DNA from: a virus
Lineage: Duplodnaviria > Caudoviricetes
IMG/VR virus record: IMGVR_UViG_3300033069_001185
Span: 64,386 to 128,385 of that record
Direction: 5' to 3' (one strand)
DNA: 64,000 bases
A model generated the notes under the pieces. The model was not told where the DNA came from. It searched no databases and saw only the letters and a program-made list of their open reading frames with translations. A program made the position numbers and the translations under genes. Shown piece after piece: positions 1-64,000 of the stretch. Position 1 is the stretch's first letter. Each line of letters opens with the position of its first letter.

Positions 1-1
1 A

Positions 2-322
2 AAGCCCATGGGCGGTATTGTTACCCAAGCAAAAGCTGGTCAAAGCTATCATAGCTACGGTATTGCTGTAGATTTTTGCCCCGACAAAGACAAAACCCGT
101 GCTGGCCTACAGCCGGACTGGAACAGAGCTTCATATCAAATCCTAGCAGAAGAGGCTACCAAGCTTGGGCTGGAAGCCGGATACTATTGGAAATTCGTTG
201 ACAACCCTCACGTTCAATTGAAAATTTCTAAGAATGGGCTAACTCTTTTTGACTTGCAAAAGGCCTATGGCAATGGCGGACCCAAGGCCGTCGAGGCGCT
301 GTTAAATAAGTTTTCGTGGTAA
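2..322 (+). CDS. Endolysin, peptidase M15 (L-Ala-D-Glu peptidase-like), 5'-truncated by the window edge
   Basis: Motifs GQSYHSYGIAVDF (SxHxxGxAxD) and DNPHVQL; frame is open to the window start. Confidence 0.85.
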   Translation, partial: KPMGGIVTQAKAGQSYHSYGIAVDFCPDKDKTRAGLQPDWNRASYQILAEEATKLGLEAGYYWKFVDNPHVQLKISKNGLTLFDLQKAYGNGGPKAVEALLNKFSW

Positions 323-345
323 TCTTTCAGTCTAAGAGGCAATAA

Positions 346-2241
346 ATGTCCGGTAGAGTAATCCCCGCCAAACAAGATACCATTATCACAGCAGGTGCTG
401 GTGGCGCTGCTACGATCTCATCAGGCTCCATCCAGTCTTATTTCAAAAAGGCTCGTGTTTGGCTTAACAATATCGGTCAGCCTTCGGTTGAAGCTCTTAT
501 TGTTGATATCGATGTACCAACTTCGACTCTTTATATCAGAATTTTGACCGGCAATCCAAATCCGGAGTACGGCTACAGTAACATTAGTGCCTATGCTGGC
601 GGACTTATCTTCCAAAACGAACAGATTTGGTACGACGCTCCCCAACTAGTAACATTAACCAATGGCTCAACCGGTGGAGGAGGAGATGCTTCAGAAGCAA
701 CTCTAGTTCAAGTCCGCGATTCAGTCAAGGCCCAGATTGGCATTGCTGCAACACTTTGGACCGACGACTCTGGGGCGTATTACACCCGCAGAGAGTTGGT
801 TAACCAAGGAACCGGTGCGATTACCATTGTTTGGGTCAATGCTGCCGGTGCTCCTGTCACTCCGGGTGTCGGTCTTCGTCCTGCTACAGGATCTGGCGGC
901 TCTTCTGGCGGTCTTACTGATGCAGAACTCCGTGCAACTCCTGTTCCAGTCTCCGTCAGCAGTCTGCCCTTGCCAGCAAGTGCTTCTACTCTTGCAGAAC
1001 AACAAGCTCAAACGACTAAGCTGACCGCTATTGATAACAAGATCCCTGTTGTGGGTCAGTCAAATATGGCTGGCTCGTTGCCGGTTGTTATTGCTAGCAA
1101 TCAAAGTGTTCTTAGCATTCAGGCTTCTTCTTTGCCGCTTCCTTTGGGTGCTGCCACCGAAGCGACTCTTGCTTCAATTCTAACAAACACTGCCGCCCTC
1201 GACGCTCCTATTTCCGGTCTGGCAACTCAGGCAACTCTTGCCAACATCAACTCAAAGATAACGGCCTGCAATACCGGTGCCGTAGTCATTACTTCATCTG
1301 CCCTACCTACAGGAGCGGCTACCTCAGCGCTGCAAACCACAGGTAATACCACTTTATCCAGTATTGATACACGACTATCAAATCCGCTAACTGTTACCGG
1401 TCCGCTCACCGATGCTCAGCTAAGAGCTACCGCCGTTCCTGTCTCAGCCGCTTCTCTACCGCTACCTACTGGCGCGGCTACGGAATCAACCTTAGCCACA
1501 CGTCTTTCTGAGGCTGGGTTTCAAGCAAGAATCAATACCCTTGGTCAGAAAACGATGGCGAACTCAACGCCTGTTGTTATTTCGTCCGATCAATCAAGTC
1601 TGCCAGTTACCGCTTCGTCGTTGCCGCTTCCGTCAGGCGCAGCAAGTGCGGCCAACCAAACCACAATCGGTGCGCAAACAACCAAAATAAACGACGGAAC
1701 AAATACCGCTGCCGTTACCGCAGCAAACGCCCTTAAAGTAGATGGCTCTGCGGTAACCCAACCCGTCTCAGGCACCGTTGCCGTTAGCAACCTATCCACC
1801 CTATCCACACTAGCAGAACAGCAAACGCAAACCACCGCACTGTCGACTGCAAATGCCAGTCTCGCTAGTATTGATACAAAGACACCAAGCCTCGGACAGG
1901 CTATTGCTAATACATCCGTTCCTGTTGTGTTGGCTTCAGATCAGTCGGCAGTTCCTGTCTCTTTTTCTGTTGCGTCAACTCTCCAGACCTCAGACGAATC
2001 GACACCATGGCTTCGTAGAATAGCAAAGCTATCAGAGTCATTGTCTGTGGTAGACTCGGCACAGCGCCAGCGTATCTCTTTAGATTCGATCGCGGCTGGC
2101 GTAACTTTACCCACCGTTACGTCTGTCGGTACTGTTACCACCGTTACGGGTGTCACTACTATGGCCGGTATGGATCGTGAAATGTATATCAATATCGCAC
2201 GCCAAACGTATGCCATGTGCATTCGTGCTAAAATAACGTAA
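346..2241 (+). CDS. Tail fibre / virion appendage protein with internal repeats
   Basis: Ala/Thr/Ser-rich; repeats LTDA[EQ]LRAT.VPVS (x2), GQ......PVV[IL].S[ND]QS (x3), SLPLP.GAA; N-terminal module shared with 4868 and 5809. Confidence 0.65.
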   Translation: MSGRVIPAKQDTIITAGAGGAATISSGSIQSYFKKARVWLNNIGQPSVEALIVDIDVPTSTLYIRILTGNPNPEYGYSNISAYAGGLIFQNEQIWYDAPQLVTLTNGSTGGGGDASEATLVQVRDSVKAQIGIAATLWTDDSGAYYTRRELVNQGTGAITIVWVNAAGAPVTPGVGLRPATGSGGSSGGLTDAELRATPVPVSVSSLPLPASASTLAEQQAQTTKLTAIDNKIPVVGQSNMAGSLPVVIASNQSVLSIQASSLPLPLGAATEATLASILTNTAALDAPISGLATQATLANINSKITACNTGAVVITSSALPTGAATSALQTTGNTTLSSIDTRLSNPLTVTGPLTDAQLRATAVPVSAASLPLPTGAATESTLATRLSEAGFQARINTLGQKTMANSTPVVISSDQSSLPVTASSLPLPSGAASAANQTTIGAQTTKINDGTNTAAVTAANALKVDGSAVTQPVSGTVAVSNLSTLSTLAEQQTQTTALSTANASLASIDTKTPSLGQAIANTSVPVVLASDQSAVPVSFSVASTLQTSDESTPWLRRIAKLSESLSVVDSAQRQRISLDSIAAGVTLPTVTSVGTVTTVTGVTTMAGMDREMYINIARQTYAMCIRAKIT

Positions 2242-2259
2242 AAAGGAAACTAAAACAAT

Positions 2260-4863
2260 ATGGCTATCACCAATTCGCTTAAAAAGCAAGTCGATCTTCC
2301 TGTTTGGGAATGGACCCGTTTTGCTCCTGCTGCCTCTTCGGCCATTTCGTGCTCATGCTCAGCAGATAACTCTCTACACCATGAACAGAACGGAAGATAC
2401 ATTTATTATCTGATCGCTGCTTCTGGTTTTTGGCGTTACGATACCGTTACGGATACTTACGTACAATTAACTTCTCCTGCCGTTGCGCCTGCAACTTGGT
2501 CTTCGATGAAGTTCAGTGGTGCATATGGACAGGATGGCTTGGCGATTGCGGCGACTTCAAACACCATTACTGTCGCGGGACATTTCGGTAAAGTTCTGGA
2601 AGGTTTTGATATTCTTATTGTTAGCGGGACTGGTCGTGGGCAGCGCAGGACGATAACCAACGTTGCAGAGGCGGTTTCTGCTGATTCCGGCATCGTAACT
2701 GCTGTATCAAACGTAGCCGGTACTATCTCAATCACCGATACTACCAAAGCTTGGTCTGTAAATCAATGGGTTGGTTATAACGTTCGCATCACAGGTAACA
2801 CTGGTGTAGGTCAAGTCCGTAAAGTTCTATACAATTCTTCTACTGTAATCACCCTTGGCGACGTAAACCGATCTGCCGATAACATTTGGTGCAATCCTGC
2901 TGTGTTTTCGCCAGCTATCAATGCCACGGCTGGTACTCAAGCGAATTATTCCATCGAATCAAGCGTAGCTACGGTAGACAGCAATTGGTCCGTTACTCCA
3001 GATACCACTTCTCAGTACCGAATTCAATCAGGCGCGATCAGCCTTGTTTCTTCTGCGGCGGCGACCCCCTTTTACACTAACCAATGGTATGATATTGCTA
3101 CGGATACTTGGTATGTACGCACGTCTGGAACCCTTACCTTCGCAACGGTAGGTACGGACGGGGCAGTAGAAAGACTGGTCGAAAATGCAACCATTTGGGA
3201 CCGTAGCACCGCTACTGGCGGCACAACCACCACTCTGGTAGATACGAATCAGTCTTGGACGACAAATCAATGGGCTGGCTATTGGGTACGAATCTACAGC
3301 GGGACGGGTGAAGGCCAGATCCGCCAGATCTTTTCAAACACCGATACTACGTTAACGTGGTCAACTGTTGGCACAGCCCCTACGACGACCAGCAAATATA
3401 TCATTGAAGGTTTTGACTGCGGAACCGCTACCTCAGGTGCGGCTTCCACACTAACCGATTCCACGAAATCGTGGACTACCAATCAATGGGCCAACTATGC
3501 GGTCAAAATTACTGCCGGTACTGGTATTGGACAAGTGGCGGCGATTGCTAGCAATACGGGCACGGCACTTACCATTGTCAAGCCTTGGACCACCAATCCA
3601 GACAACACCTCTGTCTATTGTATTCAGGGAGATTCCGACAAGCAATTGCTGATGCTGGGCGGCTCAGCCGGTACGCTAATTCAAAACATCAATGACGATC
3701 TGCCATCATGGGGTAGACTGATTGATTCTGGCGCGGCAAGAAGTGCCTCGGTTCAGTTTGACGATCAAAAGGCTGTAGCCATTGCCTCAGTGTCTAACGC
3801 TACTACTACTGCAACGGTTACCACAACAGTCAGCCATTCTTTTAAGGTTGGTCAATCGGTCGTCGTTCGCGGCTGTACTGATGCTAACTTTAACGGTACT
3901 TTCACTATCGCAACCGTGCCATCGCTTACTACCTTTACTTATACCATGGGTGGTACTCCGGCGTCTACAACCTTAGCAAACGCCCAATCCACCACAACCC
4001 TTTCGGATGCTACTAAGTCTTGGACTGTAAACCAGTGGGCTGGATTCATGGTCTATATGACCACCACAGCCGTGACTGCGGGTACTGGGGCGGCCACGAT
4101 GCAAGCGTTTCAGATCGCCAGCAATACGGCCACTACATTAACATTCGTTGCGGCTGGTACTGCACCTACTAACGGCGTTTCGCGCTATGTCATTGCCCCT
4201 AGATCTGCGGTCGGAGCGTTGGACAACGGTATCGCTACTGGTGCCCAGTCAACCACAACCCTACAAGACACCACAAAGACATGGGTCGTAAACATCTTTG
4301 CTGGTAAGCGTGTTAAGTTCCTTGGCGGAACCGGTATTTCTCAAGAATTGCTTATTACGTCTAATACTTCGAATACTCTAACATTCGGTGTCGCTACCGC
4401 TCCTGTAGCTGGCGCTACTAGCTATGCTATTTTGGAACAACCAGCTCGTGGTACTGGAACCACGCTTAACTGGGGCTTCGGACAAAGCGCTCCTACCCAT
4501 AAGGGCCGATATATGTTTAGTGCTCGTGGTGGCGCGGCCATCGGCTTTGACCGTCTCGACATTCCAACCGATCGCTGGCAGTTAATGCCAATCACTCCGC
4601 AAATTGAAACCCTAACAACCGGTTCGATGTATGCATATGACGGCAGAGACAGGCTGTACTTTACAAAAGACGCTACCCAGCGCGTATACTATCTCGATAT
4701 TGTTACAAACACGGTCCATGGCGCTTCTATGTTCCCATATGCTGCCCCGGTGGCTGTGATCGGAAACCGTATGGAGATTTTTGAAACGGTTGATGGGCTA
4801 AAATACCTATGGCTTAACCGCTCGTCATTCACAGAATGCTTCCGCACCTTGCTGTTCTACTAA
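2260..4863 (+). CDS. Tail fibre / adhesin-like protein with five T[LI]xDxTKxWxxNQW repeats and kelch-like strands
   Basis: ITDTTKAWSVNQW, LVDTNQSWTTNQW, LTDSTKSWTTNQW, LSDATKSWTVNQW, LQDTTKTWVVNIF; propeller-like RYDTVTDTY, WYDIATDTW, RLDIPTDRW. Confidence 0.65.
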   Translation: MAITNSLKKQVDLPVWEWTRFAPAASSAISCSCSADNSLHHEQNGRYIYYLIAASGFWRYDTVTDTYVQLTSPAVAPATWSSMKFSGAYGQDGLAIAATSNTITVAGHFGKVLEGFDILIVSGTGRGQRRTITNVAEAVSADSGIVTAVSNVAGTISITDTTKAWSVNQWVGYNVRITGNTGVGQVRKVLYNSSTVITLGDVNRSADNIWCNPAVFSPAINATAGTQANYSIESSVATVDSNWSVTPDTTSQYRIQSGAISLVSSAAATPFYTNQWYDIATDTWYVRTSGTLTFATVGTDGAVERLVENATIWDRSTATGGTTTTLVDTNQSWTTNQWAGYWVRIYSGTGEGQIRQIFSNTDTTLTWSTVGTAPTTTSKYIIEGFDCGTATSGAASTLTDSTKSWTTNQWANYAVKITAGTGIGQVAAIASNTGTALTIVKPWTTNPDNTSVYCIQGDSDKQLLMLGGSAGTLIQNINDDLPSWGRLIDSGAARSASVQFDDQKAVAIASVSNATTTATVTTTVSHSFKVGQSVVVRGCTDANFNGTFTIATVPSLTTFTYTMGGTPASTTLANAQSTTTLSDATKSWTVNQWAGFMVYMTTTAVTAGTGAATMQAFQIASNTATTLTFVAAGTAPTNGVSRYVIAPRSAVGALDNGIATGAQSTTTLQDTTKTWVVNIFAGKRVKFLGGTGISQELLITSNTSNTLTFGVATAPVAGATSYAILEQPARGTGTTLNWGFGQSAPTHKGRYMFSARGGAAIGFDRLDIPTDRWQLMPITPQIETLTTGSMYAYDGRDRLYFTKDATQRVYYLDIVTNTVHGASMFPYAAPVAVIGNRMEIFETVDGLKYLWLNRSSFTECFRTLLFY

Positions 4864-4867
4864 CATT

Positions 4868-5797
4868 ATGTCAGGTTTATTGCTGCCAGATTCGAGAATT
4901 ACTGTAACAGCGGCTGCTGCTAATGGTTATTTGACTGTTAGCTCAACTAGCGGTCTATACGTTAAAACTATTTGCTGGCTTACTCTTACCAGCGGTGCAA
5001 GCCCAGTACAAGTAGAAATCACCGAAATCTCAGGTACTAGTGTGGGAGTTCGGTTTGTACAATCCATCGGCTCAGGACCGAATTACGGCAGATCGAACGT
5101 TTCTGCTTACAATGCCGGTGGGTACTTGTATCAAAACGAACAGTTTTTGTATCGTTCTGGAGACATTGCGGCGTTGGGTATTCTAGCAACAGGCCTTGAG
5201 GCTTACTGGAAGATGGATGACGGTACGGATTCTACCGGTAACCACAACCTAACTCTTAGTAACATCACATTTGCTCCCGGTAAGATCGGAAACGCCGCAA
5301 ACTACAATAGCATAACAAGTACTGTCATTGCTCCGAGTCTTGACATTTTGACTAACCTGACGGTATCGGCTTGGGTCTACCCCACCCAGCATGCTGATTA
5401 CTATACGATAGCTGCGCATATGATTGGTGGCGGTTGGCTCGACACCAACTATCATTTGATCATGCTTCCGGCTGGTGATGTTGCGCTGTTTGGTACAGGA
5501 GACACAGGCATTACCAATTCTTCTATTATGCCTCTGAATACTTGGACGCATGTTGTAGCCACAAGAACCACAACCGGTTACACGGAAATGTGGACAAACG
5601 GTGTAAAAACCAACACCGGCACGGGACCAGCACCGCATTCTGTGCCTGCTGGGTTAGTTTACGTTGGGTGTCGTGGAGATTCTTATTCCTATTGGCAGGG
5701 CGCAATCGATGAAGTAGGTATTTGGTCTAGAGTGTTACCAGACGATCAGATCGCTATGCTATACAACGCAGGTTCTGGAATCAGTTATCCATTTTAA
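4868..5797 (+). CDS. LamG / concanavalin-A-like domain virion protein
   Basis: AYWKMDD, GKIGNA, TVSAWVYP, WTHVVAT, GAIDEVGIWSRVL typical of Laminin_G_3. Confidence 0.8.
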   Translation: MSGLLLPDSRITVTAAAANGYLTVSSTSGLYVKTICWLTLTSGASPVQVEITEISGTSVGVRFVQSIGSGPNYGRSNVSAYNAGGYLYQNEQFLYRSGDIAALGILATGLEAYWKMDDGTDSTGNHNLTLSNITFAPGKIGNAANYNSITSTVIAPSLDILTNLTVSAWVYPTQHADYYTIAAHMIGGGWLDTNYHLIMLPAGDVALFGTGDTGITNSSIMPLNTWTHVVATRTTTGYTEMWTNGVKTNTGTGPAPHSVPAGLVYVGCRGDSYSYWQGAIDEVGIWSRVLPDDQIAMLYNAGSGISYPF

Positions 5798-5808
5798 GGA
5801 GTTTTGAT

Positions 5809-6111
5809 ATGGCTGGAAAATTAATCAATGAAGTCAGAGCAACAGTAACGGCGGCTACCGCTGCCGGATACTTGACCGTCAGTTCGGCTACAGGTCTGTA
5901 TGTCAATGCATATGGCTGGCTCACGCTGACTGCTGGTGGCTCTCAGGTACGGGTACAGATTACCAGTATTTCTGGTACAACCATTGGCGTTAAGCTGGTA
6001 GGCAATGTGCCCAACTATGGCAGATCTGACGTAAGTGCGTATAATGCCGGTGGATATCTTAATCAAGAGGCGCAGTTGATTTACAATCCGAATGACAAGC
6101 CACTTGATTAA
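5809..6111 (+). CDS. Stand-alone copy of the N-terminal module of 4868 and 346 (virion adaptor?)
   Basis: TVTAATAAGYLTVSS...PNYGRSDVSAYNAGGYL closely matches the N-terminus of 4868. Confidence 0.7.
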   Translation: MAGKLINEVRATVTAATAAGYLTVSSATGLYVNAYGWLTLTAGGSQVRVQITSISGTTIGVKLVGNVPNYGRSDVSAYNAGGYLNQEAQLIYNPNDKPLD

Positions 6112-6114
6112 TAC

Positions 6115-6531
6115 TTACCATAAATTTGCATAAAGTCGATACATATCGTCTAGATTGGCCGTAACATCACCAACATCACCTAATAGCAAGTCATTTGCAT
6201 CTGCCACAAGAAAATATTTGTTAGGACCAAACATAATGGCGCAGGGCGAGTAGGTGCTTAGGGCAAAATTCTTAGCCTCAAGAATGCTTAGATCTAGCAC
6301 ACAGTTTGAAAAACAGGCTCCTTCTACATCAGCACCGAAGAAGTCGATTCTATCCATTTTTAATGTACCAACCTTTTGAAACTTAGAAGAACTGAAGTCA
6401 ATTCCTCGCAAATCCATATTGCTAAAATTTGCTCGACAGCCGGTCCGCTTACTACCGTGTCTAAGCTGATATAGCCATGCGTGATGTTCTCGTACTGAGT
6501 TTATAACCTCGGTGTAAGAAGGTCTATACAT
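6115..6531 (-). CDS. Pentapeptide-repeat protein with C-terminal NxDD tag
   Basis: MYRPS start, H..WL...G.RANFSNMDL, C-terminal NLDDMYRLY. Confidence 0.75.
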   Translation of the reverse strand: MYRPSYTEVINSVREHHAWLYQLRHGSKRTGCRANFSNMDLRGIDFSSSKFQKVGTLKMDRIDFFGADVEGACFSNCVLDLSILEAKNFALSTYSPCAIMFGPNKYFLVADANDLLLGDVGDVTANLDDMYRLYANLW

Positions 6532-6973
6532 ATAGATGCTCGAATAGTCGATAGAAATCGTCTATATTCAGACTATGTGGTCCATGTGGCCCATTCGACG
6601 AAGACATGAGATGAGCCAGATCTTTAAATTGTAAGTCCGGACATGCTTTCAAATAAAACCCGGCCCCTATTTTAGTTTCGTATGCGATATAGATGATGTT
6701 CTCTTGGGAGCTACTACTCCGTAGCGCAGCGCTAATAGCTCCTTTGGCATGAAATAGCCAAGTAGCTGTGATTATGCATGTAGAGATATTCGCGCTTTCG
6801 AAATTGGTCCGACTATCATAAATCACGCTTGTAAAATCCCAGCCCTTAAGATCCATACCAGACACATCCATACAGCTAAGATCGGCCCGCGCTCCGGTTC
6901 GTCCAGCAGTATCTAACCATGATATATGGTCAGCACACATTATATCGATATCATACTGCGTAGGCCTATACAT
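6524..6973 (-). CDS. Pentapeptide-repeat protein with C-terminal NxDD tag
   Basis: MYRPT start, HISWL..GARADLSCMDV, C-terminal NIDDFYRLF. Confidence 0.75.
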   Translation of the reverse strand: MYRPTQYDIDIMCADHISWLDTAGRTGARADLSCMDVSGMDLKGWDFTSVIYDSRTNFESANISTCIITATWLFHAKGAISAALRSSSSQENIIYIAYETKIGAGFYLKACPDLQFKDLAHLMSSSNGPHGPHSLNIDDFYRLFEHLYV

Positions 6974-6976
6974 GGT

Positions 6977-7348
6977 TTACCGAAAGTCTTCAGGCAATGT
7001 TTGCCACTGTCCATTCCGATACATGGTAAACATTCCAACCAGACCTGTTTGATCTTCAATGATAAAGATCGCAGCGTCCCGTTCGTCATCAACGATCGAC
7101 GTAGCAAACAACGCGCTCTTAAGCTTTACTTTGGTTTGGGTTGCTCGGCTTACGTCTGAGCACATACCCTTGACACTATTCGTAATCGAAAGTCGTCGTG
7201 CGGCTTTCTTTGCTGCATCGTACTCGTAACCTCCATCTTGGACCTGATTCACAACGCCAGCGTCTGGCTTTGACTGTTTGACAGTAGGAACCGGAGTGTC
7301 AACCGATACTCCGGCAGAAAGAATGATAGCAATCAATAGGTTTTTCAT
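6977..7348 (-). CDS. Hypothetical secreted/membrane protein
   Basis: Signal-like N-terminus MKNLLIAIILSAG; coupled to the upstream def stop. Confidence 0.55.
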   Translation of the reverse strand: MKNLLIAIILSAGVSVDTPVPTVKQSKPDAGVVNQVQDGGYEYDAAKKAARRLSITNSVKGMCSDVSRATQTKVKLKSALFATSIVDDERDAAIFIIEDQTGLVGMFTMYRNGQWQTLPEDFR

Positions 7349-7818
7349 TTGTATTTCCTCATGTTACCACGAATAAGTTGTCTGCGAGCAGGTGTTAGAA
7401 AATCCACGAACAATACACCTTTCATATGGTCGTGTTCGTGTTGTAGCACATGTCCAAGCAATCCATCCACAGTTTCTGTGGTGTGTTTCATTTGAAGATC
7501 GTCGTACTCGATATCAATACTCTCGTATCGCCTGACAGTATCAAAAAAACCCGGCAAAGACAGACAGCCTTCCAGCATTGGGACTTTGGGTTGGGTAGAT
7601 TTTACCTTCAGGTTCAAATATACCTGAAGACCTTTGCCAACGTCGGCAACGATAACTTGTTTGAGAACGCCAATCTGAACCGCAGATAGCCCTACGCCAC
7701 CTGCGATCTTCATGGATTCATGCATATCAGACACTAGCTGTTTGATATCGTCCGTTACTTCAGCCACAGGCTCGCTTATTTTCTTAAGAGTAGGGTGTGG
7801 CCAAAGCAAGATTTTCAC
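7345..7818 (-). CDS. def: Peptide deformylase
   Basis: All three PDF motifs: GVGLSAVQIG, EGCLS, QHEHDH. Confidence 0.95.
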   Translation of the reverse strand: MKILLWPHPTLKKISEPVAEVTDDIKQLVSDMHESMKIAGGVGLSAVQIGVLKQVIVADVGKGLQVYLNLKVKSTQPKVPMLEGCLSLPGFFDTVRRYESIDIEYDDLQMKHTTETVDGLLGHVLQHEHDHMKGVLFVDFLTPARRQLIRGNMRKYK

Positions 7819-7827
7819 AGTAATCCT

Positions 7828-8154
7828 TTAATTGAGTAGATCGTCGTCTTTGCGCTTATCCCCAACACCGCCCAGCAAGTCTTTGATTTCTTGCTCAAGA
7901 TTGGACATCTGCGCTTTCATTGAGGTCGAATTCAAAAGCCCAAGCGCCTTCTGAAGCTCTTCCTCTTGCTTGAGTTCTTCTGGAGTAAGCTGACCGAACT
8001 CAGCGAACATCGAATTACAGCGGGTACATGCATGTACTTCTACAGTACCGTTTCCTTCAGACTTTGCCTGAATAAATCTGGGGAGGGTCTGTCCAGCCTT
8101 CCATTTTTGGTGGCCAACAACAGCGCATTTGATTTTATTGAGTAGGTTTTTCAT
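7828..8154 (-). CDS. Hypothetical protein (C..GH..CxxC)
   Basis: ORF in operon context; ATG overlaps the upstream stop. Confidence 0.55.
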   Translation of the reverse strand: MKNLLNKIKCAVVGHQKWKAGQTLPRFIQAKSEGNGTVEVHACTRCNSMFAEFGQLTPEELKQEEELQKALGLLNSTSMKAQMSNLEQEIKDLLGGVGDKRKDDDLLN

Positions 8155-8372
8155 TGTTTTTCCCATTTGTCACAGACATTACATTCAGTTTCTTGGTTAT
8201 ACCAAACTTCACAGCCGTTTTCTCCATAAACCATACAAAGCAGTTGTTGGCAAGTATCTGTATGGGACTGTACACATTTGTAGTTAAATTCTCTGTATAT
8301 CTGACCACCGAAGATAAATAGCGCTCCGGCAACAAGGAAAACGAAACAGAATTCAAACCAATCAATCTTCAT
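8151..8372 (-). CDS. Small Cys-rich membrane protein
   Basis: N-terminal TM segment followed by 6 Cys. Confidence 0.55.
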   Translation of the reverse strand: MKIDWFEFCFVFLVAGALFIFGGQIYREFNYKCVQSHTDTCQQLLCMVYGENGCEVWYNQETECNVCDKWEKQ

Positions 8373-8664
8373 TGTTTAGATATTGCTTCAGTTCGTTGTT
8401 TTTGTCAAGGCCCTTCTTTTGATATACAATCTGGCTTTTATCAATAACCATTACAACAGGTACAGCTTGGATTTTGTAATCTTCGTGAAGATCTGACTTC
8501 GTGCAATCAATCTTCACGAACGTTGCGTCTACTTCGTCCTCTAGCTCTTCTAGCTGAATAGCGGTCTGTTTGCAAGGCTGGCAGGTTGGCGTGCAAAAGA
8601 AAACAACAGTAGGTCCTGAATCCAATACTGCGGCAAGGGCTTCTTTGGTAGTAATTTCAATCAT
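8362..8664 (-). CDS. trxA: Thioredoxin
   Basis: CQPC active site, FVKID, IQAVP, 100 aa. Confidence 0.88.
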   Translation of the reverse strand: MIEITTKEALAAVLDSGPTVVFFCTPTCQPCKQTAIQLEELEDEVDATFVKIDCTKSDLHEDYKIQAVPVVMVIDKSQIVYQKKGLDKNNELKQYLNNED

Positions 8665-8831
8665 TTGAGTAGATCTCTCTTCTTTAGCTTGAGGGTTTTG
8701 ATTAGCTTATTAAGATTAGCGGCAACCGACTTATTAAGCTTATTCGAAGGCTCGGCCTGCAAAAAGTACCGAAGAACCAGCCTGTCTTCACCCTCGCCTA
8801 CACGCACTACTATATCAATCTTAGTTTTCAT
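8661..8831 (-). CDS. Small hypothetical protein (56 aa, MKTKIDIVVRV...), not in the ORF track
   Basis: Fills the gap exactly with ATGA overlaps on both sides. Confidence 0.55.
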   Translation of the reverse strand: MKTKIDIVVRVGEGEDRLVLRYFLQAEPSNKLNKSVAANLNKLIKTLKLKKRDLLK

Positions 8832-9817
8832 TTATGTTCAGTCCCGCTGTTGCGCATTTTATATTCTTCGCTCACTGCCTTCAGGACCACACGACCGACT
8901 TCCATATCGAATGTTTCCTTGGTTGGTCGCAAAATCACACCTTCCCGGATTGTATTGGCATCCAACGTAGACATGCCTGACCGGAGAGCTAGAACTTCTT
9001 CTGTGAAAGGGCCTCTGTAGAGTTCCGGAACGTTTTCCAGACCCACAGAATTCACCATCGCAACCCGATCGTCATAATCCAGAAACTTTCGGGCAACAGT
9101 GTCAAAAATATCAAAGACCTTGAACCTAAAACCCTCTTCCGGAGGAACTCCATACTTAAGGTCTTGAACCGCTCCATATGTTTCTCCAAAGAAGGCCATG
9201 TTAGGACAAGCCTTCAGCCTGTTCTCCAAATCATACTTCAGGGCGATTTTCCACCACAGGCTGTTACCGTCCTTCTTTTTGATGCACCCGTGACTACCAA
9301 CCCACAGACGATCATCCTTGTACAAGAAGCGACTATTGCACCCATGGATCTTTTCTGTGACTACAACGTCTTCTCCGGACTTCAATACCGGATACTTGAA
9401 ATAAGACTCAACGGAATATACTGGCATGTACTGAGGATCTGACTCATTGTCGGTCCTCATACTGAAATCTTCCGGCTCTACATACTTGGTTACTCCAAGA
9501 GATTCGGAAGCTTCTTGACCCTCTTGCATATCGATACTGGGCTTAATCAGAACGCCTTCTGAATAGATACCGCGAAGACGAACCGGCTTGATTCTGTATG
9601 TACCGCCTTTGCCCTTCTTATCCAAGAAGGAGAACTCCGGACGGGCTAGATCTACTACTGCGTCATAAGGAACATAAACGGCCAGATCCCCAACAGAGAA
9701 TTGCTCTGTTCTGAAAATGACGTTCTGGCCGAAAACCTGTGTTATTGATAGAGAATCAGCATTTGGGTGCTTGCCAAGCTTATCAATCTTAACGACCTGT
9801 ACGCTGAAATTGCTCAT
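8828..9817 (-). CDS. RNA ligase, DRB0094 (Rnl5)-like
   Basis: N-terminal HPNADSL OB-like domain; motif I TEKIHG, FGE, FDI, REGV, LK. Confidence 0.88.
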   Translation of the reverse strand: MSNFSVQVVKIDKLGKHPNADSLSITQVFGQNVIFRTEQFSVGDLAVYVPYDAVVDLARPEFSFLDKKGKGGTYRIKPVRLRGIYSEGVLIKPSIDMQEGQEASESLGVTKYVEPEDFSMRTDNESDPQYMPVYSVESYFKYPVLKSGEDVVVTEKIHGCNSRFLYKDDRLWVGSHGCIKKKDGNSLWWKIALKYDLENRLKACPNMAFFGETYGAVQDLKYGVPPEEGFRFKVFDIFDTVARKFLDYDDRVAMVNSVGLENVPELYRGPFTEEVLALRSGMSTLDANTIREGVILRPTKETFDMEVGRVVLKAVSEEYKMRNSGTEHK

Positions 9818-9820
9818 TGG

Positions 9821-10130
9821 TTATCCCCAAAATAGTCTATAGCAATCATCCAGATTAATGATTGTGTTGTGACTATACACTTCTATCTGGTCAATTGTCA
9901 ATGACGGTCTATCTTTTTCTTTAGAATTAATATACACACCCTAGCGTTCCGCAAAACAAAACGCAACTTAGGTGTGAGCCAGTAAAATCACAATATCGAC
10001 AATCAGATCCCGAAAAGTCAATACCAAGAAGGTGGTATCCGGCGAAGTTTGCATGGGACAGATTCATTTTCGTAAAACTACCTCGGCCATAAAGAATTTT
10101 TCTGATTTCTTTTTGAGTAGGTCTCTACAT
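9821..10130 (-). pseudogene. Pseudogene of the MYRP[ST]/pentapeptide/NxDD family
   Basis: Reads M*RPTQKEI...MNLSHANFAG...IDFSGSDC, then after a 1-nt frameshift GVYINSK...INLDDCYRLFWG*; 310 nt. Confidence 0.75.
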
Positions 10131-10453
10131 TACAGTTTCATTTTCTGAAGTCTGCCTTCAGAGTTAGTGAAAAATACAGTCTTTACTCCGTTCTGCCTCA
10201 AATATTCTTCACACTTCGGACATGGCTTGGCATTGCCGAATGTACCATCTTTCCTGAACCGGATCGAATAGACTTTTGTTCCTTTGCGCATACTGGGCCA
10301 AAGACATTCCAAAGCTCTCACTTCTGCGTGTACTTTATTGAAGTTGGACTTAAAGGCGACAATAGCGCCGCCAGAAACCACAAAAGCCGCATGATGATGC
10401 TGCTTGTGGTTTGACTTTCGACAAGTTTTGATAGCAGATTCAAGATTAAACAT
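10130..10453 (-). CDS. Zn-dependent cytidine/dCMP-deaminase-like protein
   Basis: HAE...KPCPKC. Confidence 0.85.
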   Translation of the reverse strand: MFNLESAIKTCRKSNHKQHHHAAFVVSGGAIVAFKSNFNKVHAEVRALECLWPSMRKGTKVYSIRFRKDGTFGNAKPCPKCEEYLRQNGVKTVFFTNSEGRLQKMKL

Positions 10454-10459
10454 AGTAGG

Positions 10460-10489
10460 TTTATATCACATAATGATATGAAATGTCAA
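10460..10489 (-). promoter_or_regulatory. sigma70-like promoter TTGACA-N18-TATAAA (TG extended), 6 nt before ATG
   Basis: Minus strand gTTGACAtttcatatcattatgTGaTATAAAcctactATG. Confidence 0.7.
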
Positions 10490-10647
10490 CCTAATAGAAG
10501 GGATACGTCCAAGCCCAAATCGAGGCATTTTTGATAAATGTCTGAATTCACAATGAAGACAGTCACTACTCCCGGTTTACTATTTCCGATGGATGGGAGA
10601 GAAAACGCGTCTGGTTCTCTGTCGTTTATTGAAATAAAAACCGGCAA
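10486..10647 (-). CDS. Small hypothetical protein (53 aa, TTG start)
   Basis: AAGGA upstream; ends VFIVNSDIYQKCLDLGLDVSLLLG. Confidence 0.4.
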   Translation of the reverse strand: MPVFISINDREPDAFSLPSIGNSKPGVVTVFIVNSDIYQKCLDLGLDVSLLLG

Positions 10648-10775
10648 GGGTCTGTTTCCTTAGGCTTATCCGGATTTATAGGCTCTGGAGGAGGGGTCGG
10701 TATCTCAAGCTGTGGGCGTTCTGTTATCACTGGTTTTTTCTTTGTCTTATCGATAAGCCAAGGAGGCAGATCCAT
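10626..10775 (-). CDS. Small Pro-rich hypothetical protein (49 aa)
   Basis: MDLPPWLIDK...; TAATG coupling to the upstream ORF. Confidence 0.45.
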   Translation of the reverse strand: MDLPPWLIDKTKKKPVITERPQLEIPTPPPEPINPDKPKETDPCRFLFQ

Positions 10776-10948
10776 TACTCGTCACCGTTTTCGGTGTTTG
10801 CTTTGATATAGGCCTCAAATTCTGCAATCTTCTTTTCTACTGCCTTCATCTTTTCTTCTAGGATAGCTACGGTATCGACACAGCGATCAAACTCGTCGCA
10901 CGCTGAGCACTGATAACCGTTATAATAGTCTTCGCATGTACATTTCAT
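10775..10948 (-). CDS. Small Cys-rich/coiled-coil protein (57 aa)
   Basis: MKCTCEDYYNGYQCSAC...; ATGA overlap with the upstream gene. Confidence 0.5.
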   Translation of the reverse strand: MKCTCEDYYNGYQCSACDEFDRCVDTVAILEEKMKAVEKKIAEFEAYIKANTENGDE

Positions 10949-11589
10949 CGGAAACGCTCCGTTAAGATATCAAAAACAACCTTTTCAACTGTAGCACGAT
11001 CTGGTTCGTCTGGCAACAAAGACTTGTTTTTGATATCTGCCCATGACTCTTTGTAGTAGACAAATTCTTTCTCAACGTCAGACCACGGCGTCTGACCAGA
11101 ACGGATCTTCAATAAATCGGGGATATCCTTTTCTCTCCTTACGACAAACCCTCCGGTCGTTAAGACCTCGTTCCCGGTACGAAGGAGTCTGATTAGGTGC
11201 ATTGCGTCTTTTCTGTCAAAGCCGTTCTTGATAATTCTTTGGTAATTGCCAATAGCATAGCCTAGATATGTATGGGCGAGCTTCTTGCTTAGGAAAGCCC
11301 TCCTGTGAGTTCTCAGTTGGCTAGCGAACTCGTCTTCAAACAGGATGCAATCCCTAGGAGCAAATAATGTTTCCAACACGTTGGGATTGCCGGACAAGCA
11401 CATATTGATATACTTACGGAACTCCCAAAACATGACATCGCCATCGCCTGCAATTGACTCAGGCCCTTTGCTAAGGCCAAAGAAGTGTTGGTCCGATGGA
11501 AGATACCAGCCACGGATATCTAGATCTGAATCTTGAACATTAGTTCCATACATGTAACTACCTGCGATTACTTTGTAATTAGGATTCAT
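10945..11589 (-). CDS. Pol-beta-superfamily nucleotidyltransferase (T4 NrdC.11 / RlaP-like)
   Basis: GSYMYGT...SDLDIRG, GNPNVLE, MHLIRLL, LPDEPD. Confidence 0.8.
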   Translation of the reverse strand: MNPNYKVIAGSYMYGTNVQDSDLDIRGWYLPSDQHFFGLSKGPESIAGDGDVMFWEFRKYINMCLSGNPNVLETLFAPRDCILFEDEFASQLRTHRRAFLSKKLAHTYLGYAIGNYQRIIKNGFDRKDAMHLIRLLRTGNEVLTTGGFVVRREKDIPDLLKIRSGQTPWSDVEKEFVYYKESWADIKNKSLLPDEPDRATVEKVVFDILTERFR

Positions 11590-11977
11590 ACCATTCCATA
11601 AAGTCGTCTATGTTCATAAGAGTATCGCTTGAATGGTCCTGCCATTCCTTGTCGATGCGGTCTGTCGTATGTTCACCAATTCCAAACCACCATACTACAC
11701 TGAAACTTTTCGGTTTCAGCCAGTTGAATTTAACGAATCTTGCCTCAAGTAGCTGTTTCTTTGACAAGTCGGTGTCCCGAAAAACACAGCTATTGAATAC
11801 AGTGCCAGTAAGCTTTGTGTTTGTAAAGTTGCTTTTTCTTAGCAACCTATTCGAGAAAATCAATCCCGATAGATCCATATTGCTAAAATCAGCAGGTATG
11901 AAATTAGGATCAAACCAGCGGATTTCGTCTGTTTTGTCAAGATAACAATCCAGTTCTTCTTGGGTTAACTTTTTCAA
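11579..11977 (-). CDS. Pentapeptide-repeat protein with C-terminal NxDD tag
   Basis: ADFSNMDLSGLIFS...NFTNTKLTG; C-terminal NIDDFMEWY; TTG start overlapping the upstream stop. Confidence 0.7.
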   Translation of the reverse strand: MKKLTQEELDCYLDKTDEIRWFDPNFIPADFSNMDLSGLIFSNRLLRKSNFTNTKLTGTVFNSCVFRDTDLSKKQLLEARFVKFNWLKPKSFSVVWWFGIGEHTTDRIDKEWQDHSSDTLMNIDDFMEWYES

Positions 11978-12375
11978 AATTCCCCCCAAAACTGCAACCA
12001 ATTATCAACATTTAACTGAGGATTAAAGAGCCTATTGCATAATAGTAATAGACCGTCCATGTCTTGGGAGTCCGGAGCGTCGGTAGTAAGTTCAATATAT
12101 CTACCGCCTGCTGTTTTGTATATCCTACAACGACCAAAATAGGCGCTCAGTAGTTGTTCTGTAGTAAAGTAACAGCCAGAAATGTCACTATAAAAAAACG
12201 TAGCACCCGTCAGCTTGCAATTGGTAAAATTGCTATATGAGAAATCAAAATTGCTAAAGTCGGTCCAAGACAGATCCATATCGCTAAAATCAGCCCGTTG
12301 GCCCTTAGAAGAGTCCGCTAGCCATTTCACATGCTCAGTGTTAATTTCTAGAAGAGTGGGTCTAGTCAATATCAT
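11974..12375 (-). CDS. Pentapeptide-repeat protein with C-terminal NxD[N] tag
   Basis: RPT...EHVKWL...GQRADFSDMDL; C-terminal NVDNWLQFW. Confidence 0.72.
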   Translation of the reverse strand: MILTRPTLLEINTEHVKWLADSSKGQRADFSDMDLSWTDFSNFDFSYSNFTNCKLTGATFFYSDISGCYFTTEQLLSAYFGRCRIYKTAGGRYIELTTDAPDSQDMDGLLLLCNRLFNPQLNVDNWLQFWGEF

Positions 12376-12376
12376 A

Positions 12377-13597
12377 TCAATACCAACAAACACTCAAGTT
12401 CTGTTTTGATCTCGTAAGTGCCGTATACAGCCAGCGACGGCCCGTCATACTGAAAGGCTTCACTGTTTCCTCCAAGACCACCAATACGTCATTTGCCTCT
12501 GAACCCTGAGACTTATGACAACTCAGTACATAGCCGTAATTTGCACTTACATATACACAGGATTCCGGCAGAACTCCAGAGCTTTTCTTTCTTTTGAGGA
12601 GTTTCTTGCACCCATTGCTAGCTGCCGACGGGCTGATCTTCATTTCGCCTTGGAGTTCTTGTTGGGAGATCAGACAGTGTTTACCCCCAACAAGCTCTAC
12701 ATACCAGTAATCAACGATATCGCTCTGTCCTGTGAACCGATCTGTTACCTTTACGGTTTCAATTCTTTCGACGACCCGTTTGATTACATAGACTTCGCCA
12801 TTCAGTACCTCATTGATATAGTTATTCTTGATAATCAACAAAGGCTCGGTGTCTTCTGGACGACTCATTCGACCGAGCGTTTTTCTGATTGCTTGGTTCA
12901 GTCTGTGTCTCGTTTCGTTGGTGTGGCAAATCACCATACCTTCTTTGGACCATATATCAATACTTTTATCAATAAGCTCGGTCTTATCAACAGAAGGCAC
13001 GTCGGAAAGTTGTAGGGCGAATGAATTAGAAGTCCTGACTGCCGTAGCCACCTTGATTATGATACTTTCTTCTGCTTGCCTAAGAACTTCAGACAGGTTC
13101 ACCCTATAGTCGGCATCCATAAGGAAAACACTGAAGCCTGCGTTTTCGGTATCGACCGGGGGTAATTGGAATTCGTCACCAATCAATATCAGGTTTTTGC
13201 CCACATTGCTACAAGTTTCTAGAAGATCTTTGTATAGATCGAAAGTAACCATTGAGGCTTCGTCGATAACGATTGCGTGGTACTTTGGCAGTTCTATATC
13301 AATAAGGTCCTTGGAGGTAAAGTCTAGATTGCCGGTGTTTTGGTCTTCTTTGACTGAATACATCCATTTATGGATCGTTGAGGCTCTGCAACCGGCTACT
13401 TCTGCGGCTCTTAGAGCTGCTTTTCCCGTCGGAGCCAGAACCAGAATACCGTCGGTCTCAGCCAATACTCTCAAAAGACTGGTCTTACCAGTCCCAGCCG
13501 GACCATTAACAATACAGACGCCTCCTCCGTTAGGGTGCGAAATTCCCAAGTCACGAAAGGCATCCAAAGCCTGTTGCTGTCCTTTTGTTAAGTTCAC
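12377..13597 (-). CDS. Dda/RecD-like SF1 DNA helicase
   Basis: GPAGTGKT, APTGKAA, IDEASM, GD.FQLPPV, HKSQGSE, YTALTR. Confidence 0.92.
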   Translation of the reverse strand: MNLTKGQQQALDAFRDLGISHPNGGGVCIVNGPAGTGKTSLLRVLAETDGILVLAPTGKAALRAAEVAGCRASTIHKWMYSVKEDQNTGNLDFTSKDLIDIELPKYHAIVIDEASMVTFDLYKDLLETCSNVGKNLILIGDEFQLPPVDTENAGFSVFLMDADYRVNLSEVLRQAEESIIIKVATAVRTSNSFALQLSDVPSVDKTELIDKSIDIWSKEGMVICHTNETRHRLNQAIRKTLGRMSRPEDTEPLLIIKNNYINEVLNGEVYVIKRVVERIETVKVTDRFTGQSDIVDYWYVELVGGKHCLISQQELQGEMKISPSAASNGCKKLLKRKKSSGVLPESCVYVSANYGYVLSCHKSQGSEANDVLVVLEETVKPFSMTGRRWLYTALTRSKQNLSVCWY

Positions 13598-14643
13598 TCT
13601 AGGATGTCCATACGATTTGGGCCAAAACTCGCTGCAAATTCAACGGTCGGGAAAGTAGATCTCATAAAGTCTAGAACTTCGTAAACGAAAGCGCCTAAAG
13701 TGAGACCTTGTGCCGGAATGTACTTGGCAGAAAAGCCAAGTCCGAATGCCGAAAAGCTACCATATTGATACAATACGTCAAGCTTCGTCAGGTACACCTT
13801 ATAGCACCCATTGATACGAATTGCATACTGAAGTTCTTTGAGGTCCATGTGAGCAATCCTGCGAGGTCGTCCAGTAGTCGCTCCGAATTCCCCGCCCAAT
13901 TGTCGCAAACCCTCTGCTGCTGCGATCTCCCACTCATAAGGAAGATGCCCATTGCCAACTCTAGTAGTATAGGCCTTTGCTACGCCGATACAGTTATTGA
14001 TATAGTGAGGGGGAAAACCAGTGCCAGTTGCGGCTCCACCAGCCGTACAATTGCTGCTAGTGACATAAGGATAGGTGCCGTGATCAACGTCTAGCATTGT
14101 TCCTTGCGCGCCTTCGAAGATCACACCGCCAGAAGCAATCATGTCTGGCACAAGGTCTTCCACAGAGAACCGATTTGGAAAAGAGTTTCCAGACAGACCA
14201 ATAACCCGCAAGCCCTTTCTCCCAACCTTGTCTTCGTAGGCCGGTCCAATCCCTCGATTCGTAGTACCAATATGACCGTTTGTTTCTTTGTCCCTCGAAA
14301 CGTGCTCTTTGGTTATGACATGAGCCCTAGGACTCACGTAAATATTGCTTTCCGTATCCACTCCTAGATCGGAAATCATCTTGATCTCGTCATTTAGCTG
14401 ATCAATATCGACGACACAGCCGTTACCGATAAAGCAAGTCTTACGGCTAAAGATTCCGGAAGGCACTTGGTGCAAAACCACTTTCTTCCCATTATCCAGA
14501 TAGACCGTATGGCCAGCGTTGTTGCCGCCTTGATAACGGGCAACGTATCGATAGTACCCGTCTCGGCAAAGGTAGTCAATGATTTTACCTTTACCTTCGT
14601 CTCCGTACTGTAAGCCTACAACTACTGTATTTAATCTTGGCAA
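13594..14643 (-). CDS. purA: Adenylosuccinate synthetase (short form)
   Basis: GLQYGDEGKGK, GGNNAGHT, EGAQG, DHGTYPYVTSS, GATTGRPRR; likely TTG start at 14643 after GGAG (ORF track extends it to 14736). Confidence 0.9.
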   Translation of the reverse strand: MPRLNTVVVGLQYGDEGKGKIIDYLCRDGYYRYVARYQGGNNAGHTVYLDNGKKVVLHQVPSGIFSRKTCFIGNGCVVDIDQLNDEIKMISDLGVDTESNIYVSPRAHVITKEHVSRDKETNGHIGTTNRGIGPAYEDKVGRKGLRVIGLSGNSFPNRFSVEDLVPDMIASGGVIFEGAQGTMLDVDHGTYPYVTSSNCTAGGAATGTGFPPHYINNCIGVAKAYTTRVGNGHLPYEWEIAAAEGLRQLGGEFGATTGRPRRIAHMDLKELQYAIRINGCYKVYLTKLDVLYQYGSFSAFGLGFSAKYIPAQGLTLGAFVYEVLDFMRSTFPTVEFAASFGPNRMDILE

Positions 14644-14672
14644 TTTACGGCTCCACTTGAGATATTTCGCAG

Positions 14673-14701
14673 ATTCTACACCATTACCCATGAAACAACA
14701 A
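14673..14701 (-). promoter_or_regulatory. Putative sigma70-like promoter for purA (TTGTTG-N17-TAGAAT)
   Basis: 17-bp spacer, lies between the hairpin and the purA RBS. Confidence 0.45.
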
Positions 14702-14724
14702 CCCCGAGGGTTCGCCTCGGGGTT
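14700..14724 (-). terminator. GC-rich hairpin / probable intrinsic terminator after the vWA gene
   Basis: AACCCCGAGG-GTTCG-CCTCGGGGTT perfect 10-bp stem, followed by TTGTTGTTT on the minus strand. Confidence 0.65.
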
Positions 14725-14728
14725 TATA

Positions 14729-16120
14729 TCATTCAAAATCAGACAGCATGTAGGTATCAGACTCTTTGGGGATCAGTTCTTTGTAGTTCTCACTCAAGAA
14801 CCACTTCCAGCGGTGGGGAAATTCCGGTCTGACGTGATCACCATACCCGTCAGTGATTACCCAAACAGTTGAAGGGTACTTGGACTCTTTCGCCTGAACA
14901 ATCTTTTGGATACCGTCTTCAATACAACTGAAACTGGTTCCGCCGAATCCATAAGCCTTGCCTGATTTCAAGTCGGTCGGATAAACCTGTGTATCAAAGC
15001 AGAACAATTTAACATCAAACCGCTCTTCTGGCAATGTCCGTGCTGCATTGAAGAACCGCTGAGCAAGGTGGGCACAGCTACCGGAGGTGTCCAAGAAGAA
15101 CCAGACACAAATCCGTGACTTCTCGTACTCGTCGATCTCGTCCTCTGAAGGAAGCATCAGGTCGCTCGACAATGTAGCAAATCGGCGTGCGGGCTTGATC
15201 CATTGTTCGTCGATTTTAGCCTCAAGGTACTTGCGAGCCCAGTCTTTGACAATGGTCTCCCACTTTTTCTTTGGGAAAACTTTTTCTGTCTTGACGTTCA
15301 CCCAGCTATTGCCAGCATCAGCACCAGCCTTCTTGGTGGGAGAATCAACTTTCTTCTCAAGTTCCTTAAGCTCTTTTTCCACCATTTGCTTGAACTTCTT
15401 CTTGGCCTTCATGTCATTGGAGTCTGTATTATCCAGAACCTCTTTCATGGCCTGTTCAAACTCTTTGGTAACGAAAGACTCAAGCCCGTCGTGGTCGTCA
15501 ACCGACGACATTGAGTCAACTTGCTGGCCAAAGCCCGGAGTCTTTTCGAGTTCTTCTTTGATAAGATTGTAGTAGAACTCGAAACTGTTACCTACGGGAG
15601 GAATGGCAGATGCCTTAGCAAAAACCGTGTCAACCCAGCAGTACATATTCTTGGGATCGATCTCTGCCCTATCAAAACCCATGCAATCAACAATGAAGTG
15701 ATTCACAACGACATCCAGAGCCAAGTTGGCGTTGTGGAGTTCGGGTCCACGGAGCAAGTTGATGCGTGCTCCATGGTAGAAAAAGACGTGCAAGCATTCG
15801 TGGCTGACAACGAACAGCTTTTGTTCAAAATTGAGGGAATCCCAAAACACCGGATTAACCACAAAGTCAATGCACTCGCCAATCTTATCAAAATACACAG
15901 CCGCAGTCTTGACTTCCTTAGAAAACCGTGGCTTTGACAGCGACCAGAACTTCTCGAATACCGTGAAGTGTGGCTGGAGCCCTTCTGCCACATCTCGGAA
16001 CTCTTCCATCGAAAACCGACGGTTTGGGATCACCGAAGATTCGTTGTCTGTTTCTGGCACTGCCTGAATGGTTTGTGTTTGCATATTTATGGTTATATCC
16101 GGTGTTTGAGTGTGGGTCAA
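14729..16120 (-). CDS. DUF2201-like HExxH metallopeptidase + vWA domain protein
   Basis: SHECLH, LDTSGS MIDAS, GGTSF, VITDGY. Confidence 0.85.
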   Translation of the reverse strand: MTHTQTPDITINMQTQTIQAVPETDNESSVIPNRRFSMEEFRDVAEGLQPHFTVFEKFWSLSKPRFSKEVKTAAVYFDKIGECIDFVVNPVFWDSLNFEQKLFVVSHECLHVFFYHGARINLLRGPELHNANLALDVVVNHFIVDCMGFDRAEIDPKNMYCWVDTVFAKASAIPPVGNSFEFYYNLIKEELEKTPGFGQQVDSMSSVDDHDGLESFVTKEFEQAMKEVLDNTDSNDMKAKKKFKQMVEKELKELEKKVDSPTKKAGADAGNSWVNVKTEKVFPKKKWETIVKDWARKYLEAKIDEQWIKPARRFATLSSDLMLPSEDEIDEYEKSRICVWFFLDTSGSCAHLAQRFFNAARTLPEERFDVKLFCFDTQVYPTDLKSGKAYGFGGTSFSCIEDGIQKIVQAKESKYPSTVWVITDGYGDHVRPEFPHRWKWFLSENYKELIPKESDTYMLSDFE

Positions 16121-16126
16121 CGTTTA

Positions 16127-17533
16127 TTATGGAGTGGGCGTATTGCGCATTTGAGTCATCTTGCCCACAACCGTCTTTGCGTCAATCAAAGTATCCCACT
16201 TGACTCCCGCCTGTTCCAGAACCTTGGTGACATACGCAAACATGGGAATCAGGTTCTTGTATCGTTCACGCATCACGGTGGGGTGACTGGCTCCAGAGCA
16301 GACACCTTCAATCATCTTGATTGCTTCGGTAGCGGACGCTGAAGTCAGATCCTTTGAGGGGAGTTCCTTGTTCAATTCGTCGTAGAGAGCTTGACGAACC
16401 TGAGTACCATTGACCGGCATGGCCTTCAGGGCTTGAATTTTAGAAGCAAATCCCTTCTCGGTAGCATTGGGATTGTCCCACGTCTCTTTGCTCAGGTCCA
16501 AGTCTGAGATGCTGGTGTGCTTGAGGATAACCGCCTTGCAAGCTTCTGACATTTGACCAGACTTTGAAGCAGCAATCTCTTTGATAACAGACTTGAACTC
16601 TTCGTAGTTCGCATCAGAAAGGACGTGCTCCTTTACATTTGCGTGCTGGTTCATAAGCGTGGTGATGCGCTCAGAGCCAATCACTGGCAAGAAGAACGAA
16701 AGAAGGGCTTCTTTCTTGACAATGTGGGGGTGGGCAACGGCATAGTTGTTTTCACCAGCCAACCACTTACGAGCAGCGGCTTTGTCACCAGACTTCATGA
16801 GTTTCTCAAGCTGCTGGGTCGTAGGACCATTACGCAACTGGGTCAGGAGCGTAGCGTGATTGATACTTTCGTGGAGCAGTGGCCGGATATCGCCGTCCAT
16901 TGTGTGCATGTCGAGGACGTAATCCAGACGACGAGGTGAAAGCTTGTCCTTGGCCTCAGGCTTCAGTTCGTTCCACCACTCAATGGCCACGTCGGCAACT
17001 TCCCGACCAAACTTCTTTCGGAAATATTCCGCATCAGGCTTGTAAGCCACATTCACAATCACCTGAAAGCGGTCCATTTGTGCAGGATCCAAAGCCTCGA
17101 CATCATACTTACTGGCCTCGTCTTCCTCAGGATTGACAGCCGCCCAAACCATCTTGAGATTCGGGAACTTTTTCCCGTTGATTGACTTGAACTGGATGAT
17201 CTCCATCATCGCGTTCTTGACCTTCTTTGGGCAACGGTTTGCTTCGTCGAGGAAGATCGCCTCAATCTCAGGATCGAGGAAAGCCTTAGGACGAACAAGA
17301 TCGAGGTACTTTTCGCCAGTCTTTTCGTCCACAAACTCCTTCGGAATGCCGATGAAGTCTACGAATGCGTCAAGGGTGGCTCCCGAGAAGTACAGATACT
17401 TCTTGCCGTTGCGCTTGAAAGCCTCCAGAACTCGGGCAGTCTTACCAACGCCGTGCTTACCACGGAGAAGGACGTTGAGGTTGTTCTTGATCCAGAAATC
17501 GAGGTTTGAGTCAGTAAAGTGATTAGCAGCCAT
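16127..17533 (-). CDS. MoxR-like AAA+ ATPase
   Basis: GKHGVGKT, FLDEANR, AAVNP, LDPAQMDRF, SPR; adjacent to the vWA partner. Confidence 0.88.
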   Translation of the reverse strand: MAANHFTDSNLDFWIKNNLNVLLRGKHGVGKTARVLEAFKRNGKKYLYFSGATLDAFVDFIGIPKEFVDEKTGEKYLDLVRPKAFLDPEIEAIFLDEANRCPKKVKNAMMEIIQFKSINGKKFPNLKMVWAAVNPEEDEASKYDVEALDPAQMDRFQVIVNVAYKPDAEYFRKKFGREVADVAIEWWNELKPEAKDKLSPRRLDYVLDMHTMDGDIRPLLHESINHATLLTQLRNGPTTQQLEKLMKSGDKAAARKWLAGENNYAVAHPHIVKKEALLSFFLPVIGSERITTLMNQHANVKEHVLSDANYEEFKSVIKEIAASKSGQMSEACKAVILKHTSISDLDLSKETWDNPNATEKGFASKIQALKAMPVNGTQVRQALYDELNKELPSKDLTSASATEAIKMIEGVCSGASHPTVMRERYKNLIPMFAYVTKVLEQAGVKWDTLIDAKTVVGKMTQMRNTPTP

Positions 17534-17594
17534 TTGTGTTTGACCTTTGGTTTGTTTGTTTAGTTTTGTACAACGATTGTGGTTCTACGCTCTT

Positions 17595-18044
17595 TTAAGA
17601 AGCTGTCAACTGCTGTTCGGCTTTTTTGTACATTATTGATACAACGTTTTGGAATGACATTCCTTTTGATACTTCCAAGGTAATATCAAAAAACTGATCT
17701 TCCGTCAAGCTGAAAGAGGGTCGTGAATACAAGACCCTATTGGTCGCCGCAATTACCTTAAGAAAGGCTTCATCAAACGGAGCCAACTTGAAGATAAAAA
17801 GATTGTTGACACTCACCCAAATCCCGGTCTTATCTGGCTGAAGAACCAGACACTTGTCTCCGAAGTGATTCCGGGCATATGCAGTTACTATTCCATAGGT
17901 GCCAATAGGAAACTTACGGCCCTTTGTAACAATAACGATATCTCCAACAATCGGAGGGTTGGGGATCTTTGACTGAGAGTGGTAGCTGGCAAGAGCTTCG
18001 ATACGGTCTGCGGGAAGTGAAAGGAACTGTTGGGTTTTGTTCAT
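17595..18044 (-). CDS. Hypothetical protein (SH3/KOW-like segment)
   Basis: VGDIVIVTKGRKFPIGTYG; own promoter. Confidence 0.55.
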   Translation of the reverse strand: MNKTQQFLSLPADRIEALASYHSQSKIPNPPIVGDIVIVTKGRKFPIGTYGIVTAYARNHFGDKCLVLQPDKTGIWVSVNNLFIFKLAPFDEAFLKVIAATNRVLYSRPSFSLTEDQFFDITLEVSKGMSFQNVVSIMYKKAEQQLTAS

Positions 18045-18050
18045 TCCTTA

Positions 18051-18079
18051 CTTATATCAAGGCTCTTCACTGTTTACAA
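18051..18079 (-). promoter_or_regulatory. sigma70-like promoter TTGTAA-N17-TATAAG (TG extended), 6 nt before ATG
   Basis: cTTGTAAacagtgaagagcctTGaTATAAGtaaggaATG. Confidence 0.55.
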
Positions 18080-18314
18080 GATCATAAACATAACAATAAT
18101 CGTCTAGATTCATTTCTACGTTTTCTAAATTTTTCTGAATATTTGGCTTCGAACCAATTTTTTTGTCAAGGGATTTACGTTCAATATCTATCTTGTCACA
18201 CTGAATCGAAATATCCAGATATCCATATATCCGGGCAATCCTACTTGTTCCTGCGCTTACTCTGTCAGAACCAAGAACAGCAAGCAAAAGAGAGGGGCTG
18301 GTCAAGTTATTCAT
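18057..18314 (-). CDS. Small protein with C-terminal NxDD tag (no pentapeptides)
   Basis: C-terminal MNLDDYCYVYDL. Confidence 0.6.
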   Translation of the reverse strand: MNNLTSPSLLLAVLGSDRVSAGTSRIARIYGYLDISIQCDKIDIERKSLDKKIGSKPNIQKNLENVEMNLDDYCYVYDLVNSEEP

Positions 18315-18537
18315 CGGTATCTAGTAGCTCGTAAAACCTATAGTAGTCGTCTAAGTTGACTGAAAGCTTAGAAAAGGAGCTTAGCCTAAGGTTGTCAAAT
18401 CCGTCGAGATCTAAACAAGCATTACTGACAAAAATAGAAGCGCCGTCGGTTGCTGAGCCTGCAAACGTATAGCCGTGACTGAGGTCATACTTGCTGAGCT
18501 TTTCTGGCAAAGCCAGATATTTGTTCTTTTTCTTCAT
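18307..18537 (-). CDS. Small protein with C-terminal NxDD tag (no pentapeptides)
   Basis: C-terminal VNLDDYYRFYELL. Confidence 0.6.
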   Translation of the reverse strand: MKKKNKYLALPEKLSKYDLSHGYTFAGSATDGASIFVSNACLDLDGFDNLRLSSFSKLSVNLDDYYRFYELLDTDE

Positions 18538-19553
18538 ATGGGCTTCGCCATCGGGTCGTTTTTGCCATGAGGGGTGCCCTCTCGGTGTCCGTTGGAGGTC
18601 ACTTCGGCAAAAATTGCGTTCCGTCGTAGTTCTTCTAGGGTTCTTGCGCCACTATATGATAGTCCAGAACGAATACCACCTTTCAGTTCGACCAAAACAC
18701 CACCTACAGGCCCTTTTCTGCTAGGTTGATAGGTGACTCCCTCTGGAGTGCCATTTCCAACAGACCCACGGAATTCTTTCTGAGCTTCCGCAGAGGCCAT
18801 TCCTCTGAAGTCCGATCTTGGACATTCATCTGTACCGCCTAGCATTCCACCTAGCATAACAGCGTCAGCACCGGCAGCAAGGGCTTTAACAATATCTCCA
18901 CTACTGCGAATGCCTCCGTCGGCAATCGTGTGAATACCAGAGTCACGAGCGGCACGAGCGCAGTTCTCGATTGCAGTGATCTGCGGAACTCCATGGCCAG
19001 TGACGACTCTGGTCGTACATGCAGATCCCGGACCGACCCCGACCTTGACTACATCCGCTCCTCCTTGATAAAGGATATTTACTCCTTCGGATGTCGCAAC
19101 ATTACCCGCAATAACGGTTTTGAAGCCAATTTTCTTGAGTTCTGAACACATCATGCTTGCACGATTGCTTGCTGCATGGGCAATATCAAGGCAAACCGTC
19201 TCGACTCCCGTATCAAAATACGCCTTTGCCGCTTCCAAGTCCAGCGCCTGAATGCCAACGCTGGGGATAACGGTACTTGTCATTCCAAGTGACTGAAGCT
19301 TCTTGATCCAGTGCAAAACAGTCTTTGTGTCTGCATATCTGTGCAAAATACCAGCACCGCCAGCAAGATCCATTGCTGCGGCCATGGAGACTTCTGTAAT
19401 ACAATCCATATTCGCACTAAAGATAGGAATATCTAATTCCAGATGCCCGACTTTTGTCTTTATATCCACCTCAGATCTGCTCTTAATGTCAGAAATCTGA
19501 GGGATAAGAATAACGTCATCAAACGTGAACATCTTTTGTTTCAAAAAAATCAA
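18534..19553 (-). CDS. guaB: IMP dehydrogenase / GMP reductase family, no CBS domains
   Basis: [44 protein letters not shown]. Confidence 0.88.
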
Positions 19554-19565
19554 AGGGCGGTTCTC

Positions 19566-20375
19566 CTAATAGTTACAGGCAATAATTTCCGATACCTTGC
19601 CACGTCCAGAACCCTTGGAGTTGAGAACTCTTGAGGCTTTTACTTCATGGCAATTCAAATGTTTGTATAGCTCGCGAGTGAAGTCGCACCAAGAATTACT
19701 TATCATGACCTTAATATCATTCCTAGTAAGAATGTCAACGTGTTTCACTAGTTCGATTTGGTCTTGCAGGGAAAACCCATCTGCGCTATAGTTAGCAAAA
19801 TTCGAAGTAGAACTTATTGGGGCATATGGAGGGTCCAGATAGACAAAAGAATTTGGTTGGATCTCCGATACCATATCTTTAAAAGAGCTTTGAGCTATCG
19901 TTACACCTTGCAGGGCTATGCTGGCTTCAAGTAGCTCTTCTTTGTTTAGCTTGGGTTTACCAGTACCGATCGGACTGTTGAAGTAACCCTTTGAATTTAC
20001 TCGATAGAGTCCGTTAAAACAGGCTTTGTTTAGATACAAAAGACGTGAGGCTACGTCTAGCTCGCTGGCTGTAGACCAATTCAGATCTCGATCAAGGGCA
20101 CGAATAGCATAGTATTCCGATTTGGAGTGCCGTTCTTCCAGAAACTTTACCCTTAATGCCAGTTCTTCTGGATTATCTCTGACCTGTCGATAAGTAACAA
20201 TAAGCTCTTTGTTTATATCAAAAAGATGGGAGTTCTTAGGCTGGAGATCGAAGAAAACCGCTCCGCCACCCACAAAAGGTTCGTAATAATGCTCGAACCC
20301 CACAGGCATGAGGCGTTTAATTTCACCTAGAAGTTGCCGCTTGCCACCAACCCACTTTAAAAATGCCTTAGCCAT
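19566..20375 (-). CDS. dam: Dam-family DNA adenine methyltransferase
   Basis: KWVGGKRQL, EPFVGGG, FNGLYRVN, YLDPPY. Confidence 0.92.
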   Translation of the reverse strand: MAKAFLKWVGGKRQLLGEIKRLMPVGFEHYYEPFVGGGAVFFDLQPKNSHLFDINKELIVTYRQVRDNPEELALRVKFLEERHSKSEYYAIRALDRDLNWSTASELDVASRLLYLNKACFNGLYRVNSKGYFNSPIGTGKPKLNKEELLEASIALQGVTIAQSSFKDMVSEIQPNSFVYLDPPYAPISSTSNFANYSADGFSLQDQIELVKHVDILTRNDIKVMISNSWCDFTRELYKHLNCHEVKASRVLNSKGSGRGKVSEIIACNY

Positions 20376-20685
20376 TTTTAAAAACCTTCTTCAATCCGCA
20401 CCCTTGGCATACGACTAGTCTTCCGGTCGGCATTTTGACTTCTTTGATTTCTGGACTCTGACAGGTTTCACAAGTTTGGATTTTAACTTGTGGCATAGTT
20501 TTTGCATGATCCGCAAGAGCGGACTCTTCCCTGTCTGCAATGATATGGATCTGTTTGTCCAACAACCTGCTCAACCGAGCTACCTCTCTTCTAAGCTGGG
20601 CATTCTCTCTCCTGAGATCCGAAAGCTCTTTATTATTACGTTCGTCTCTTTTTGGCTTGTGTCCAACTAGACGCTTGTTACTCAT
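20368..20685 (-). CDS. Coiled-coil + Zn-ribbon hypothetical protein
   Basis: LRRENAQLRREVARL; CETC...CQGC. Confidence 0.6.
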   Translation of the reverse strand: MSNKRLVGHKPKRDERNNKELSDLRRENAQLRREVARLSRLLDKQIHIIADREESALADHAKTMPQVKIQTCETCQSPEIKEVKMPTGRLVVCQGCGLKKVFKNG

Positions 20686-20705
20686 TGGTTTAAATGCCTT
20701 TCGGT

Positions 20706-20948
20706 TTACTCGGTTTCTTGCCGCTGTAACTCTACCACCCATTTCAGACCATCATGAAACATTTTCAAAGACTCAAACCGACCGGCTTCTGTCTCCAAGA
20801 GCATTGGAGACGTACCTAACGTATGGATAAGGTTCTGTTGGTGCGTCAAACCCTCCAAAGTAAAGGCTTCGCACGGGTCACTTTCGTAGCGAACCTTAAA
20901 GCAATAAAGGTCGCCACCCATTGACATTTTTGTCCTAGAAGTTTTCAT
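20706..20948 (-). CDS. Hypothetical protein
   Basis: ORF in operon; start uncertain. Confidence 0.5.
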   Translation of the reverse strand: MKTSRTKMSMGGDLYCFKVRYESDPCEAFTLEGLTHQQNLIHTLGTSPMLLETEAGRFESLKMFHDGLKWVVELQRQETE

Positions 20949-21102
20949 CTCGCTCTTCGTCTTCGTCGATTGTAATTTCTTCTCTATCAACAAGTTCCTC
21001 TTTGAGGGCTATAGCAAAATCGATCCGCTCGGACTTTTTGACTTTGGGCAGGTATTCCAAGAAAAGCTCTTCAATCAGTTCGTCAAAATCTTTCTTTAAC
21101 AT
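20935..21102 (-). CDS. Small acidic protein (55 aa, MLKKDFDELIEELF...), not in the ORF track
   Basis: ATG preceded by GAAGGGG within the direct repeat. Confidence 0.55.
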   Translation of the reverse strand: MLKKDFDELIEELFLEYLPKVKKSERIDFAIALKEELVDREEITIDEDEERDENF

Positions 21103-21255
21103 TCAGGTCCCCTTCGTAGTTGGCGTAGCAAAACTTCTGTCGTATACCTGTTGTGCGCTCAATGTAGCGCGCATCGCTGCGGGCTTGCAGGCAGTGCTGA
21201 TACAGCTCGAAACGGTTCGAAGCTCAGCAGCGGTAATTGTAATTTTCTTTCTCAT
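21103..21255 (-). CDS. Small ORF (50 aa, MRKKITIT...) inside the cassette
   Basis: ATGA overlap with the MTase stop; ends inside the repeat. Confidence 0.35.
   Translation of the reverse strand: MRKKITITAAELRTVSSCISTACKPAAMRATLSAQQVYDRSFATPTTKGT
21104..21126. repeat. Direct repeat copy 1 flanking the methylase cassette
   Basis: caggtccccttcgtagttggcgt; copy 2 at 21953-21976 has one extra C. Confidence 0.85.
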
Positions 21256-21950
21256 GGGAGCACCTGAAAAACAACTTCTGATGTGATTGCCTTGCCTGTC
21301 GCACTGCGGAGACCTTGTTTCGATGTTGTCTGCCAAAGGATCGGCCCTCGGGCGTTGTGCTCGTACTCTGAGACCAGCACAGTATGTCGCTGTGCTTGCT
21401 CGCGTGCCCATTTATAGAACTGCTCTGTGTCGAAAGCGATGCTGTAGCCTGTAGTGCCCTCGTAAGGCGGATCGCAATAGATCAGGCCTGATCCTTTGGG
21501 GATCTCCGCGTTCTGGTAATCGCCGACTGACAACTGCACACCTGTCAGATCGATTTTTGAAAGACTCCTCACTGCGCTAATTGCTGCTGAGATTTTGTTA
21601 CCGCGCTTCTCATCTTTAACAAAACCACGAAAAAAGCCACCTCCGAATGAGCACCCAAAGCCAACGAACCCCACAAGCCAGTCGGGATAGGCGTCTTTGT
21701 TGTTCTTCACTTGTTGGTGAAACTCTTTTGTGATCACATCGGGGAACTCGCCTCTCCGCTGTGCTCTTTCGAGCACTGCAATCACGTACTTGTTCCCATC
21801 GTTCGCGTAGCGGTTCGGGTGATCCACGTTGGTCACCACGTTGCCAGCGCCGCAAAACAGATCGAGAAAGAAATCTTTGCCCTTCGCTTGCTCGGTCAGA
21901 AAGGCCCCGAGCTTTTTTCTGATTCGATACTTTCCACCAAGATACCGCAT
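21252..21950 (-). CDS. Second D12-class DNA adenine methyltransferase
   Basis: MRYLGGK, LDLFCGAG, YCDPPY; ATG at 21950 follows the RBS in the repeat. Confidence 0.88.
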   Translation of the reverse strand: MRYLGGKYRIRKKLGAFLTEQAKGKDFFLDLFCGAGNVVTNVDHPNRYANDGNKYVIAVLERAQRRGEFPDVITKEFHQQVKNNKDAYPDWLVGFVGFGCSFGGGFFRGFVKDEKRGNKISAAISAVRSLSKIDLTGVQLSVGDYQNAEIPKGSGLIYCDPPYEGTTGYSIAFDTEQFYKWAREQAQRHTVLVSEYEHNARGPILWQTTSKQGLRSATGKAITSEVVFQVLP

Positions 21951-21952
21951 TA

Positions 21953-21976
21953 CAGGTCCCCCTTCGTAGTTGGCGT
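21953..21976. repeat. Direct repeat copy 2 flanking the methylase cassette
   Basis: caggtcccccttcgtagttggcgt. Confidence 0.85.
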
Positions 21977-22578
21977 TAAAAATCCGCGCCAATTTTGATA
22001 CCACCCATGCCCTGACCCGTTGTCGATCCCATACCCCAAACGCCCAAGAAGAACGGCCCTACGATTCTACGTTCGACCTCTCCTCCGACTAGGTAAGAGT
22101 TGATTCCGGGTACTGGAAGGATTTGGGGGCTTACGCCGCCCAAGACTCCTAGGTGCCATTGGGGTAAGATTGGCTCGATCTTCTTTTCTACAATCTTTTC
22201 GCGCTCTACAACGACTTGCTTCTCAACTTCAACAACCTTTACTTCCGTACTGTTTGACTTTTCATGGACAACGGTATCAATATTTTTCTCTTCTACTTCT
22301 TTCGTTAGAACTGTACCGTCTGGACGCTTTTCTTCGTTTTTCTCTCTACGCCAGCGTTCTACAATCTGGGTGTCTTTTACCTTGACAATCTCAATTCTAA
22401 CCTTTTCTTTCTCTACAACGACTTGCTTCTCAACTTCAACTACCTTGATCTTCTCTTCAATCTTGACCTGACCTTGATTCATATAGCCACCCATGGCAAA
22501 GCCACAGACAAGACAAACCAGACAGATCAGTAGCCAGACTCCATTATTGGAGAACCACTGCTTGATATTATCGAACAT
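21976..22578 (-). CDS. Membrane protein: N-terminal TM, repeated KVVEVEKQVVVE stalk, C-terminal beta-strands ending in Phe
   Basis: WLLICLVCLVCGFAMG; 30-bp exact internal repeat 22204-22233 / 22411-22440; ends KIGADF. Confidence 0.6.
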   Translation of the reverse strand: MFDNIKQWFSNNGVWLLICLVCLVCGFAMGGYMNQGQVKIEEKIKVVEVEKQVVVEKEKVRIEIVKVKDTQIVERWRREKNEEKRPDGTVLTKEVEEKNIDTVVHEKSNSTEVKVVEVEKQVVVEREKIVEKKIEPILPQWHLGVLGGVSPQILPVPGINSYLVGGEVERRIVGPFFLGVWGMGSTTGQGMGGIKIGADF

Positions 22579-23065
22579 TTTTGGCAAATCCTTCGGCTAC
22601 GGCTTCCGATGCGCTGAAGAACTTCTCTTCACAGGCCCATTTACGGATCATGCTGACCGGGATGCCGGTTTCTTGGTGAATGACTTTGTAGTATTTTTCG
22701 TTGTTTTGCTCAACTTGACCGGCTAAGCGAGAAACATCGTCAACATTGGTATGTCCCTGCATGACAACAGAACCGTTGTGAATCATTAGCTCGCAGTTCT
22801 TGGACAAGAACCGCTCTTGACTGGCTAGAAAAATGATAGTGGCAATAGAGCAAACTTCGCCAATGCCATAAATCACTACCTTATTCTTCAGACTTTTGAT
22901 ACAATCAAAAAGGGCGTACCCAACATAGTCTTCGCCACCGGGAGAAGAAATAACAATATCAATCTGGCCCTTTGTCTCGTCAAGGTCTCTCAGGACTGGA
23001 ATGCTGCTGAGGGTGTTTGTATCAATGTGACCAAAGATATATACGGTTCGTTGTGGGTTTTTCAT
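22568..23065 (-). CDS. clpP: ClpP-like serine protease
   Basis: ISSPGG, GEVCSIA (catalytic Ser), MIHN, FSASEAVAEG. Confidence 0.85.
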   Translation of the reverse strand: MKNPQRTVYIFGHIDTNTLSSIPVLRDLDETKGQIDIVISSPGGEDYVGYALFDCIKSLKNKVVIYGIGEVCSIATIIFLASQERFLSKNCELMIHNGSVVMQGHTNVDDVSRLAGQVEQNNEKYYKVIHQETGIPVSMIRKWACEEKFFSASEAVAEGFAKNVR

Positions 23066-23089
23066 AAAAACCAATATAGCACAACGCGA

Positions 23090-24553
23090 TTACCAAGTTT
23101 TATCTTCCGGCAGAGCTTTATTGATATACTGGTTGAGAATTTCGTCCGTAATGTGGCTTAGGCTACTGGTTCCTCGATACCAAACGGCTCCTAGGCTATT
23201 AGAGTGAGTAGTACACTTTGCGTAATTAGTCTTCGCCAATACAGACATCTCTGTCTCGCTCGATCGGGACTTGCAAAGGTGGAAAATGATTCTTTCGCCG
23301 TACTTTGAATTGCGGTTCAGGGTAATCAGATTGGTCGCTACCATTACAGGGCCAAATGACTCCGAACTATCCTCTGAGGTGATCAGGCGATCATGCGTTC
23401 CGTGCTCGCCCTGAAAACGATTGTTTTTACTGGCTTCTCTGTTCGTTTGCTGTGCCAAAATTGCATGGAACTTGTGTTTCAGCGCTAACTGTACGAAGTA
23501 GTTATATGTCCATGCATCAACATGCCTACGCTCTTTATTGATAGAATCCGCACTGGTGAGTTTAGCTGGGTAGTCGTCAATGACAAGATCGAATCCTTGT
23601 CCCGTCCGTTGGATTTCTTCGGTCTGCTTTTTCTCAATAATCCGGCCCACTTCTTCTACGGTTAGGCCGGGTTGGTTCATTGGTACATAGCGGAAATACT
23701 TCTTCAGAAAGTTAGACCCGCCAGTAAACAACAATGGGTCGGTTTTGTAAAGAACCATCAGTTCAGCAAAGGTTTTTTGCGTGAGGCAAGACCAGATTTT
23801 ATTCTGAATGTCTTCCGGTCTCCCCTCGTGTGTAATGAACAGTACCTTTTTGAACTCTTTTACGTTAGCAATAGCCGTGGTTACTAGAAAGCTTGTCTTG
23901 CCAACGTTGGTAGAAGCCATCACTACCGTCGTATCGCCCTTCAGAAGGCTCCCCTTGGCACACGTAGGATCAATTATCTTGTCCAGTACATCCAGCCCTG
24001 TAGTCAGGGCTCCGAGCTTTTCTGTCTCTACACCTGAAAAATGGTTCTGCCAGTTAGTAAAGTCAACTTCGTCTTCTTCGAAGAACTTTACGTCTTGGTA
24101 TGATCTAACAGTTTGCTCAAGTACGTCATAGGCTTGGCTGATCTTCTTGGCGTTGAACAGTTCTGAAGATTTTGTTACAGACTCAAGATAGATACGGCAT
24201 TTTAGCCACATCGACAACTCGTTGACCATTGCTTCTAGGTCGAAATCAACCTTTTTGGTCAGAGCTATCTCAATCGCGGCTAAGCATTTTGTGCGATTTG
24301 CTACATCTTTGCCTTGAAAGTCCAAGGAAAAGGTAACGTCTTCTTTGGTAGGCATCTTTGCCAAACTAGGATCGTTGTCTTTGGTCCACTTTAAATACAG
24401 CCCCCAGACTTCCCCGGCCCATGGATTGCTAAACCAGTTCTTCTTGATTTTGTCACGGCACTGGTGGTAAAAGTTTTTGTTAGTCAACAGGTGCCCAAGT
24501 AGGCCGTGCTGTTTGGTCTCGTTGAATGGTAGTGATTCTTGCGTCAGTTCCAT
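23090..24553 (-). CDS. Replicative DnaB/gp41-like SF4 helicase
   Basis: ASTNVGKT, FITHE, VIDDY, QQTNR, KSR. Confidence 0.85.
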   Translation of the reverse strand: MELTQESLPFNETKQHGLLGHLLTNKNFYHQCRDKIKKNWFSNPWAGEVWGLYLKWTKDNDPSLAKMPTKEDVTFSLDFQGKDVANRTKCLAAIEIALTKKVDFDLEAMVNELSMWLKCRIYLESVTKSSELFNAKKISQAYDVLEQTVRSYQDVKFFEEDEVDFTNWQNHFSGVETEKLGALTTGLDVLDKIIDPTCAKGSLLKGDTTVVMASTNVGKTSFLVTTAIANVKEFKKVLFITHEGRPEDIQNKIWSCLTQKTFAELMVLYKTDPLLFTGGSNFLKKYFRYVPMNQPGLTVEEVGRIIEKKQTEEIQRTGQGFDLVIDDYPAKLTSADSINKERRHVDAWTYNYFVQLALKHKFHAILAQQTNREASKNNRFQGEHGTHDRLITSEDSSESFGPVMVATNLITLNRNSKYGERIIFHLCKSRSSETEMSVLAKTNYAKCTTHSNSLGAVWYRGTSSLSHITDEILNQYINKALPEDKTW

Positions 24554-24556
24554 CGA

Positions 24557-25549
24557 TTACCAGTCCTTTTTAATGTAAAGAAAAATCTTATTGTTACTGA
24601 ACCTTTCACAGGCTTTGAAAAGTTTGTGTACTTCCTCAAAAGTCATAGCCCCAAGGTCGCCCTCTTTAACTCTCATATCAAAGATTTCTAGATCTCTGAA
24701 TTGCTCAACCAGCTTGGCCACTTCTCTGGTTGCATCTGCGTCCAAAGCAATATAGACCTTGCGTACTCCTGAGTTTTTGATAATATCAATCTGAGTCCTA
24801 GAAACGGCCTTACCCATTGTCGCTACGTTGCCGCCGCACAAGTCGGCCTTTATACCATCAATAGGACCTTCTGTGAGCACACAGTGATCGCTTCCGCTTA
24901 GGTTGTTCCTGAACATAAGCGCTTGGTCTTTTTTGAACCCCAAACTGGTCAGTGCCTTGGGAATGGTTACCAGTTTTTGTGTTTCTTCGTCAACGTAAGA
25001 CTCCCCACCGATGTAACGGCCCTGCCAACCTAACAGTCTTTTTTGATCGTAGACCGGGAAGATAACTCTTCGGGTACTGGGAGAGTATCTGAGATCGTAC
25101 TTCTGGGCTATATCAAAAGGAACCCCACGGCCAAGTAAGTAGTCAACTGCCGGTTTGCTATACTCACTATTCAATGATATAATGTCAGCAGTGAAGCTGA
25201 CCTCGGGAAGAATGACCTCGGTAGAGAGTACGATTTCGTCGTCTAGAAAGTCCTTGTCTGTCAGATGAAGATCAATGAAAACTCCCGAAACCTCAGAAAC
25301 CTGTTCCCCATATAACCGAGAGCGTATTTCAGAAAATGAAAGATTGGTAAGTTCTGCCAGTGCGTATTCTGGCCTGCCTTGAAAGTTATCAATCTCTTTG
25401 CAATAGAAACAGACAAAGCGGCCATCGCCGCGTCTAATGTACAGCTTGTCCCTTTTCCTGCACTTCGGGCAGGTCATAATAAAAGAGCGGGTGCCAGTTT
25501 TGAATTTGACACCCGCTTCTTCCATTATTGCTACTACTTCTTTTTCCAT
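24557..25549 (-). CDS. DNA primase (Zn finger + TOPRIM)
   Basis: CPKC...CFYC, TEGPIDG, IALDADA. Confidence 0.88.
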   Translation of the reverse strand: MEKEVVAIMEEAGVKFKTGTRSFIMTCPKCRKRDKLYIRRGDGRFVCFYCKEIDNFQGRPEYALAELTNLSFSEIRSRLYGEQVSEVSGVFIDLHLTDKDFLDDEIVLSTEVILPEVSFTADIISLNSEYSKPAVDYLLGRGVPFDIAQKYDLRYSPSTRRVIFPVYDQKRLLGWQGRYIGGESYVDEETQKLVTIPKALTSLGFKKDQALMFRNNLSGSDHCVLTEGPIDGIKADLCGGNVATMGKAVSRTQIDIIKNSGVRKVYIALDADATREVAKLVEQFRDLEIFDMRVKEGDLGAMTFEEVHKLFKACERFSNNKIFLYIKKDW

Positions 25550-25550
25550 T

Positions 25551-26681
25551 TTACGCCGATTGTTCTTCTACCAAGGTTTCGTTCACTTCAACCGAATCAG
25601 GACGCTTCCGGTGGTTGGTTAGCTCTCGCTTACGAACATCTGCAAGCACTCTTTGGCAAAGATCTGGATCTTGCTTTAGAGCAGCCAGCAAAGCCTTCTG
25701 GCCAGTCCACTTGTTTCCCTCAAACGTATAGCTCATTGAGGTAGGCTTTTCAATCGATTTCCGACCCACACCCAGAATAAGAGCTTCTTCGTGAGTATTG
25801 ATAATACCGAAGTCGTAGTCCAGAGTGAACTCCCCAACACGGTTCTTCGGCCCTAGAGAAGAATTGACCATCTTGACTCTGACTTTATGCCCAGTACGTT
25901 CTGAGTTGTCCATGAAGTCCGTCATTTCTTCGTTTTCTAGCTTGTTCCCCTCAAGATTGGTTCGACCTTCTTTTGAGAGGTTGGGTTCAACCATCATGAA
26001 GTATTCGCAGAAGTGCTGAACACCGAAAGCAACCGCTGCTTTGGTTTTTTCGCCTCGCATCTGAGCCGCCATGTCCATCTGGGCACGCAACTGAGCCGTA
26101 ATAATAAGGCTGATCTTGTATTTTCGAATGACAGGAAGAATGCGTTTCAGGCCTTTTTGGTAAGTCATTGCTTCGTCACCGATTTGTTGGACTAGCACAG
26201 AGTCAGCGTTTAGGTTTCGAATGCCCTGAATACCAGACAGTGAGTCAATGATAATGAGCTTGATCGGAGCCCCTTCTTCGCATAGGGCAGCTACATCCTT
26301 TTCAATGTAGTCAAACACCTTATCTGGCTCGTTGGTCTGTTCGATTTTGTACCGGTCTATATCAATACCGAAGTTCTGTGCTGCCTCGTCCAAGTCGTTC
26401 ATCTGGAAATGGTCTCGGAACTCAGTATCGAACTTGATAGCAATAGCCTCGGGATCTGCTTGGTGTAACTTACCTACGAAACTGTTACAAATTACGGTCT
26501 TGCCTGCCTTGGGAGGGCCATACAGTAGTAGAGTAGCTCCTCTTGGCAAACCCCAACCCTTACCGAATGTAAAGTTGAGCGACGGGCTATGGGTTTCAAG
26601 GACTTCGGCATGTACATTGTATCGATCTTTGATAGCGTTTTCAGATTTAAGGAGTTTGTCCATCCATTTGTTTTTACTCAT
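25551..26681 (-). CDS. recA: RecA/UvsX recombinase
   Basis: GPPKAGKT, DTE, IIIDSL, QLR. Confidence 0.85.
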   Translation of the reverse strand: MSKNKWMDKLLKSENAIKDRYNVHAEVLETHSPSLNFTFGKGWGLPRGATLLLYGPPKAGKTVICNSFVGKLHQADPEAIAIKFDTEFRDHFQMNDLDEAAQNFGIDIDRYKIEQTNEPDKVFDYIEKDVAALCEEGAPIKLIIIDSLSGIQGIRNLNADSVLVQQIGDEAMTYQKGLKRILPVIRKYKISLIITAQLRAQMDMAAQMRGEKTKAAVAFGVQHFCEYFMMVEPNLSKEGRTNLEGNKLENEEMTDFMDNSERTGHKVRVKMVNSSLGPKNRVGEFTLDYDFGIINTHEEALILGVGRKSIEKPTSMSYTFEGNKWTGQKALLAALKQDPDLCQRVLADVRKRELTNHRKRPDSVEVNETLVEEQSA

Positions 26682-26696
26682 ATTTTGTGAATCCTC

Positions 26697-27233
26697 TTAG
26701 TATCTGGTTTTGCCAAAATAGCCTTGAGTGGGTGACGAATCTGGACCGGGAAGGCTCATTTTCGCATGGAAACTATCCCCAAGGATTTTCTTGACAGCGG
26801 TATATGACATTTCGATTGACTTCTTCTTGCCTTCTAGTAGGGTTTTGAATGAATGTAGTATCGTTTCGGTTTCTTGTGCAGATTGATAGTCGGGATCCAG
26901 ATCAATAATTGCCTGTCTGGTGGTCTCGTTGGTCTGTAAGCCTCTCTCTTTCAGGATTGAGGGTACTTTATCCAGTACGATAACCGCCTTGATTTCTCTG
27001 GATTTACGACAGGCTGTCTCGTATTCGTACTCAACAGCCGACACCATCGAAACAAGCTCCGCATATGCTTGGTTGAAAACCGCCATCAACTCCGGAGCTT
27101 TACCCGGAGTGATGGACGCGATTTCTTCCGTTCTGTTTTCTGCAAAACGGATAGCCTTCATATCAAAAACCAGAGGTTCTGAATTAGGTAAACCTCTGGG
27201 GATTGACAGTTCGTCTTTACTTTGCATTGGCAA
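26697..27233 (-). CDS. Helical hypothetical protein, possible UvsY-like mediator
   Basis: All-helical; lies between SSB and RecA. Confidence 0.4.
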   Translation of the reverse strand: MPMQSKDELSIPRGLPNSEPLVFDMKAIRFAENRTEEIASITPGKAPELMAVFNQAYAELVSMVSAVEYEYETACRKSREIKAVIVLDKVPSILKERGLQTNETTRQAIIDLDPDYQSAQETETILHSFKTLLEGKKKSIEMSYTAVKKILGDSFHAKMSLPGPDSSPTQGYFGKTRY

Positions 27234-28209
27234 AGCTCTTTAGAAAGTCATCGGCACTGGCCGGGAGACTCGGAGAGGGTTGTACTGGTGCTGACTGGAC
27301 CACCTGTTGAGTAACCTTGGGCTCCATCTGAGGAATCGCCATGGTGGGAGTGGTAGTGGCAGGAGTAGGTGAAGCCTCCCTCTTTCCTTGGGCAAATACC
27401 GCAGCGGCTACGTTCAGATCACCAGCGGAATCGACGAGGCTACGAATCTGGGCATAGGTGAGCTTCGTCGTACACTGAGTCAGGTCTACCAATGCGTCGA
27501 TCTTCGCAGCGTCCTCTTCTACTAGAGGGGCTGACTTGATTACCTTAGCGCTCTTGCCGTCCGGTAAGGTTATAACCTCCAACATTACTTCAACGTCGGT
27601 ATCGGCCTGACTACCCTTTAGACCGTTCTTGGTGAACTTGAAGAAAACGCCAGTTTCAGCGTCTAGGGCATGGATACCTTCCTCCTTGACCAAGCGCTTC
27701 ATCTTTTCTTCTAGCTTCAGCTTGACTTTGTGACCAAGAAGAAGAACGTTCCACTCGCCCGACATGTTCTTGGCATAGCAATACCACTTATTGTCAAGGT
27801 TGTGTTCTTGGAGCCACTTCTGGAATGGCAATAGTGCATTTTTGATAGCATCAGCACTCCGGCCTTCTCCTTGCATCTTGACCCGCAAGGATTCCATCAT
27901 GTTCTTCTGCTCTTCGATCTTCCGACACTCCGGACACTCTTGCTCAACCAGCTTGGTCTTGTAGTTGACCTTCTCGATGCACTCGAACGGTTTGGCACGA
28001 ACCTTGTCTGGACTTCCATCCACTGCTACGCCGTAGCCGAAATGGATCTTGTGGAATGTTGCAAACAGGCCCTTTTCCAACAATGACCGTACTGGAGGTG
28101 CAATACGGTAAATGTTATCCTGTCCTTCCTTGATTTTGTAAAATGGCTTATACGTACTATTACTGCCGTTCTTGTTGCCGTCTAGGTTTACTTTTCCGAA
28201 ATAACTCAT
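27217..28209 (-). CDS. Probable ssDNA-binding protein (gp32-like)
   Basis: YRIAPP, H..H.G, C...CPEC Zn site, low-complexity tail ending DDFLKSF. Confidence 0.65.
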   Translation of the reverse strand: MSYFGKVNLDGNKNGSNSTYKPFYKIKEGQDNIYRIAPPVRSLLEKGLFATFHKIHFGYGVAVDGSPDKVRAKPFECIEKVNYKTKLVEQECPECRKIEEQKNMMESLRVKMQGEGRSADAIKNALLPFQKWLQEHNLDNKWYCYAKNMSGEWNVLLLGHKVKLKLEEKMKRLVKEEGIHALDAETGVFFKFTKNGLKGSQADTDVEVMLEVITLPDGKSAKVIKSAPLVEEDAAKIDALVDLTQCTTKLTYAQIRSLVDSAGDLNVAAAVFAQGKREASPTPATTTPTMAIPQMEPKVTQQVVQSAPVQPSPSLPASADDFLKSFANAK

Positions 28210-28214
28210 AATAT

Positions 28215-28943
28215 TTAGCTTCCTTTTAAGTATTTTTTGATATCGTTGAACATCTTTAGTGCTTCGCTATTGTATGATTCAGGTTCTTTTGCTACAGTGT
28301 GTTTAATGTACTTTGACCGAAACAGCGTTTTACCAAGCCAGTCCTGTTCGGTCTCAGGAACGTTCTTGACAAGAACAACGGTTACTTTGTCCTTGATTTT
28401 TTCAGCCAAAGCCGTTTTATGTACGGCTCCTTTCAGATACGACTGTTGTAGTTTCTTGCCATTGGCAAGCTCTACGATGCCTTTTACCACGGCATGGAGT
28501 TGGCTATCCGAATTAATTTCAACGTTATCCATGGCGGATAGGCTGATTTCAAACTCTTCGCCAGTCGCACGGCCATAGTCAGATAATTCTTTAACGATAG
28601 CGTTGTATTGCGCTGAAGCGAATAGATTGGCTATGCTCATTGTTTGTCGAGTTCGATCGGCTAGCAATCTGTAGCATTCTTCTCCATCTACAACCATTGC
28701 TCCTAGCTCTTTTGCGGCCTCGGAAAGGTTCTTCTGCTGATCGGCTGTACCAGACACAAACGCGAGAACGACTGTTTGATCGAAAGCTTTTAGGTATTTC
28801 GCCTCAAGCTCTGGCTGTGCTCGGATTGCGTCTTGTTGGCGCATGAGCCTTCCGGGTCTCGTTGTCAAATCTCCTAGAATTTCTGCTTCGATGGCCTTTT
28901 TGTTTTCTGAAAGTTCTTGTACAATACTTTTCAAGTCGCTCAT
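28215..28943 (-). CDS. Hypothetical protein
   Basis: 242-aa ORF in the replication operon. Confidence 0.6.
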   Translation of the reverse strand: MSDLKSIVQELSENKKAIEAEILGDLTTRPGRLMRQQDAIRAQPELEAKYLKAFDQTVVLAFVSGTADQQKNLSEAAKELGAMVVDGEECYRLLADRTRQTMSIANLFASAQYNAIVKELSDYGRATGEEFEISLSAMDNVEINSDSQLHAVVKGIVELANGKKLQQSYLKGAVHKTALAEKIKDKVTVVLVKNVPETEQDWLGKTLFRSKYIKHTVAKEPESYNSEALKMFNDIKKYLKGS

Positions 28944-30199
28944 TCTGATGATTCCTCTTTTGATTCTTCTGGAATTACTCCGTTAAATGCTGGCTGTAAG
29001 ATTTTTGCAGACAGCAACTTTATAGGTTTATCAGGTTTTTGCAAAACTTTCAACAAAACAATTGAACCTTCTGCTGATTTAATGTTACAATCCCAATCGA
29101 CTAGCTGTATACGAACCCCATCAACATCGTAGATTCTATCAATAGAAGTCTTCACTTCCCCGTCTTTTTTGAAAGTAAAGACTCTTTCTTCTACTACGAA
29201 AGCAAGAAAACAAGCTTCGTAGCCCTGAATGGGCATCAAGTGACCTTTAGTCTGTAGCATTTCCAGACCGTCACCACCCAATATTACCACAGGATTCGCT
29301 CTACCATACTTCTGTTCTTGGTACTCATAGACCACAGACATTGTTCCGGCGTAGTTCTTTAGCCTAGAGGTTATCTGGCTAGGGAACTTCTTTGCACAAA
29401 TAGGCCTAATGTCCTTAACATAGGTTCCATTGATCTTCTTTTGTAACTGGAACTGGTCCAGTTCGTCGATCTTAAGGTATTCATCAGCTATCGACTTCTT
29501 AGTCTTCTTGGTTCCTAGAATTACCTGAGCAGACGTTTCGTATAGCTTAAGCTTGTCGTAGAGGGACAGATCTTCTGGGTTATTGAAAAGGCCGTCCATA
29601 GCGCCAGAGATAATAAGCGTAGTTGCTACTTTGCTATTGACAGCAGACAGTGCCTTTTTCTTTGATACAGTTTTTACAAGTTGCCCATTCTTTTCGGCAG
29701 TCTTGGTAACCATCGTTGCGTTTTTGTTTCTGTGCTCTTCAATCTTGTTGAGAAAGTCCGTAACGGAACTGTACGGAGCGCCTTGCTGGATCTGGTTGTG
29801 GGCCTTTTCTCCGATCCCGTGTAGCATTGATATAGGTGCTCGAATCTTGCCGTCCACAATATCAAAATTACTACCGCTATAACGGATATCCGGAGGTTGA
29901 ACCAAATGATGGCAGTATTGCCAGAACTTTGTATCAATCTCGTTCTTATCTGCATTGCGAAGAATGGCGGTCCACCATTCAAGAGGATAATGGTGTTTTA
30001 GCCAAGCACAAGCATATGTAATATGGGAGTACCCAACGGCATGGCTTTTGCAGTTGTGCGCCACGCTGCCATTTTCCAGTATAAAGTTGTGGTTTTTAGG
30101 AACTGTAATGTCGTAAACTTCTCTTTTTCCTAGAGACTTTATTGACTTTATCTTGAGCGTCTTGAATGGACGCTTCTGGCCTTCTTCCGTAGAGGTCAT
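28940..30199 (-). CDS. dnaE: DNA polymerase III alpha, C-terminal part, preceded by split-intein C half
   Basis: IntC KIKSIKSLGKREVYDITV...AHN, then CKSHAVGYS, AWLKHHYP, PPDI, GIGEK; ATG at 30199 with GGAG. Confidence 0.92.
   Translation of the reverse strand: MTSTEEGQKRPFKTLKIKSIKSLGKREVYDITVPKNHNFILENGSVAHNCKSHAVGYSHITYACAWLKHHYPLEWWTAILRNADKNEIDTKFWQYCHHLVQPPDIRYSGSNFDIVDGKIRAPISMLHGIGEKAHNQIQQGAPYSSVTDFLNKIEEHRNKNATMVTKTAEKNGQLVKTVSKKKALSAVNSKVATTLIISGAMDGLFNNPEDLSLYDKLKLYETSAQVILGTKKTKKSIADEYLKIDELDQFQLQKKINGTYVKDIRPICAKKFPSQITSRLKNYAGTMSVVYEYQEQKYGRANPVVILGGDGLEMLQTKGHLMPIQGYEACFLAFVVEERVFTFKKDGEVKTSIDRIYDVDGVRIQLVDWDCNIKSAEGSIVLLKVLQKPDKPIKLLSAKILQPAFNGVIPEESKEESSE
30053..30199 (-). 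mobile_element. Split intein, C half (about 49 aa)
   Basis: Blocks F/G VYDITVPKNHNFILENGSVAHN|C. Confidence 0.92.
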
Positions 30200-31154
30200 A
30201 TAGTTGCTTCTCCCATAACTGATGTTCTCCTTCCCAAAACACCGCGTAGGCATACCCCTCTCCGATCGCGATATCTTTCTTTGCTTTATCGTTTTTGATG
30301 TTTCTCTTTACCAACTCTACCATAGAACCAGTTTTGCTGGTAAGCTTATGCCAGAAATCGCCATGCATCTCTATCAGGCAGTTAAGCTTTGGACTAAAGA
30401 TATCGAATGATTTGTTTCTTAGCTTAAATTCAATAGTGGCGTCGGGATCTAGTGTTTGTATCAATTCAAACAATACTCTGTGAGGAAACGTCACTCTCCA
30501 TCTAGAAATCAGATTCGAGGCAGAGAACGCCGCTGCTCTTTTGCATTTATCGGAAGCCTTCTGTCCTATAGATATTCTACGGCCTCTCTTTTCTTTTAAA
30601 AGCCGGTCCAAAACGGTCATGTCGTAGTCTGCCGATCTCAAAAAAAGAGTCCTAAAATTGACTATATCATCTTCGTCTGAAAACAAGAACATAAAATTAG
30701 GAAACTGCCGATCTACTAGAGGCTTGAGGTCTTTAAAGCAAAGATCGTTGTACAAAAAATCTTCAGACATTAACGACAGAAACTCTGTAACTTGCTGTTT
30801 TGTATAAGGAAAGCTCTTGCTTAGCACAGAAGGATTGAGTGCCCCTCTTCTAGAGATGCCAAGCTTATCCGAGCCTTCCGGTGTCATTACTCCGATATTT
30901 CGTGGAGAGACAAACGACCAGTCTTCTATCGTTGTTTGTCTCCGCATAACAGAAATCCACCAGTCGGTGTCTCTTTTTGCGGAGACCCCCTCCGATCTTT
31001 TCCACGCCCATTCATGGTCGGTTTTTGTAGCAAACAACTCTTTCAGCTCTGCTTTTCTCTCTGGGCCGAGAGTGCATTTAGGGCTTTGGGTGTGTATTTT
31101 TGCTGTGTTGCTGCTTATTTCTTTCCCGCAGTCGCAAGTGATTCTTCTTGGCAT
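30096..31154 (-). CDS. Free-standing Vsr-like (PD-(D/E)XK) homing endonuclease between the intein halves
   Basis: FDIF...LIEMHGDFWH...ND..K...VFWE; overlaps both intein half-genes. Confidence 0.8.
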   Translation of the reverse strand: MPRRITCDCGKEISSNTAKIHTQSPKCTLGPERKAELKELFATKTDHEWAWKRSEGVSAKRDTDWWISVMRRQTTIEDWSFVSPRNIGVMTPEGSDKLGISRRGALNPSVLSKSFPYTKQQVTEFLSLMSEDFLYNDLCFKDLKPLVDRQFPNFMFLFSDEDDIVNFRTLFLRSADYDMTVLDRLLKEKRGRRISIGQKASDKCKRAAAFSASNLISRWRVTFPHRVLFELIQTLDPDATIEFKLRNKSFDIFSPKLNCLIEMHGDFWHKLTSKTGSMVELVKRNIKNDKAKKDIAIGEGYAYAVFWEGEHQLWEKQLYDLYGRRPEASIQDAQDKVNKVSRKKRSLRHYSS

Positions 31155-31444
31155 TGAATAAAGACCTCCGTGTCTTTATTCAAGATTAGGTCTTTTAGTG
31201 TAACCCACTCGCCTTGATATAAGAATTTATGATCTTCGGTAGCCTTGATCGTAGATCCGTCTTCCAGTTCAATCTCAAACACTTCTTTGATTCCGCTAGA
31301 AAACTTGGCAGAAGGAATGATATATTCTGTCTGGTTTGTCTCCATATCCAGACTCAAGACTGATATTTCTCCTTTCGACTTGACCAAATCCTCCATTCTC
31401 ATAGGACCGACGTTTGTCACTATCTTTTGGTCTCCGTCGATACA
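31115..31444 (-). mobile_element. Split intein, N half (about 109 aa)
   Basis: YGF|CIDGDQKI (block A), KEVFEIELEDGSTIKATEDHKF (block B), then stop. Confidence 0.92.
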
Positions 31445-32608
31445 AAAACCGTAATTTGCAAACGTCACCATCATCTCCCACAAACGCTCTGCTGTCTGCT
31501 GGCCCAGCTTTGGAATGGCTCCGTTCATAAAGACAGAACGATCTGCCAGAACTTTGGCCAACTGTTTCTTCGAAGTATGAACCCGAAAGTTATCCGCCTC
31601 GGCCCCTGTGGTGTTGCCCAATAGCCTAAACACCTTCGTTAATTGTTCCTGAAACACCAGCACCCCATAGGTTTCCGGCAATAGCTCATCCAGAATGGCT
31701 ACACGACCAATACCCGCCTCGCCAGCCGCTCGCCTAGCGTATTCGACGAGCATGTTGTGTTTTACGCCATTTTCTTCAACATAAGCGTCTAGAGGGCCGG
31801 GTCGATCCAGAGCAACGAAAGCTGCCAGACCGGTTATGTCCTTGATTGGCGGCTTACCTCCAACAGGTCGGAAGGATTGTAATCCTGTCCTTGCGGCTGA
31901 AGCGTCTAGTTGGAAAACTGTTTCAACTTTACCCTCACAAATGTCTTTATAAACTTCCGGGTCCTCTGGCAAATCGTAAATATTGAGCTTTTCGCCAGTT
32001 ACTGGATCCGATACCAGCATGATCGACGGGAGCTTGCTGGTGCTGGGAAGGCCGGGATTGGTTTTTCGTATGATTTTGATACACTCTTCAATGTCTTTGA
32101 TACTATTAACGACCAAGAAGTCCATCTTCAAGCCACCAGCAGACTCAATTGCATTGGCCGTAAACTGAGTAACTCTAACACCGCCAACAGTTACGATAGG
32201 TACGAAACTATCTACTGGAGTTGGGCTAATGATATAAGCGCATGGGTGTCTGCTGGCCTGTCTGGCCAGACCTAAAGACTTTTGTACAATGTTCCATTCT
32301 TCTGGGTAGTCTTTGATATATTGCTTGAGCGTGGGATTGGTCTCTGCTAAGCCGGGGACCCAAGTGCCTTCGTCGTGATACCCAAAAACCACATCGTGTT
32401 CGTCAACTCCCTGAGGCGAAGTAGGAAATTGCTTACAGATCTTTTCAATCTCTGGATAGACAGTGCCATGCAACGCTCTGTGTGTGTCTTTGATTGCAGA
32501 CTTTAGCTTAAGCTTGGTGTCTACAGAAAGCTGGCTCACGCAGTCACCGAAACGCTTCTTCAGCCACCCCGTCTGGACTGTCTTCTTCTCTACCTTAATT
32601 ATTTTCAC
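31115..32608 (-). CDS. dnaE: DNA polymerase III alpha, middle part, ending in IntN
   Basis: SRHPCA, GLKMDFL, VFQL, RPGP, ETYGVLVFQEQ, FANYGF; GTG start. Confidence 0.92.
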   Translation of the reverse strand: MKIIKVEKKTVQTGWLKKRFGDCVSQLSVDTKLKLKSAIKDTHRALHGTVYPEIEKICKQFPTSPQGVDEHDVVFGYHDEGTWVPGLAETNPTLKQYIKDYPEEWNIVQKSLGLARQASRHPCAYIISPTPVDSFVPIVTVGGVRVTQFTANAIESAGGLKMDFLVVNSIKDIEECIKIIRKTNPGLPSTSKLPSIMLVSDPVTGEKLNIYDLPEDPEVYKDICEGKVETVFQLDASAARTGLQSFRPVGGKPPIKDITGLAAFVALDRPGPLDAYVEENGVKHNMLVEYARRAAGEAGIGRVAILDELLPETYGVLVFQEQLTKVFRLLGNTTGAEADNFRVHTSKKQLAKVLADRSVFMNGAIPKLGQQTAERLWEMMVTFANYGFCIDGDQKIVTNVGPMRMEDLVKSKGEISVLSLDMETNQTEYIIPSAKFSSGIKEVFEIELEDGSTIKATEDHKFLYQGEWVTLKDLILNKDTEVFIQCQEESLATAGKK

Positions 32609-34253
32609 TGTAGTCAGAACCTTCCGTGTATTTGCCGACAGGTACCTGAACCACAGTACCGTCTTCTAGCGTTAGCATTTCGACCTCAATTTCACTCACC
32701 AGCAGGTCTCTGCTGGAAAGATCTAGGTCGATATCGGGCAGTTTACCACCTTGAATACGATCTGGGGTTATAAAACGGTCAAGAGATAGTTCATAGCGGA
32801 GAGGATCGATATGTGTAATGCCTAATAGATAGGCTAGTAGAACCCCACCAGCAGAACCTCTGACAGGCCCGGTCAGTCTGTCGTTGGCATGGTAAAGGCT
32901 GACGATCTCTTCGTCAGGCATGAAGTACGACAGAAGATCTACTACACCGTTTTTGTGCAAAAGGTTGATTTCTTGCCAAAGCCGCTCCACCATGACCTTG
33001 TTGTTCCAATCCATTCGACCATGTTTTTCTATCAAAGAGATAGTATGGGCTAGGGTATCTGCTGGGTAGTGGGTGTCTGGAAGTGCTCTTCGTGGAGTAA
33101 ACACGAAACTATCAAAACGCTTGGCCCAAGCCAGATTGTTTTCTATCCACCCTTCATACTTAGCCTCAGAAATGCCCATTTCGGACTTGAAGTATTGATA
33201 TGCCTGTTCTGAGGTCATTCTGGCGTAAACATTGGAGAACCGCCAAGAACCGCCAAGCTGTGCTAGGCGCATATCTTGCACTACTTTGTCGTCGGCTGAA
33301 GCTAGGTGGCTGTCGTCACTGATAAGCACAGGATCGCCAAACTCTTCCGCTAGCGCAACTACGAACTCGTTTACAGACTTCTGAACGTCACCGTTGGGAG
33401 CAAAAGACGTACACTCGTTCTTCAGAAATCCTTCGGTAAGCTTGACTGTTTGGATCTGTATCGGGGCCTCCAAAAGAGTCCACTTGCGATTGTTCATTAC
33501 CTCTAAGATTGAAGTGTGCCCTTTCTGGCTCTTGGCCAAATCTTCCGCCTTTACTGTTCCTGAGTTCGTCTTGAGAGACTTCCATGTCGGATAAGAGGTT
33601 TCTACGTTGTACGTATCGGTAACTACCACGGCAGACTTCCAATACGAATCGCACTTGTGAGGGAAAACCTCTACATAAAAATTGCCCGGCTTAAAAATAG
33701 AACGGACGCGCTGATAGTAGGTCCTAGCCATGGCCGGATCGTTATTCAGCACCAAGTGCCGACCAACCATACCGATAAGGCACCCAGAAGTGCCTGTAAT
33801 GTTAAACTGACCTAGTGTCTCTAGCGTTTTCCAGTCAAAAATAGGCTTCCTTTCGGAGCCATGAGATTCTGCTGTTTTGTCGGCATCGGACATCGCTTTT
33901 ACTAGGGCAAAAAAGGCTTGCTCGTCTAGGCAATGCAAAGTCATATGACAATACTTGAAAACGTTTGTGAACTTTCCCGTTTTGATATCCTGAGTATGTC
34001 CAGCTTCTAGCAAATGTGGACAGTTATCGTCCCGAAAATAGCATTCCACGCCCAGAATAGGCTTGAGTTTGTCTTTGAACTTTTTGTTAGATTTGCACAG
34101 GTCGTAAATGTCTCTAGTAGCTCCCAGAGACCCGTGATCTGTAACGGTGATATAGCCAGTGCCGAGTTGAATTTCTTTTTCGGCAAAGGCTTCTGGCGTC
34201 GAACCAGTATCTATTGATTTAGGGTGGCAGTGAGGTGTTGGAAAATTTTTCAA
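32595..34253 (-). CDS. dnaE: DNA polymerase III alpha, N-terminal part (PHP domain + start of palm)
   Basis: HCH, TDHG, GVECY, DSH, RGSAGG, LGITHIDP, LPDIDLD. Confidence 0.92.
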   Translation of the reverse strand: MKNFPTPHCHPKSIDTGSTPEAFAEKEIQLGTGYITVTDHGSLGATRDIYDLCKSNKKFKDKLKPILGVECYFRDDNCPHLLEAGHTQDIKTGKFTNVFKYCHMTLHCLDEQAFFALVKAMSDADKTAESHGSERKPIFDWKTLETLGQFNITGTSGCLIGMVGRHLVLNNDPAMARTYYQRVRSIFKPGNFYVEVFPHKCDSYWKSAVVVTDTYNVETSYPTWKSLKTNSGTVKAEDLAKSQKGHTSILEVMNNRKWTLLEAPIQIQTVKLTEGFLKNECTSFAPNGDVQKSVNEFVVALAEEFGDPVLISDDSHLASADDKVVQDMRLAQLGGSWRFSNVYARMTSEQAYQYFKSEMGISEAKYEGWIENNLAWAKRFDSFVFTPRRALPDTHYPADTLAHTISLIEKHGRMDWNNKVMVERLWQEINLLHKNGVVDLLSYFMPDEEIVSLYHANDRLTGPVRGSAGGVLLAYLLGITHIDPLRYELSLDRFITPDRIQGGKLPDIDLDLSSRDLLVSEIEVEMLTLEDGTVVQVPVGKYTEGSDYSENN

Positions 34254-34471
34254 TCAATCTCCACTTTCATTTCCTTTCTGATTTTCAGAATGGCTTTTTG
34301 AAATATATCTTCAACCTCCTCTTCTGTCAATAGGAGGACCTGAGATATGAGTTTTGTGCTGGCACCGTCTGGATATCGCTCTAGCAGCTTTTTTACTGAA
34401 TTATCAAATCTTTTGCTATAGATGAAGTCGTCTTCTGCTTCAATCCTTTTCTTTGTTTCGTCTAAACTCAT
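34250..34471 (-). CDS. Small sigma70 region-4-like HTH protein
   Basis: STKLISQVLLLTEEEVEDIFQKAILKIRK aligns with the sigma4 pattern TLEEVG..F.VTRERIRQIE.KALRKLR. Confidence 0.55.
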   Translation of the reverse strand: MSLDETKKRIEAEDDFIYSKRFDNSVKKLLERYPDGASTKLISQVLLLTEEEVEDIFQKAILKIRKEMKVEID

Positions 34472-34838
34472 GAGAGATCACTTTGCCTGTTGAATTCAGG
34501 GCTAATTCCAAAATCGATATATCGTTTTCCGTCTTTGACACTTCAAGAACGGTCTGCTTTAGGTTTCGGTTAACCAAAACCACTTCTTTTTTTAGGTTTT
34601 CCACAAGTTCTTTTGTTGCTCTGATCTCTTCTACGATTTTTGAGTATTCTTGGAATTTTACTACTTTGGCTTTGGAGGCAATGTATTTCTTATTTTTACT
34701 AAGTTCTTCTAGACGTTCTTTACAGGCAAGGTCTTGTTGGATAAGTTTGGTCAAAAGCTGGGCCAAACGCTCAGCTTTTGTTTTGCAAATCTTGAGATAC
34801 TCTTTCTTTGAAAAGACCTCAAGTTCTTGTTCGTTCAT
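34440..34838 (-). CDS. Coiled-coil hypothetical protein
   Basis: MNEQELEV start coupled to the exonuclease stop (TAATG). Confidence 0.55.
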   Translation of the reverse strand: MNEQELEVFSKKEYLKICKTKAERLAQLLTKLIQQDLACKERLEELSKNKKYIASKAKVVKFQEYSKIVEEIRATKELVENLKKEVVLVNRNLKQTVLEVSKTENDISILELALNSTGKVISHEFRRNKEKD

Positions 34839-35620
34839 TAGTTTATCAGTAGATTTTTGCGCTTGGTCTTGTTTGTTAGTGTGTATCTTGATCTCGACCA
34901 GCCTCCACAGTCCTTGCACTGGAATCTATGATATTCTCCGGATTGTGTCAAAGCTTTTCCGCGCTTCTGTACGTGCTTGGAGCCGCATTTAGGACACTGC
35001 ATTTCATCCATTTGGGAATACATGGCAACGTTCGGGTGTCCTTCTACCCACGGACGGAACTTAAGATAGAGCTGTTCGGTAGCTACCGTATCGGCCACAT
35101 TATAGGCTTTCATCTCAGCCCAAGCTTTGGGGTTGTCTTTTAGACACTCAGCCCAGAGTTCGAAGCCGGGGAACAGCTTGTGATCTTGCTTCTTTGTTTC
35201 TGTGAGATGCGTGCTCAGCCAAGCGAGCTTGTTGCTAGTAAAGTCAAAGTGACGCTTTGCTACTAGCATGGTGTCGACAATTTTGATAGGGCTGTAAGGC
35301 TTGAAACCATTCAAAATCAGTCTGGCATTGATCTTCTTAACGTCAAATGCCTGTCCGTTCTGGGCAACTACGATATCGGCTTCGTTTAGCAGTTCCCATA
35401 GTCCCTTCAGGAGAGCGTAGTCGTCTCTTACTTTACTCTTACCACGCCCTCCTGTAGATTGATAAATCACTTTGCTATCGCCTAACCACTTTGCGCAATA
35501 GCTTAAAATGGTCCATTCTGTTACAATCTGTTCCAACCCAATGTTTTGTTGCCAAAGCCCCCAATGATACGATTCGATGGGAGCAGTCTCGATGTCTAGT
35601 GTTAGTATCTTTGGGGACAT
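34838..35620 (-). CDS. DEDD/RNase-H-like 3'-5' exonuclease with C-terminal Zn ribbon
   Basis: LDIET, QNGQAFD, YNVADT, CPKCGS...CKDCG. Confidence 0.82.
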   Translation of the reverse strand: MSPKILTLDIETAPIESYHWGLWQQNIGLEQIVTEWTILSYCAKWLGDSKVIYQSTGGRGKSKVRDDYALLKGLWELLNEADIVVAQNGQAFDVKKINARLILNGFKPYSPIKIVDTMLVAKRHFDFTSNKLAWLSTHLTETKKQDHKLFPGFELWAECLKDNPKAWAEMKAYNVADTVATEQLYLKFRPWVEGHPNVAMYSQMDEMQCPKCGSKHVQKRGKALTQSGEYHRFQCKDCGGWSRSRYTLTNKTKRKNLLIN

Positions 35621-35636
35621 TATTGGTTATTCCTTT

Positions 35637-36158
35637 TTAGCTTTGGGCAACAGCAGCGGCGGGGACTTCGGTTGAGGGCTCTACCATTTCGTAGATTTCC
35701 ATTACCTTGAATTTACCAGAAGAACCGCCCTTGCCGTCTGGGATATCCAGATCAGTATCGGCACCCTTGTTCAGTACAACTTCCTGAAAAAGCGGCGAAA
35801 GCTGTTCAAACATAAGCTGTACTCTTCCCGGAGGTAGTGGCTGGCCGTCCAACCCATACTCTATACCAACGATCAGGGACTTGGGAGTAACCTTTTCCGT
35901 AGCCTTGATAGTACCAGACTTAAGGCCTGCTTCTACTTGGTTCTTGGCCGCTTCTGCCTGCTTTTGTAGGTCTTCTGCATCTTGATCCTTCATGGCCTTT
36001 TCAACCGCTTCCTTGCCAAGGATACGGATTACCCCATTCAGCGCCGAAATCAAAGGATGGAATCGTCGGTCCAGCGAATCGTTGATGCTATGAAGCAGTC
36101 GCGGGGTCTGTTTTTCTAGCTGCTCAACTCTATCGATAATAGTCATCTTGTTACTCAT
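35637..36158 (-). CDS. Hypothetical protein
   Basis: ORF in operon. Confidence 0.6.
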   Translation of the reverse strand: MSNKMTIIDRVEQLEKQTPRLLHSINDSLDRRFHPLISALNGVIRILGKEAVEKAMKDQDAEDLQKQAEAAKNQVEAGLKSGTIKATEKVTPKSLIVGIEYGLDGQPLPPGRVQLMFEQLSPLFQEVVLNKGADTDLDIPDGKGGSSGKFKVMEIYEMVEPSTEVPAAAVAQS

Positions 36159-36987
36159 TGTTATCTCCTCTACTGCTTGCGCCTAGTTGTTGTGCTACTG
36201 CGGTACTGGTTGAATCTGACATTTGTACTGATTTCTGTGCTTGTTGTTCCAAGAACATTTGCATCTGATTGCCGGTCGGCAGTGGCATTGGTTTGATACC
36301 CTGCGCCACACTTACCGGAGTTACGTCTCGCATAATTGGTTCAATTTTCCCGGTCTTCGTATCTTTTTCCCACATCAACTCGCCACTACCATTCTTGCTT
36401 TGTACAAAAATACGATTATTAACTACTTTGAGTGTGGGATCGTCCTTGTACTTGTTGGGAATTTTGATATTATTCATTGTCTTTGGCGTCTTGCTCGTGG
36501 AATCTTTTTTAGGGGCCTCTATCGTTTTCTTAAGTGCGGGCTTTGGCTTGGCGGGTTGAACCTTCAGCTTCGGTTCCGTTCTCTCGACTCTCGATTCCAA
36601 TAATACAGGTTTTTTGCTGACTTTACCAACAATCGCCTTGACAACCTGCACCCCTTCAGTACCAATAGAAGAAAGTTCCTTCAGCGTTTCGACTTCTTCG
36701 GCACTGAATAGATCTGACGTTTGTTGCTTAATACCTAGGAGAACGCCCAATCTCGATTTGATAAAGCCACGTACCTCTTCCTCGACCTTCAAGGAAGCCT
36801 CTGTGGGCTCCTGAAACAAGGAGTCGTTCAGCAATAGGCGGTAGTATTGGGCTACCTCTAAGCGCTTTTCAACCTCTGACATTTGATCTGCAAAGTCGTC
36901 GGTTTGCGCTTGTACGGGCGTTCGTTCTTCCGTAGGCGGCTCTTCTTGTTGCTTCAAAATGCTTTCTAGCTCGAAATCGAATGTCAT
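36151..36987 (-). CDS. Hypothetical protein
   Basis: ORF in operon. Confidence 0.6.
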   Translation of the reverse strand: MTFDFELESILKQQEEPPTEERTPVQAQTDDFADQMSEVEKRLEVAQYYRLLLNDSLFQEPTEASLKVEEEVRGFIKSRLGVLLGIKQQTSDLFSAEEVETLKELSSIGTEGVQVVKAIVGKVSKKPVLLESRVERTEPKLKVQPAKPKPALKKTIEAPKKDSTSKTPKTMNNIKIPNKYKDDPTLKVVNNRIFVQSKNGSGELMWEKDTKTGKIEPIMRDVTPVSVAQGIKPMPLPTGNQMQMFLEQQAQKSVQMSDSTSTAVAQQLGASSRGDNNE

Positions 36988-36992
36988 TTATG

Positions 36993-39611
36993 TTATACCC
37001 CGCAACTACCGCCTTTCGTTAGGTCGCAAATATCTGCCTGTTCAACAAAGATTTCTCCAACATGCTTAATTGCGGTTGAATACTTCACAGGAGTCAAAGG
37101 TTGACCACCACGCGCACCGTCAGGATAACACGTAATGCCTCTTAGTTCTGGTAAATATTTCATAAGCATGACACCGAAGTCCTGAACTTTGCTGTCATTA
37201 TTGAGTTCCGATCCCCAGCTTGGTAGATTGATAGTGCTGCTGATAGCATGATCGACATATTTTTGTAGCCAGTGCTGGAACTCGACCCTGCGTTCCACAT
37301 TCTCTGCCAAGCTATAAGCATCTTCAATGAGTTCTGGAGAAACTCCGCTTTCGATTAGACGCTGAGCACACGGATCGATAACATACTGGTAATTCACGAC
37401 CGTGCCCTTGAGATATCTACGCTTGTATGCAACACAGAAAATAGGTTCGATTCCCGTAGTTGTCTCTGCGACAATTCCGATAGTGCCGGTCGGGGCGATT
37501 GCTCTGGTTTTTACAGGAGCGCTAAGTTCTAGCTTTTTCGCCGCTTCTTTGGCGAACTCGGTACTCTTTGCATAGACCTTTAGGTATTCTTCTAGTTCGG
37601 TGTCTGGGCCATACTTCTTACCACGCTTGAGCAACCACTCGTGTAGGCCCATCAATCCTAGGCCTAATCGACGATTCTTTGTCCGGACCTGATCGATCTT
37701 GGGAAACGGAACGTCTGAATATACGGTTCCCGCCAGCAGAAAAGAAGTGGCAAGCTTGACAACTCGCTCCATTTCTTCGATTGAATCAATATTGGCCATA
37801 TTGATGGAGCCAAGATTGCAGATATCGCTATCGTCTCGTGAGGTAATCTCGCAGCAGTTTGAGATAATTACGCCTTCTGCCATGAAACTGTGTTCTTCAA
37901 CACCTACGTCGCAACAATAGACGTCTTGTCTATCAAAAGAATCTACTGATATAACTTTTACCGTCGAATCTCTGTACGCCACGTGGGCCTCTGGCTTGAG
38001 TCTCACAGTTGGAATGATATCGCGGAAGCGAGTTACACAGTCTCCCGAAACGGCCAATAGCCATCCTTCTTTTTGGCCAAAAGTGGAGATCCCGCCTTTG
38101 CCAATGGACGACCTGATTCCCAAAAACTCCAAGGCCCGACGAGCACCTTCTAAGAACTCAAAATGAACCGAAGATAGACGTACCCTGTGTTGTTTCTTAT
38201 CGTAAGAACCGTCTGAGTCAAAAAGACCGGCAAGAAAAGAGCTAATATAAGAGGGATCAGAAGTTAGTATTGGGAAATCAATCTTATTTCTGCCGCGAAG
38301 AACGTCCCCTTTCAAGTACATTCTTGTGTATCCTCTGCTGTCAGTTTCGGTTACTGACTTAATAAGCTCACTTCCGCTCATTGCTTTCGCACAAGCCTTA
38401 GATTCGTTAGTGCAAAAAGTTATCTCTGCTCTGTTGTCGTATTTCTTAGTAAAGGAACCGTCGCCGTAAGTATACCCAAGAACGTAGCCTTCTGTATGGA
38501 ATTGGGTTTTGGATGTATTTTCGGGAAGTACAGAGTGCAAGATAGAGCCCTCTTCGAGCTTACAGGCCGGAACCCTATTAATATTTACCAATCGGCTTCG
38601 ATTCCCGAGCCCTTCCCACTCTTCTACGAGAAATTCATGTTCTGGGTCTGCAATAATGGTTCGTCCACCAGACATAGTGACTCTTACAGTAGGAACATTT
38701 TCCTTGGTCTTTTTGAAGACCGTAGACGCCCACTGTTTCCCCGTCCAAACGACAACAGGTTCTTCGATCATAGAACCTACTTGTCGATATCCAGTATTAG
38801 TCATCACCCAAGTATCCGCAGATATCGGTGCGTTTCGTAAATTTTCGCCTTTATTAACACCCACATCGACCGAAAACCCCGGCTCAGCGGTCTTGAGCAT
38901 CTGTTTTACGGTAGCCCAGTACACGTTTTGGGCTAGAGAGTGGTTGGCGTGCTTCGAGTTCTTGAATGCCTCAAAGAACTCGTCGTCAAGAATAACGGAA
39001 ATATTGGTCCCGTCCATGGTTGCCGGAAAGTTATAATCAGCCTCTTTCATTGCGCGAACATTGGCCGACCAGTCTTTCATTTGGATAAACTTGAATACGT
39101 CAGGGTGACTCCAATGAAGACCTGCCCAGATCGCAGATCGACGGCTTCCTCCTTGCATAATGCCACGACCGGCTTCGTTGACCATCTGCATAAGCGCCAG
39201 AGGCCCTGTCGATGTTCCACCGGTTTTCCGGATTAGCTTACCTTCAGCCCGAACATCTGAATAAACGACACCAATTCCGGCTCCGGTCATAAGAGCCGTA
39301 GTTGCCTTAGCCATGAGATCTGCCCACCCCTCACGACTATCTTCGGCACGGAATAGTGCGCAGTTCTGGGTTTGGTGGTATTGATTACCTGCGGAGGCTA
39401 GATAACGACCACCGGGCATGAATTTCTTAGACTCAATGATGCTAGCAATGTCATTGACAAGTTTCTGGCTTGCATTGGTAGCCTTCATAACTTTGCGTGC
39501 AACTCTTTTTGAGATCTCAGGCCAAGACTCCTTCTGGCCATCTGGCTTGGTATGAGAATACTTCTGCTCCATAATGGTTTTTGCGAATGCACCTTGCTTA
39601 CTATCACTCAT
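36993..39611 (-). CDS. nrdJ: Ribonucleotide reductase large subunit (probably class II), intein-containing
   Basis: PGGRY, NC, GGSRRSA, spliced NACCE, CNLGSIN, APTGT, C-terminal Cys pair; no small subunit seen in the window. Confidence 0.88.
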   Translation of the reverse strand: MSDSKQGAFAKTIMEQKYSHTKPDGQKESWPEISKRVARKVMKATNASQKLVNDIASIIESKKFMPGGRYLASAGNQYHQTQNCALFRAEDSREGWADLMAKATTALMTGAGIGVVYSDVRAEGKLIRKTGGTSTGPLALMQMVNEAGRGIMQGGSRRSAIWAGLHWSHPDVFKFIQMKDWSANVRAMKEADYNFPATMDGTNISVILDDEFFEAFKNSKHANHSLAQNVYWATVKQMLKTAEPGFSVDVGVNKGENLRNAPISADTWVMTNTGYRQVGSMIEEPVVVWTGKQWASTVFKKTKENVPTVRVTMSGGRTIIADPEHEFLVEEWEGLGNRSRLVNINRVPACKLEEGSILHSVLPENTSKTQFHTEGYVLGYTYGDGSFTKKYDNRAEITFCTNESKACAKAMSGSELIKSVTETDSRGYTRMYLKGDVLRGRNKIDFPILTSDPSYISSFLAGLFDSDGSYDKKQHRVRLSSVHFEFLEGARRALEFLGIRSSIGKGGISTFGQKEGWLLAVSGDCVTRFRDIIPTVRLKPEAHVAYRDSTVKVISVDSFDRQDVYCCDVGVEEHSFMAEGVIISNCCEITSRDDSDICNLGSINMANIDSIEEMERVVKLATSFLLAGTVYSDVPFPKIDQVRTKNRRLGLGLMGLHEWLLKRGKKYGPDTELEEYLKVYAKSTEFAKEAAKKLELSAPVKTRAIAPTGTIGIVAETTTGIEPIFCVAYKRRYLKGTVVNYQYVIDPCAQRLIESGVSPELIEDAYSLAENVERRVEFQHWLQKYVDHAISSTINLPSWGSELNNDSKVQDFGVMLMKYLPELRGITCYPDGARGGQPLTPVKYSTAIKHVGEIFVEQADICDLTKGGSCGV
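37857..38828 (-). mobile_element. Intein (324 aa) with LAGLIDADG endonuclease, Pro1, block-F Cys
   Basis: NA|PISADTWV...LGYTYGDGS...LAGLFDSDGS...VYCCDV...IISN|CCE. Confidence 0.88.
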
Positions 39612-40293
39612 CTCGTTTACCTTTCTGAAAAATATCGCTGTTAGTCAGCGTCTTGACGCCCAACAAATAGGCTTGACCTAAACAAATACTGTCTGCTATA
39701 TCATTGTTGCCCTTGATCAACTTCAAGCCAAACTTGGCATTACAATAGGCAACTGAAATTGACTTCTTATCTATCTTACCATGGATACACTTGTTTTTCA
39801 GTTCTTCCTTAAAGACCCGAATTTCTTCTTTAAGAGCCAACTTAGTTTTCTTGTCCTTCGTTTTATCAAACAACTGTTGCAACTCTTTAAGTTTTTTGAT
39901 ATAAGGTTTAGCCAACTTCTTGGTTTCTGCTACACTTAGGTTAAGTTTCTTTCGCCAATCTGAAGTGTTGATATATAACACGGTTTTGCCAGAGAGCCCG
40001 TCTAAAACGTAGGTATGGATCTGTTCCAGACACTTTTGGCTATGTCTAGACCCAAACCTACCCGGTTTGTTGGTCTCTTCAATGACAATTACATCTGGAT
40101 TGAGTTCCAGAGTTTTCTCGACGACCTGTAAAGCAATGTTTTTTGATAGTGTTTTTAACGACCAAGGATAGTCGCCATACGACTCAAGCGTACCTACTAG
40201 GGTACGCTCTATCAGTCCAAAGCCTGTTAGCGACTTATCTACGAACAGACTCCAGCCCGTTTTCGTAGATAAGTCAAGCGATACAACTCTCAT
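39604..40293 (-). CDS. RuvC-like Holliday junction resolvase
   Basis: SLDLSTKTGW, VIEE, WRK, DIADSI. Confidence 0.78.
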   Translation of the reverse strand: MRVVSLDLSTKTGWSLFVDKSLTGFGLIERTLVGTLESYGDYPWSLKTLSKNIALQVVEKTLELNPDVIVIEETNKPGRFGSRHSQKCLEQIHTYVLDGLSGKTVLYINTSDWRKKLNLSVAETKKLAKPYIKKLKELQQLFDKTKDKKTKLALKEEIRVFKEELKNKCIHGKIDKKSISVAYCNAKFGLKLIKGNNDIADSICLGQAYLLGVKTLTNSDIFQKGKRDE

Positions 40294-40508
40294 GCCAATC
40301 GTATACCACGTTTGCGAGCAATCGCTTCGATAATTTCGACATTCCGCATGATTTTGCCCATCTGAAATGCTGCCTTATTACGATTGACGGCACCGGATGC
40401 TGCCATATTGGCATTGTTAAACATCAGATCTCTCCAGCCTTTGTATTCGGTCCGGAGAGCTTCGTTAGAGAGGTCTTTGAAGAGTGGGGTCGTTTTGTTT
40501 GAGTTCAT
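40290..40508 (-). CDS. Small hypothetical protein
   Basis: Own promoter; ATGA overlap with ruvC. Confidence 0.6.
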   Translation of the reverse strand: MNSNKTTPLFKDLSNEALRTEYKGWRDLMFNNANMAASGAVNRNKAAFQMGKIMRNVEIIEAIARKRGIRLA

Positions 40509-40515
40509 ACAGAAC

Positions 40516-40545
40516 CTTATATCAAACTATACCCAGCTATGTCAA
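40516..40545 (-). promoter_or_regulatory. sigma70-like promoter TTGACA-N18-TATAAG (TG extended), 7 nt before ATG
   Basis: gTTGACAtagctgggtatagttTGaTATAAGgttctgtATG. Confidence 0.7.
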
Positions 40546-40653
40546 CTCTCAATCAACAAACCTTAATATAGAGTCTTGGCTCCGGAACTAGGAACACCGG
40601 TAGGCATAGGTCCGGGCCGGAAACTAGTGTGATTTTTCGGAACTGACGATATA

Positions 40654-41064
40654 TCAATTCTTGAGTTCCTTTTCGGTTCTTTTCCACGACCAGTTTCTGG
40701 CTGTGGAAAAGTTTGGATCTTTTTTCTTCGAATCTGTGTGATGAATGTCCAAAGAACATGAATATTCACTATACCCACAAGAAACGCACCGACCTCCAAG
40801 ACTCTCGACCATTCTCTTTCTGTTTTCTAAGCCTTTTTCTTTGACGTATTCATTATGACACCTTCCACAGATGTCCATGTGGCCATAGAAATTCTTCGGG
40901 TTTTCTTCCCCACATGGACATCTGTATTCAACTATCTTCTTTGTCTTCAACCCAAATTTTTGGACCCAGTAGCGGACGTTGCTGCATGAACATCCGGTCT
41001 TGATCGCTATCTGTCTGATAGACAGGCCATCTTTTACTAGAGACTCAAGATCTTTATATTCCAT
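40654..41064 (-). CDS. HTH + HNH endonuclease, C-terminally truncated
   Basis: LSIRQIAIKTG HTH; GGRCVSCGY...LDIHH...KDP; stops at ELKN before the usual LCxxCH. Confidence 0.7.
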   Translation of the reverse strand: MEYKDLESLVKDGLSIRQIAIKTGCSCSNVRYWVQKFGLKTKKIVEYRCPCGEENPKNFYGHMDICGRCHNEYVKEKGLENRKRMVESLGGRCVSCGYSEYSCSLDIHHTDSKKKDPNFSTARNWSWKRTEKELKN

Positions 41065-41079
41065 ACAGATTTATTATCA

Positions 41080-41102
41080 CTACCAAGCTGAACTAATACC
41101 AG
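41080..41102 (-). pseudogene. 5' fragment of a tRNA gene (acceptor strand + D arm)
   Basis: CTGGTAT-TA-GTTC-AGCTTGGTA-G then abrupt switch to the HNH leader. Confidence 0.4.
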
Positions 41103-41107
41103 TAAAG

Positions 41108-41181
41108 TAGCGGGTGCTTGATTCGAACAAGCGTCTTTGGGGCACAATGAGCCCAACAAGGAACCACTCCTCTAACCCGCT
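41108..41181 (-). tRNA. tRNA-Met(CAT), initiator-like, with abnormal 10-nt anticodon loop; no encoded CCA
   Basis: AGCGGGT/ACCCGCT acceptor, GAGG/CCTT D stem, TTGGG-CTCATTGTGC-CCCAA, GCTTG-TTCGAAT-CAAGC T arm. Confidence 0.75.
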
Positions 41182-41188
41182 AATAACC

Positions 41189-41218
41189 CCTTGGGGGGAA
41201 TTGCAATTCCCTCCAAGG
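41189..41218 (-). other. Long hairpin just upstream of the tRNA
   Basis: CCTTGGAGGGAAT-TGCA-ATTCCCCCCAAGG. Confidence 0.55.
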
Positions 41219-41232
41219 AATGCAGTTGCGTG

Positions 41233-41508
41233 TTACGCAGTCTTGCCACGAGACTCAAGCAATGCGTGACAATACTTGATCTTCAGCTTGTTGGCTTTTG
41301 AAGCCTCTCGGTACTGCGCACCGGCCTCTTTGTATTCAAGCTTCTTGGCTTCCAAGTCTTGATCAGCCTTCTTAGCTTCAAGGTTTTCGTGCTCGTTGAG
41401 GGCTACCTCCGATACCTTCTTCTTGACATCTTCGTCAGCCATCGCGGCTACTGAATCCTTGAAATCACTGTCGAGATCGTCAAACGTTGCTTTTGCTTTG
41501 CGGCCCAT
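41233..41508 (-). CDS. Small helical/coiled-coil protein
   Basis: GAGG RBS; charged helical sequence. Confidence 0.65.
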   Translation of the reverse strand: MGRKAKATFDDLDSDFKDSVAAMADEDVKKKVSEVALNEHENLEAKKADQDLEAKKLEYKEAGAQYREASKANKLKIKYCHALLESRGKTA

Positions 41509-41526
41509 AGTTATTTTCCTCTTATT

Positions 41527-43446
41527 TTAGATTGCTACGATTGTGGTACTGCCGTCATTCTCTTTCACTACTTGTATCACATTACTAAACATTTCTACGA
41601 ATTCAGATCCGTGGTCGACAACGAGAACCAGCTTATTATGTGCGAACTGGCTCAGTAAGTCAAGTGTACTTTCTTTGCTCGCTCCTTGCCCATCAAATGC
41701 TTCGTCAATTGCTAGCCAGCCGGTTTTGATACCGGCACGCCTTTGTACCACGGTTATGATACTTAGGTCAACTGCTAGTTCCAAAGAACTAAGCATACCT
41801 CCACTAAGCGACGACAACTTGCTCTTACAGCCGTCTATTGTCACAAACGGCACAATCGCTTTTTTCGGTTCACCCTTGACTGTGTTTTTTTCTATATCAA
41901 AACCCAAAGTAACCTTTTCTACGTTGGGAATGTTAGCAAGCATTTTGTTAGTTTCTACAGCAATTTCTTCCAAAACCTCAGCGACGATAGTTCCCATGAA
42001 CCCCAACCGTCCTACAAGGCGAACAAAATCCAGTTCTAGGTTCATTTTCTTCGTCAAAGACTCTTTTATCTGTTTCTGTTGATCTATTGCCTGTCGGATA
42101 CTCTCGTTCTGTTCATATATCTGTGCTTGGAGCTGAAGAATAGATAGCTTTGATAAAAGCTGCCCAAACTCCTCATTGGGTGCAAACTTAGAGCCAATAA
42201 CCTTAGCTCTGTCAGCCGATAGAAGCGCTAATTGCTTGTCACATTCGGCAGTTTGCTCAAGAAGGGCCTTTTGTTTTTCAGCAGTTTTGCTTGCGATTAG
42301 CTCCCGGAACTGCTCGATTCGACTGTCGGCAGTGAAAGTATCAATAACAATAGAGTTGGTCTCTGACAGATCGGCATTCGCCCGAATGATTTCATTTTCA
42401 AGCTTGGCGATGTTGCTAACGTTGGTGTCTAGTTTCTGCTGGGCTTCTGCCGAACTGATAGCCTGATTACAAGCATTACAGGCCATTCTCCGAAATGCTT
42501 CGTTTTGTCTTTCAAGAATGGCGACTTCTTTAGTTTTGTTATTGATAGTGTTTGTGAGTTCTGATACTTTTCTGTTTTTACTCAGTGCCTGAAGGTTGAG
42601 TTCTTTCGCCCTTTTTTCATCCGAGACAACCAGTTCCTGCAAAAACCCTTTAGCCTTTGAAATGGTTGTATCAAAAGCTTCGTCAAGTTGTTTGCCGATC
42701 TGAGCTTTTATCGTTTTGATAGCAAGCATACTGCTGTCAATCTCTGCTACCTTTTTCTGGATCTCTTTTTCCCAGTTCTGCTTAGACGAAATATCTTCCT
42801 GAGTTAGTCGATGAAGCTCCAACTTCATGGATTCTATAGAATCCAGATCCTCTGGCTTTAGGACTGGATGAAGTTTCGGGGTTTCAATTTCTATGATCTT
42901 CTTCGCTACGGCAATCTGCTGTCCATAGTCCTTGATAAAGCCCTGAGAAAGCTCCACTGCCGTCTCAATCTTCGATAGCCCCAGAAGCTCGCCAAGAAAT
43001 TCTAGCTTTTCAATGTTGTTTTTGCTTAAAAACAAACCATTAGTCCGCTGGGGTCTGAACAAAACAGAGCCAAGAACTTCTGGGCTGATCTTGAGCAATT
43101 CTTGAATTTTAGCGGCAATGGCCTTTGCTCCTGTTATCTGGGTGTGGCCTAATGCTATGTAATTAGCCTTACCGCGAGCGATTTTGACAATGAGATCTGA
43201 TTCTGAGTCGTTCAATTCAAGGACGACTTGCATTGGCTCTTCTGTCAGGTAGCTCTGAAGGTCTTCCTTGGTATATTCTCCGGAATACCCCAAAGCAAAA
43301 GCAATGCCACATAGCACATTGGACTTGCCAGCACCAGACAGTCCCTTCAAAAGGACCAACCCAGATGCCGGAAACTCGATTTCAGCATCGACAAACGACC
43401 TGAAGTTTTTCAAAGAAAGCTTACTTAGACGTAGCAATTTACACAA
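41527..43446 (-). CDS. SbcC/Rad50/gp46-like ATPase
   Basis: NFRS, GLSGAGKS, CNACNQ hook, LSGG, IDEAFD, VDH. Confidence 0.9.
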   Translation of the reverse strand: MCKLLRLSKLSLKNFRSFVDAEIEFPASGLVLLKGLSGAGKSNVLCGIAFALGYSGEYTKEDLQSYLTEEPMQVVLELNDSESDLIVKIARGKANYIALGHTQITGAKAIAAKIQELLKISPEVLGSVLFRPQRTNGLFLSKNNIEKLEFLGELLGLSKIETAVELSQGFIKDYGQQIAVAKKIIEIETPKLHPVLKPEDLDSIESMKLELHRLTQEDISSKQNWEKEIQKKVAEIDSSMLAIKTIKAQIGKQLDEAFDTTISKAKGFLQELVVSDEKRAKELNLQALSKNRKVSELTNTINNKTKEVAILERQNEAFRRMACNACNQAISSAEAQQKLDTNVSNIAKLENEIIRANADLSETNSIVIDTFTADSRIEQFRELIASKTAEKQKALLEQTAECDKQLALLSADRAKVIGSKFAPNEEFGQLLSKLSILQLQAQIYEQNESIRQAIDQQKQIKESLTKKMNLELDFVRLVGRLGFMGTIVAEVLEEIAVETNKMLANIPNVEKVTLGFDIEKNTVKGEPKKAIVPFVTIDGCKSKLSSLSGGMLSSLELAVDLSIITVVQRRAGIKTGWLAIDEAFDGQGASKESTLDLLSQFAHNKLVLVVDHGSEFVEMFSNVIQVVKENDGSTTIVAI

Positions 43447-43681
43447 CTCCCGGATCTTTCTTTTGTTCAGATCTTTGTTTAATGATATCGTTTATATTGG
43501 CCAATCTTTCTACTTTACGTGACATAGCACCGTTGTCAAGAACTTCTTTGATATCGGAAGTAGCTGCTTTGAGATCTCGTTCCATGGCTATACCACACGA
43601 ACAGGTCAGAACTCCTTGCTCTGCTCTTAGTTTCTTTTTTATTGTGCCGCAGCTTGGGCATTTGAAGATGAAAAGAGCCAT
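43439..43681 (-). CDS. FmdB-like Zn-ribbon protein
   Basis: FIFKCPSCG...CSCG..MER. Confidence 0.65.
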   Translation of the reverse strand: MALFIFKCPSCGTIKKKLRAEQGVLTCSCGIAMERDLKAATSDIKEVLDNGAMSRKVERLANINDIIKQRSEQKKDPGVV

Positions 43682-43683
43682 GG

Positions 43684-45846
43684 TTATTCTTGGTTCAAAT
43701 CTTGCATGAATCTGTTGTGCTCTCTAGTTTCCATATTTTCGAATTCACCATCTCTCTGAAAAACAATGGTGCCGCCTGTAGTGCCAATCTGGCTGGCAAT
43801 TGAAATTGAGTTCCTGAGGGCTTCCAAAACGGCAGGGGTTGAGTCTAGCAAGCCGCTTTGGTAAGCATCAACGATTTTAGATTCCAGTAGATCGTAGATA
43901 TTGTCAGAGCCTGAATTGATTTGGGTGGTTAGTTGGTTTGTTATATCAATAAGCTCGTCAGAAGTGTACCCTGCGTTCAAGTACAACCGCTCTACGGGAC
44001 CGAACAGTGCAGGAGCAACAACATTGACAAGGATATCGTCTCCTGACTTCTTGCAAATATCAATAAGCTTAAGCAAGGTCCAGCCACCAGCGGGTAATAC
44101 GCCGTGATTGATCGCACCGCGAACAGCACAAATCGCGTCTTCTGCCCGATCTCTCTTCTCGCGAAGTTCGCCAGAACTTGAGCCAATTACTTTAAGCTTG
44201 GCAATACCTCCTGTAAGTTTGCCGATTCGCTCACGCAACAGGCTCTTTTCGAGATCTGAAACAGCAATAGACTTTAGTTGCTCATTCACGTCTTCTGCGC
44301 GCTGTATGACTCTCGCTTCAGTCTCGTCGTCCATATCAATAATAATGTTACTGCGGAATCTAGTTGATTCAAAGTGCTTTGCTGAACCCAAATCCATAGC
44401 CGATGCTTGATCTAGCGGGCTGTTGAGTGGATCCAGAACTTTAGAGCCAGTAAGAGCCGAAAGATCCATCAAAAAGTCCAACTGTCCCGTTTTGATTGGA
44501 GACATTGGAACTAGCAAAGGATATACGGCTAGGTTGTGATTGGGAGCAGCAAAGTTGATTGCTAACTGACCAAGGACCACTTCAGAGAACCCGGTAGCAG
44601 CTACAACCACATTTGGTACTTTACCTTTCGATGCTTCAATGATCTTTTCGAATATCGGAGCCAACAAGCCAACGTCCTGAACCCTTCCGTAATACAATAC
44701 AAAAACCGGGTTCTCAAGCTGAGCTGACTGCGTTTTGGGATCGTTCAAAAACTTGGAATAGAACGGACCACAGCTATCTTCAAAGCCGATTCCAACGCCA
44801 TAACCGTCTAGCCGCTCTACTTCGTACTTGCTGGGACCAGAGAACTCCAGAATGGTAACGTTGCCGTCGTCGCCTACAAGTTCAAAACACTCCAAAACAG
44901 CATCTGCAAGTGCTTCGTCACCATTAGCAGAGACTTTTGCTACAGCACGCAGGTATTTTTTGCCTGAATCATCGAATTTAACCAGCTTCCGCCAGTTTTT
45001 GATATTCGGCTCAAGGGTTTCCTTGAAAGCCTTCTCCAGAGACCTGACAACTCGCTGAGGGCTTACCTTCGGATTAGTCCTGCAATACTGAAATACAGCT
45101 TTGGCGAAAGAGTGTGCAAGAATCGTGGACGTAGTGGTGTTGTGGGTTAGCACAAACCCGTCAGTGACGTATAGACTGTCTGGATTGCTGACTTTAATAC
45201 AGCGCATTTCTGTAAAAACACCGGTAACCTCAATCTTTTCAATCTTATCTACCCCGCCAGAGAGCCGGGGCGTTGCGTATTGCCGTCCCGAACTCATGCC
45301 CAAAGCAAGGTTTTTTGTTGTTAAGGTATAAGTGACTCCTTCTGAATCGACGGTTGTCCATAGATGATCTTCGCAGCACTCTACGATTCTTTGTTCAGAA
45401 AAATAGACTTTACAAATCTCTTTTTGCCCTTTCGGAAAAACGCCAAGAACGGTCTGGATCGAGCCGTTAGTGCCGCAAACTTCCATACCCGGTACAACCT
45501 CACCCATGGTAACAAACCCGGTAGGGGTCAGTACCTTGCTCCAAAGAGGTTGAGGACCGTCACCAGCCTCAGACGCAGTACGAACAGCAGCGTCTCTGAC
45601 AGATTCGGCAATGGTCTGTGCTGTTGAGTCCTGAAAACCGATGTTCTGAAAAACGGTAACGCCGTCCTTGGTAACCATAGGAGGCATGTTTTCTTGTTTT
45701 TCAATCAAAACAGAATTGCCACCCGGTCCAAGGGTAGATCCGACGAGATCTGCGCACGTACCCAAAGTATCCATAATCAGCTTTTCAAGCTGCGGACCTT
45801 TTGTATACATAGTTTTTGCAACAGACTTCATTTTTTTGAATTGCAT
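43684..45846 (-). CDS. groEL: GroEL-like chaperonin with mini-intein
   Basis: TLGPGG, VTKDGVTV, AGDG|intein|TTT, SANGD, RAEDAICA, GVLPAGG. Confidence 0.93.
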   Translation of the reverse strand: MQFKKMKSVAKTMYTKGPQLEKLIMDTLGTCADLVGSTLGPGGNSVLIEKQENMPPMVTKDGVTVFQNIGFQDSTAQTIAESVRDAAVRTASEAGDGPQPLWSKVLTPTGFVTMGEVVPGMEVCGTNGSIQTVLGVFPKGQKEICKVYFSEQRIVECCEDHLWTTVDSEGVTYTLTTKNLALGMSSGRQYATPRLSGGVDKIEKIEVTGVFTEMRCIKVSNPDSLYVTDGFVLTHNTTTSTILAHSFAKAVFQYCRTNPKVSPQRVVRSLEKAFKETLEPNIKNWRKLVKFDDSGKKYLRAVAKVSANGDEALADAVLECFELVGDDGNVTILEFSGPSKYEVERLDGYGVGIGFEDSCGPFYSKFLNDPKTQSAQLENPVFVLYYGRVQDVGLLAPIFEKIIEASKGKVPNVVVAATGFSEVVLGQLAINFAAPNHNLAVYPLLVPMSPIKTGQLDFLMDLSALTGSKVLDPLNSPLDQASAMDLGSAKHFESTRFRSNIIIDMDDETEARVIQRAEDVNEQLKSIAVSDLEKSLLRERIGKLTGGIAKLKVIGSSSGELREKRDRAEDAICAVRGAINHGVLPAGGWTLLKLIDICKKSGDDILVNVVAPALFGPVERLYLNAGYTSDELIDITNQLTTQINSGSDNIYDLLESKIVDAYQSGLLDSTPAVLEALRNSISIASQIGTTGGTIVFQRDGEFENMETREHNRFMQDLNQE
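45139..45555 (-). mobile_element. Class-3 mini-intein (139 aa), Pro1, WCT triad
   Basis: GDG|PQPLWSKVLTPTG...CCEDHLW...MRCIKV...LTHN|TTT. Confidence 0.9.
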
Positions 45847-46343
45847 AGATGTATCCTTCTCACTTTGATAAAATTGCCATTAGTTACCATGAACCGGTAA
45901 GAACACTCTAGTCTACCAGATTCCTTCATTTTTTTGATTGTGTACTTAATCATTGATAAAGACCCCTGAGTCTTTTCAGCCAGTTGCTCGTTTGTCAGTT
46001 CATTATCAATCTTAAGAAGCTCCTCGATTGGCTCAACGAGCGACTTCCAACGACCAACAACACTTTCTCTCTTTGTGAAGATGGTGCCAGCAGCGGCGGC
46101 TCGCATATCGCTAGCCTTGAACCGAGCTAGTTCGATCGATTCGAAAGGTATATACTCAATATCGGGACCCAGACCTTGCTCCTTAAGCTCTAGCAAGAAT
46201 CTGTTCTTTTTCGAAAGCTTCATTCTGGAAGGAGACTTCCAAAAGTGCCTAAGGTAGTTCAGACGTTTCGATACACCGATAGACACAACCTCTTTTGTAA
46301 GAGGATGTTTCATAACATAAACATAACATTGTGGTTTACTCAT
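45828..46343 (-). CDS. Degenerate GIY-YIG-like + C-terminal HTH protein
   Basis: YVYVMKHP...SIGVS; LTNEQLAEKTQGSLSMIKY. Confidence 0.5.
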   Translation of the reverse strand: MSKPQCYVYVMKHPLTKEVVSIGVSKRLNYLRHFWKSPSRMKLSKKNRFLLELKEQGLGPDIEYIPFESIELARFKASDMRAAAAGTIFTKRESVVGRWKSLVEPIEELLKIDNELTNEQLAEKTQGSLSMIKYTIKKMKESGRLECSYRFMVTNGNFIKVRRIHLCNSKK

Positions 46344-46922
46344 GTTTTCCTATATAGCACAGACCCGCACAAAACTGCTTCAGATTTGACCCTTCTGTGT
46401 TCGTTTCGCTAACTTGCCAACGATTGCTTTGCTAATCCAACACGAAGAAATCAACTACTTTCCTCGTCACTTAACGTCAATCTCGGCTTCACTTTTTGAC
46501 CGATTGCTTCGCTACTTTTATAACGATCTGTGGAAATTTTCCACACTCGTAGTTTTTTATAGCAAAAAACCCTTGAAATTCTATATCAATAGGTACTTTT
46601 TGAATTGATTCGCTACTTTTATGACGATCCGATAGACACAAGTATGATCGTTTACCTACTGTTGCATGATCCTTGTGTATAGTATTGCTTAGTATAGGGC
46701 TTTCGATAGAAAGCAACTGTTTGCATTGATATCATATATGACAGACGGTTACAAAGGGATTTTGATAAACAGCGAAAAGAACTCTGTTTGCGTCCCGCGA
46801 TTGAAGCCCGCAAACATTGGCTGGCGCTAAACAATTAGCTTGCAGTTTCTCACAAACAATGCTAATAGAGTGCTTTCGATCTCTGTTCGCTACCGCGAAC
46901 CTTACTAAAAGGAACATTATTA
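46344..46922. other. Divergent non-coding region, candidate replication origin/control region
   Basis: Strand switch; 21-bp near-perfect repeat at 46508 and 46609; palindrome GTGGAAA-T-TTTCCAC at 46530-46544. Confidence 0.45.
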
Positions 46923-47507
46923 ATGATAGTATCTTTTCTTGGTTCTCCTAAGTCTGGAAAGACAACAACAGCAGCAATGCTGTTTGCTCAGCTAAAGACC
47001 GCAGGGTTTAACTGCGAGTTCATTACAGAACAAGCTAGGTTTTACATTGCCAGCAAACGTATTCAAGAACGTGGTGGACCGGTTACTTTGTCTGATGAAG
47101 ATCAGATTGCTATAGCTACTAAGCAGCTAGAAATTGAAAACCTCATGCTGAAGGCATGTAGCAAAGAGACTGTGATTGTAACTGACAGTTCACCCTTTAA
47201 CGCTTTGCTATATCTATACGATCACAAACTGTTTGAAAAGCTTCAGCCAGAGATTCTCAAGAGATCCACGGTTTACTTCTATGCACAGCCGGTTAGCTGG
47301 TTAAACGAGCTTCAAGACAACAACAGGGTACACAGTAAAGAAGAATCAATGGTTATCGACGGTTTGATTCCTAAAGTATTGTTTCCCATTGTTGGCAAAA
47401 CCCATACCCTAGTAGGTATTCCTGAAGAGAGAAGCAAGCTGGCATATCAAACCGTCCTTCACTACCTAACAGGTATGGAATTCCAATACAATGATAACAA
47501 TCGTTAA
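46923..47507 (+). CDS. NadR/AAA_28-like P-loop kinase
   Basis: GSPKSGKTT, E.AR, VTDS. Confidence 0.75.
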   Translation: MIVSFLGSPKSGKTTTAAMLFAQLKTAGFNCEFITEQARFYIASKRIQERGGPVTLSDEDQIAIATKQLEIENLMLKACSKETVIVTDSSPFNALLYLYDHKLFEKLQPEILKRSTVYFYAQPVSWLNELQDNNRVHSKEESMVIDGLIPKVLFPIVGKTHTLVGIPEERSKLAYQTVLHYLTGMEFQYNDNNR

Positions 47508-48969
47508 CCCTACAGAATGCGAATTAGAGTTTGTTTCGGATCACCAACTGTCTGAGACCAGACGATTGCTCACCTATACCGACAAACAAGCTGTAACAGA
47601 GCTACAGAGGTTTAAGAAAGCTTATTGGTATGTATCAAAGCACGGTCAGGAGGCTTTCGATGATGAAAAACGAAGACTAGAAGGCTTGACTAAAAAGTGT
47701 TTGCTGTTTCAACGAGAAAATGGCAGCTATTGGACATATTCTGGTCTAGCTTCAACGATCTCCAAGAAAACAGGGCTAGCCATACAAAACAAGGTAAACT
47801 ACCCAGAAGCCCGTTTAATCCCTTATGCAAAGCCTCTTCCGTTTGAATTGCACTACTATCAAAAGGACGGCACTGAAGCTTTGCTTGCAGCTAACCATGC
47901 TGGAGTAGAATTTGGAACAGGTCTCGGTAAATCACCGATGATTCTCTCTGTTGCAAAGCGTTTAGGACTAAAGACATTGATAATGGCCCCGAGTTCTAGC
48001 ATAGCTAATCAGCTTTTTGATATGTTTACAACTCATTTCGGCAAAAAATACGTTGGAGGGTTCTTTGGAGGAAAGAAGGAAAGCAAGAAGATGTTTACGA
48101 TCGCTCTTCCGCAAAGCTTGGTCAGAATAGACAAAACCGATCCTAATTACAAAGAGTTTGAAAAGGTGCAAGTTTTCGTTGCAGATGAAAGCCACCAATG
48201 TCCAGCCTCTACGTTGGCAGATGTTTGCTTCGGTCTAATGAAGAAAGCTCCGTATCGGTTTTTCTTCAGTGCTACTCAGATGCGTAATGACGGTAAAGAT
48301 CTATTGTTAGAAGCCATTACAGGACCTATTGTCAAGAGAATGTCTGTCAAGGAAGGAGTTGATCAGGGTTTTTTGGCAAAACCTATTTTCAAAATGGTGC
48401 AGAGCTACTCTGGTAGCAACTTCAGTAGTCCTGATGTTAATGCTATGACTAGAACACATTTCTATTACAATCCGAAAGTTATAACCCAAGCTGCCTATCT
48501 TATCAATAATTTTGTTTCAAGAATGAACCATCAGACTCTTGTACTGATCGACGAAGTTGAACAGTTTACAAAACTATTGCCGTATCTAGAACATAAGGTC
48601 ATGTTTGCTCACGGTCCTTTGTCTGAAAACAAAGCTAAGGTTCCTAAGGAATATCACGACTCTGATGTCTCTCAGCTTGTCAAAGACTTTAACGAGGGCA
48701 AGTTCCCGATCCTAGTCGGTACTAGCTGTATTTCAACCGGAACGGATATTCGGAATGTCAACAGCATTGTTTACCTTATGGGAGGTAAATCTGAGATACA
48801 AACGAAGCAATCCGTTGGCAGAGGTACAAGAATCATGCCAAACAAAAAGACTTTCTTTTTTGTTGATTTCGACGTAGTTAACATTCCACCAATGACTCGT
48901 CATGCCAGCGCTAGAAGAGAAATCTATGAAGATCTATACCCCGGTGTAGAAGATATATCAATACAATGA
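47491..48969 (+). CDS. UvsW-like SF2 DNA helicase
   Basis: YQ, GTGLGKS, DESH, SAT, STGTDI, QSVGRGTR. Confidence 0.9.
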   Translation: MITIVNPTECELEFVSDHQLSETRRLLTYTDKQAVTELQRFKKAYWYVSKHGQEAFDDEKRRLEGLTKKCLLFQRENGSYWTYSGLASTISKKTGLAIQNKVNYPEARLIPYAKPLPFELHYYQKDGTEALLAANHAGVEFGTGLGKSPMILSVAKRLGLKTLIMAPSSSIANQLFDMFTTHFGKKYVGGFFGGKKESKKMFTIALPQSLVRIDKTDPNYKEFEKVQVFVADESHQCPASTLADVCFGLMKKAPYRFFFSATQMRNDGKDLLLEAITGPIVKRMSVKEGVDQGFLAKPIFKMVQSYSGSNFSSPDVNAMTRTHFYYNPKVITQAAYLINNFVSRMNHQTLVLIDEVEQFTKLLPYLEHKVMFAHGPLSENKAKVPKEYHDSDVSQLVKDFNEGKFPILVGTSCISTGTDIRNVNSIVYLMGGKSEIQTKQSVGRGTRIMPNKKTFFFVDFDVVNIPPMTRHASARREIYEDLYPGVEDISIQ

Positions 48970-49193
48970 GAAGGGAATATGCCGCCTACGTTTATAACGT
49001 TCGTGTAGGAGGGATTTCCTTTGTTATCAATCCGGAGATTACAGATTCTGACTTGGCTCGTGAGTTTGGGAAGATTTCTCGGATGATATCTTTCCCGTTG
49101 CCTACCTCTGTATTTATACATATTTATTGTAATGATGATTCATTCGAATCTATTATTGATAACAGCCCCGCACGACTGGAAAAAGTATTGTGA
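48966..49193 (+). CDS. Small hypothetical protein
   Basis: ATGA coupling. Confidence 0.5.
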   Translation: MRREYAAYVYNVRVGGISFVINPEITDSDLAREFGKISRMISFPLPTSVFIHIYCNDDSFESIIDNSPARLEKVL

Positions 49194-49205
49194 TATACTT
49201 TTGTA

Positions 49206-50279
49206 ATGTCAATAGAACAAAACCATTTTAAGCACTTTGCCAAAACTTTAGAAGTATCTTTGCTAAAGTACAAAACTGATGAAGAAATCGACCTTCTAGT
49301 CTCTCAAAGAGAACAGCTAAAGACTTTGATATTTCTGGAGAATAAGTGGAAAAAGGCTTTGTTAGATCATCAGTGGGGAAGTTCGGTTTACAAGAAGTTC
49401 ATTGAACATATTTGCGATGTTCGCAGGAACATCCTCGTTGCTAGGCCGTATTTCCGAGAACGCCAAACTGTTTTTACCAAATCGATCAGCGGAGCACTGA
49501 AGGATCGTAGAGAGAAGGCCATCTTCAAATTCCGCGTCAACTATTATTTCGTGCTATTCGCTCTTAAGCAGTATAAATGGCCAGAAAAGAGTGAAATTGT
49601 CAAGATAGCAAAGGAGATAGAGAAGGTTCGAAGGCAGATCCTAGAGATCAATCTTCCTTTAGCTATCTCTCAGGCCAGAATCTTCTATGCATGTACTCCA
49701 AAGTCCCACCTCAGTTGGATGGATTTGGTTCAGATCCATTGCGGTGGTCTACTTATTGCTATTGATAAGTTTGTGCCACCAGATACCAAGAAAATGTCCG
49801 ACAGCGAATCGTTACAGGCTTACCGTAAGTTCCGAGCTGTGGCTATTGGCCGTATGATTTCTGACAGAATTGAGCAATACTCTGAAACCGTTTTGCACTT
49901 CTATCCAGCAGATCGGAAAAAACTATACCGAGCACATAAACTTCTTCGTCAGTTCAAGGGCGAAATCGACTACGATAAGCTTGCCGTTCTTGTGAACGAA
50001 GGCGTAGAAATCGAAAGTCAGAAAACCAACGGCAAGGAACTTGCCAACCTGCTTGCCTCAGCCTCTACTGTAAGCGGGGACGTATCTGTCTCTAACGACG
50101 AAGGAGACGAGCCAGAAACCACCTTGGAACGTTATGTAGTGCCAAAAGAAACTAGACCTGAAGCCGCTGTAGAAGATCTACAGGCACTATCAAAAATGAA
50201 GTCTGTAGCGGCGACTCTACCTCTATTAGAGAGAAAAATCATTAGATTGAAAGGAGTATATCTTGAAAACGCTCAATAA
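49206..50279 (+). CDS. sigma70-family factor lacking the region-4 HTH
   Basis: RRQILEINLPLAISQAR (2.1), MDLVQ..GLLIAIDKF (2.2), KF; ends just after LPLLERKIIRLKG (start of 4.1). Confidence 0.8.
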   Translation: MSIEQNHFKHFAKTLEVSLLKYKTDEEIDLLVSQREQLKTLIFLENKWKKALLDHQWGSSVYKKFIEHICDVRRNILVARPYFRERQTVFTKSISGALKDRREKAIFKFRVNYYFVLFALKQYKWPEKSEIVKIAKEIEKVRRQILEINLPLAISQARIFYACTPKSHLSWMDLVQIHCGGLLIAIDKFVPPDTKKMSDSESLQAYRKFRAVAIGRMISDRIEQYSETVLHFYPADRKKLYRAHKLLRQFKGEIDYDKLAVLVNEGVEIESQKTNGKELANLLASASTVSGDVSVSNDEGDEPETTLERYVVPKETRPEAAVEDLQALSKMKSVAATLPLLERKIIRLKGVYLENAQ

Positions 50280-50541
50280 ACTGGTCGCAGTAAGCCCTTT
50301 TCCCACCAAATCGGTGACTACCGTAAAGAAAGGTGGCCTTGTTATTGCAGAATCAAAGGTTAGCTTAACCAAGCTGGAGGTAATGTTAGAGTCGGAAGAT
50401 GGTAAATTCCGACCGGGTATGGTAGTATATGTCAATGGGAATCTATCAACCAATCCAGAATGGTCTAACATTCATAAGCTTGAGCAGTACGGATTAGAGT
50501 TTATCCTGATTCCGGAAAGCGTGATACAATTGGTGGAATGA
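50263..50541 (+). CDS. groES: GroES-like co-chaperonin
   Basis: 92 aa; mobile loop KKGGLVI, G..VY, FILIPESVIQLVE. Confidence 0.6.
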   Translation: MKTLNKLVAVSPFPTKSVTTVKKGGLVIAESKVSLTKLEVMLESEDGKFRPGMVVYVNGNLSTNPEWSNIHKLEQYGLEFILIPESVIQLVE

Positions 50542-51554
50542 AACTTCTACTAGTCGGAGACGTTCACGCGACCCAGCAAGAACTGCCGGAATGCGAAGCA
50601 CTATTGGGTCTTATTGATATAACAGCAAAATACCAAAATGTCGATGGAATTGTGTTCATGGGAGACCAAACACATAACCATTCTGTCATGAATGTTTATG
50701 TTATGTCGTTTTGGCAGAAAGCCTTTTCTAGCTTATGCAGGCCCTGCTATGTATTGGTCGGAAACCACGATAGACCGGGCAATGGCGATCCTCAGGTCCA
50801 TTCCATGCAGTTCTTCAAACAAAACGTAACGTTCGTCTCTGACGTTTTTGAGATATCTACCGGCGTAACACTGTGTGGATTTCAATCGAACGCCGATTTT
50901 GTATCGAAGATGGAGTCTCTGCCTGTAGAGACAAAAACAGTTCTCTGTCACCAGACTTTCTTGGGAGCTAAGTACGAGAATGGGTTTTTTGCTACTGACG
51001 GCGTAGATCTGGCAGATGTACCAAAGTTTCAGTACATTTCAGGACATATACATACACCGCATACATTTGCCAACGTCTATTACATAGGCGCTCCGCGCTG
51101 GAGAACTTTGGCGGACGCAAACGTAGATCGGTTCTTATATGTGATGGACTTTGATTTGCAGGGGAGTGTTCAGTCTACAGTGACGATCCCCACAAGCCCA
51201 ACGTGTAGGCCTATTGTCAGGCTTTCGCTGGAAGAGGAAGAGGGTTCTGATACTTCGGCTGTTCTTTCGGCTCTCAGCAGCTATCAAGGAGAGGACGTTC
51301 GCCTAGATATCACCGGATCTAGGATGTTTGTCAATCTCTGTCTGACCACTTTAGAGAATAGGCGTAATAGCCGAACCGGCATTAAAATTAGAACGTTTGT
51401 TCAAGAAGACAAGACCAAAGCCGTCGTATCTGAAAAGGACGGTATTGATAAAGCTTTGATTTCTTATGTAGAAGGTAGTTCGATTGACCCTGAAGATCGT
51501 AAAGAAATCTTGAAGATGGTAGAGGAAAGAATCCTGTGTCAGAGCCAACAATAG
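50538..51554 (+). CDS. SbcD/Mre11/gp47-like metallophosphoesterase nuclease
   Basis: GDVH, GD, GNHD, HQ, SGHIH. Confidence 0.88.
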   Translation: MKLLLVGDVHATQQELPECEALLGLIDITAKYQNVDGIVFMGDQTHNHSVMNVYVMSFWQKAFSSLCRPCYVLVGNHDRPGNGDPQVHSMQFFKQNVTFVSDVFEISTGVTLCGFQSNADFVSKMESLPVETKTVLCHQTFLGAKYENGFFATDGVDLADVPKFQYISGHIHTPHTFANVYYIGAPRWRTLADANVDRFLYVMDFDLQGSVQSTVTIPTSPTCRPIVRLSLEEEEGSDTSAVLSALSSYQGEDVRLDITGSRMFVNLCLTTLENRRNSRTGIKIRTFVQEDKTKAVVSEKDGIDKALISYVEGSSIDPEDRKEILKMVEERILCQSQQ

Positions 51555-51913
51555 AAGAAATCGTAGATACGAACCGTCTGTACTCTACCGTGGGTGGCCA
51601 GCTTCTTGAATTTCAGATCAAGAACCTCAAAGCTCTGCCGTTGGTGGCTTTCGGAGAAACCCTAGAGAATGAATTTACCATAAATTTCGATAAACTATCA
51701 ATCTCGTTCGTTCTGAAAGGTAAGTCGGATCAGGTAATCTCTCAAGAGCTTTGTGAAGCGTTCGTAATGGGTATCAAGAAGATTATAGGAAAATTCGACG
51801 TTCAGGTAACAATAAACGGAGCAACGGTTGTTCGAGGTAGCAAATATGTCGAACCTAGTAAAGATCGAAAACGTAAAAAATCTAAGTCCAAACGAAAAAA
51901 ACGCCTACGATAA
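51536..51913 (+). CDS. Hypothetical protein with basic tail
   Basis: GTG start with GAGG RBS. Confidence 0.55.
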   Translation: MSEPTIEEIVDTNRLYSTVGGQLLEFQIKNLKALPLVAFGETLENEFTINFDKLSISFVLKGKSDQVISQELCEAFVMGIKKIIGKFDVQVTINGATVVRGSKYVEPSKDRKRKKSKSKRKKRLR

Positions 51914-52442
51914 GTACATCGCAGACGCCAAGCCACCGCTATCAGCCCTTACGGCAGCTAACCTTTTTGAGCTTTATGTTAACGGTTGCGACTGTGAAGA
52001 GATTGCCCGACTAAACCCAACGTTCGGTTTAGGTATTATTGTGCGGGCAAAGGTAGATTTCGACTGGGATCTGAGAAAAGAGAAATACCTAGATAGTCTG
52101 TTTGGCGGAATCAAAGAGAAAACCTCCAAGGTCCACCTAGAAGCTATTGACTTTGCTGCAAATACAATGACTGTATATCATAAAATATGGAACGATAAGT
52201 TCAAGAAATACATTCAGACAGGCAAAGAAGATGCACTTGAGGGCTGGAATGCTAGTTCCAAGTCATACGAGAAAGCCGTAGAAACATTGATGAAGCTAAC
52301 AGGACAGGACTCCACGAAGAAGCAAGAAATCCTCCACAAGCATTCTATTGAACAGAATGCTCCCGTGCTTTCCCGCCCTATGAGTTCTTCAGAGGCATCT
52401 GATATACTGAAGGCTCTAGAAGCCGATCGGAAAAAGGAATAA
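51846..52442 (+). CDS. Helical protein, candidate terminase small subunit
   Basis: HTH-like LYVNG..CEEIARLN; lies upstream of terL. Confidence 0.4.
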   Translation: MSNLVKIENVKNLSPNEKNAYDKYIADAKPPLSALTAANLFELYVNGCDCEEIARLNPTFGLGIIVRAKVDFDWDLRKEKYLDSLFGGIKEKTSKVHLEAIDFAANTMTVYHKIWNDKFKKYIQTGKEDALEGWNASSKSYEKAVETLMKLTGQDSTKKQEILHKHSIEQNAPVLSRPMSSSEASDILKALEADRKKE

Positions 52443-52446
52443 CAAA

Positions 52447-53079
52447 ATGAAGCAATCAACCAAAGTGGTTTTGGGTAAAGTTGGTATTTTTCTGTTTTTC
52501 AAGCTCCAGTTGTACTGGCTATGGTCTACGTTATATCGGGTTTTGTTCGAAAATCAATTTAGAACTCAAAAAATCCAAACATACGAGAATCTGAGCGACC
52601 TGCAAAAGAGACTATCAAAACTCAAATGGACCAATGACTCTTGGTTGCAGATGTTCGATGCTGTTTCTTATCCCGGAAAGATAGAACAGATCTTGTCAGG
52701 AGACATTGCACAACCAAAGCACGGTACTGACTGCGACGAGTTTGCGGTATATCTAACAGCCGCTATTGAAAGGTCGCTGACTGAGCCGTTGTGCAGATTG
52801 CAAGAAAATTCTCCCGGATTAGAGAAAGCAGAAGTCATGAGCGTTATGTGGGTCGGGAAAGACGGGCTATATTCTGGCCATAATGTATGTCTACTTACCT
52901 ACAGCACTCCAAATGGCAATACCTATTCCTACATGGATTACTTTCTCCCCAGCGCCCCTCAGTTCTCTGTAGAGGCAGTGGCCGATCAGGTTATGCGAAT
53001 GTATGCGGCTGATGCCGATTGTATTGGCTGGGCCGTCCATAATGAAAATGTATGGACCAGAAGCATTACTATTAGCTAA
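52447..53079 (+). CDS. Transglutaminase-like cysteine protease
   Basis: DCDEFA...GHNVC...YMD triad pattern. Confidence 0.6.
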   Translation: MKQSTKVVLGKVGIFLFFKLQLYWLWSTLYRVLFENQFRTQKIQTYENLSDLQKRLSKLKWTNDSWLQMFDAVSYPGKIEQILSGDIAQPKHGTDCDEFAVYLTAAIERSLTEPLCRLQENSPGLEKAEVMSVMWVGKDGLYSGHNVCLLTYSTPNGNTYSYMDYFLPSAPQFSVEAVADQVMRMYAADADCIGWAVHNENVWTRSITIS

Positions 53080-53081
53080 AT

Positions 53082-54977
53082 ATGTCGAATCAAGACCTTT
53101 TAAAGAAAGCTTTGTTTGTCCCTTGTCACAGCAAGGAGGATCTACATCGGTGGATTAAGGTCTATTTGGGTCTTGACATTCCTGACTGCACTGTTGTTGA
53201 AGAGTCCAATAGTAATCCCATGGAAGTCATCTGGGAAGTCTATTCAAAGTGTATATCCAACGATGTATCGGACATCACCCGCCTTATGGCGTATGCTTCC
53301 CGGGACAGCTTTAAAACACTGTCGGCTGCTGTTCTGGAAACACTGATGATCTTACACCTAGATCGTCCTGTGGTTCACCTAAGCGCCATTCTTCAGCAGT
53401 CAAAGAAATCTCAGGAATATGTCAAGAGTTATTTCAATAGACCGTTGATCCGAGACTACAAAGTAAAAGAGAATGAGAGGCAAATTGAGTATGTCAGGTA
53501 TTACAATGCTGTAACTGGCGATTCAATAACCGAAAAGGAATGGGAGGCGTTGCCAACCGGTCAAGGCTTGTATGAAAAGAAGCAAACATACATTCAGATC
53601 ATCGTTGCAACACTCCAATCTACCAATAGCGCTCACGTACCTTTCCTATGCGTGGACGAAATCGACGTTATCGCCAACCCCAAGGCATATGAAGAAGCAA
53701 AGTTTATTCCAGCCCCTTGGGGCAATAAGCTGCCGGTTACTTTCCTGACTTCTACCAGAAAGTTCAGCTACGGCTTGGTCCAGAAAGAGCTTGACGAAGC
53801 TGACGAGACGCATTTGGCAGTACGTCACTGGAATATCATTGACGTAACCCAGCCTTGCTTGCCAGAAAGACACCAGCCTGAGAAGCCGAAGGAAAAACTT
53901 TGGGTTTATGATGAGGAGATTCGTCACGTCACTGACGCTGAATATCAAAACCTAGATCCTGAAATTCAGAAGGACTTCGTTCAGCACGAAGGATATGCTG
54001 GCTGTGCCAAGTGTCCATTGTTTGCGGCTTGTAAAGGCCAGTTGGCGACCAAGCAGTTCTGCAAGTCAAAGCTCCTGAAGCCCATTGAGCACACTATCAA
54101 TCTCTTTAGATCGGCAAGTATTGGTTCGGCAAATGCTCAGTTGCTTTGCAGAAAGCCCGATACCAGCGGTTTGATATATCCTTACCTAGATAAGGCCGGA
54201 CATATGAAAACGGCAGCGGAGATCATGGCAATGGTCTCAACCGATGCTACTAATATCAAAACGAAAGCAGAACTAATCAGTTGGTTCTTGTCAAATGGAG
54301 CAAACTTTTACTCTGGTATGGACTTTGGCTTTACTCACGACTTTGCTGTTGTGACTGGCGCTGTCTGGGGCAACTACCTCTTTGTATTAGATTGCATTGG
54401 TATAGCAAATCTAGAACTAGACGACAAGATCCAAGCTTGTGAAAAACTGCGCTATATCAATCCTATCATTTTTGGAGACCCAGAGAGCCCTTCAGATATA
54501 GAGACTTTTCGCAAAAAAGGCAAGTTCAGAATGCGGAAGTGGGTCAAGGGGCCGGGATCTGTCAAGGCAGGCATTGAGACTATCAGATCCAAGCTACGTC
54601 CTGCAATCGGTAAGCCAACCATGTTTTTCTTGAAAGACGATTTAGGCGTTGCCGCATTGGTTGAGCAGTTATCAAAATACCACTTCAAGCTGGACGCTGC
54701 CGGTAATGTTACGGACGAACCTGCAAAAGAGAATGACGACAGGGCCGATGCTTGCCGATACTTAGTCATGAATGTCTTTAACAATAAAGGCAAGATCATT
54801 GCTTCGTTTGAAGGGAACAATGCCATTGGGAAGACAGTCCATCTTACGGACGAGCAGGCACGCAATAGCGAAATGCTAGATATTGTTCGTAACTATCTTG
54901 ACAATTCGTCAGATACGACAACCGCTGAGGAAGACGAGCCCAAAGAGAAGAAATCCAAGTTCGTTTTTGATATATAA
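53082..54977 (+). CDS. terL: Terminase large subunit
   Basis: ASRDSFKT (Walker A variant), VDEID, TST, nuclease GMDFG...DRADACRY. Confidence 0.85.
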   Translation: MSNQDLLKKALFVPCHSKEDLHRWIKVYLGLDIPDCTVVEESNSNPMEVIWEVYSKCISNDVSDITRLMAYASRDSFKTLSAAVLETLMILHLDRPVVHLSAILQQSKKSQEYVKSYFNRPLIRDYKVKENERQIEYVRYYNAVTGDSITEKEWEALPTGQGLYEKKQTYIQIIVATLQSTNSAHVPFLCVDEIDVIANPKAYEEAKFIPAPWGNKLPVTFLTSTRKFSYGLVQKELDEADETHLAVRHWNIIDVTQPCLPERHQPEKPKEKLWVYDEEIRHVTDAEYQNLDPEIQKDFVQHEGYAGCAKCPLFAACKGQLATKQFCKSKLLKPIEHTINLFRSASIGSANAQLLCRKPDTSGLIYPYLDKAGHMKTAAEIMAMVSTDATNIKTKAELISWFLSNGANFYSGMDFGFTHDFAVVTGAVWGNYLFVLDCIGIANLELDDKIQACEKLRYINPIIFGDPESPSDIETFRKKGKFRMRKWVKGPGSVKAGIETIRSKLRPAIGKPTMFFLKDDLGVAALVEQLSKYHFKLDAAGNVTDEPAKENDDRADACRYLVMNVFNNKGKIIASFEGNNAIGKTVHLTDEQARNSEMLDIVRNYLDNSSDTTTAEEDEPKEKKSKFVFDI

Positions 54978-55021
54978 CTACCCTTAATCTTTAATCAAAA
55001 CCTTTCGAGGAATCCAAACTA

Positions 55022-56008
55022 ATGGACGCCACACTCAATATTATATCAAAACTGATTGCTTTTACCGATGGGTCTTTTAGCTCGAATCCGAGATTGCGGG
55101 CTTTTGACTGGTATCGTGATGCGTCTGGAATTTCGGTTTCCGATCCAAAGTCCGAAGCCCACGCAATTCCGGTTGGAACATCCAAGCTCATTTTTAACGG
55201 GACTCGATCTACTACCATTGACGGAACGACTGCTTTTTCGATTGGCGTTTCTCCAGCAGATCCGAGTATTTATAGAATTACCTATACTTCCGGTACGGCT
55301 CCCGGCTTTAGAACCAACCGAAATCTAAACCTAGCTGGAGTTGCAGTCACGTTTGCTGTTAATAGTAACAATACTGTAACAATATCCGTTCCGGTAGGCC
55401 CAGATTTTACCGGAGTACAGGTTAACGACACTGTATTCGTGCCAAATACCGAGACAGGAGACCTCCCGAACGTCCTCGCCCACCTAAATAGCGGGTTTTG
55501 GAAGGTTTTGGCCGTAACAGACAGCCGTCATATCATAGTTTCTAGACCTATTGGCACGGATTTTGAAGGAACGTCGGAGACGCAAACGTTAGCCGGTAGC
55601 TCACAACTTCAGGCTTACGGCTCAACCGGTGTTCAAGAGGGAGATCGGCTGGAAATCACTGCCGGGTTCGCTCAAGTCACGAGACAGGCGTTCGTAGTCA
55701 AGACCGTAACTGCTAATTTTGTAGAGTTTGTATCTACTGCCCCTCTTCCGGCAGAGTCAGTTATTTCCCCTACAGCTTCTGGCATGAACTTCTATACTGA
55801 ATCCAAGCGGTTGATATACGTAGAGTGCGATCAGGACTGTGTTGTCCAGCTAAACGGCGATACTTCGGAGTTCCAAAAAGTAACTCCTATCGAAGTTGGC
55901 AATCCAGATCTACCCGGAATGTTCCTGAAATGGGGACCAGCTTGGTCTTTGACTATTGTCAATAAATCAACTTCAACCCTTAATGTTCTAGTTATTCACG
56001 CTGAATAA
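55022..56008 (+). CDS. Probable virion structural protein
   Basis: Beta-rich; between terminase and portal. Confidence 0.5.
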   Translation: MDATLNIISKLIAFTDGSFSSNPRLRAFDWYRDASGISVSDPKSEAHAIPVGTSKLIFNGTRSTTIDGTTAFSIGVSPADPSIYRITYTSGTAPGFRTNRNLNLAGVAVTFAVNSNNTVTISVPVGPDFTGVQVNDTVFVPNTETGDLPNVLAHLNSGFWKVLAVTDSRHIIVSRPIGTDFEGTSETQTLAGSSQLQAYGSTGVQEGDRLEITAGFAQVTRQAFVVKTVTANFVEFVSTAPLPAESVISPTASGMNFYTESKRLIYVECDQDCVVQLNGDTSEFQKVTPIEVGNPDLPGMFLKWGPAWSLTIVNKSTSTLNVLVIHAE

Positions 56009-56023
56009 AGGTTGCGTATTCCT

Positions 56024-58093
56024 ATGGGCCTTAAGAAAAATGACAACCCTCTTCTGAAGACTTTAATTGAGTCTATGGAAGAGACTGCTCCGGTAGAAAA
56101 GAAAAAGAAATCTACCATATCGATGGATATGACTAACCCTTTTCCTGAACTATCAAAAAAGGAAATGGATGCATATCAAAAGAAGATCGAGAACGAAAAT
56201 CCTTTGGTGAAGTCTGTTCTGAACCTACTGAACGGACCCGGCCAGACAATCGAAAGACTTGCTTTTGAGCAAGACCCGGACCAGCACAACCAATACTTAT
56301 CAATTTACAAGACAAAGATCAAACTTCTGTCTGATGATATCCTAAAACGGATTGCAATACAAGACGATCTTGTTGCCAGCATCGTTCAGGCTCGTGGCTC
56401 AATGATGTCTTCGTTTGGTCGTCCGCAACCAGACAGATTCAGTACCGGATATAAAATCGAGCCAATGCCCGGACTTATTGATAAAATGTCGCTTGACGAA
56501 AAGAAAGCGCTTCAGAAACGTATCGCTAAATGCGAATCGGCTCTTTTGACCTGCGGTACGACGAACGGTTGGAAAGACTCCGAGTCTTTGGATTTTGGTC
56601 AGTTTTTGTACATGTCAGCCCGCGATGCTGTAACTTTTGGCCGAATCGCCACCGAAGTGGTTTATTCGGGGCCAGAAAACCAGAAGAAATTCCACAGCTT
56701 TCGGCCTATCGACGCAGGAACGATCTATCGTGCTGCACCTCAGAAAAACCAAGTGTCGGCTGTTCGAAAGAACGCCCTTGCCTTGCTTGAAAAGCTCAAG
56801 AACAAGAAACTGGTTCCAGAGAGATTTGCCAACGACGAGTATGACTGGGTACAAGTAATCCACACCCAGCCCCGTCAAGCATTCACTGCGGAGGAATGCT
56901 TAGTTCATAACTTCTATCCTACTACTAACATTGAGCTAAATGGCTATCCGATTACGCCACTAGACACTGCCATCACGGCGGTGTTGACTCATATCAATAT
57001 TGCTACACATAATAAGCTCTATTTCCAGTCTGGCCGTGCGGCTAGAGGCATGGTCGTAATCCGATCGGACGATGTTGATAAGCAGACAGTAGCAGCTATT
57101 CGCCAGCAATTCAATGCTTCCATCAATTCCGTCACTAATAGTTGGCGAATGCCTATTTTTGGCGTTGGCCAAGACGACGAAATCAATTGGATGCCTATCG
57201 ACAATTCGTCCCGAGATATGGAGTTCCAATATCTCTCTGACTCAAATGCCCGTACCATCCTGAGTGCGTTTCAGATGAGTCCCGACGAACTTCCGGGTTG
57301 GAGCCATCTATCCAGAGGTACAAACAGTCAGGCTTTATCAGAATCCAACACGGAATACCTGTTGACGGCCCACAGAGATGTAGGTTTGCGTCCTATGTTG
57401 GCCCATTTCCAGAACTTTATCAATCAAAGAATTCTCCCGCTGATTGATCCTGAAATTTCAACCCTTTGCTCTTTCAAGTTTGTTGGCCTTGACGCTGAAA
57501 CTGCCGAGAAAGAAGCCGCCAGAATCGGCGCTGAAGTCAACCTTCACTTAACATTAGATGAAATCCTAGAAAAAGTCCAGAAAGAGCCTCTTGGTCGTAC
57601 TCTTGGTGGCAAATTCCCGTTGAATCCTAGCTGGCAAAACGCAGTGGCACCGTATTTGCATGTTGGATACATCAGAGAGCACCTGTTTGGTATCAAAGAC
57701 GGATCAAAGGACCCTGAATTTGCTTATGTTCGCGACCCAATGTGGTTCCAATGGCAACAGTTGCAAATGCAAGCCCAGCAAATGCAACAGCAGGCACAAC
57801 AACAGCAGACACAGCCCGGCCAGCCACAGGAAGCCCAGCCTCAAGAAGGACCAAAGAACCCAAAGAAGACTCAGCAGGAAGAACCAGAGTCGGAACTGGC
57901 TAGATCTATCGATCAAGCAGCGGGTCTTTTAGCAAAGAAAGAGATACAACTCAGTCCAGCCCATAAGCAAGTTCTCGACCAACAGAAGAAAACTATTCAG
58001 CACTTCTTAGACGGCTGGGAAAAAGACTCGAAAGAAGCCATTGCTGAAATAATGGCTACTGCCAAGTTCTTTTCTACAAAGAAAAAGCAATAA
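56024..58093 (+). CDS. Portal protein
   Basis: FRPIDAGTI, GYPITPL, YFQSG...G, DMEFQ, SAFQMSPDEL, GLRP; Gln-rich tail. Confidence 0.85.
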   Translation: MGLKKNDNPLLKTLIESMEETAPVEKKKKSTISMDMTNPFPELSKKEMDAYQKKIENENPLVKSVLNLLNGPGQTIERLAFEQDPDQHNQYLSIYKTKIKLLSDDILKRIAIQDDLVASIVQARGSMMSSFGRPQPDRFSTGYKIEPMPGLIDKMSLDEKKALQKRIAKCESALLTCGTTNGWKDSESLDFGQFLYMSARDAVTFGRIATEVVYSGPENQKKFHSFRPIDAGTIYRAAPQKNQVSAVRKNALALLEKLKNKKLVPERFANDEYDWVQVIHTQPRQAFTAEECLVHNFYPTTNIELNGYPITPLDTAITAVLTHINIATHNKLYFQSGRAARGMVVIRSDDVDKQTVAAIRQQFNASINSVTNSWRMPIFGVGQDDEINWMPIDNSSRDMEFQYLSDSNARTILSAFQMSPDELPGWSHLSRGTNSQALSESNTEYLLTAHRDVGLRPMLAHFQNFINQRILPLIDPEISTLCSFKFVGLDAETAEKEAARIGAEVNLHLTLDEILEKVQKEPLGRTLGGKFPLNPSWQNAVAPYLHVGYIREHLFGIKDGSKDPEFAYVRDPMWFQWQQLQMQAQQMQQQAQQQQTQPGQPQEAQPQEGPKNPKKTQQEEPESELARSIDQAAGLLAKKEIQLSPAHKQVLDQQKKTIQHFLDGWEKDSKEAIAEIMATAKFFSTKKKQ

Positions 58094-58096
58094 CCA

Positions 58097-58858
58097 ATGG
58101 CAAAATTGTCACCAAAGGCAGTAGCTCGTATAGAAGAAGCCGTGGAAAAGCTCTTTGTTAGGGCAAAATCCCGGTTTATGGGGGGTATTCCTCCCGGTGC
58201 GCCCAAGCATCTTATCATTAGTATTGCCAAAGGTCTATCAATCCCCGGTGTTTTTCAACAAGCCGCCAGAGCCGAAGGCGTTTTGCCCAACGAGGACCTT
58301 CAGTCAACTGTAACAAAAATCGGATTGAACTATCTTGATGCTATCAAAGAACGTGCCAAAGCCAGAACTGTACAATCGGTTCAGGCGTTCCTGACAGACG
58401 CTCAGAAGAAAGGTGTCGATACAGATGTAGAAACCGTACTGGGTGGGCAAATTGCCGATCTATGGGGTAGCATAACCAGTGATGTGAAGAAAATCGTCGA
58501 ATCTGAAACCACCGCTGCAAAGAATATATCAATAACTGACGCTATATCAAAGATAAATGCCTCCGCTGGCATTAACGACCCGATCGTTTTCTTTATAATC
58601 GTTAAAGACGGTGAGGCGTGCGAAGAATGTGTGCGTCTCCATACGATGAACGGCAAGACACCCCGACTTTGGAAAATGTCAGAAATAGGTTCTGGCTATC
58701 ACAAGAAGGGCGACGATAGTCCGAAGGCGACAGGATTACACCCTCACTGCCGTTGTCAGATGGCATCGCTAATGCCCGGGTATGGCTTCGATTCCGACGG
58801 AAGAATAACCTATATATCTCAAGGTTGGGATGAACTCAAGAACCAAAGAGGATCGTAA
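58097..58858 (+). CDS. Head morphogenesis protein (Mu gpF / SPP1 gp7-like)
   Basis: D..ACEEC...LHPHCRC; follows the portal. Confidence 0.75.
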   Translation: MAKLSPKAVARIEEAVEKLFVRAKSRFMGGIPPGAPKHLIISIAKGLSIPGVFQQAARAEGVLPNEDLQSTVTKIGLNYLDAIKERAKARTVQSVQAFLTDAQKKGVDTDVETVLGGQIADLWGSITSDVKKIVESETTAAKNISITDAISKINASAGINDPIVFFIIVKDGEACEECVRLHTMNGKTPRLWKMSEIGSGYHKKGDDSPKATGLHPHCRCQMASLMPGYGFDSDGRITYISQGWDELKNQRGS

Positions 58859-61182
58859 TGGCCTACTCACTTAAAGCTATAACAAAAGACTGTAAGGGTA
58901 TGATTCTTGACGGCATTGCAGCGTCTTCTCATATCGACTCTTCTGGAGAAATCCTCGATATCGAAGGCTGCGACATTTCTTCTGTTGAAGAAGGTCTGGC
59001 TACCTGTAACTGGGAACACAAGTCAGATAGCCCTACCGACACCGTAGGCAGAATCATTTACGGCAAGAAAATCTTTTCAGCCGATGACTGCGAAGACGAA
59101 AGACAGCTTTTCTATTGGAAAAAGTCCGGAGTGCCTCTAATTTACATTGTGGTAGAGCTTATGGATCAGGACGGCCACAAAGGGGCTGCCGATCTTGCTG
59201 GAATCATTAGGCACTACTCAGACAGGAAGTTGCCCATTCTTGCCCGATACTCTATTGAAGGCTCCACTCTAAACAGAGAAGGCAACAAGCTAAAGAGCAG
59301 CATCTTCAAGAAATGTGCCATTACCCTTACTCCTTGTAACAAAGACGCCACGTCCGGATTAATATACGATCCTCAAGCCAAAGACGAGGCTGACGATTCG
59401 CTGAAGAGCCTTGTTGGAAAGATTGATAAAGTAGAGGGTACTTCAGAGTTTGCAAAACTGGGAGGTTCAGTCGAGGTTGAATTCAACCCGTTTGTAGATC
59501 CTGCCAACCCGGAAGGCTCTTTAAACAAAGCCGACCTGAAAGAACTTACACAAAAAGTACAGGAAAACAAAGCTCGACTCAATGCCAGAATCAACGATTT
59601 GGTCCAAAATACTAATGGCTCTGTCTGGAAGCACAAGAACGGTCATGTCGTAGTTGCTCTTGATCCACACAACAGAGACCAATGGCGGGCTACCTATATC
59701 GATAAAGACAACCAGCCCACAGGCCATGATGTTAGCAAAACCCATGCCGGTGCTTTGCAGTTTGCTGCCGAAATGAGAGCCGATCTGTTTGGGGAGCCTT
59801 TGAAGTCTTTAAAAAAAAATGAAGACATAGATTTAATCAAAGCCATGACTGCTGGTGGTGGTATGGGAGCCCCATCGACCCTAACAGGAGGCGCTGCTCT
59901 AAGTAGAGAGTCCGTTGAAGAGAATAGCAAAAAGAAGATCAAGAAGCTATTCAAAGACATTTTTGAGAAATGGGACGGCGATGGCGACTTCAAGACGTTT
60001 GCCAAGGCCAAACTGCCAGATGTCAGCGACAAGTTCTTGAGCACGTTCTCGGATCATCTCGACGAATACAAAGTCAAGCTAAAGAAACAGCAAACATTAA
60101 ATACGTTCCAAGAACTATCAAAACGGTTTGAGTTCTTTACCGACCTGCTAAAGCAAGAGATTCCTACACCATTCGAGACTTCGTTTCAAGGCAAGAAGAT
60201 ACGTCCCGGCTATGGAGAAGTGAACGGTAGTCGTGTCGCCATTCTAGGCAGTGACGACACCCATCATTTCCATGTTCCCTTGGACAAGAAACACTCTTGG
60301 TCTGATACGGATATTCAAAAGACGCCAAAAGACAAGATGTTTGTCACACAACCTTTGGTCCAGCTTGAAGAGCCACACAGGATCGGCGTAGAACATGCGA
60401 AGATTGTACATCCATCCATGGCTAAAGACATTGAAGGGCTGGATCTCAATCCGAAGAACGGTCTGAATGGACAGTTTGGCGAAGAGGGCTCAAACAAAGA
60501 AGCGTTCTGGACCAAACACAAAGGCAAAACATACTTTGTGAAACCGGACCACTGGCCAGACGGCGATATGGGAGAAGCCCACCGAGAAGGGGCTTTCCAT
60601 ATTCTAGGCAAAGATTTCTTCGGTATTGATAAACATTTGTTGCCAACAGCCCATGTCATTAATCCAATGACTGGTGAGCAGACGGCTATTGTTGAGCACG
60701 ATCCAGAAGGTCGGCACGCCAATCCAGACGAACAAGAAGATATCAATGCATTGCACAATCTAGGCCGTGACGGCGTTCTTGAAAAGCTGGGCTTGGTCGA
60801 TATGATCACTGGCAATGCCGATAGACACGATGGAAACTATCTCCTCAATGATAGCGGCGGTATCAAGCTTATTGATCATGGCCTCGCTTTTGATAGTTAT
60901 CATGGCGAACCGACTGTGTATCCAGACTACCTTTCGCAATACGAAGCTATAAGAGAAAACCAAGGGTTAAGTCCAGACGAACCTCTTAATCCACAGACAA
61001 TTCAATGGATTAACAGTCTGGATCCAGAGCAAATGGCAAAGAAGATGCTGGATCTTGGAATACCACACAAATACGTAGCAGAGAGTGCCGATAGACTTCA
61101 GGCATTAAAGCAATATGCCAATTCTCCGAACCCTACCCGGAAGAATGCTTACACGAGCCCGTTCCATTTCAAGCTGGACTAA
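58858..61182 (+). CDS. Prohead protease fused to a C-terminal PI3K/HipA-like kinase domain
   Basis: N-terminal DSSGEI, NWEH, YSIEG, AITLTPCN; C-terminal FVKP, HRE, GNADRHDGN, LIDHGLAF. Confidence 0.8.
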   Translation: MAYSLKAITKDCKGMILDGIAASSHIDSSGEILDIEGCDISSVEEGLATCNWEHKSDSPTDTVGRIIYGKKIFSADDCEDERQLFYWKKSGVPLIYIVVELMDQDGHKGAADLAGIIRHYSDRKLPILARYSIEGSTLNREGNKLKSSIFKKCAITLTPCNKDATSGLIYDPQAKDEADDSLKSLVGKIDKVEGTSEFAKLGGSVEVEFNPFVDPANPEGSLNKADLKELTQKVQENKARLNARINDLVQNTNGSVWKHKNGHVVVALDPHNRDQWRATYIDKDNQPTGHDVSKTHAGALQFAAEMRADLFGEPLKSLKKNEDIDLIKAMTAGGGMGAPSTLTGGAALSRESVEENSKKKIKKLFKDIFEKWDGDGDFKTFAKAKLPDVSDKFLSTFSDHLDEYKVKLKKQQTLNTFQELSKRFEFFTDLLKQEIPTPFETSFQGKKIRPGYGEVNGSRVAILGSDDTHHFHVPLDKKHSWSDTDIQKTPKDKMFVTQPLVQLEEPHRIGVEHAKIVHPSMAKDIEGLDLNPKNGLNGQFGEEGSNKEAFWTKHKGKTYFVKPDHWPDGDMGEAHREGAFHILGKDFFGIDKHLLPTAHVINPMTGEQTAIVEHDPEGRHANPDEQEDINALHNLGRDGVLEKLGLVDMITGNADRHDGNYLLNDSGGIKLIDHGLAFDSYHGEPTVYPDYLSQYEAIRENQGLSPDEPLNPQTIQWINSLDPEQMAKKMLDLGIPHKYVAESADRLQALKQYANSPNPTRKNAYTSPFHFKLD

Positions 61183-61185
61183 ACC

Positions 61186-62292
61186 ATGATCTCAAATATC
61201 TTTTATGTTTATAGCGTCTTTCCTAAAGAAGACAAGCTGGATCGACGGTTTCTGGGTAAGTTTTTGCTGGATTCCGAAGGCGATCTCCATGTTCTGGAAG
61301 ACCATTACAAGAAGCTAGCCAGATTGGAAACAGACGACTCAGATCTTGCTGCCCGAAAGATACAATCATTACAGGATTCAATGTATACAGAAGTGGTTTG
61401 TCTGCAAGACATTGTTGATGGTAAGCGTCCGGACCTGATCCAAGAGACTGAATCCCAACCAAAAGATACTGGCCCAAATGTATCAGAATACGAGTATCAT
61501 AGAATCGGTCTGGAATCGCCCCAAACACTAAGATTCGAAAATGGTCAAGCTTTTCTTGACGGCCACCCCATAAGTGATATAGAGTTGGACAAACTAATGG
61601 AAAACGTGCAATCCCAAAAGGCCCATCTTGATCGAAAAGAAGTCAAGAGCGAATTGGAAAAAAAAGAAGAGCTTTTCCGTTCTCTGGCTAAAGCCGATCC
61701 CAGCTTGGCGGAGGCGTTGAGTCACATACGCATGGCCGTCAAAGACGGCTCTATGCACCCAGACGTTCTCAAGACAATCACTGGACATATCTTTAAAGAT
61801 ACCATGATTCCTTCCATGGGCAACAAAAAGGCCTATCAGGACTTTCTTTCCAGACCGAAACAGGGTGTACATGTTCATCTTGACGCTAATGATTTCGGCT
61901 CAATCAACAAGGTTCACGGATTTGAAATTGGCGATCAGGCCATCAAAGCATACGGCACCGCAATCAGGAATGCCCTTGACGAATCGGTAGGCAGAGCAAA
62001 CGCAAAGGCTTTCCGAGTTGGTGGTGACGAGATTTTTGTACATGTGCCTTCGCACGAACATGCAGCTCGTTTTGTTAGAGCGGTAAAGAAGCACTTTGCA
62101 AAGATTGCGCCAATAAACGGAACTCATCAGGTTTCGGCGTCTATTGGCGTCGGTGAAGATCCGAAGACGGCAGAACACGCCTTGATACAGGCCAAAACCA
62201 TGAAAAAGGCATCGGCTTATAAACTCGGGGAAGCAAAGACTCACGCCTACTCAGCCGTTAAAGGTCAAGAAGGACATCTGTCAGTCGATTAG
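61186..62292 (+). CDS. GGDEF-domain (diguanylate-cyclase-like) protein
   Basis: LDANDFGSINKVHGFEIGD, FRVGGDEI, ASIGV. Confidence 0.85.
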   Translation: MISNIFYVYSVFPKEDKLDRRFLGKFLLDSEGDLHVLEDHYKKLARLETDDSDLAARKIQSLQDSMYTEVVCLQDIVDGKRPDLIQETESQPKDTGPNVSEYEYHRIGLESPQTLRFENGQAFLDGHPISDIELDKLMENVQSQKAHLDRKEVKSELEKKEELFRSLAKADPSLAEALSHIRMAVKDGSMHPDVLKTITGHIFKDTMIPSMGNKKAYQDFLSRPKQGVHVHLDANDFGSINKVHGFEIGDQAIKAYGTAIRNALDESVGRANAKAFRVGGDEIFVHVPSHEHAARFVRAVKKHFAKIAPINGTHQVSASIGVGEDPKTAEHALIQAKTMKKASAYKLGEAKTHAYSAVKGQEGHLSVD

Positions 62293-62574
62293 GCATTCAA
62301 ATACACCGGCCTCTAACGCTCTTTTCAGAGATTCCGGGTTTGATATCAAAATATCGCCAGCATAGATTGTGACGTTGTTGACCGTCATATCAATACTTTT
62401 AATGATAGTGTAAGACTCCCTAGCTGGGAATCCATTATTGCTGCATAGCCAAACGCCGTCTTGTACGGAATCGTCTATAAAAACAAGAGCGATTTGATTA
62501 GAACCCTGTGTAAACACGATCTCAGAATCAACAAAACTGTTAAGGTAGTCGCCGGTAATGATATCGTCAATCAC
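62281..62574 (-). CDS. Hypothetical protein
   Basis: GTG start after AGG; converges on the GGDEF gene. Confidence 0.5.
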   Translation of the reverse strand: MIDDIITGDYLNSFVDSEIVFTQGSNQIALVFIDDSVQDGVWLCSNNGFPARESYTIIKSIDMTVNNVTIYAGDILISNPESLKRALEAGVFECLID

Positions 62575-62596
62575 CTAACCTAGATTAGGGGAAATA

Positions 62597-62845
62597 TCAA
62601 AAAACAAATACGAGGACAACGTTAGGCTGCAAAAGTAGCTCGTTTAGCGAGTCGCTATTGCAAGCTATTGTCAATATTGACTTTTGCCGAAGGATTTTTC
62701 TTTGCCAGTCCGGATCTGTTAGCTGAAAATAGTTTTCTTGTCGCCCTGTGAAGTCAAATTTATATATGCCATCGAAAAGACCTTCGCATATATTTATGCT
62801 TATGTCCTTCCGTCGCCAGCTTTTGGAAAGCTTAATTCCTTGCAT
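62597..62845 (-). CDS. Hypothetical protein
   Basis: ORF in operon. Confidence 0.45.
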   Translation of the reverse strand: MQGIKLSKSWRRKDISINICEGLFDGIYKFDFTGRQENYFQLTDPDWQRKILRQKSILTIACNSDSLNELLLQPNVVLVFVF

Positions 62846-63082
62846 TTCTGACTATCCTGCCAACTGTAGCAAAGCCTATTCCGGTTTTAGATGCTATCTC
62901 GCGATAGGTCAGGCCAAGCTCTTTTAGAGACAAAACGGACTGGATAGTGTCAGCGCTTGTTTTCGGTCTACCACGAACGCCCTTTGACAGACAAAACTTA
63001 CAAGTAGCTCTTTTACTGTAGAAGTCCTTTACTTCTAGGACCAGAAAGCACCCATACGACACTGTTTAGTTTGCAGGGTCAC
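62832..63082 (-). CDS. Zn-finger + HTH protein, possibly frameshifted near the start
   Basis: GTG at 63082 reads MTLQTKQCRM, other frame continues CFLVLEVKDFY...CKFC...LTYREIASKTG. Confidence 0.45.
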
Positions 63083-63267
63083 TTTGCAGCCGCAAGGACT
63101 TCTGAAAAGGTCCAGATACGCCCAGTTCCGTTGTCGTTGATTTGATACCCGCGTTCGCCGCAAGCATAAGGCATAGGCTTGGAGAAATCTGGCAAAACCG
63201 TCAAGCCAATCAAGAAGATGCCCCTTGCAGCAAGGATTTTCATGGTTTTGCGATTGAAGTCGTTCAT
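63079..63267 (-). CDS. Small hypothetical protein (MNDFNRK...)
   Basis: GGAG RBS and own promoter. Confidence 0.6.
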   Translation of the reverse strand: MNDFNRKTMKILAARGIFLIGLTVLPDFSKPMPYACGERGYQINDNGTGRIWTFSEVLAAAK

Positions 63268-63288
63268 TCTTATCTCCAAGTGCGGCTG

Positions 63289-63318
63289 TTTATAGCAAAC
63301 TTATTGATATGGTGTCAA
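63289..63318 (-). promoter_or_regulatory. sigma70-like promoter TTGACA-N18-TATAAA (TG extended)
   Basis: TTGACAccatatcaataagttTGcTATAAA. Confidence 0.7.
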
Positions 63319-63380
63319 TACCAACAAACGCCTAGATTTCTTTTAGCCAGTTTTACTACCTGAACTGTAAAATCACTCAT
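63315..63380 (-). pseudogene. 21-codon chimeric remnant: RNA-ligase N-terminus fused to helicase C-terminus
   Basis: MSDFTVQVVKL-AKRNLGVCWY* versus ligase MSNFSVQVVKI and helicase SKQNLSVCWY*. Confidence 0.65.
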
Positions 63381-64000
63381 CTCACCAACCTCAAATAATC
63401 ATCGAAATTAACTTCGATGTGGCTTTTCAAACCATCCAAACTGTCGATTGTAATGTTTGGTTGATCGTTCGCTGAGCTGGTGATTGCTATGCAATGACCT
63501 GATTTAGTTCGGTAAGCCCATGTTCGGTTGAACTTTGCGTTTTCAAGGTTTGCGTTTTCAAGGTTTGCACCAGTCAGTTTTGCATCATATAGGTTTGCAT
63601 TTTCAAGGTTTGCACCAGTCAGGTTTGCATAAGACAGGTTTGCACCAGTCAGTTTTGCACCATATAGGTTTGCATCAGTCAGGTTTGCATTTACAAGGTT
63701 TGCATCAGTCAGGCTTGTGCCAATCAGTTTTGCATCATATAGGTTTGCATTTTCAAGGTTTGCACCAGTCAGGTTTGCATCAGTCAGGCTTGTGCCAATC
63801 AGTTTTGCATTTACAAGGTTTGCATCAGTCAGGCTTGTGCCAATCAGTTTTGCATCATATAGGTTTGCATTTTCAAGGTTTGCACCAGTCAGGTTTGCAT
63901 CAGTCAGGCTTGTGCCAATCAGTTTTGCATTTACAAGGTTTGCATCAGTCAGGCTTGTGCCAATCAGTTTTGCATCATATAGGTTTGCATTTTCAAGGTT
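63377..64000 (-). CDS. Pentapeptide-repeat protein with C-terminal NxDD tag (5' end outside the window; absent from the ORF track)
   Basis: About 31 units NLENA/NLYDA/KLIGT/SLTDA/NLTGA, then ...HIEVNFDDYLRLVR*. Confidence 0.88.
   Translation of the reverse strand, partial: NLENANLYDAKLIGTSLTDANLVNAKLIGTSLTDANLTGANLENANLYDAKLIGTSLTDANLVNAKLIGTSLTDANLTGANLENANLYDAKLIGTSLTDANLVNANLTDANLYGAKLTGANLSYANLTGANLENANLYDAKLTGANLENANLENAKFNRTWAYRTKSGHCIAITSSANDQPNITIDSLDGLKSHIEVNFDDYLRLVR
63536..64000. repeat. 15-bp-unit tandem repeat with an exact 120-bp higher-order period from about 63684
   Basis: Sequence at 63721, 63841 and 63961 is identical; so is 63781 and 63901. Confidence 0.92.

Follow-up and report, generated by a model that had tools for sequence, protein, structure and literature searches.

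We delineated a family of small pentapeptide-repeat proteins (PRPs) that share a short C-terminal tag in a 64,000 nt stretch (the window) of a 128,385-bp genome of an uncultured phage. The tag is most likely the closing helix of one gene family, rather than a universal address label. On balance, we consider it probable that it forms the last strand and an N-capped amphipathic helix of a C-terminal module that is private to this phage lineage and closes the PRP family.

The sequence-only reading had reported eight minus-strand genes with an N-[LIVF]-D-D tail about 10–17 residues from the stop codon. All eight were confirmed at their positions, with the tail N-[LIVF]-D-[DN]-aromatic at 10–17 residues from the stop. 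They are listed here by their first coordinate, which also serves as the gene name below, together with a tag fragment given in genome coordinates.

6115–6531, minus strand: PRP family member of 138 aa; tag NLDDMYRLYANLW at 6118–6156; tail ANLDDMYRLYANLW; PF00805 E-value 8e-7
6524–6973, minus strand: PRP family member with degenerate repeats, 149 aa; tag NIDDFYRLFEHLYV at 6527–6568; tail LNIDDFYRLFEHLYV; family profile E-value 4e-44
9821–10135, minus strand: broken family member; tag piece INLDDCYRLFWG still legible at 9824–9856
11579–12001, minus strand: PRP family member of 140 aa; tag NIDDFMEWYES at 11582–11614; tail MNIDDFMEWYES
11974–12393, minus strand: PRP family member of 139 aa, the protein chosen for modelling; tag NVDNWLQFWGEF at 11977–12012; tail LNVDNWLQFWGEF
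18057–18314, minus strand: small protein without repeats, 85 aa; tag NLDDYCYVYDLVNSEEP at 18060–18110, followed by an acidic tail; tail MNLDDYCYVYDLVNSEEP
18307–18537, minus strand: small protein without repeats, 76 aa, modelled as hairpin-strand-helix; tag NLDDYYRFYELLDTDE at 18310–18357; tail VNLDDYYRFYELLDTDE
63377–64000, minus strand: long PRP family member of at least 207 aa with ~31 units; tag NFDDYLRLVR at 63380–63409; tail VNFDDYLRLVR; PF00805 E-value 6.5e-63
Genome 19557–19640: tag fragment of 28 aa

Genes 6524 and 6115 form a tandem pair with an 8-nt overlap, 6115 lying downstream; 11974 is the upstream gene of another pair; and 18307 overlaps 18057 by 8 nt and a GMP-reductase-like gene by 4 nt. 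The orthologs of 11579 begin at MKKLTQ and have 132–136 aa. The reading frame of 63377 leaves the contig end within its own repeats. Gene 9821 is broken by a stop at codon 2 together with a frameshift, and the sister strain L002, which is 99% identical, has both of these lesions; a sister phage has an intact ortholog of 126 aa (P0123). The family genes belong to the early/DNA-metabolism arm, and the head genes are encoded on the other strand. Three further genes proposed as distant members (10486, 62281, and 62597) found no profile support, and the sister strain has a 36-bp deletion that covers the VNSDIY stretch of 10486.

C-terminal enrichment against shuffled proteins had been named beforehand as a test of the tag. 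Using a greedy set of 157 genes covering the whole 128,385-bp genome, we found the pattern N[LIVFM]D[DN][FYWMC] 8 times within the last 20 residues versus 0.031 by residue shuffles, a clear enrichment, and not once outside the C-termini of the same 157 proteins, versus 0.4 expected. Genome-wide there are 14 tag copies, each of them on the minus strand, and the distance from tag to stop is always 10–18 residues, with the sole exception of the carrier at genome position 26534. In ~700 kb of unrelated metagenome DNA the motif occurred at a C-terminus once, and an HMM gave no match there. Synonymous codon variation within the tag, as noticed earlier, was also evident (AAT/AAC, GAC/GAT, CTA/TTA/CTG/ATA/ATC); because the tag codons differ between copies, the copies do not share one identical DNA patch. 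At about five fixed positions the motif is short, which would favor a chance or compositional coincidence or a recent gene conversion copying a short DNA patch. We regard this explanation as extremely improbable, contradicted as it is by the enrichment count, by the near absence of the motif from the control DNA, by the codon differences from copy to copy, and by the retention of the tag in orthologs at 70–99% identity.

By sequence, the repeat-bearing carriers are paralogs that belong to a single family. It comprises ~13 repeat-bearing copies, of which nine, including one broken gene, have a canonical tag and three a degenerate one, besides leftover fragments. The full-length alignment starts with M[YF]RPT..EI..H..WL..KG.RA.FS.MDL, continues with the variable repeats and then with F..A.F...IY.T..G...L..DAPD, and ends with the tag; the N-terminal hallmark RA.FS.MDL is conserved to a similar degree as the tag (mean BLOSUM 2.97 versus 2.87). 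With the tag masked, the bodies matched each other in nearly all pairs (15–146 bits), and leave-one-out searches recovered five of eight members at rank 1–4 of 2,943 segments. Most members have 120–155 aa, of which the repeats cover only ~40–70 residues; 63377 and a 166 aa protein at genome position 31141 are the only longer ones. Six of the eight genes had been credited with pentapeptide repeats. Pfam detected them in 6115, 11579, 11974, and 63377 (28.9, 36.1, 33.5, and 208 bits; cutoff 20.2) and, in line with that reading, not in 18057 and 18307, but it also found none in 6524, which the family profile nevertheless clearly recognizes as a member. The idea of a modular tag on a diversifying set of cargos stands as far as an enriched C-terminal motif that is conserved while the bodies change, whereas the word cargos is overstated because the repeat-bearing carriers are paralogs.

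Purifying selection preserves the tag in proteins whose bodies change. Down to 70% identity, orthologs keep the tag core NIDDF..WY without any substitution, whereas the pre-tag region varies. Between two 99%-identical strains, the family genes showed a pN/pS of 0.91 versus 0.07 for neighboring core genes (Fisher p 1e-5), with 1.32 in 11579, and none of the changes between these strains fell in a tag. Gene turnover is visible in pseudogene 9821, in the 28-aa tag fragment, and in a change of repeat number, the sister-phage version of 63377 (P0004) having only 121 aa compared with at least 207 aa. The region before the tag had been described as unrelated between members. It is polar and variable in length, and a weakly conserved hairpin is recognizable in part of the family. 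In 6524, whose sister-phage counterpart is P0126, a (Gly-Pro-His)n linker directly precedes the tag in a strain-dependent number of one to three copies, with a 9-nt insertion in L002. Such a segment is also compatible with a flexibly tethered peptide.

Four tag carriers lack repeats: 18057, 18307, and two genes outside the window, at genome positions 9042 and 26534. As reported earlier, 18057 and 18307 are unlike the repeat proteins outside the tag. With the tag masked, hhalign against the repeat proteins gave a probability of 0.1 for these two, without clear similarity, pairwise Smith-Waterman alignments of the repeat-less carriers with the family were non-significant, and a pre-tag HMM missed all four, which also lack the N-terminal RA.FS.MDL hallmark. 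A search for a longer, repeat-bearing form of 18307 found none. A weak gain of ~5 bits over shuffles was left for 18307 and 18057 with the tag masked (p ~0.02–0.03); together with a similar predicted topology, this excess hints at a common origin of the repeat-less carriers. The four proteins would most likely be stand-alone or solenoid-less copies of the closing module.

We modeled two proteins with AF2, both from shallow alignments. For 11974, the best model reached a pLDDT of 72.5 and was the only one of five above 53; it places the tag in a strand (126–127) and a helix (129–136), preceded by a hairpin (89–93/99–102) and a helix (112–121). The model is of moderate confidence and is predicted to adopt the right-handed quadrilateral beta-helix fold, aligning by VIA-align to MfpA with Z 8.8 and an rmsd of 1.7 over 64 residues, as well as to QnrB1 and synthetic solenoids. 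By the first and last aligned residues, model residues 27–136/138 correspond to MfpA residues 102–179 and 110–187, and the alignment reaches the C-terminal end of MfpA. For 18307, three models with a pLDDT of ~73–74 showed a compact 76-aa fold (pTM 0.62) with strands at 24–28, 34–37, and 57–60 and a helix at 62–74, the tag helix block being the most confident part (85); this model is not independent because its alignment included C-terminal modules of the repeat family. Its best match among 48,161 chains had Z 3.3, and BFVD gave no match; missing fold matches of this kind are weak evidence.

These models suggest a C-terminal module of ~50 residues, composed of a hairpin, a variable linker or short helix, a strand, and a helix, which would close a fast-diversifying family of small pentapeptide-repeat beta-solenoid proteins. 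The tag Asn would be the helix N-cap, the two Asp would lie in the first helical turn, with Asp+2 able to pair with the frequent Arg+6, and positions −1, +1, +4, +7, and +8 would form one hydrophobic, aromatic face. This face may pack on the hairpin and so cap the open end of the solenoid; it may double as a dimer contact, the part played by the C-terminal helices in MfpA and Qnr. Helix capping and a buried aromatic face could thus account for the conserved tag residues, the packing of the helix being inferred. The sequence-only reading was to be given up if the tag proved to be simply the terminal helix of a single folded domain common to the carriers and already in Pfam; our result comes close to this, with a domain that lies outside Pfam.

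The tag matched no described domain, and the sequence-only reading had not recognized one either. Pfam and PHROG searches gave no match on the tail, profile matches in the PDB end at the repeats with none covering the hairpin-strand-helix module, and the C-terminal profile found nothing below E 0.1 in the PDB. Among the 120 listed of 1,085 matches to the PRP family, the tag occurred only in sister-phage proteins. The C-terminal profile matched 13 of 1.84 billion representative proteins, nine from this lineage and four long repeat proteins; on the evidence of this search, the module is private to the phage lineage.

Pentapeptide-repeat solenoids are known DNA mimics, protecting or inhibiting topoisomerases; what they do in phages has, to our knowledge, hardly been explored. 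Those of the Qnr/MfpA type have ~8–10 coils and 180–220 aa, forming a rod of B-DNA size. The phage family shares with MfpA, Qnr, AlbG, and EfsQnr the right-handed quadrilateral beta-solenoid of A(D/N)LXX units (PF00805) and a helix at the extreme C-terminus, which is the dimer site in known members (PMC10886550), and its tag opens as one more repeat unit, [AVLIM]-N-[LIVF]-D-D. It differs in its mostly smaller size with only ~2–4 coils, in an insert of ~40 residues (hairpin plus linker) between solenoid and terminal helix, in sequence matches to solved PRPs that stop at the repeats, and in being multi-copy and fast-evolving. The best matches of the family profile outside the lineage, among those listed, were YjbI-like bacterial PRPs (e.g., PF19062-bearing, 286 aa), which share the N-terminal H..WL...G..A.L entry plus repeats and likewise add an unrelated C-terminal domain to a PRP solenoid; theirs, however, ends in ECSTGIHFF[LI]TR.EA without an N-x-D-D helix.

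Two other readings of the tag have to be weighed. Docking peptides of the encapsulin cargo-loading, clamp-tail, or SSB-tail type combine a short conserved C-terminal element and a variable polar linker with differing bodies. The phage tag is similarly short, C-terminal, and conserved behind a polar, length-variable segment, and could be a tethered helix bringing unrelated small proteins to one common partner, such as a host hub protein, a phage adaptor, a chaperonin or protease, or, in encapsulin style, the capsid interior. Its near-constant distance to the stop and its invariance next to bodies with pN/pS near 1 agree with this, and so does the tag being the only element that the four repeat-less carriers clearly share with the repeat proteins. 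We nevertheless consider it doubtful: most carriers are paralogs with other common hallmarks, the tag helix is the most confident part of a compact predicted fold, capping and a buried face account for all conserved positions, there is no candidate partner, and none of the other phage or bacterial proteins searched has the motif. Capsid loading is disfavored because of the early position and strand of the genes. A portable element serving as a phage-private effector address system, by which solenoid and non-solenoid effectors diversified under host pressure would reach one hub, is graded as unlikely.

Alternatively, the tag helices could purely join members tail to tail, with the translationally coupled tandem pairs 6524/6115, 11974/11579, and 18307/18057 as heterodimers and the repeat-less proteins as half-partners capping or regulating solenoid dimers. 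Known PRPs dimerize through C-terminal helices (PMC10886550), the 11974 model extends to the MfpA C-terminal end, the genes lie in overlapping tandem pairs, and tags are alike within pairs (YRL[FY]..L[YW]; W-rich; Y.Y[DE]L[LV] plus acidic tail). However, tandem duplication predicts this likeness equally well, in their bodies the two members of a pair are not clearly each other's closest relatives, and, in contrast to MfpA and Qnr, a stretch of ~40 residues lies between the last coil and the tag. We therefore judge dimerization as the sole function to be quite unlikely, and return to the closing helix as our preferred reading.

More than a dozen copies, shifting repeat numbers, near-neutral to positive change of the bodies, and pseudogenes are a typical arms-race pattern, and two invariant end-pieces unite all copies. 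The proteins probably act as early-expressed DNA-mimic or protein-binding decoys for host takeover or counter-defence, a putative role. If the tag is a fold-closing helix only, the module would be an ordinary lineage-specific domain. If the module is a dimerization or docking device, this would explain how the family can vary its surface and still preserve one constant assembly or targeting function, and the tag would be a handle for the search for its partner.

The C-terminal tag, N-[LIVF]-D-[DN] followed by an aromatic residue, is real and private to this phage lineage. Translations confirmed that the eight window genes named in the sequence-only reading (6115, 6524, 9821, 11579, 11974, 18057, 18307 and 63377, after their window start coordinates) all lie on the minus strand with the tails it had quoted. 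A regular expression run across the whole genome found extra copies outside the window (whole-contig coordinates, "genome"):

Genome 19674-20141, minus strand, tag carrier of 155 aa ending SLNIDDYFRLF
Genome 31141-31641, minus strand, tag carrier of 166 aa ending VNFEDYLRLVR
Genome 52213-52602, minus strand, tag carrier of 129 aa ending LNMDDYQELL
Genome 9039-9230, minus strand, tag carrier of 63 aa ending LNADDYQNLL
Genome 26534-26791, minus strand, tag carrier of 85 aa, tag 32 residues from the end
Genome 19557-19640, minus strand, 28-residue tag fragment

In a greedy gene set (157 genes), eight copies of the motif fall within the last 20 residues and shuffling predicts 0.031, which bears out C-terminal enrichment over shuffled proteins; elsewhere in these proteins it was not found (0.4 expected). 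About 700 kb of unrelated metagenome DNA held one C-terminal motif match and no profile match. The tag codons vary from copy to copy, as had been noted from the sequence alone and as copy comparison confirmed; the motif is thus preserved as protein sequence.

The pentapeptide-repeat carriers form one family. In a full-length alignment, members share the N-terminus M[YF]RPT..EI..H..WL..KG.RA.FS.MDL, followed in order by a solenoid of highly variable length, F..A.F...IY.T..G...L..DAPD, a polar linker and the tag. With tags removed, the bodies still match each other in nearly all pairs (15-146 bits). The RA.FS.MDL stretch, overlooked earlier, is conserved as strongly as the tag (mean BLOSUM62 2.97 vs 2.87). 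A body profile picked out 13 repeat ORFs genome-wide; in three, the tail is degenerate (INPDQFLDLV, on the plus strand; LNYESYLDY; GIDRKDILREL). Two family genes outside the window are:

Genome 52612-53019 (L005 16612-17019), upstream family gene of a tandem pair, without the hairpin module, tail GIDRKDILRELGV in place of the canonical tag
Genome 24631-25164 (L004 6631-7164), plus strand, sole plus-strand family member, with the full N-terminal hallmark, repeats and the degenerate tail INPDQFLDLVESGLFSP

The genes at genome 52612-53019 and 52213-52602 (L005 16213-16602) form a tandem family pair, and both begin MSNYNI. When profiles of the 45 residues ahead of the masked tag were built leaving out one member at a time, five of the eight members ranked 1-4 among 2,943 segments and three were missed, so conservation of this region is weak and limited to some family members. 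The earlier view that it is unrelated between members is contradicted for these five. The distant members suggested at 10486, 62281 and 62597 were rejected, as no profile matched them. In the sister strain, a 36-bp in-frame deletion (window 10506-10541) cuts the C-terminal part of the small ORF 10486-10647, and the lost stretch is the very tag proposed for 10486.

The window spans positions 64,386-128,385, the second half of one 128,385-bp contig from a large, uncultured tailed phage. Pfam and PHROGs identified RecA-like, SbcC-like, GroEL-like chaperonin, portal protein, nucleotidyltransferase-like and dCMP-deaminase-like genes and an intein-bearing ribonucleotide reductase, whose large subunit is split by a LAGLIDADG endonuclease intein (Pfam; window 36993-39611). 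Peptide-deformylase-, adenylosuccinate-synthase-, MoxR/vWA-, GMP-reductase- and Dam-like genes were read by eye from translations. No close relative emerged among deposited phages by megablast or tblastn, Staphylococcus phage pentapeptide-repeat proteins giving only weak repeat matches. The IMG/VR contig L002 matches at 98.95% identity across 19.8 kb, and viral-contig scans with 18307, the MoxR-like ATPase and an alignment of 11579 orthologs led to one contig only, 99% identical. More divergent sister contigs measure 154,917 bp (NCBI), 82,746 bp (Logan) and 17,403 bp (ENA). A metagenome scan with the GMP-reductase-like gene found no sister phage, only relatives at 35-50% identity, which served as the control DNA for the motif. 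In L002, a 10-bp deletion (window 18976-18985) would shift the frame of the GMP-reductase/IMPDH-like gene 18534-19553; it marks either a pseudogene in that strain or a misassembly. The long tandem pentapeptide array of 63377 (window 63377-64000) is cut by the contig end. Because an open frame, starting MHTFTIKIGDPNLENANL, continues across the joined contig ends, the genome appears to be circular or permuted, with the assembly broken or collapsed in these repeats.

Between the two 99%-identical strains, nearly all changes in neighbouring core genes are silent. An RNA-ligase-like gene has 14 differences between window and L002, all 14 silent, while the 16 nucleotide differences of 11579 change 12 amino acids (pN/pS 1.32). 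Pooled over the same comparison, pN/pS is 0.91 for family genes versus 0.07 for neighbours (Fisher p 1e-5), and no change falls inside any tag. N-I-D-D-F and W-Y persist in 11579 orthologs as distant as 70% identity, and within the tag only the two outward positions vary; the hairpin and linker of these orthologs are far more variable than the tag. Repeat number differs between strains (at least 207 aa in 63377, 121 aa in its sister-phage version P0004), and 6524 has one to three copies of a Gly-Pro-His linker ahead of the tag. Gene 9821 is a pseudogene in both the window strain and L002, with an intact ortholog, P0123, in a sister phage.

The tag position before the Asn (-1) is aliphatic in every copy and +1 is hydrophobic; +2 and +3 are D/E and D/N, +4 is mostly aromatic, +6 often Arg, and +7/+8 hydrophobic or aromatic. 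By general helix-capping rules, this pattern would fit an N-capped amphipathic helix after a strand. The Asn would serve as the cap and the acidic residues would lie in the first turn, with a possible i/i+4 Asp-Arg pair and one face buried. The first five residues also match the pentapeptide consensus A(D/N)LXX. A possible likeness of the tag to the QnrB1 C-terminus and to T4 clamp-binding tails was set aside.

AF2 modelling of 11974 from an 8-sequence family alignment predicted a solenoid, a hairpin (89-93/99-102) and a helix (112-121), with the tag forming a two-residue strand (126-127) and a helix (129-136); the best model reached pLDDT 72.5, the other four <53. For 18307, three models (pLDDT ~73-74, pTM 0.62) gave strands 24-28, 34-37 and 57-60 and a helix 62-74, the tag helix being the most confident block. 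Both predictions share a hairpin, ~20-24 residues, a strand and a helix, an agreement that is not independent since the 18307 alignment included family tails. By Foldseek and VIA-align, MfpA, QnrB1 and designed solenoids are structural matches of the 11974 model. Against MfpA (VIA-align Z 8.8), model residues 27 to 136-138 align with chain residues 102/110 to 179-187, up to the MfpA end. Such solenoids typically dimerise via C-terminal helices (PMC10886550).

The family profile matched 1,085 repeat proteins among 5.8 billion; among the best 120 of these, the tag occurs on sister-phage proteins only, and the common bacterial matches have other C-terminal domains. A C-terminal profile run on 1.84 billion representatives, without a word index, returned 13 proteins, nine of this lineage and four long repetitive ones. 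Profiles of the full-length family and of the C-terminal module matched nothing beyond the repeats among PDB sequences, and 18307 gave no PHROG, Pfam or Atlas lead, in keeping with the initial impression that the tag is no described domain. We found no description of a tag-bearing pentapeptide-repeat family in the literature.

The tag had been proposed to be a portable docking peptide, which we consider unlikely. It retains some probability because four small carriers without repeats (18057, 18307 and, outside the window, genome 9042 and 26534) share no other detectable link with the family. With the tag masked, 18307 and 18057 show no clear similarity to it (hhalign probability 0.1); the pre-tag profile does not match them, their pairwise Smith-Waterman scores are not significant after correction, and they lack the RA.FS.MDL-type hallmark. 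When the tag was kept and the pre-tag residues shuffled, the real score was slightly higher (~5 bits) and was reached by 7/300 and 9/300 shuffles. By eye, a pentapeptide register can be read in 18307 residues 40-64 (ACLDL-DGFDN-LRLSS-FSKLS-VNLDD); it was not found in other members. Fold searches with the 18307 model gave no neighbour (best Z 3.3), and ESM Atlas look-alikes, all PAS fragments, were discarded as uninformative given their low shared-feature counts. No relatives of 18307 were found outside its own 90% cluster, in the near or longer length class. At >=90% identity, 18307 occurs on seven contigs, one of them the more divergent 154,917-bp sister, which speaks for its being a maintained gene rather than debris. 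On balance, we lean towards reading the tag as the strand-helix that closes the private C-terminal module found in one pentapeptide-repeat family, where it would probably also provide a dimer contact.
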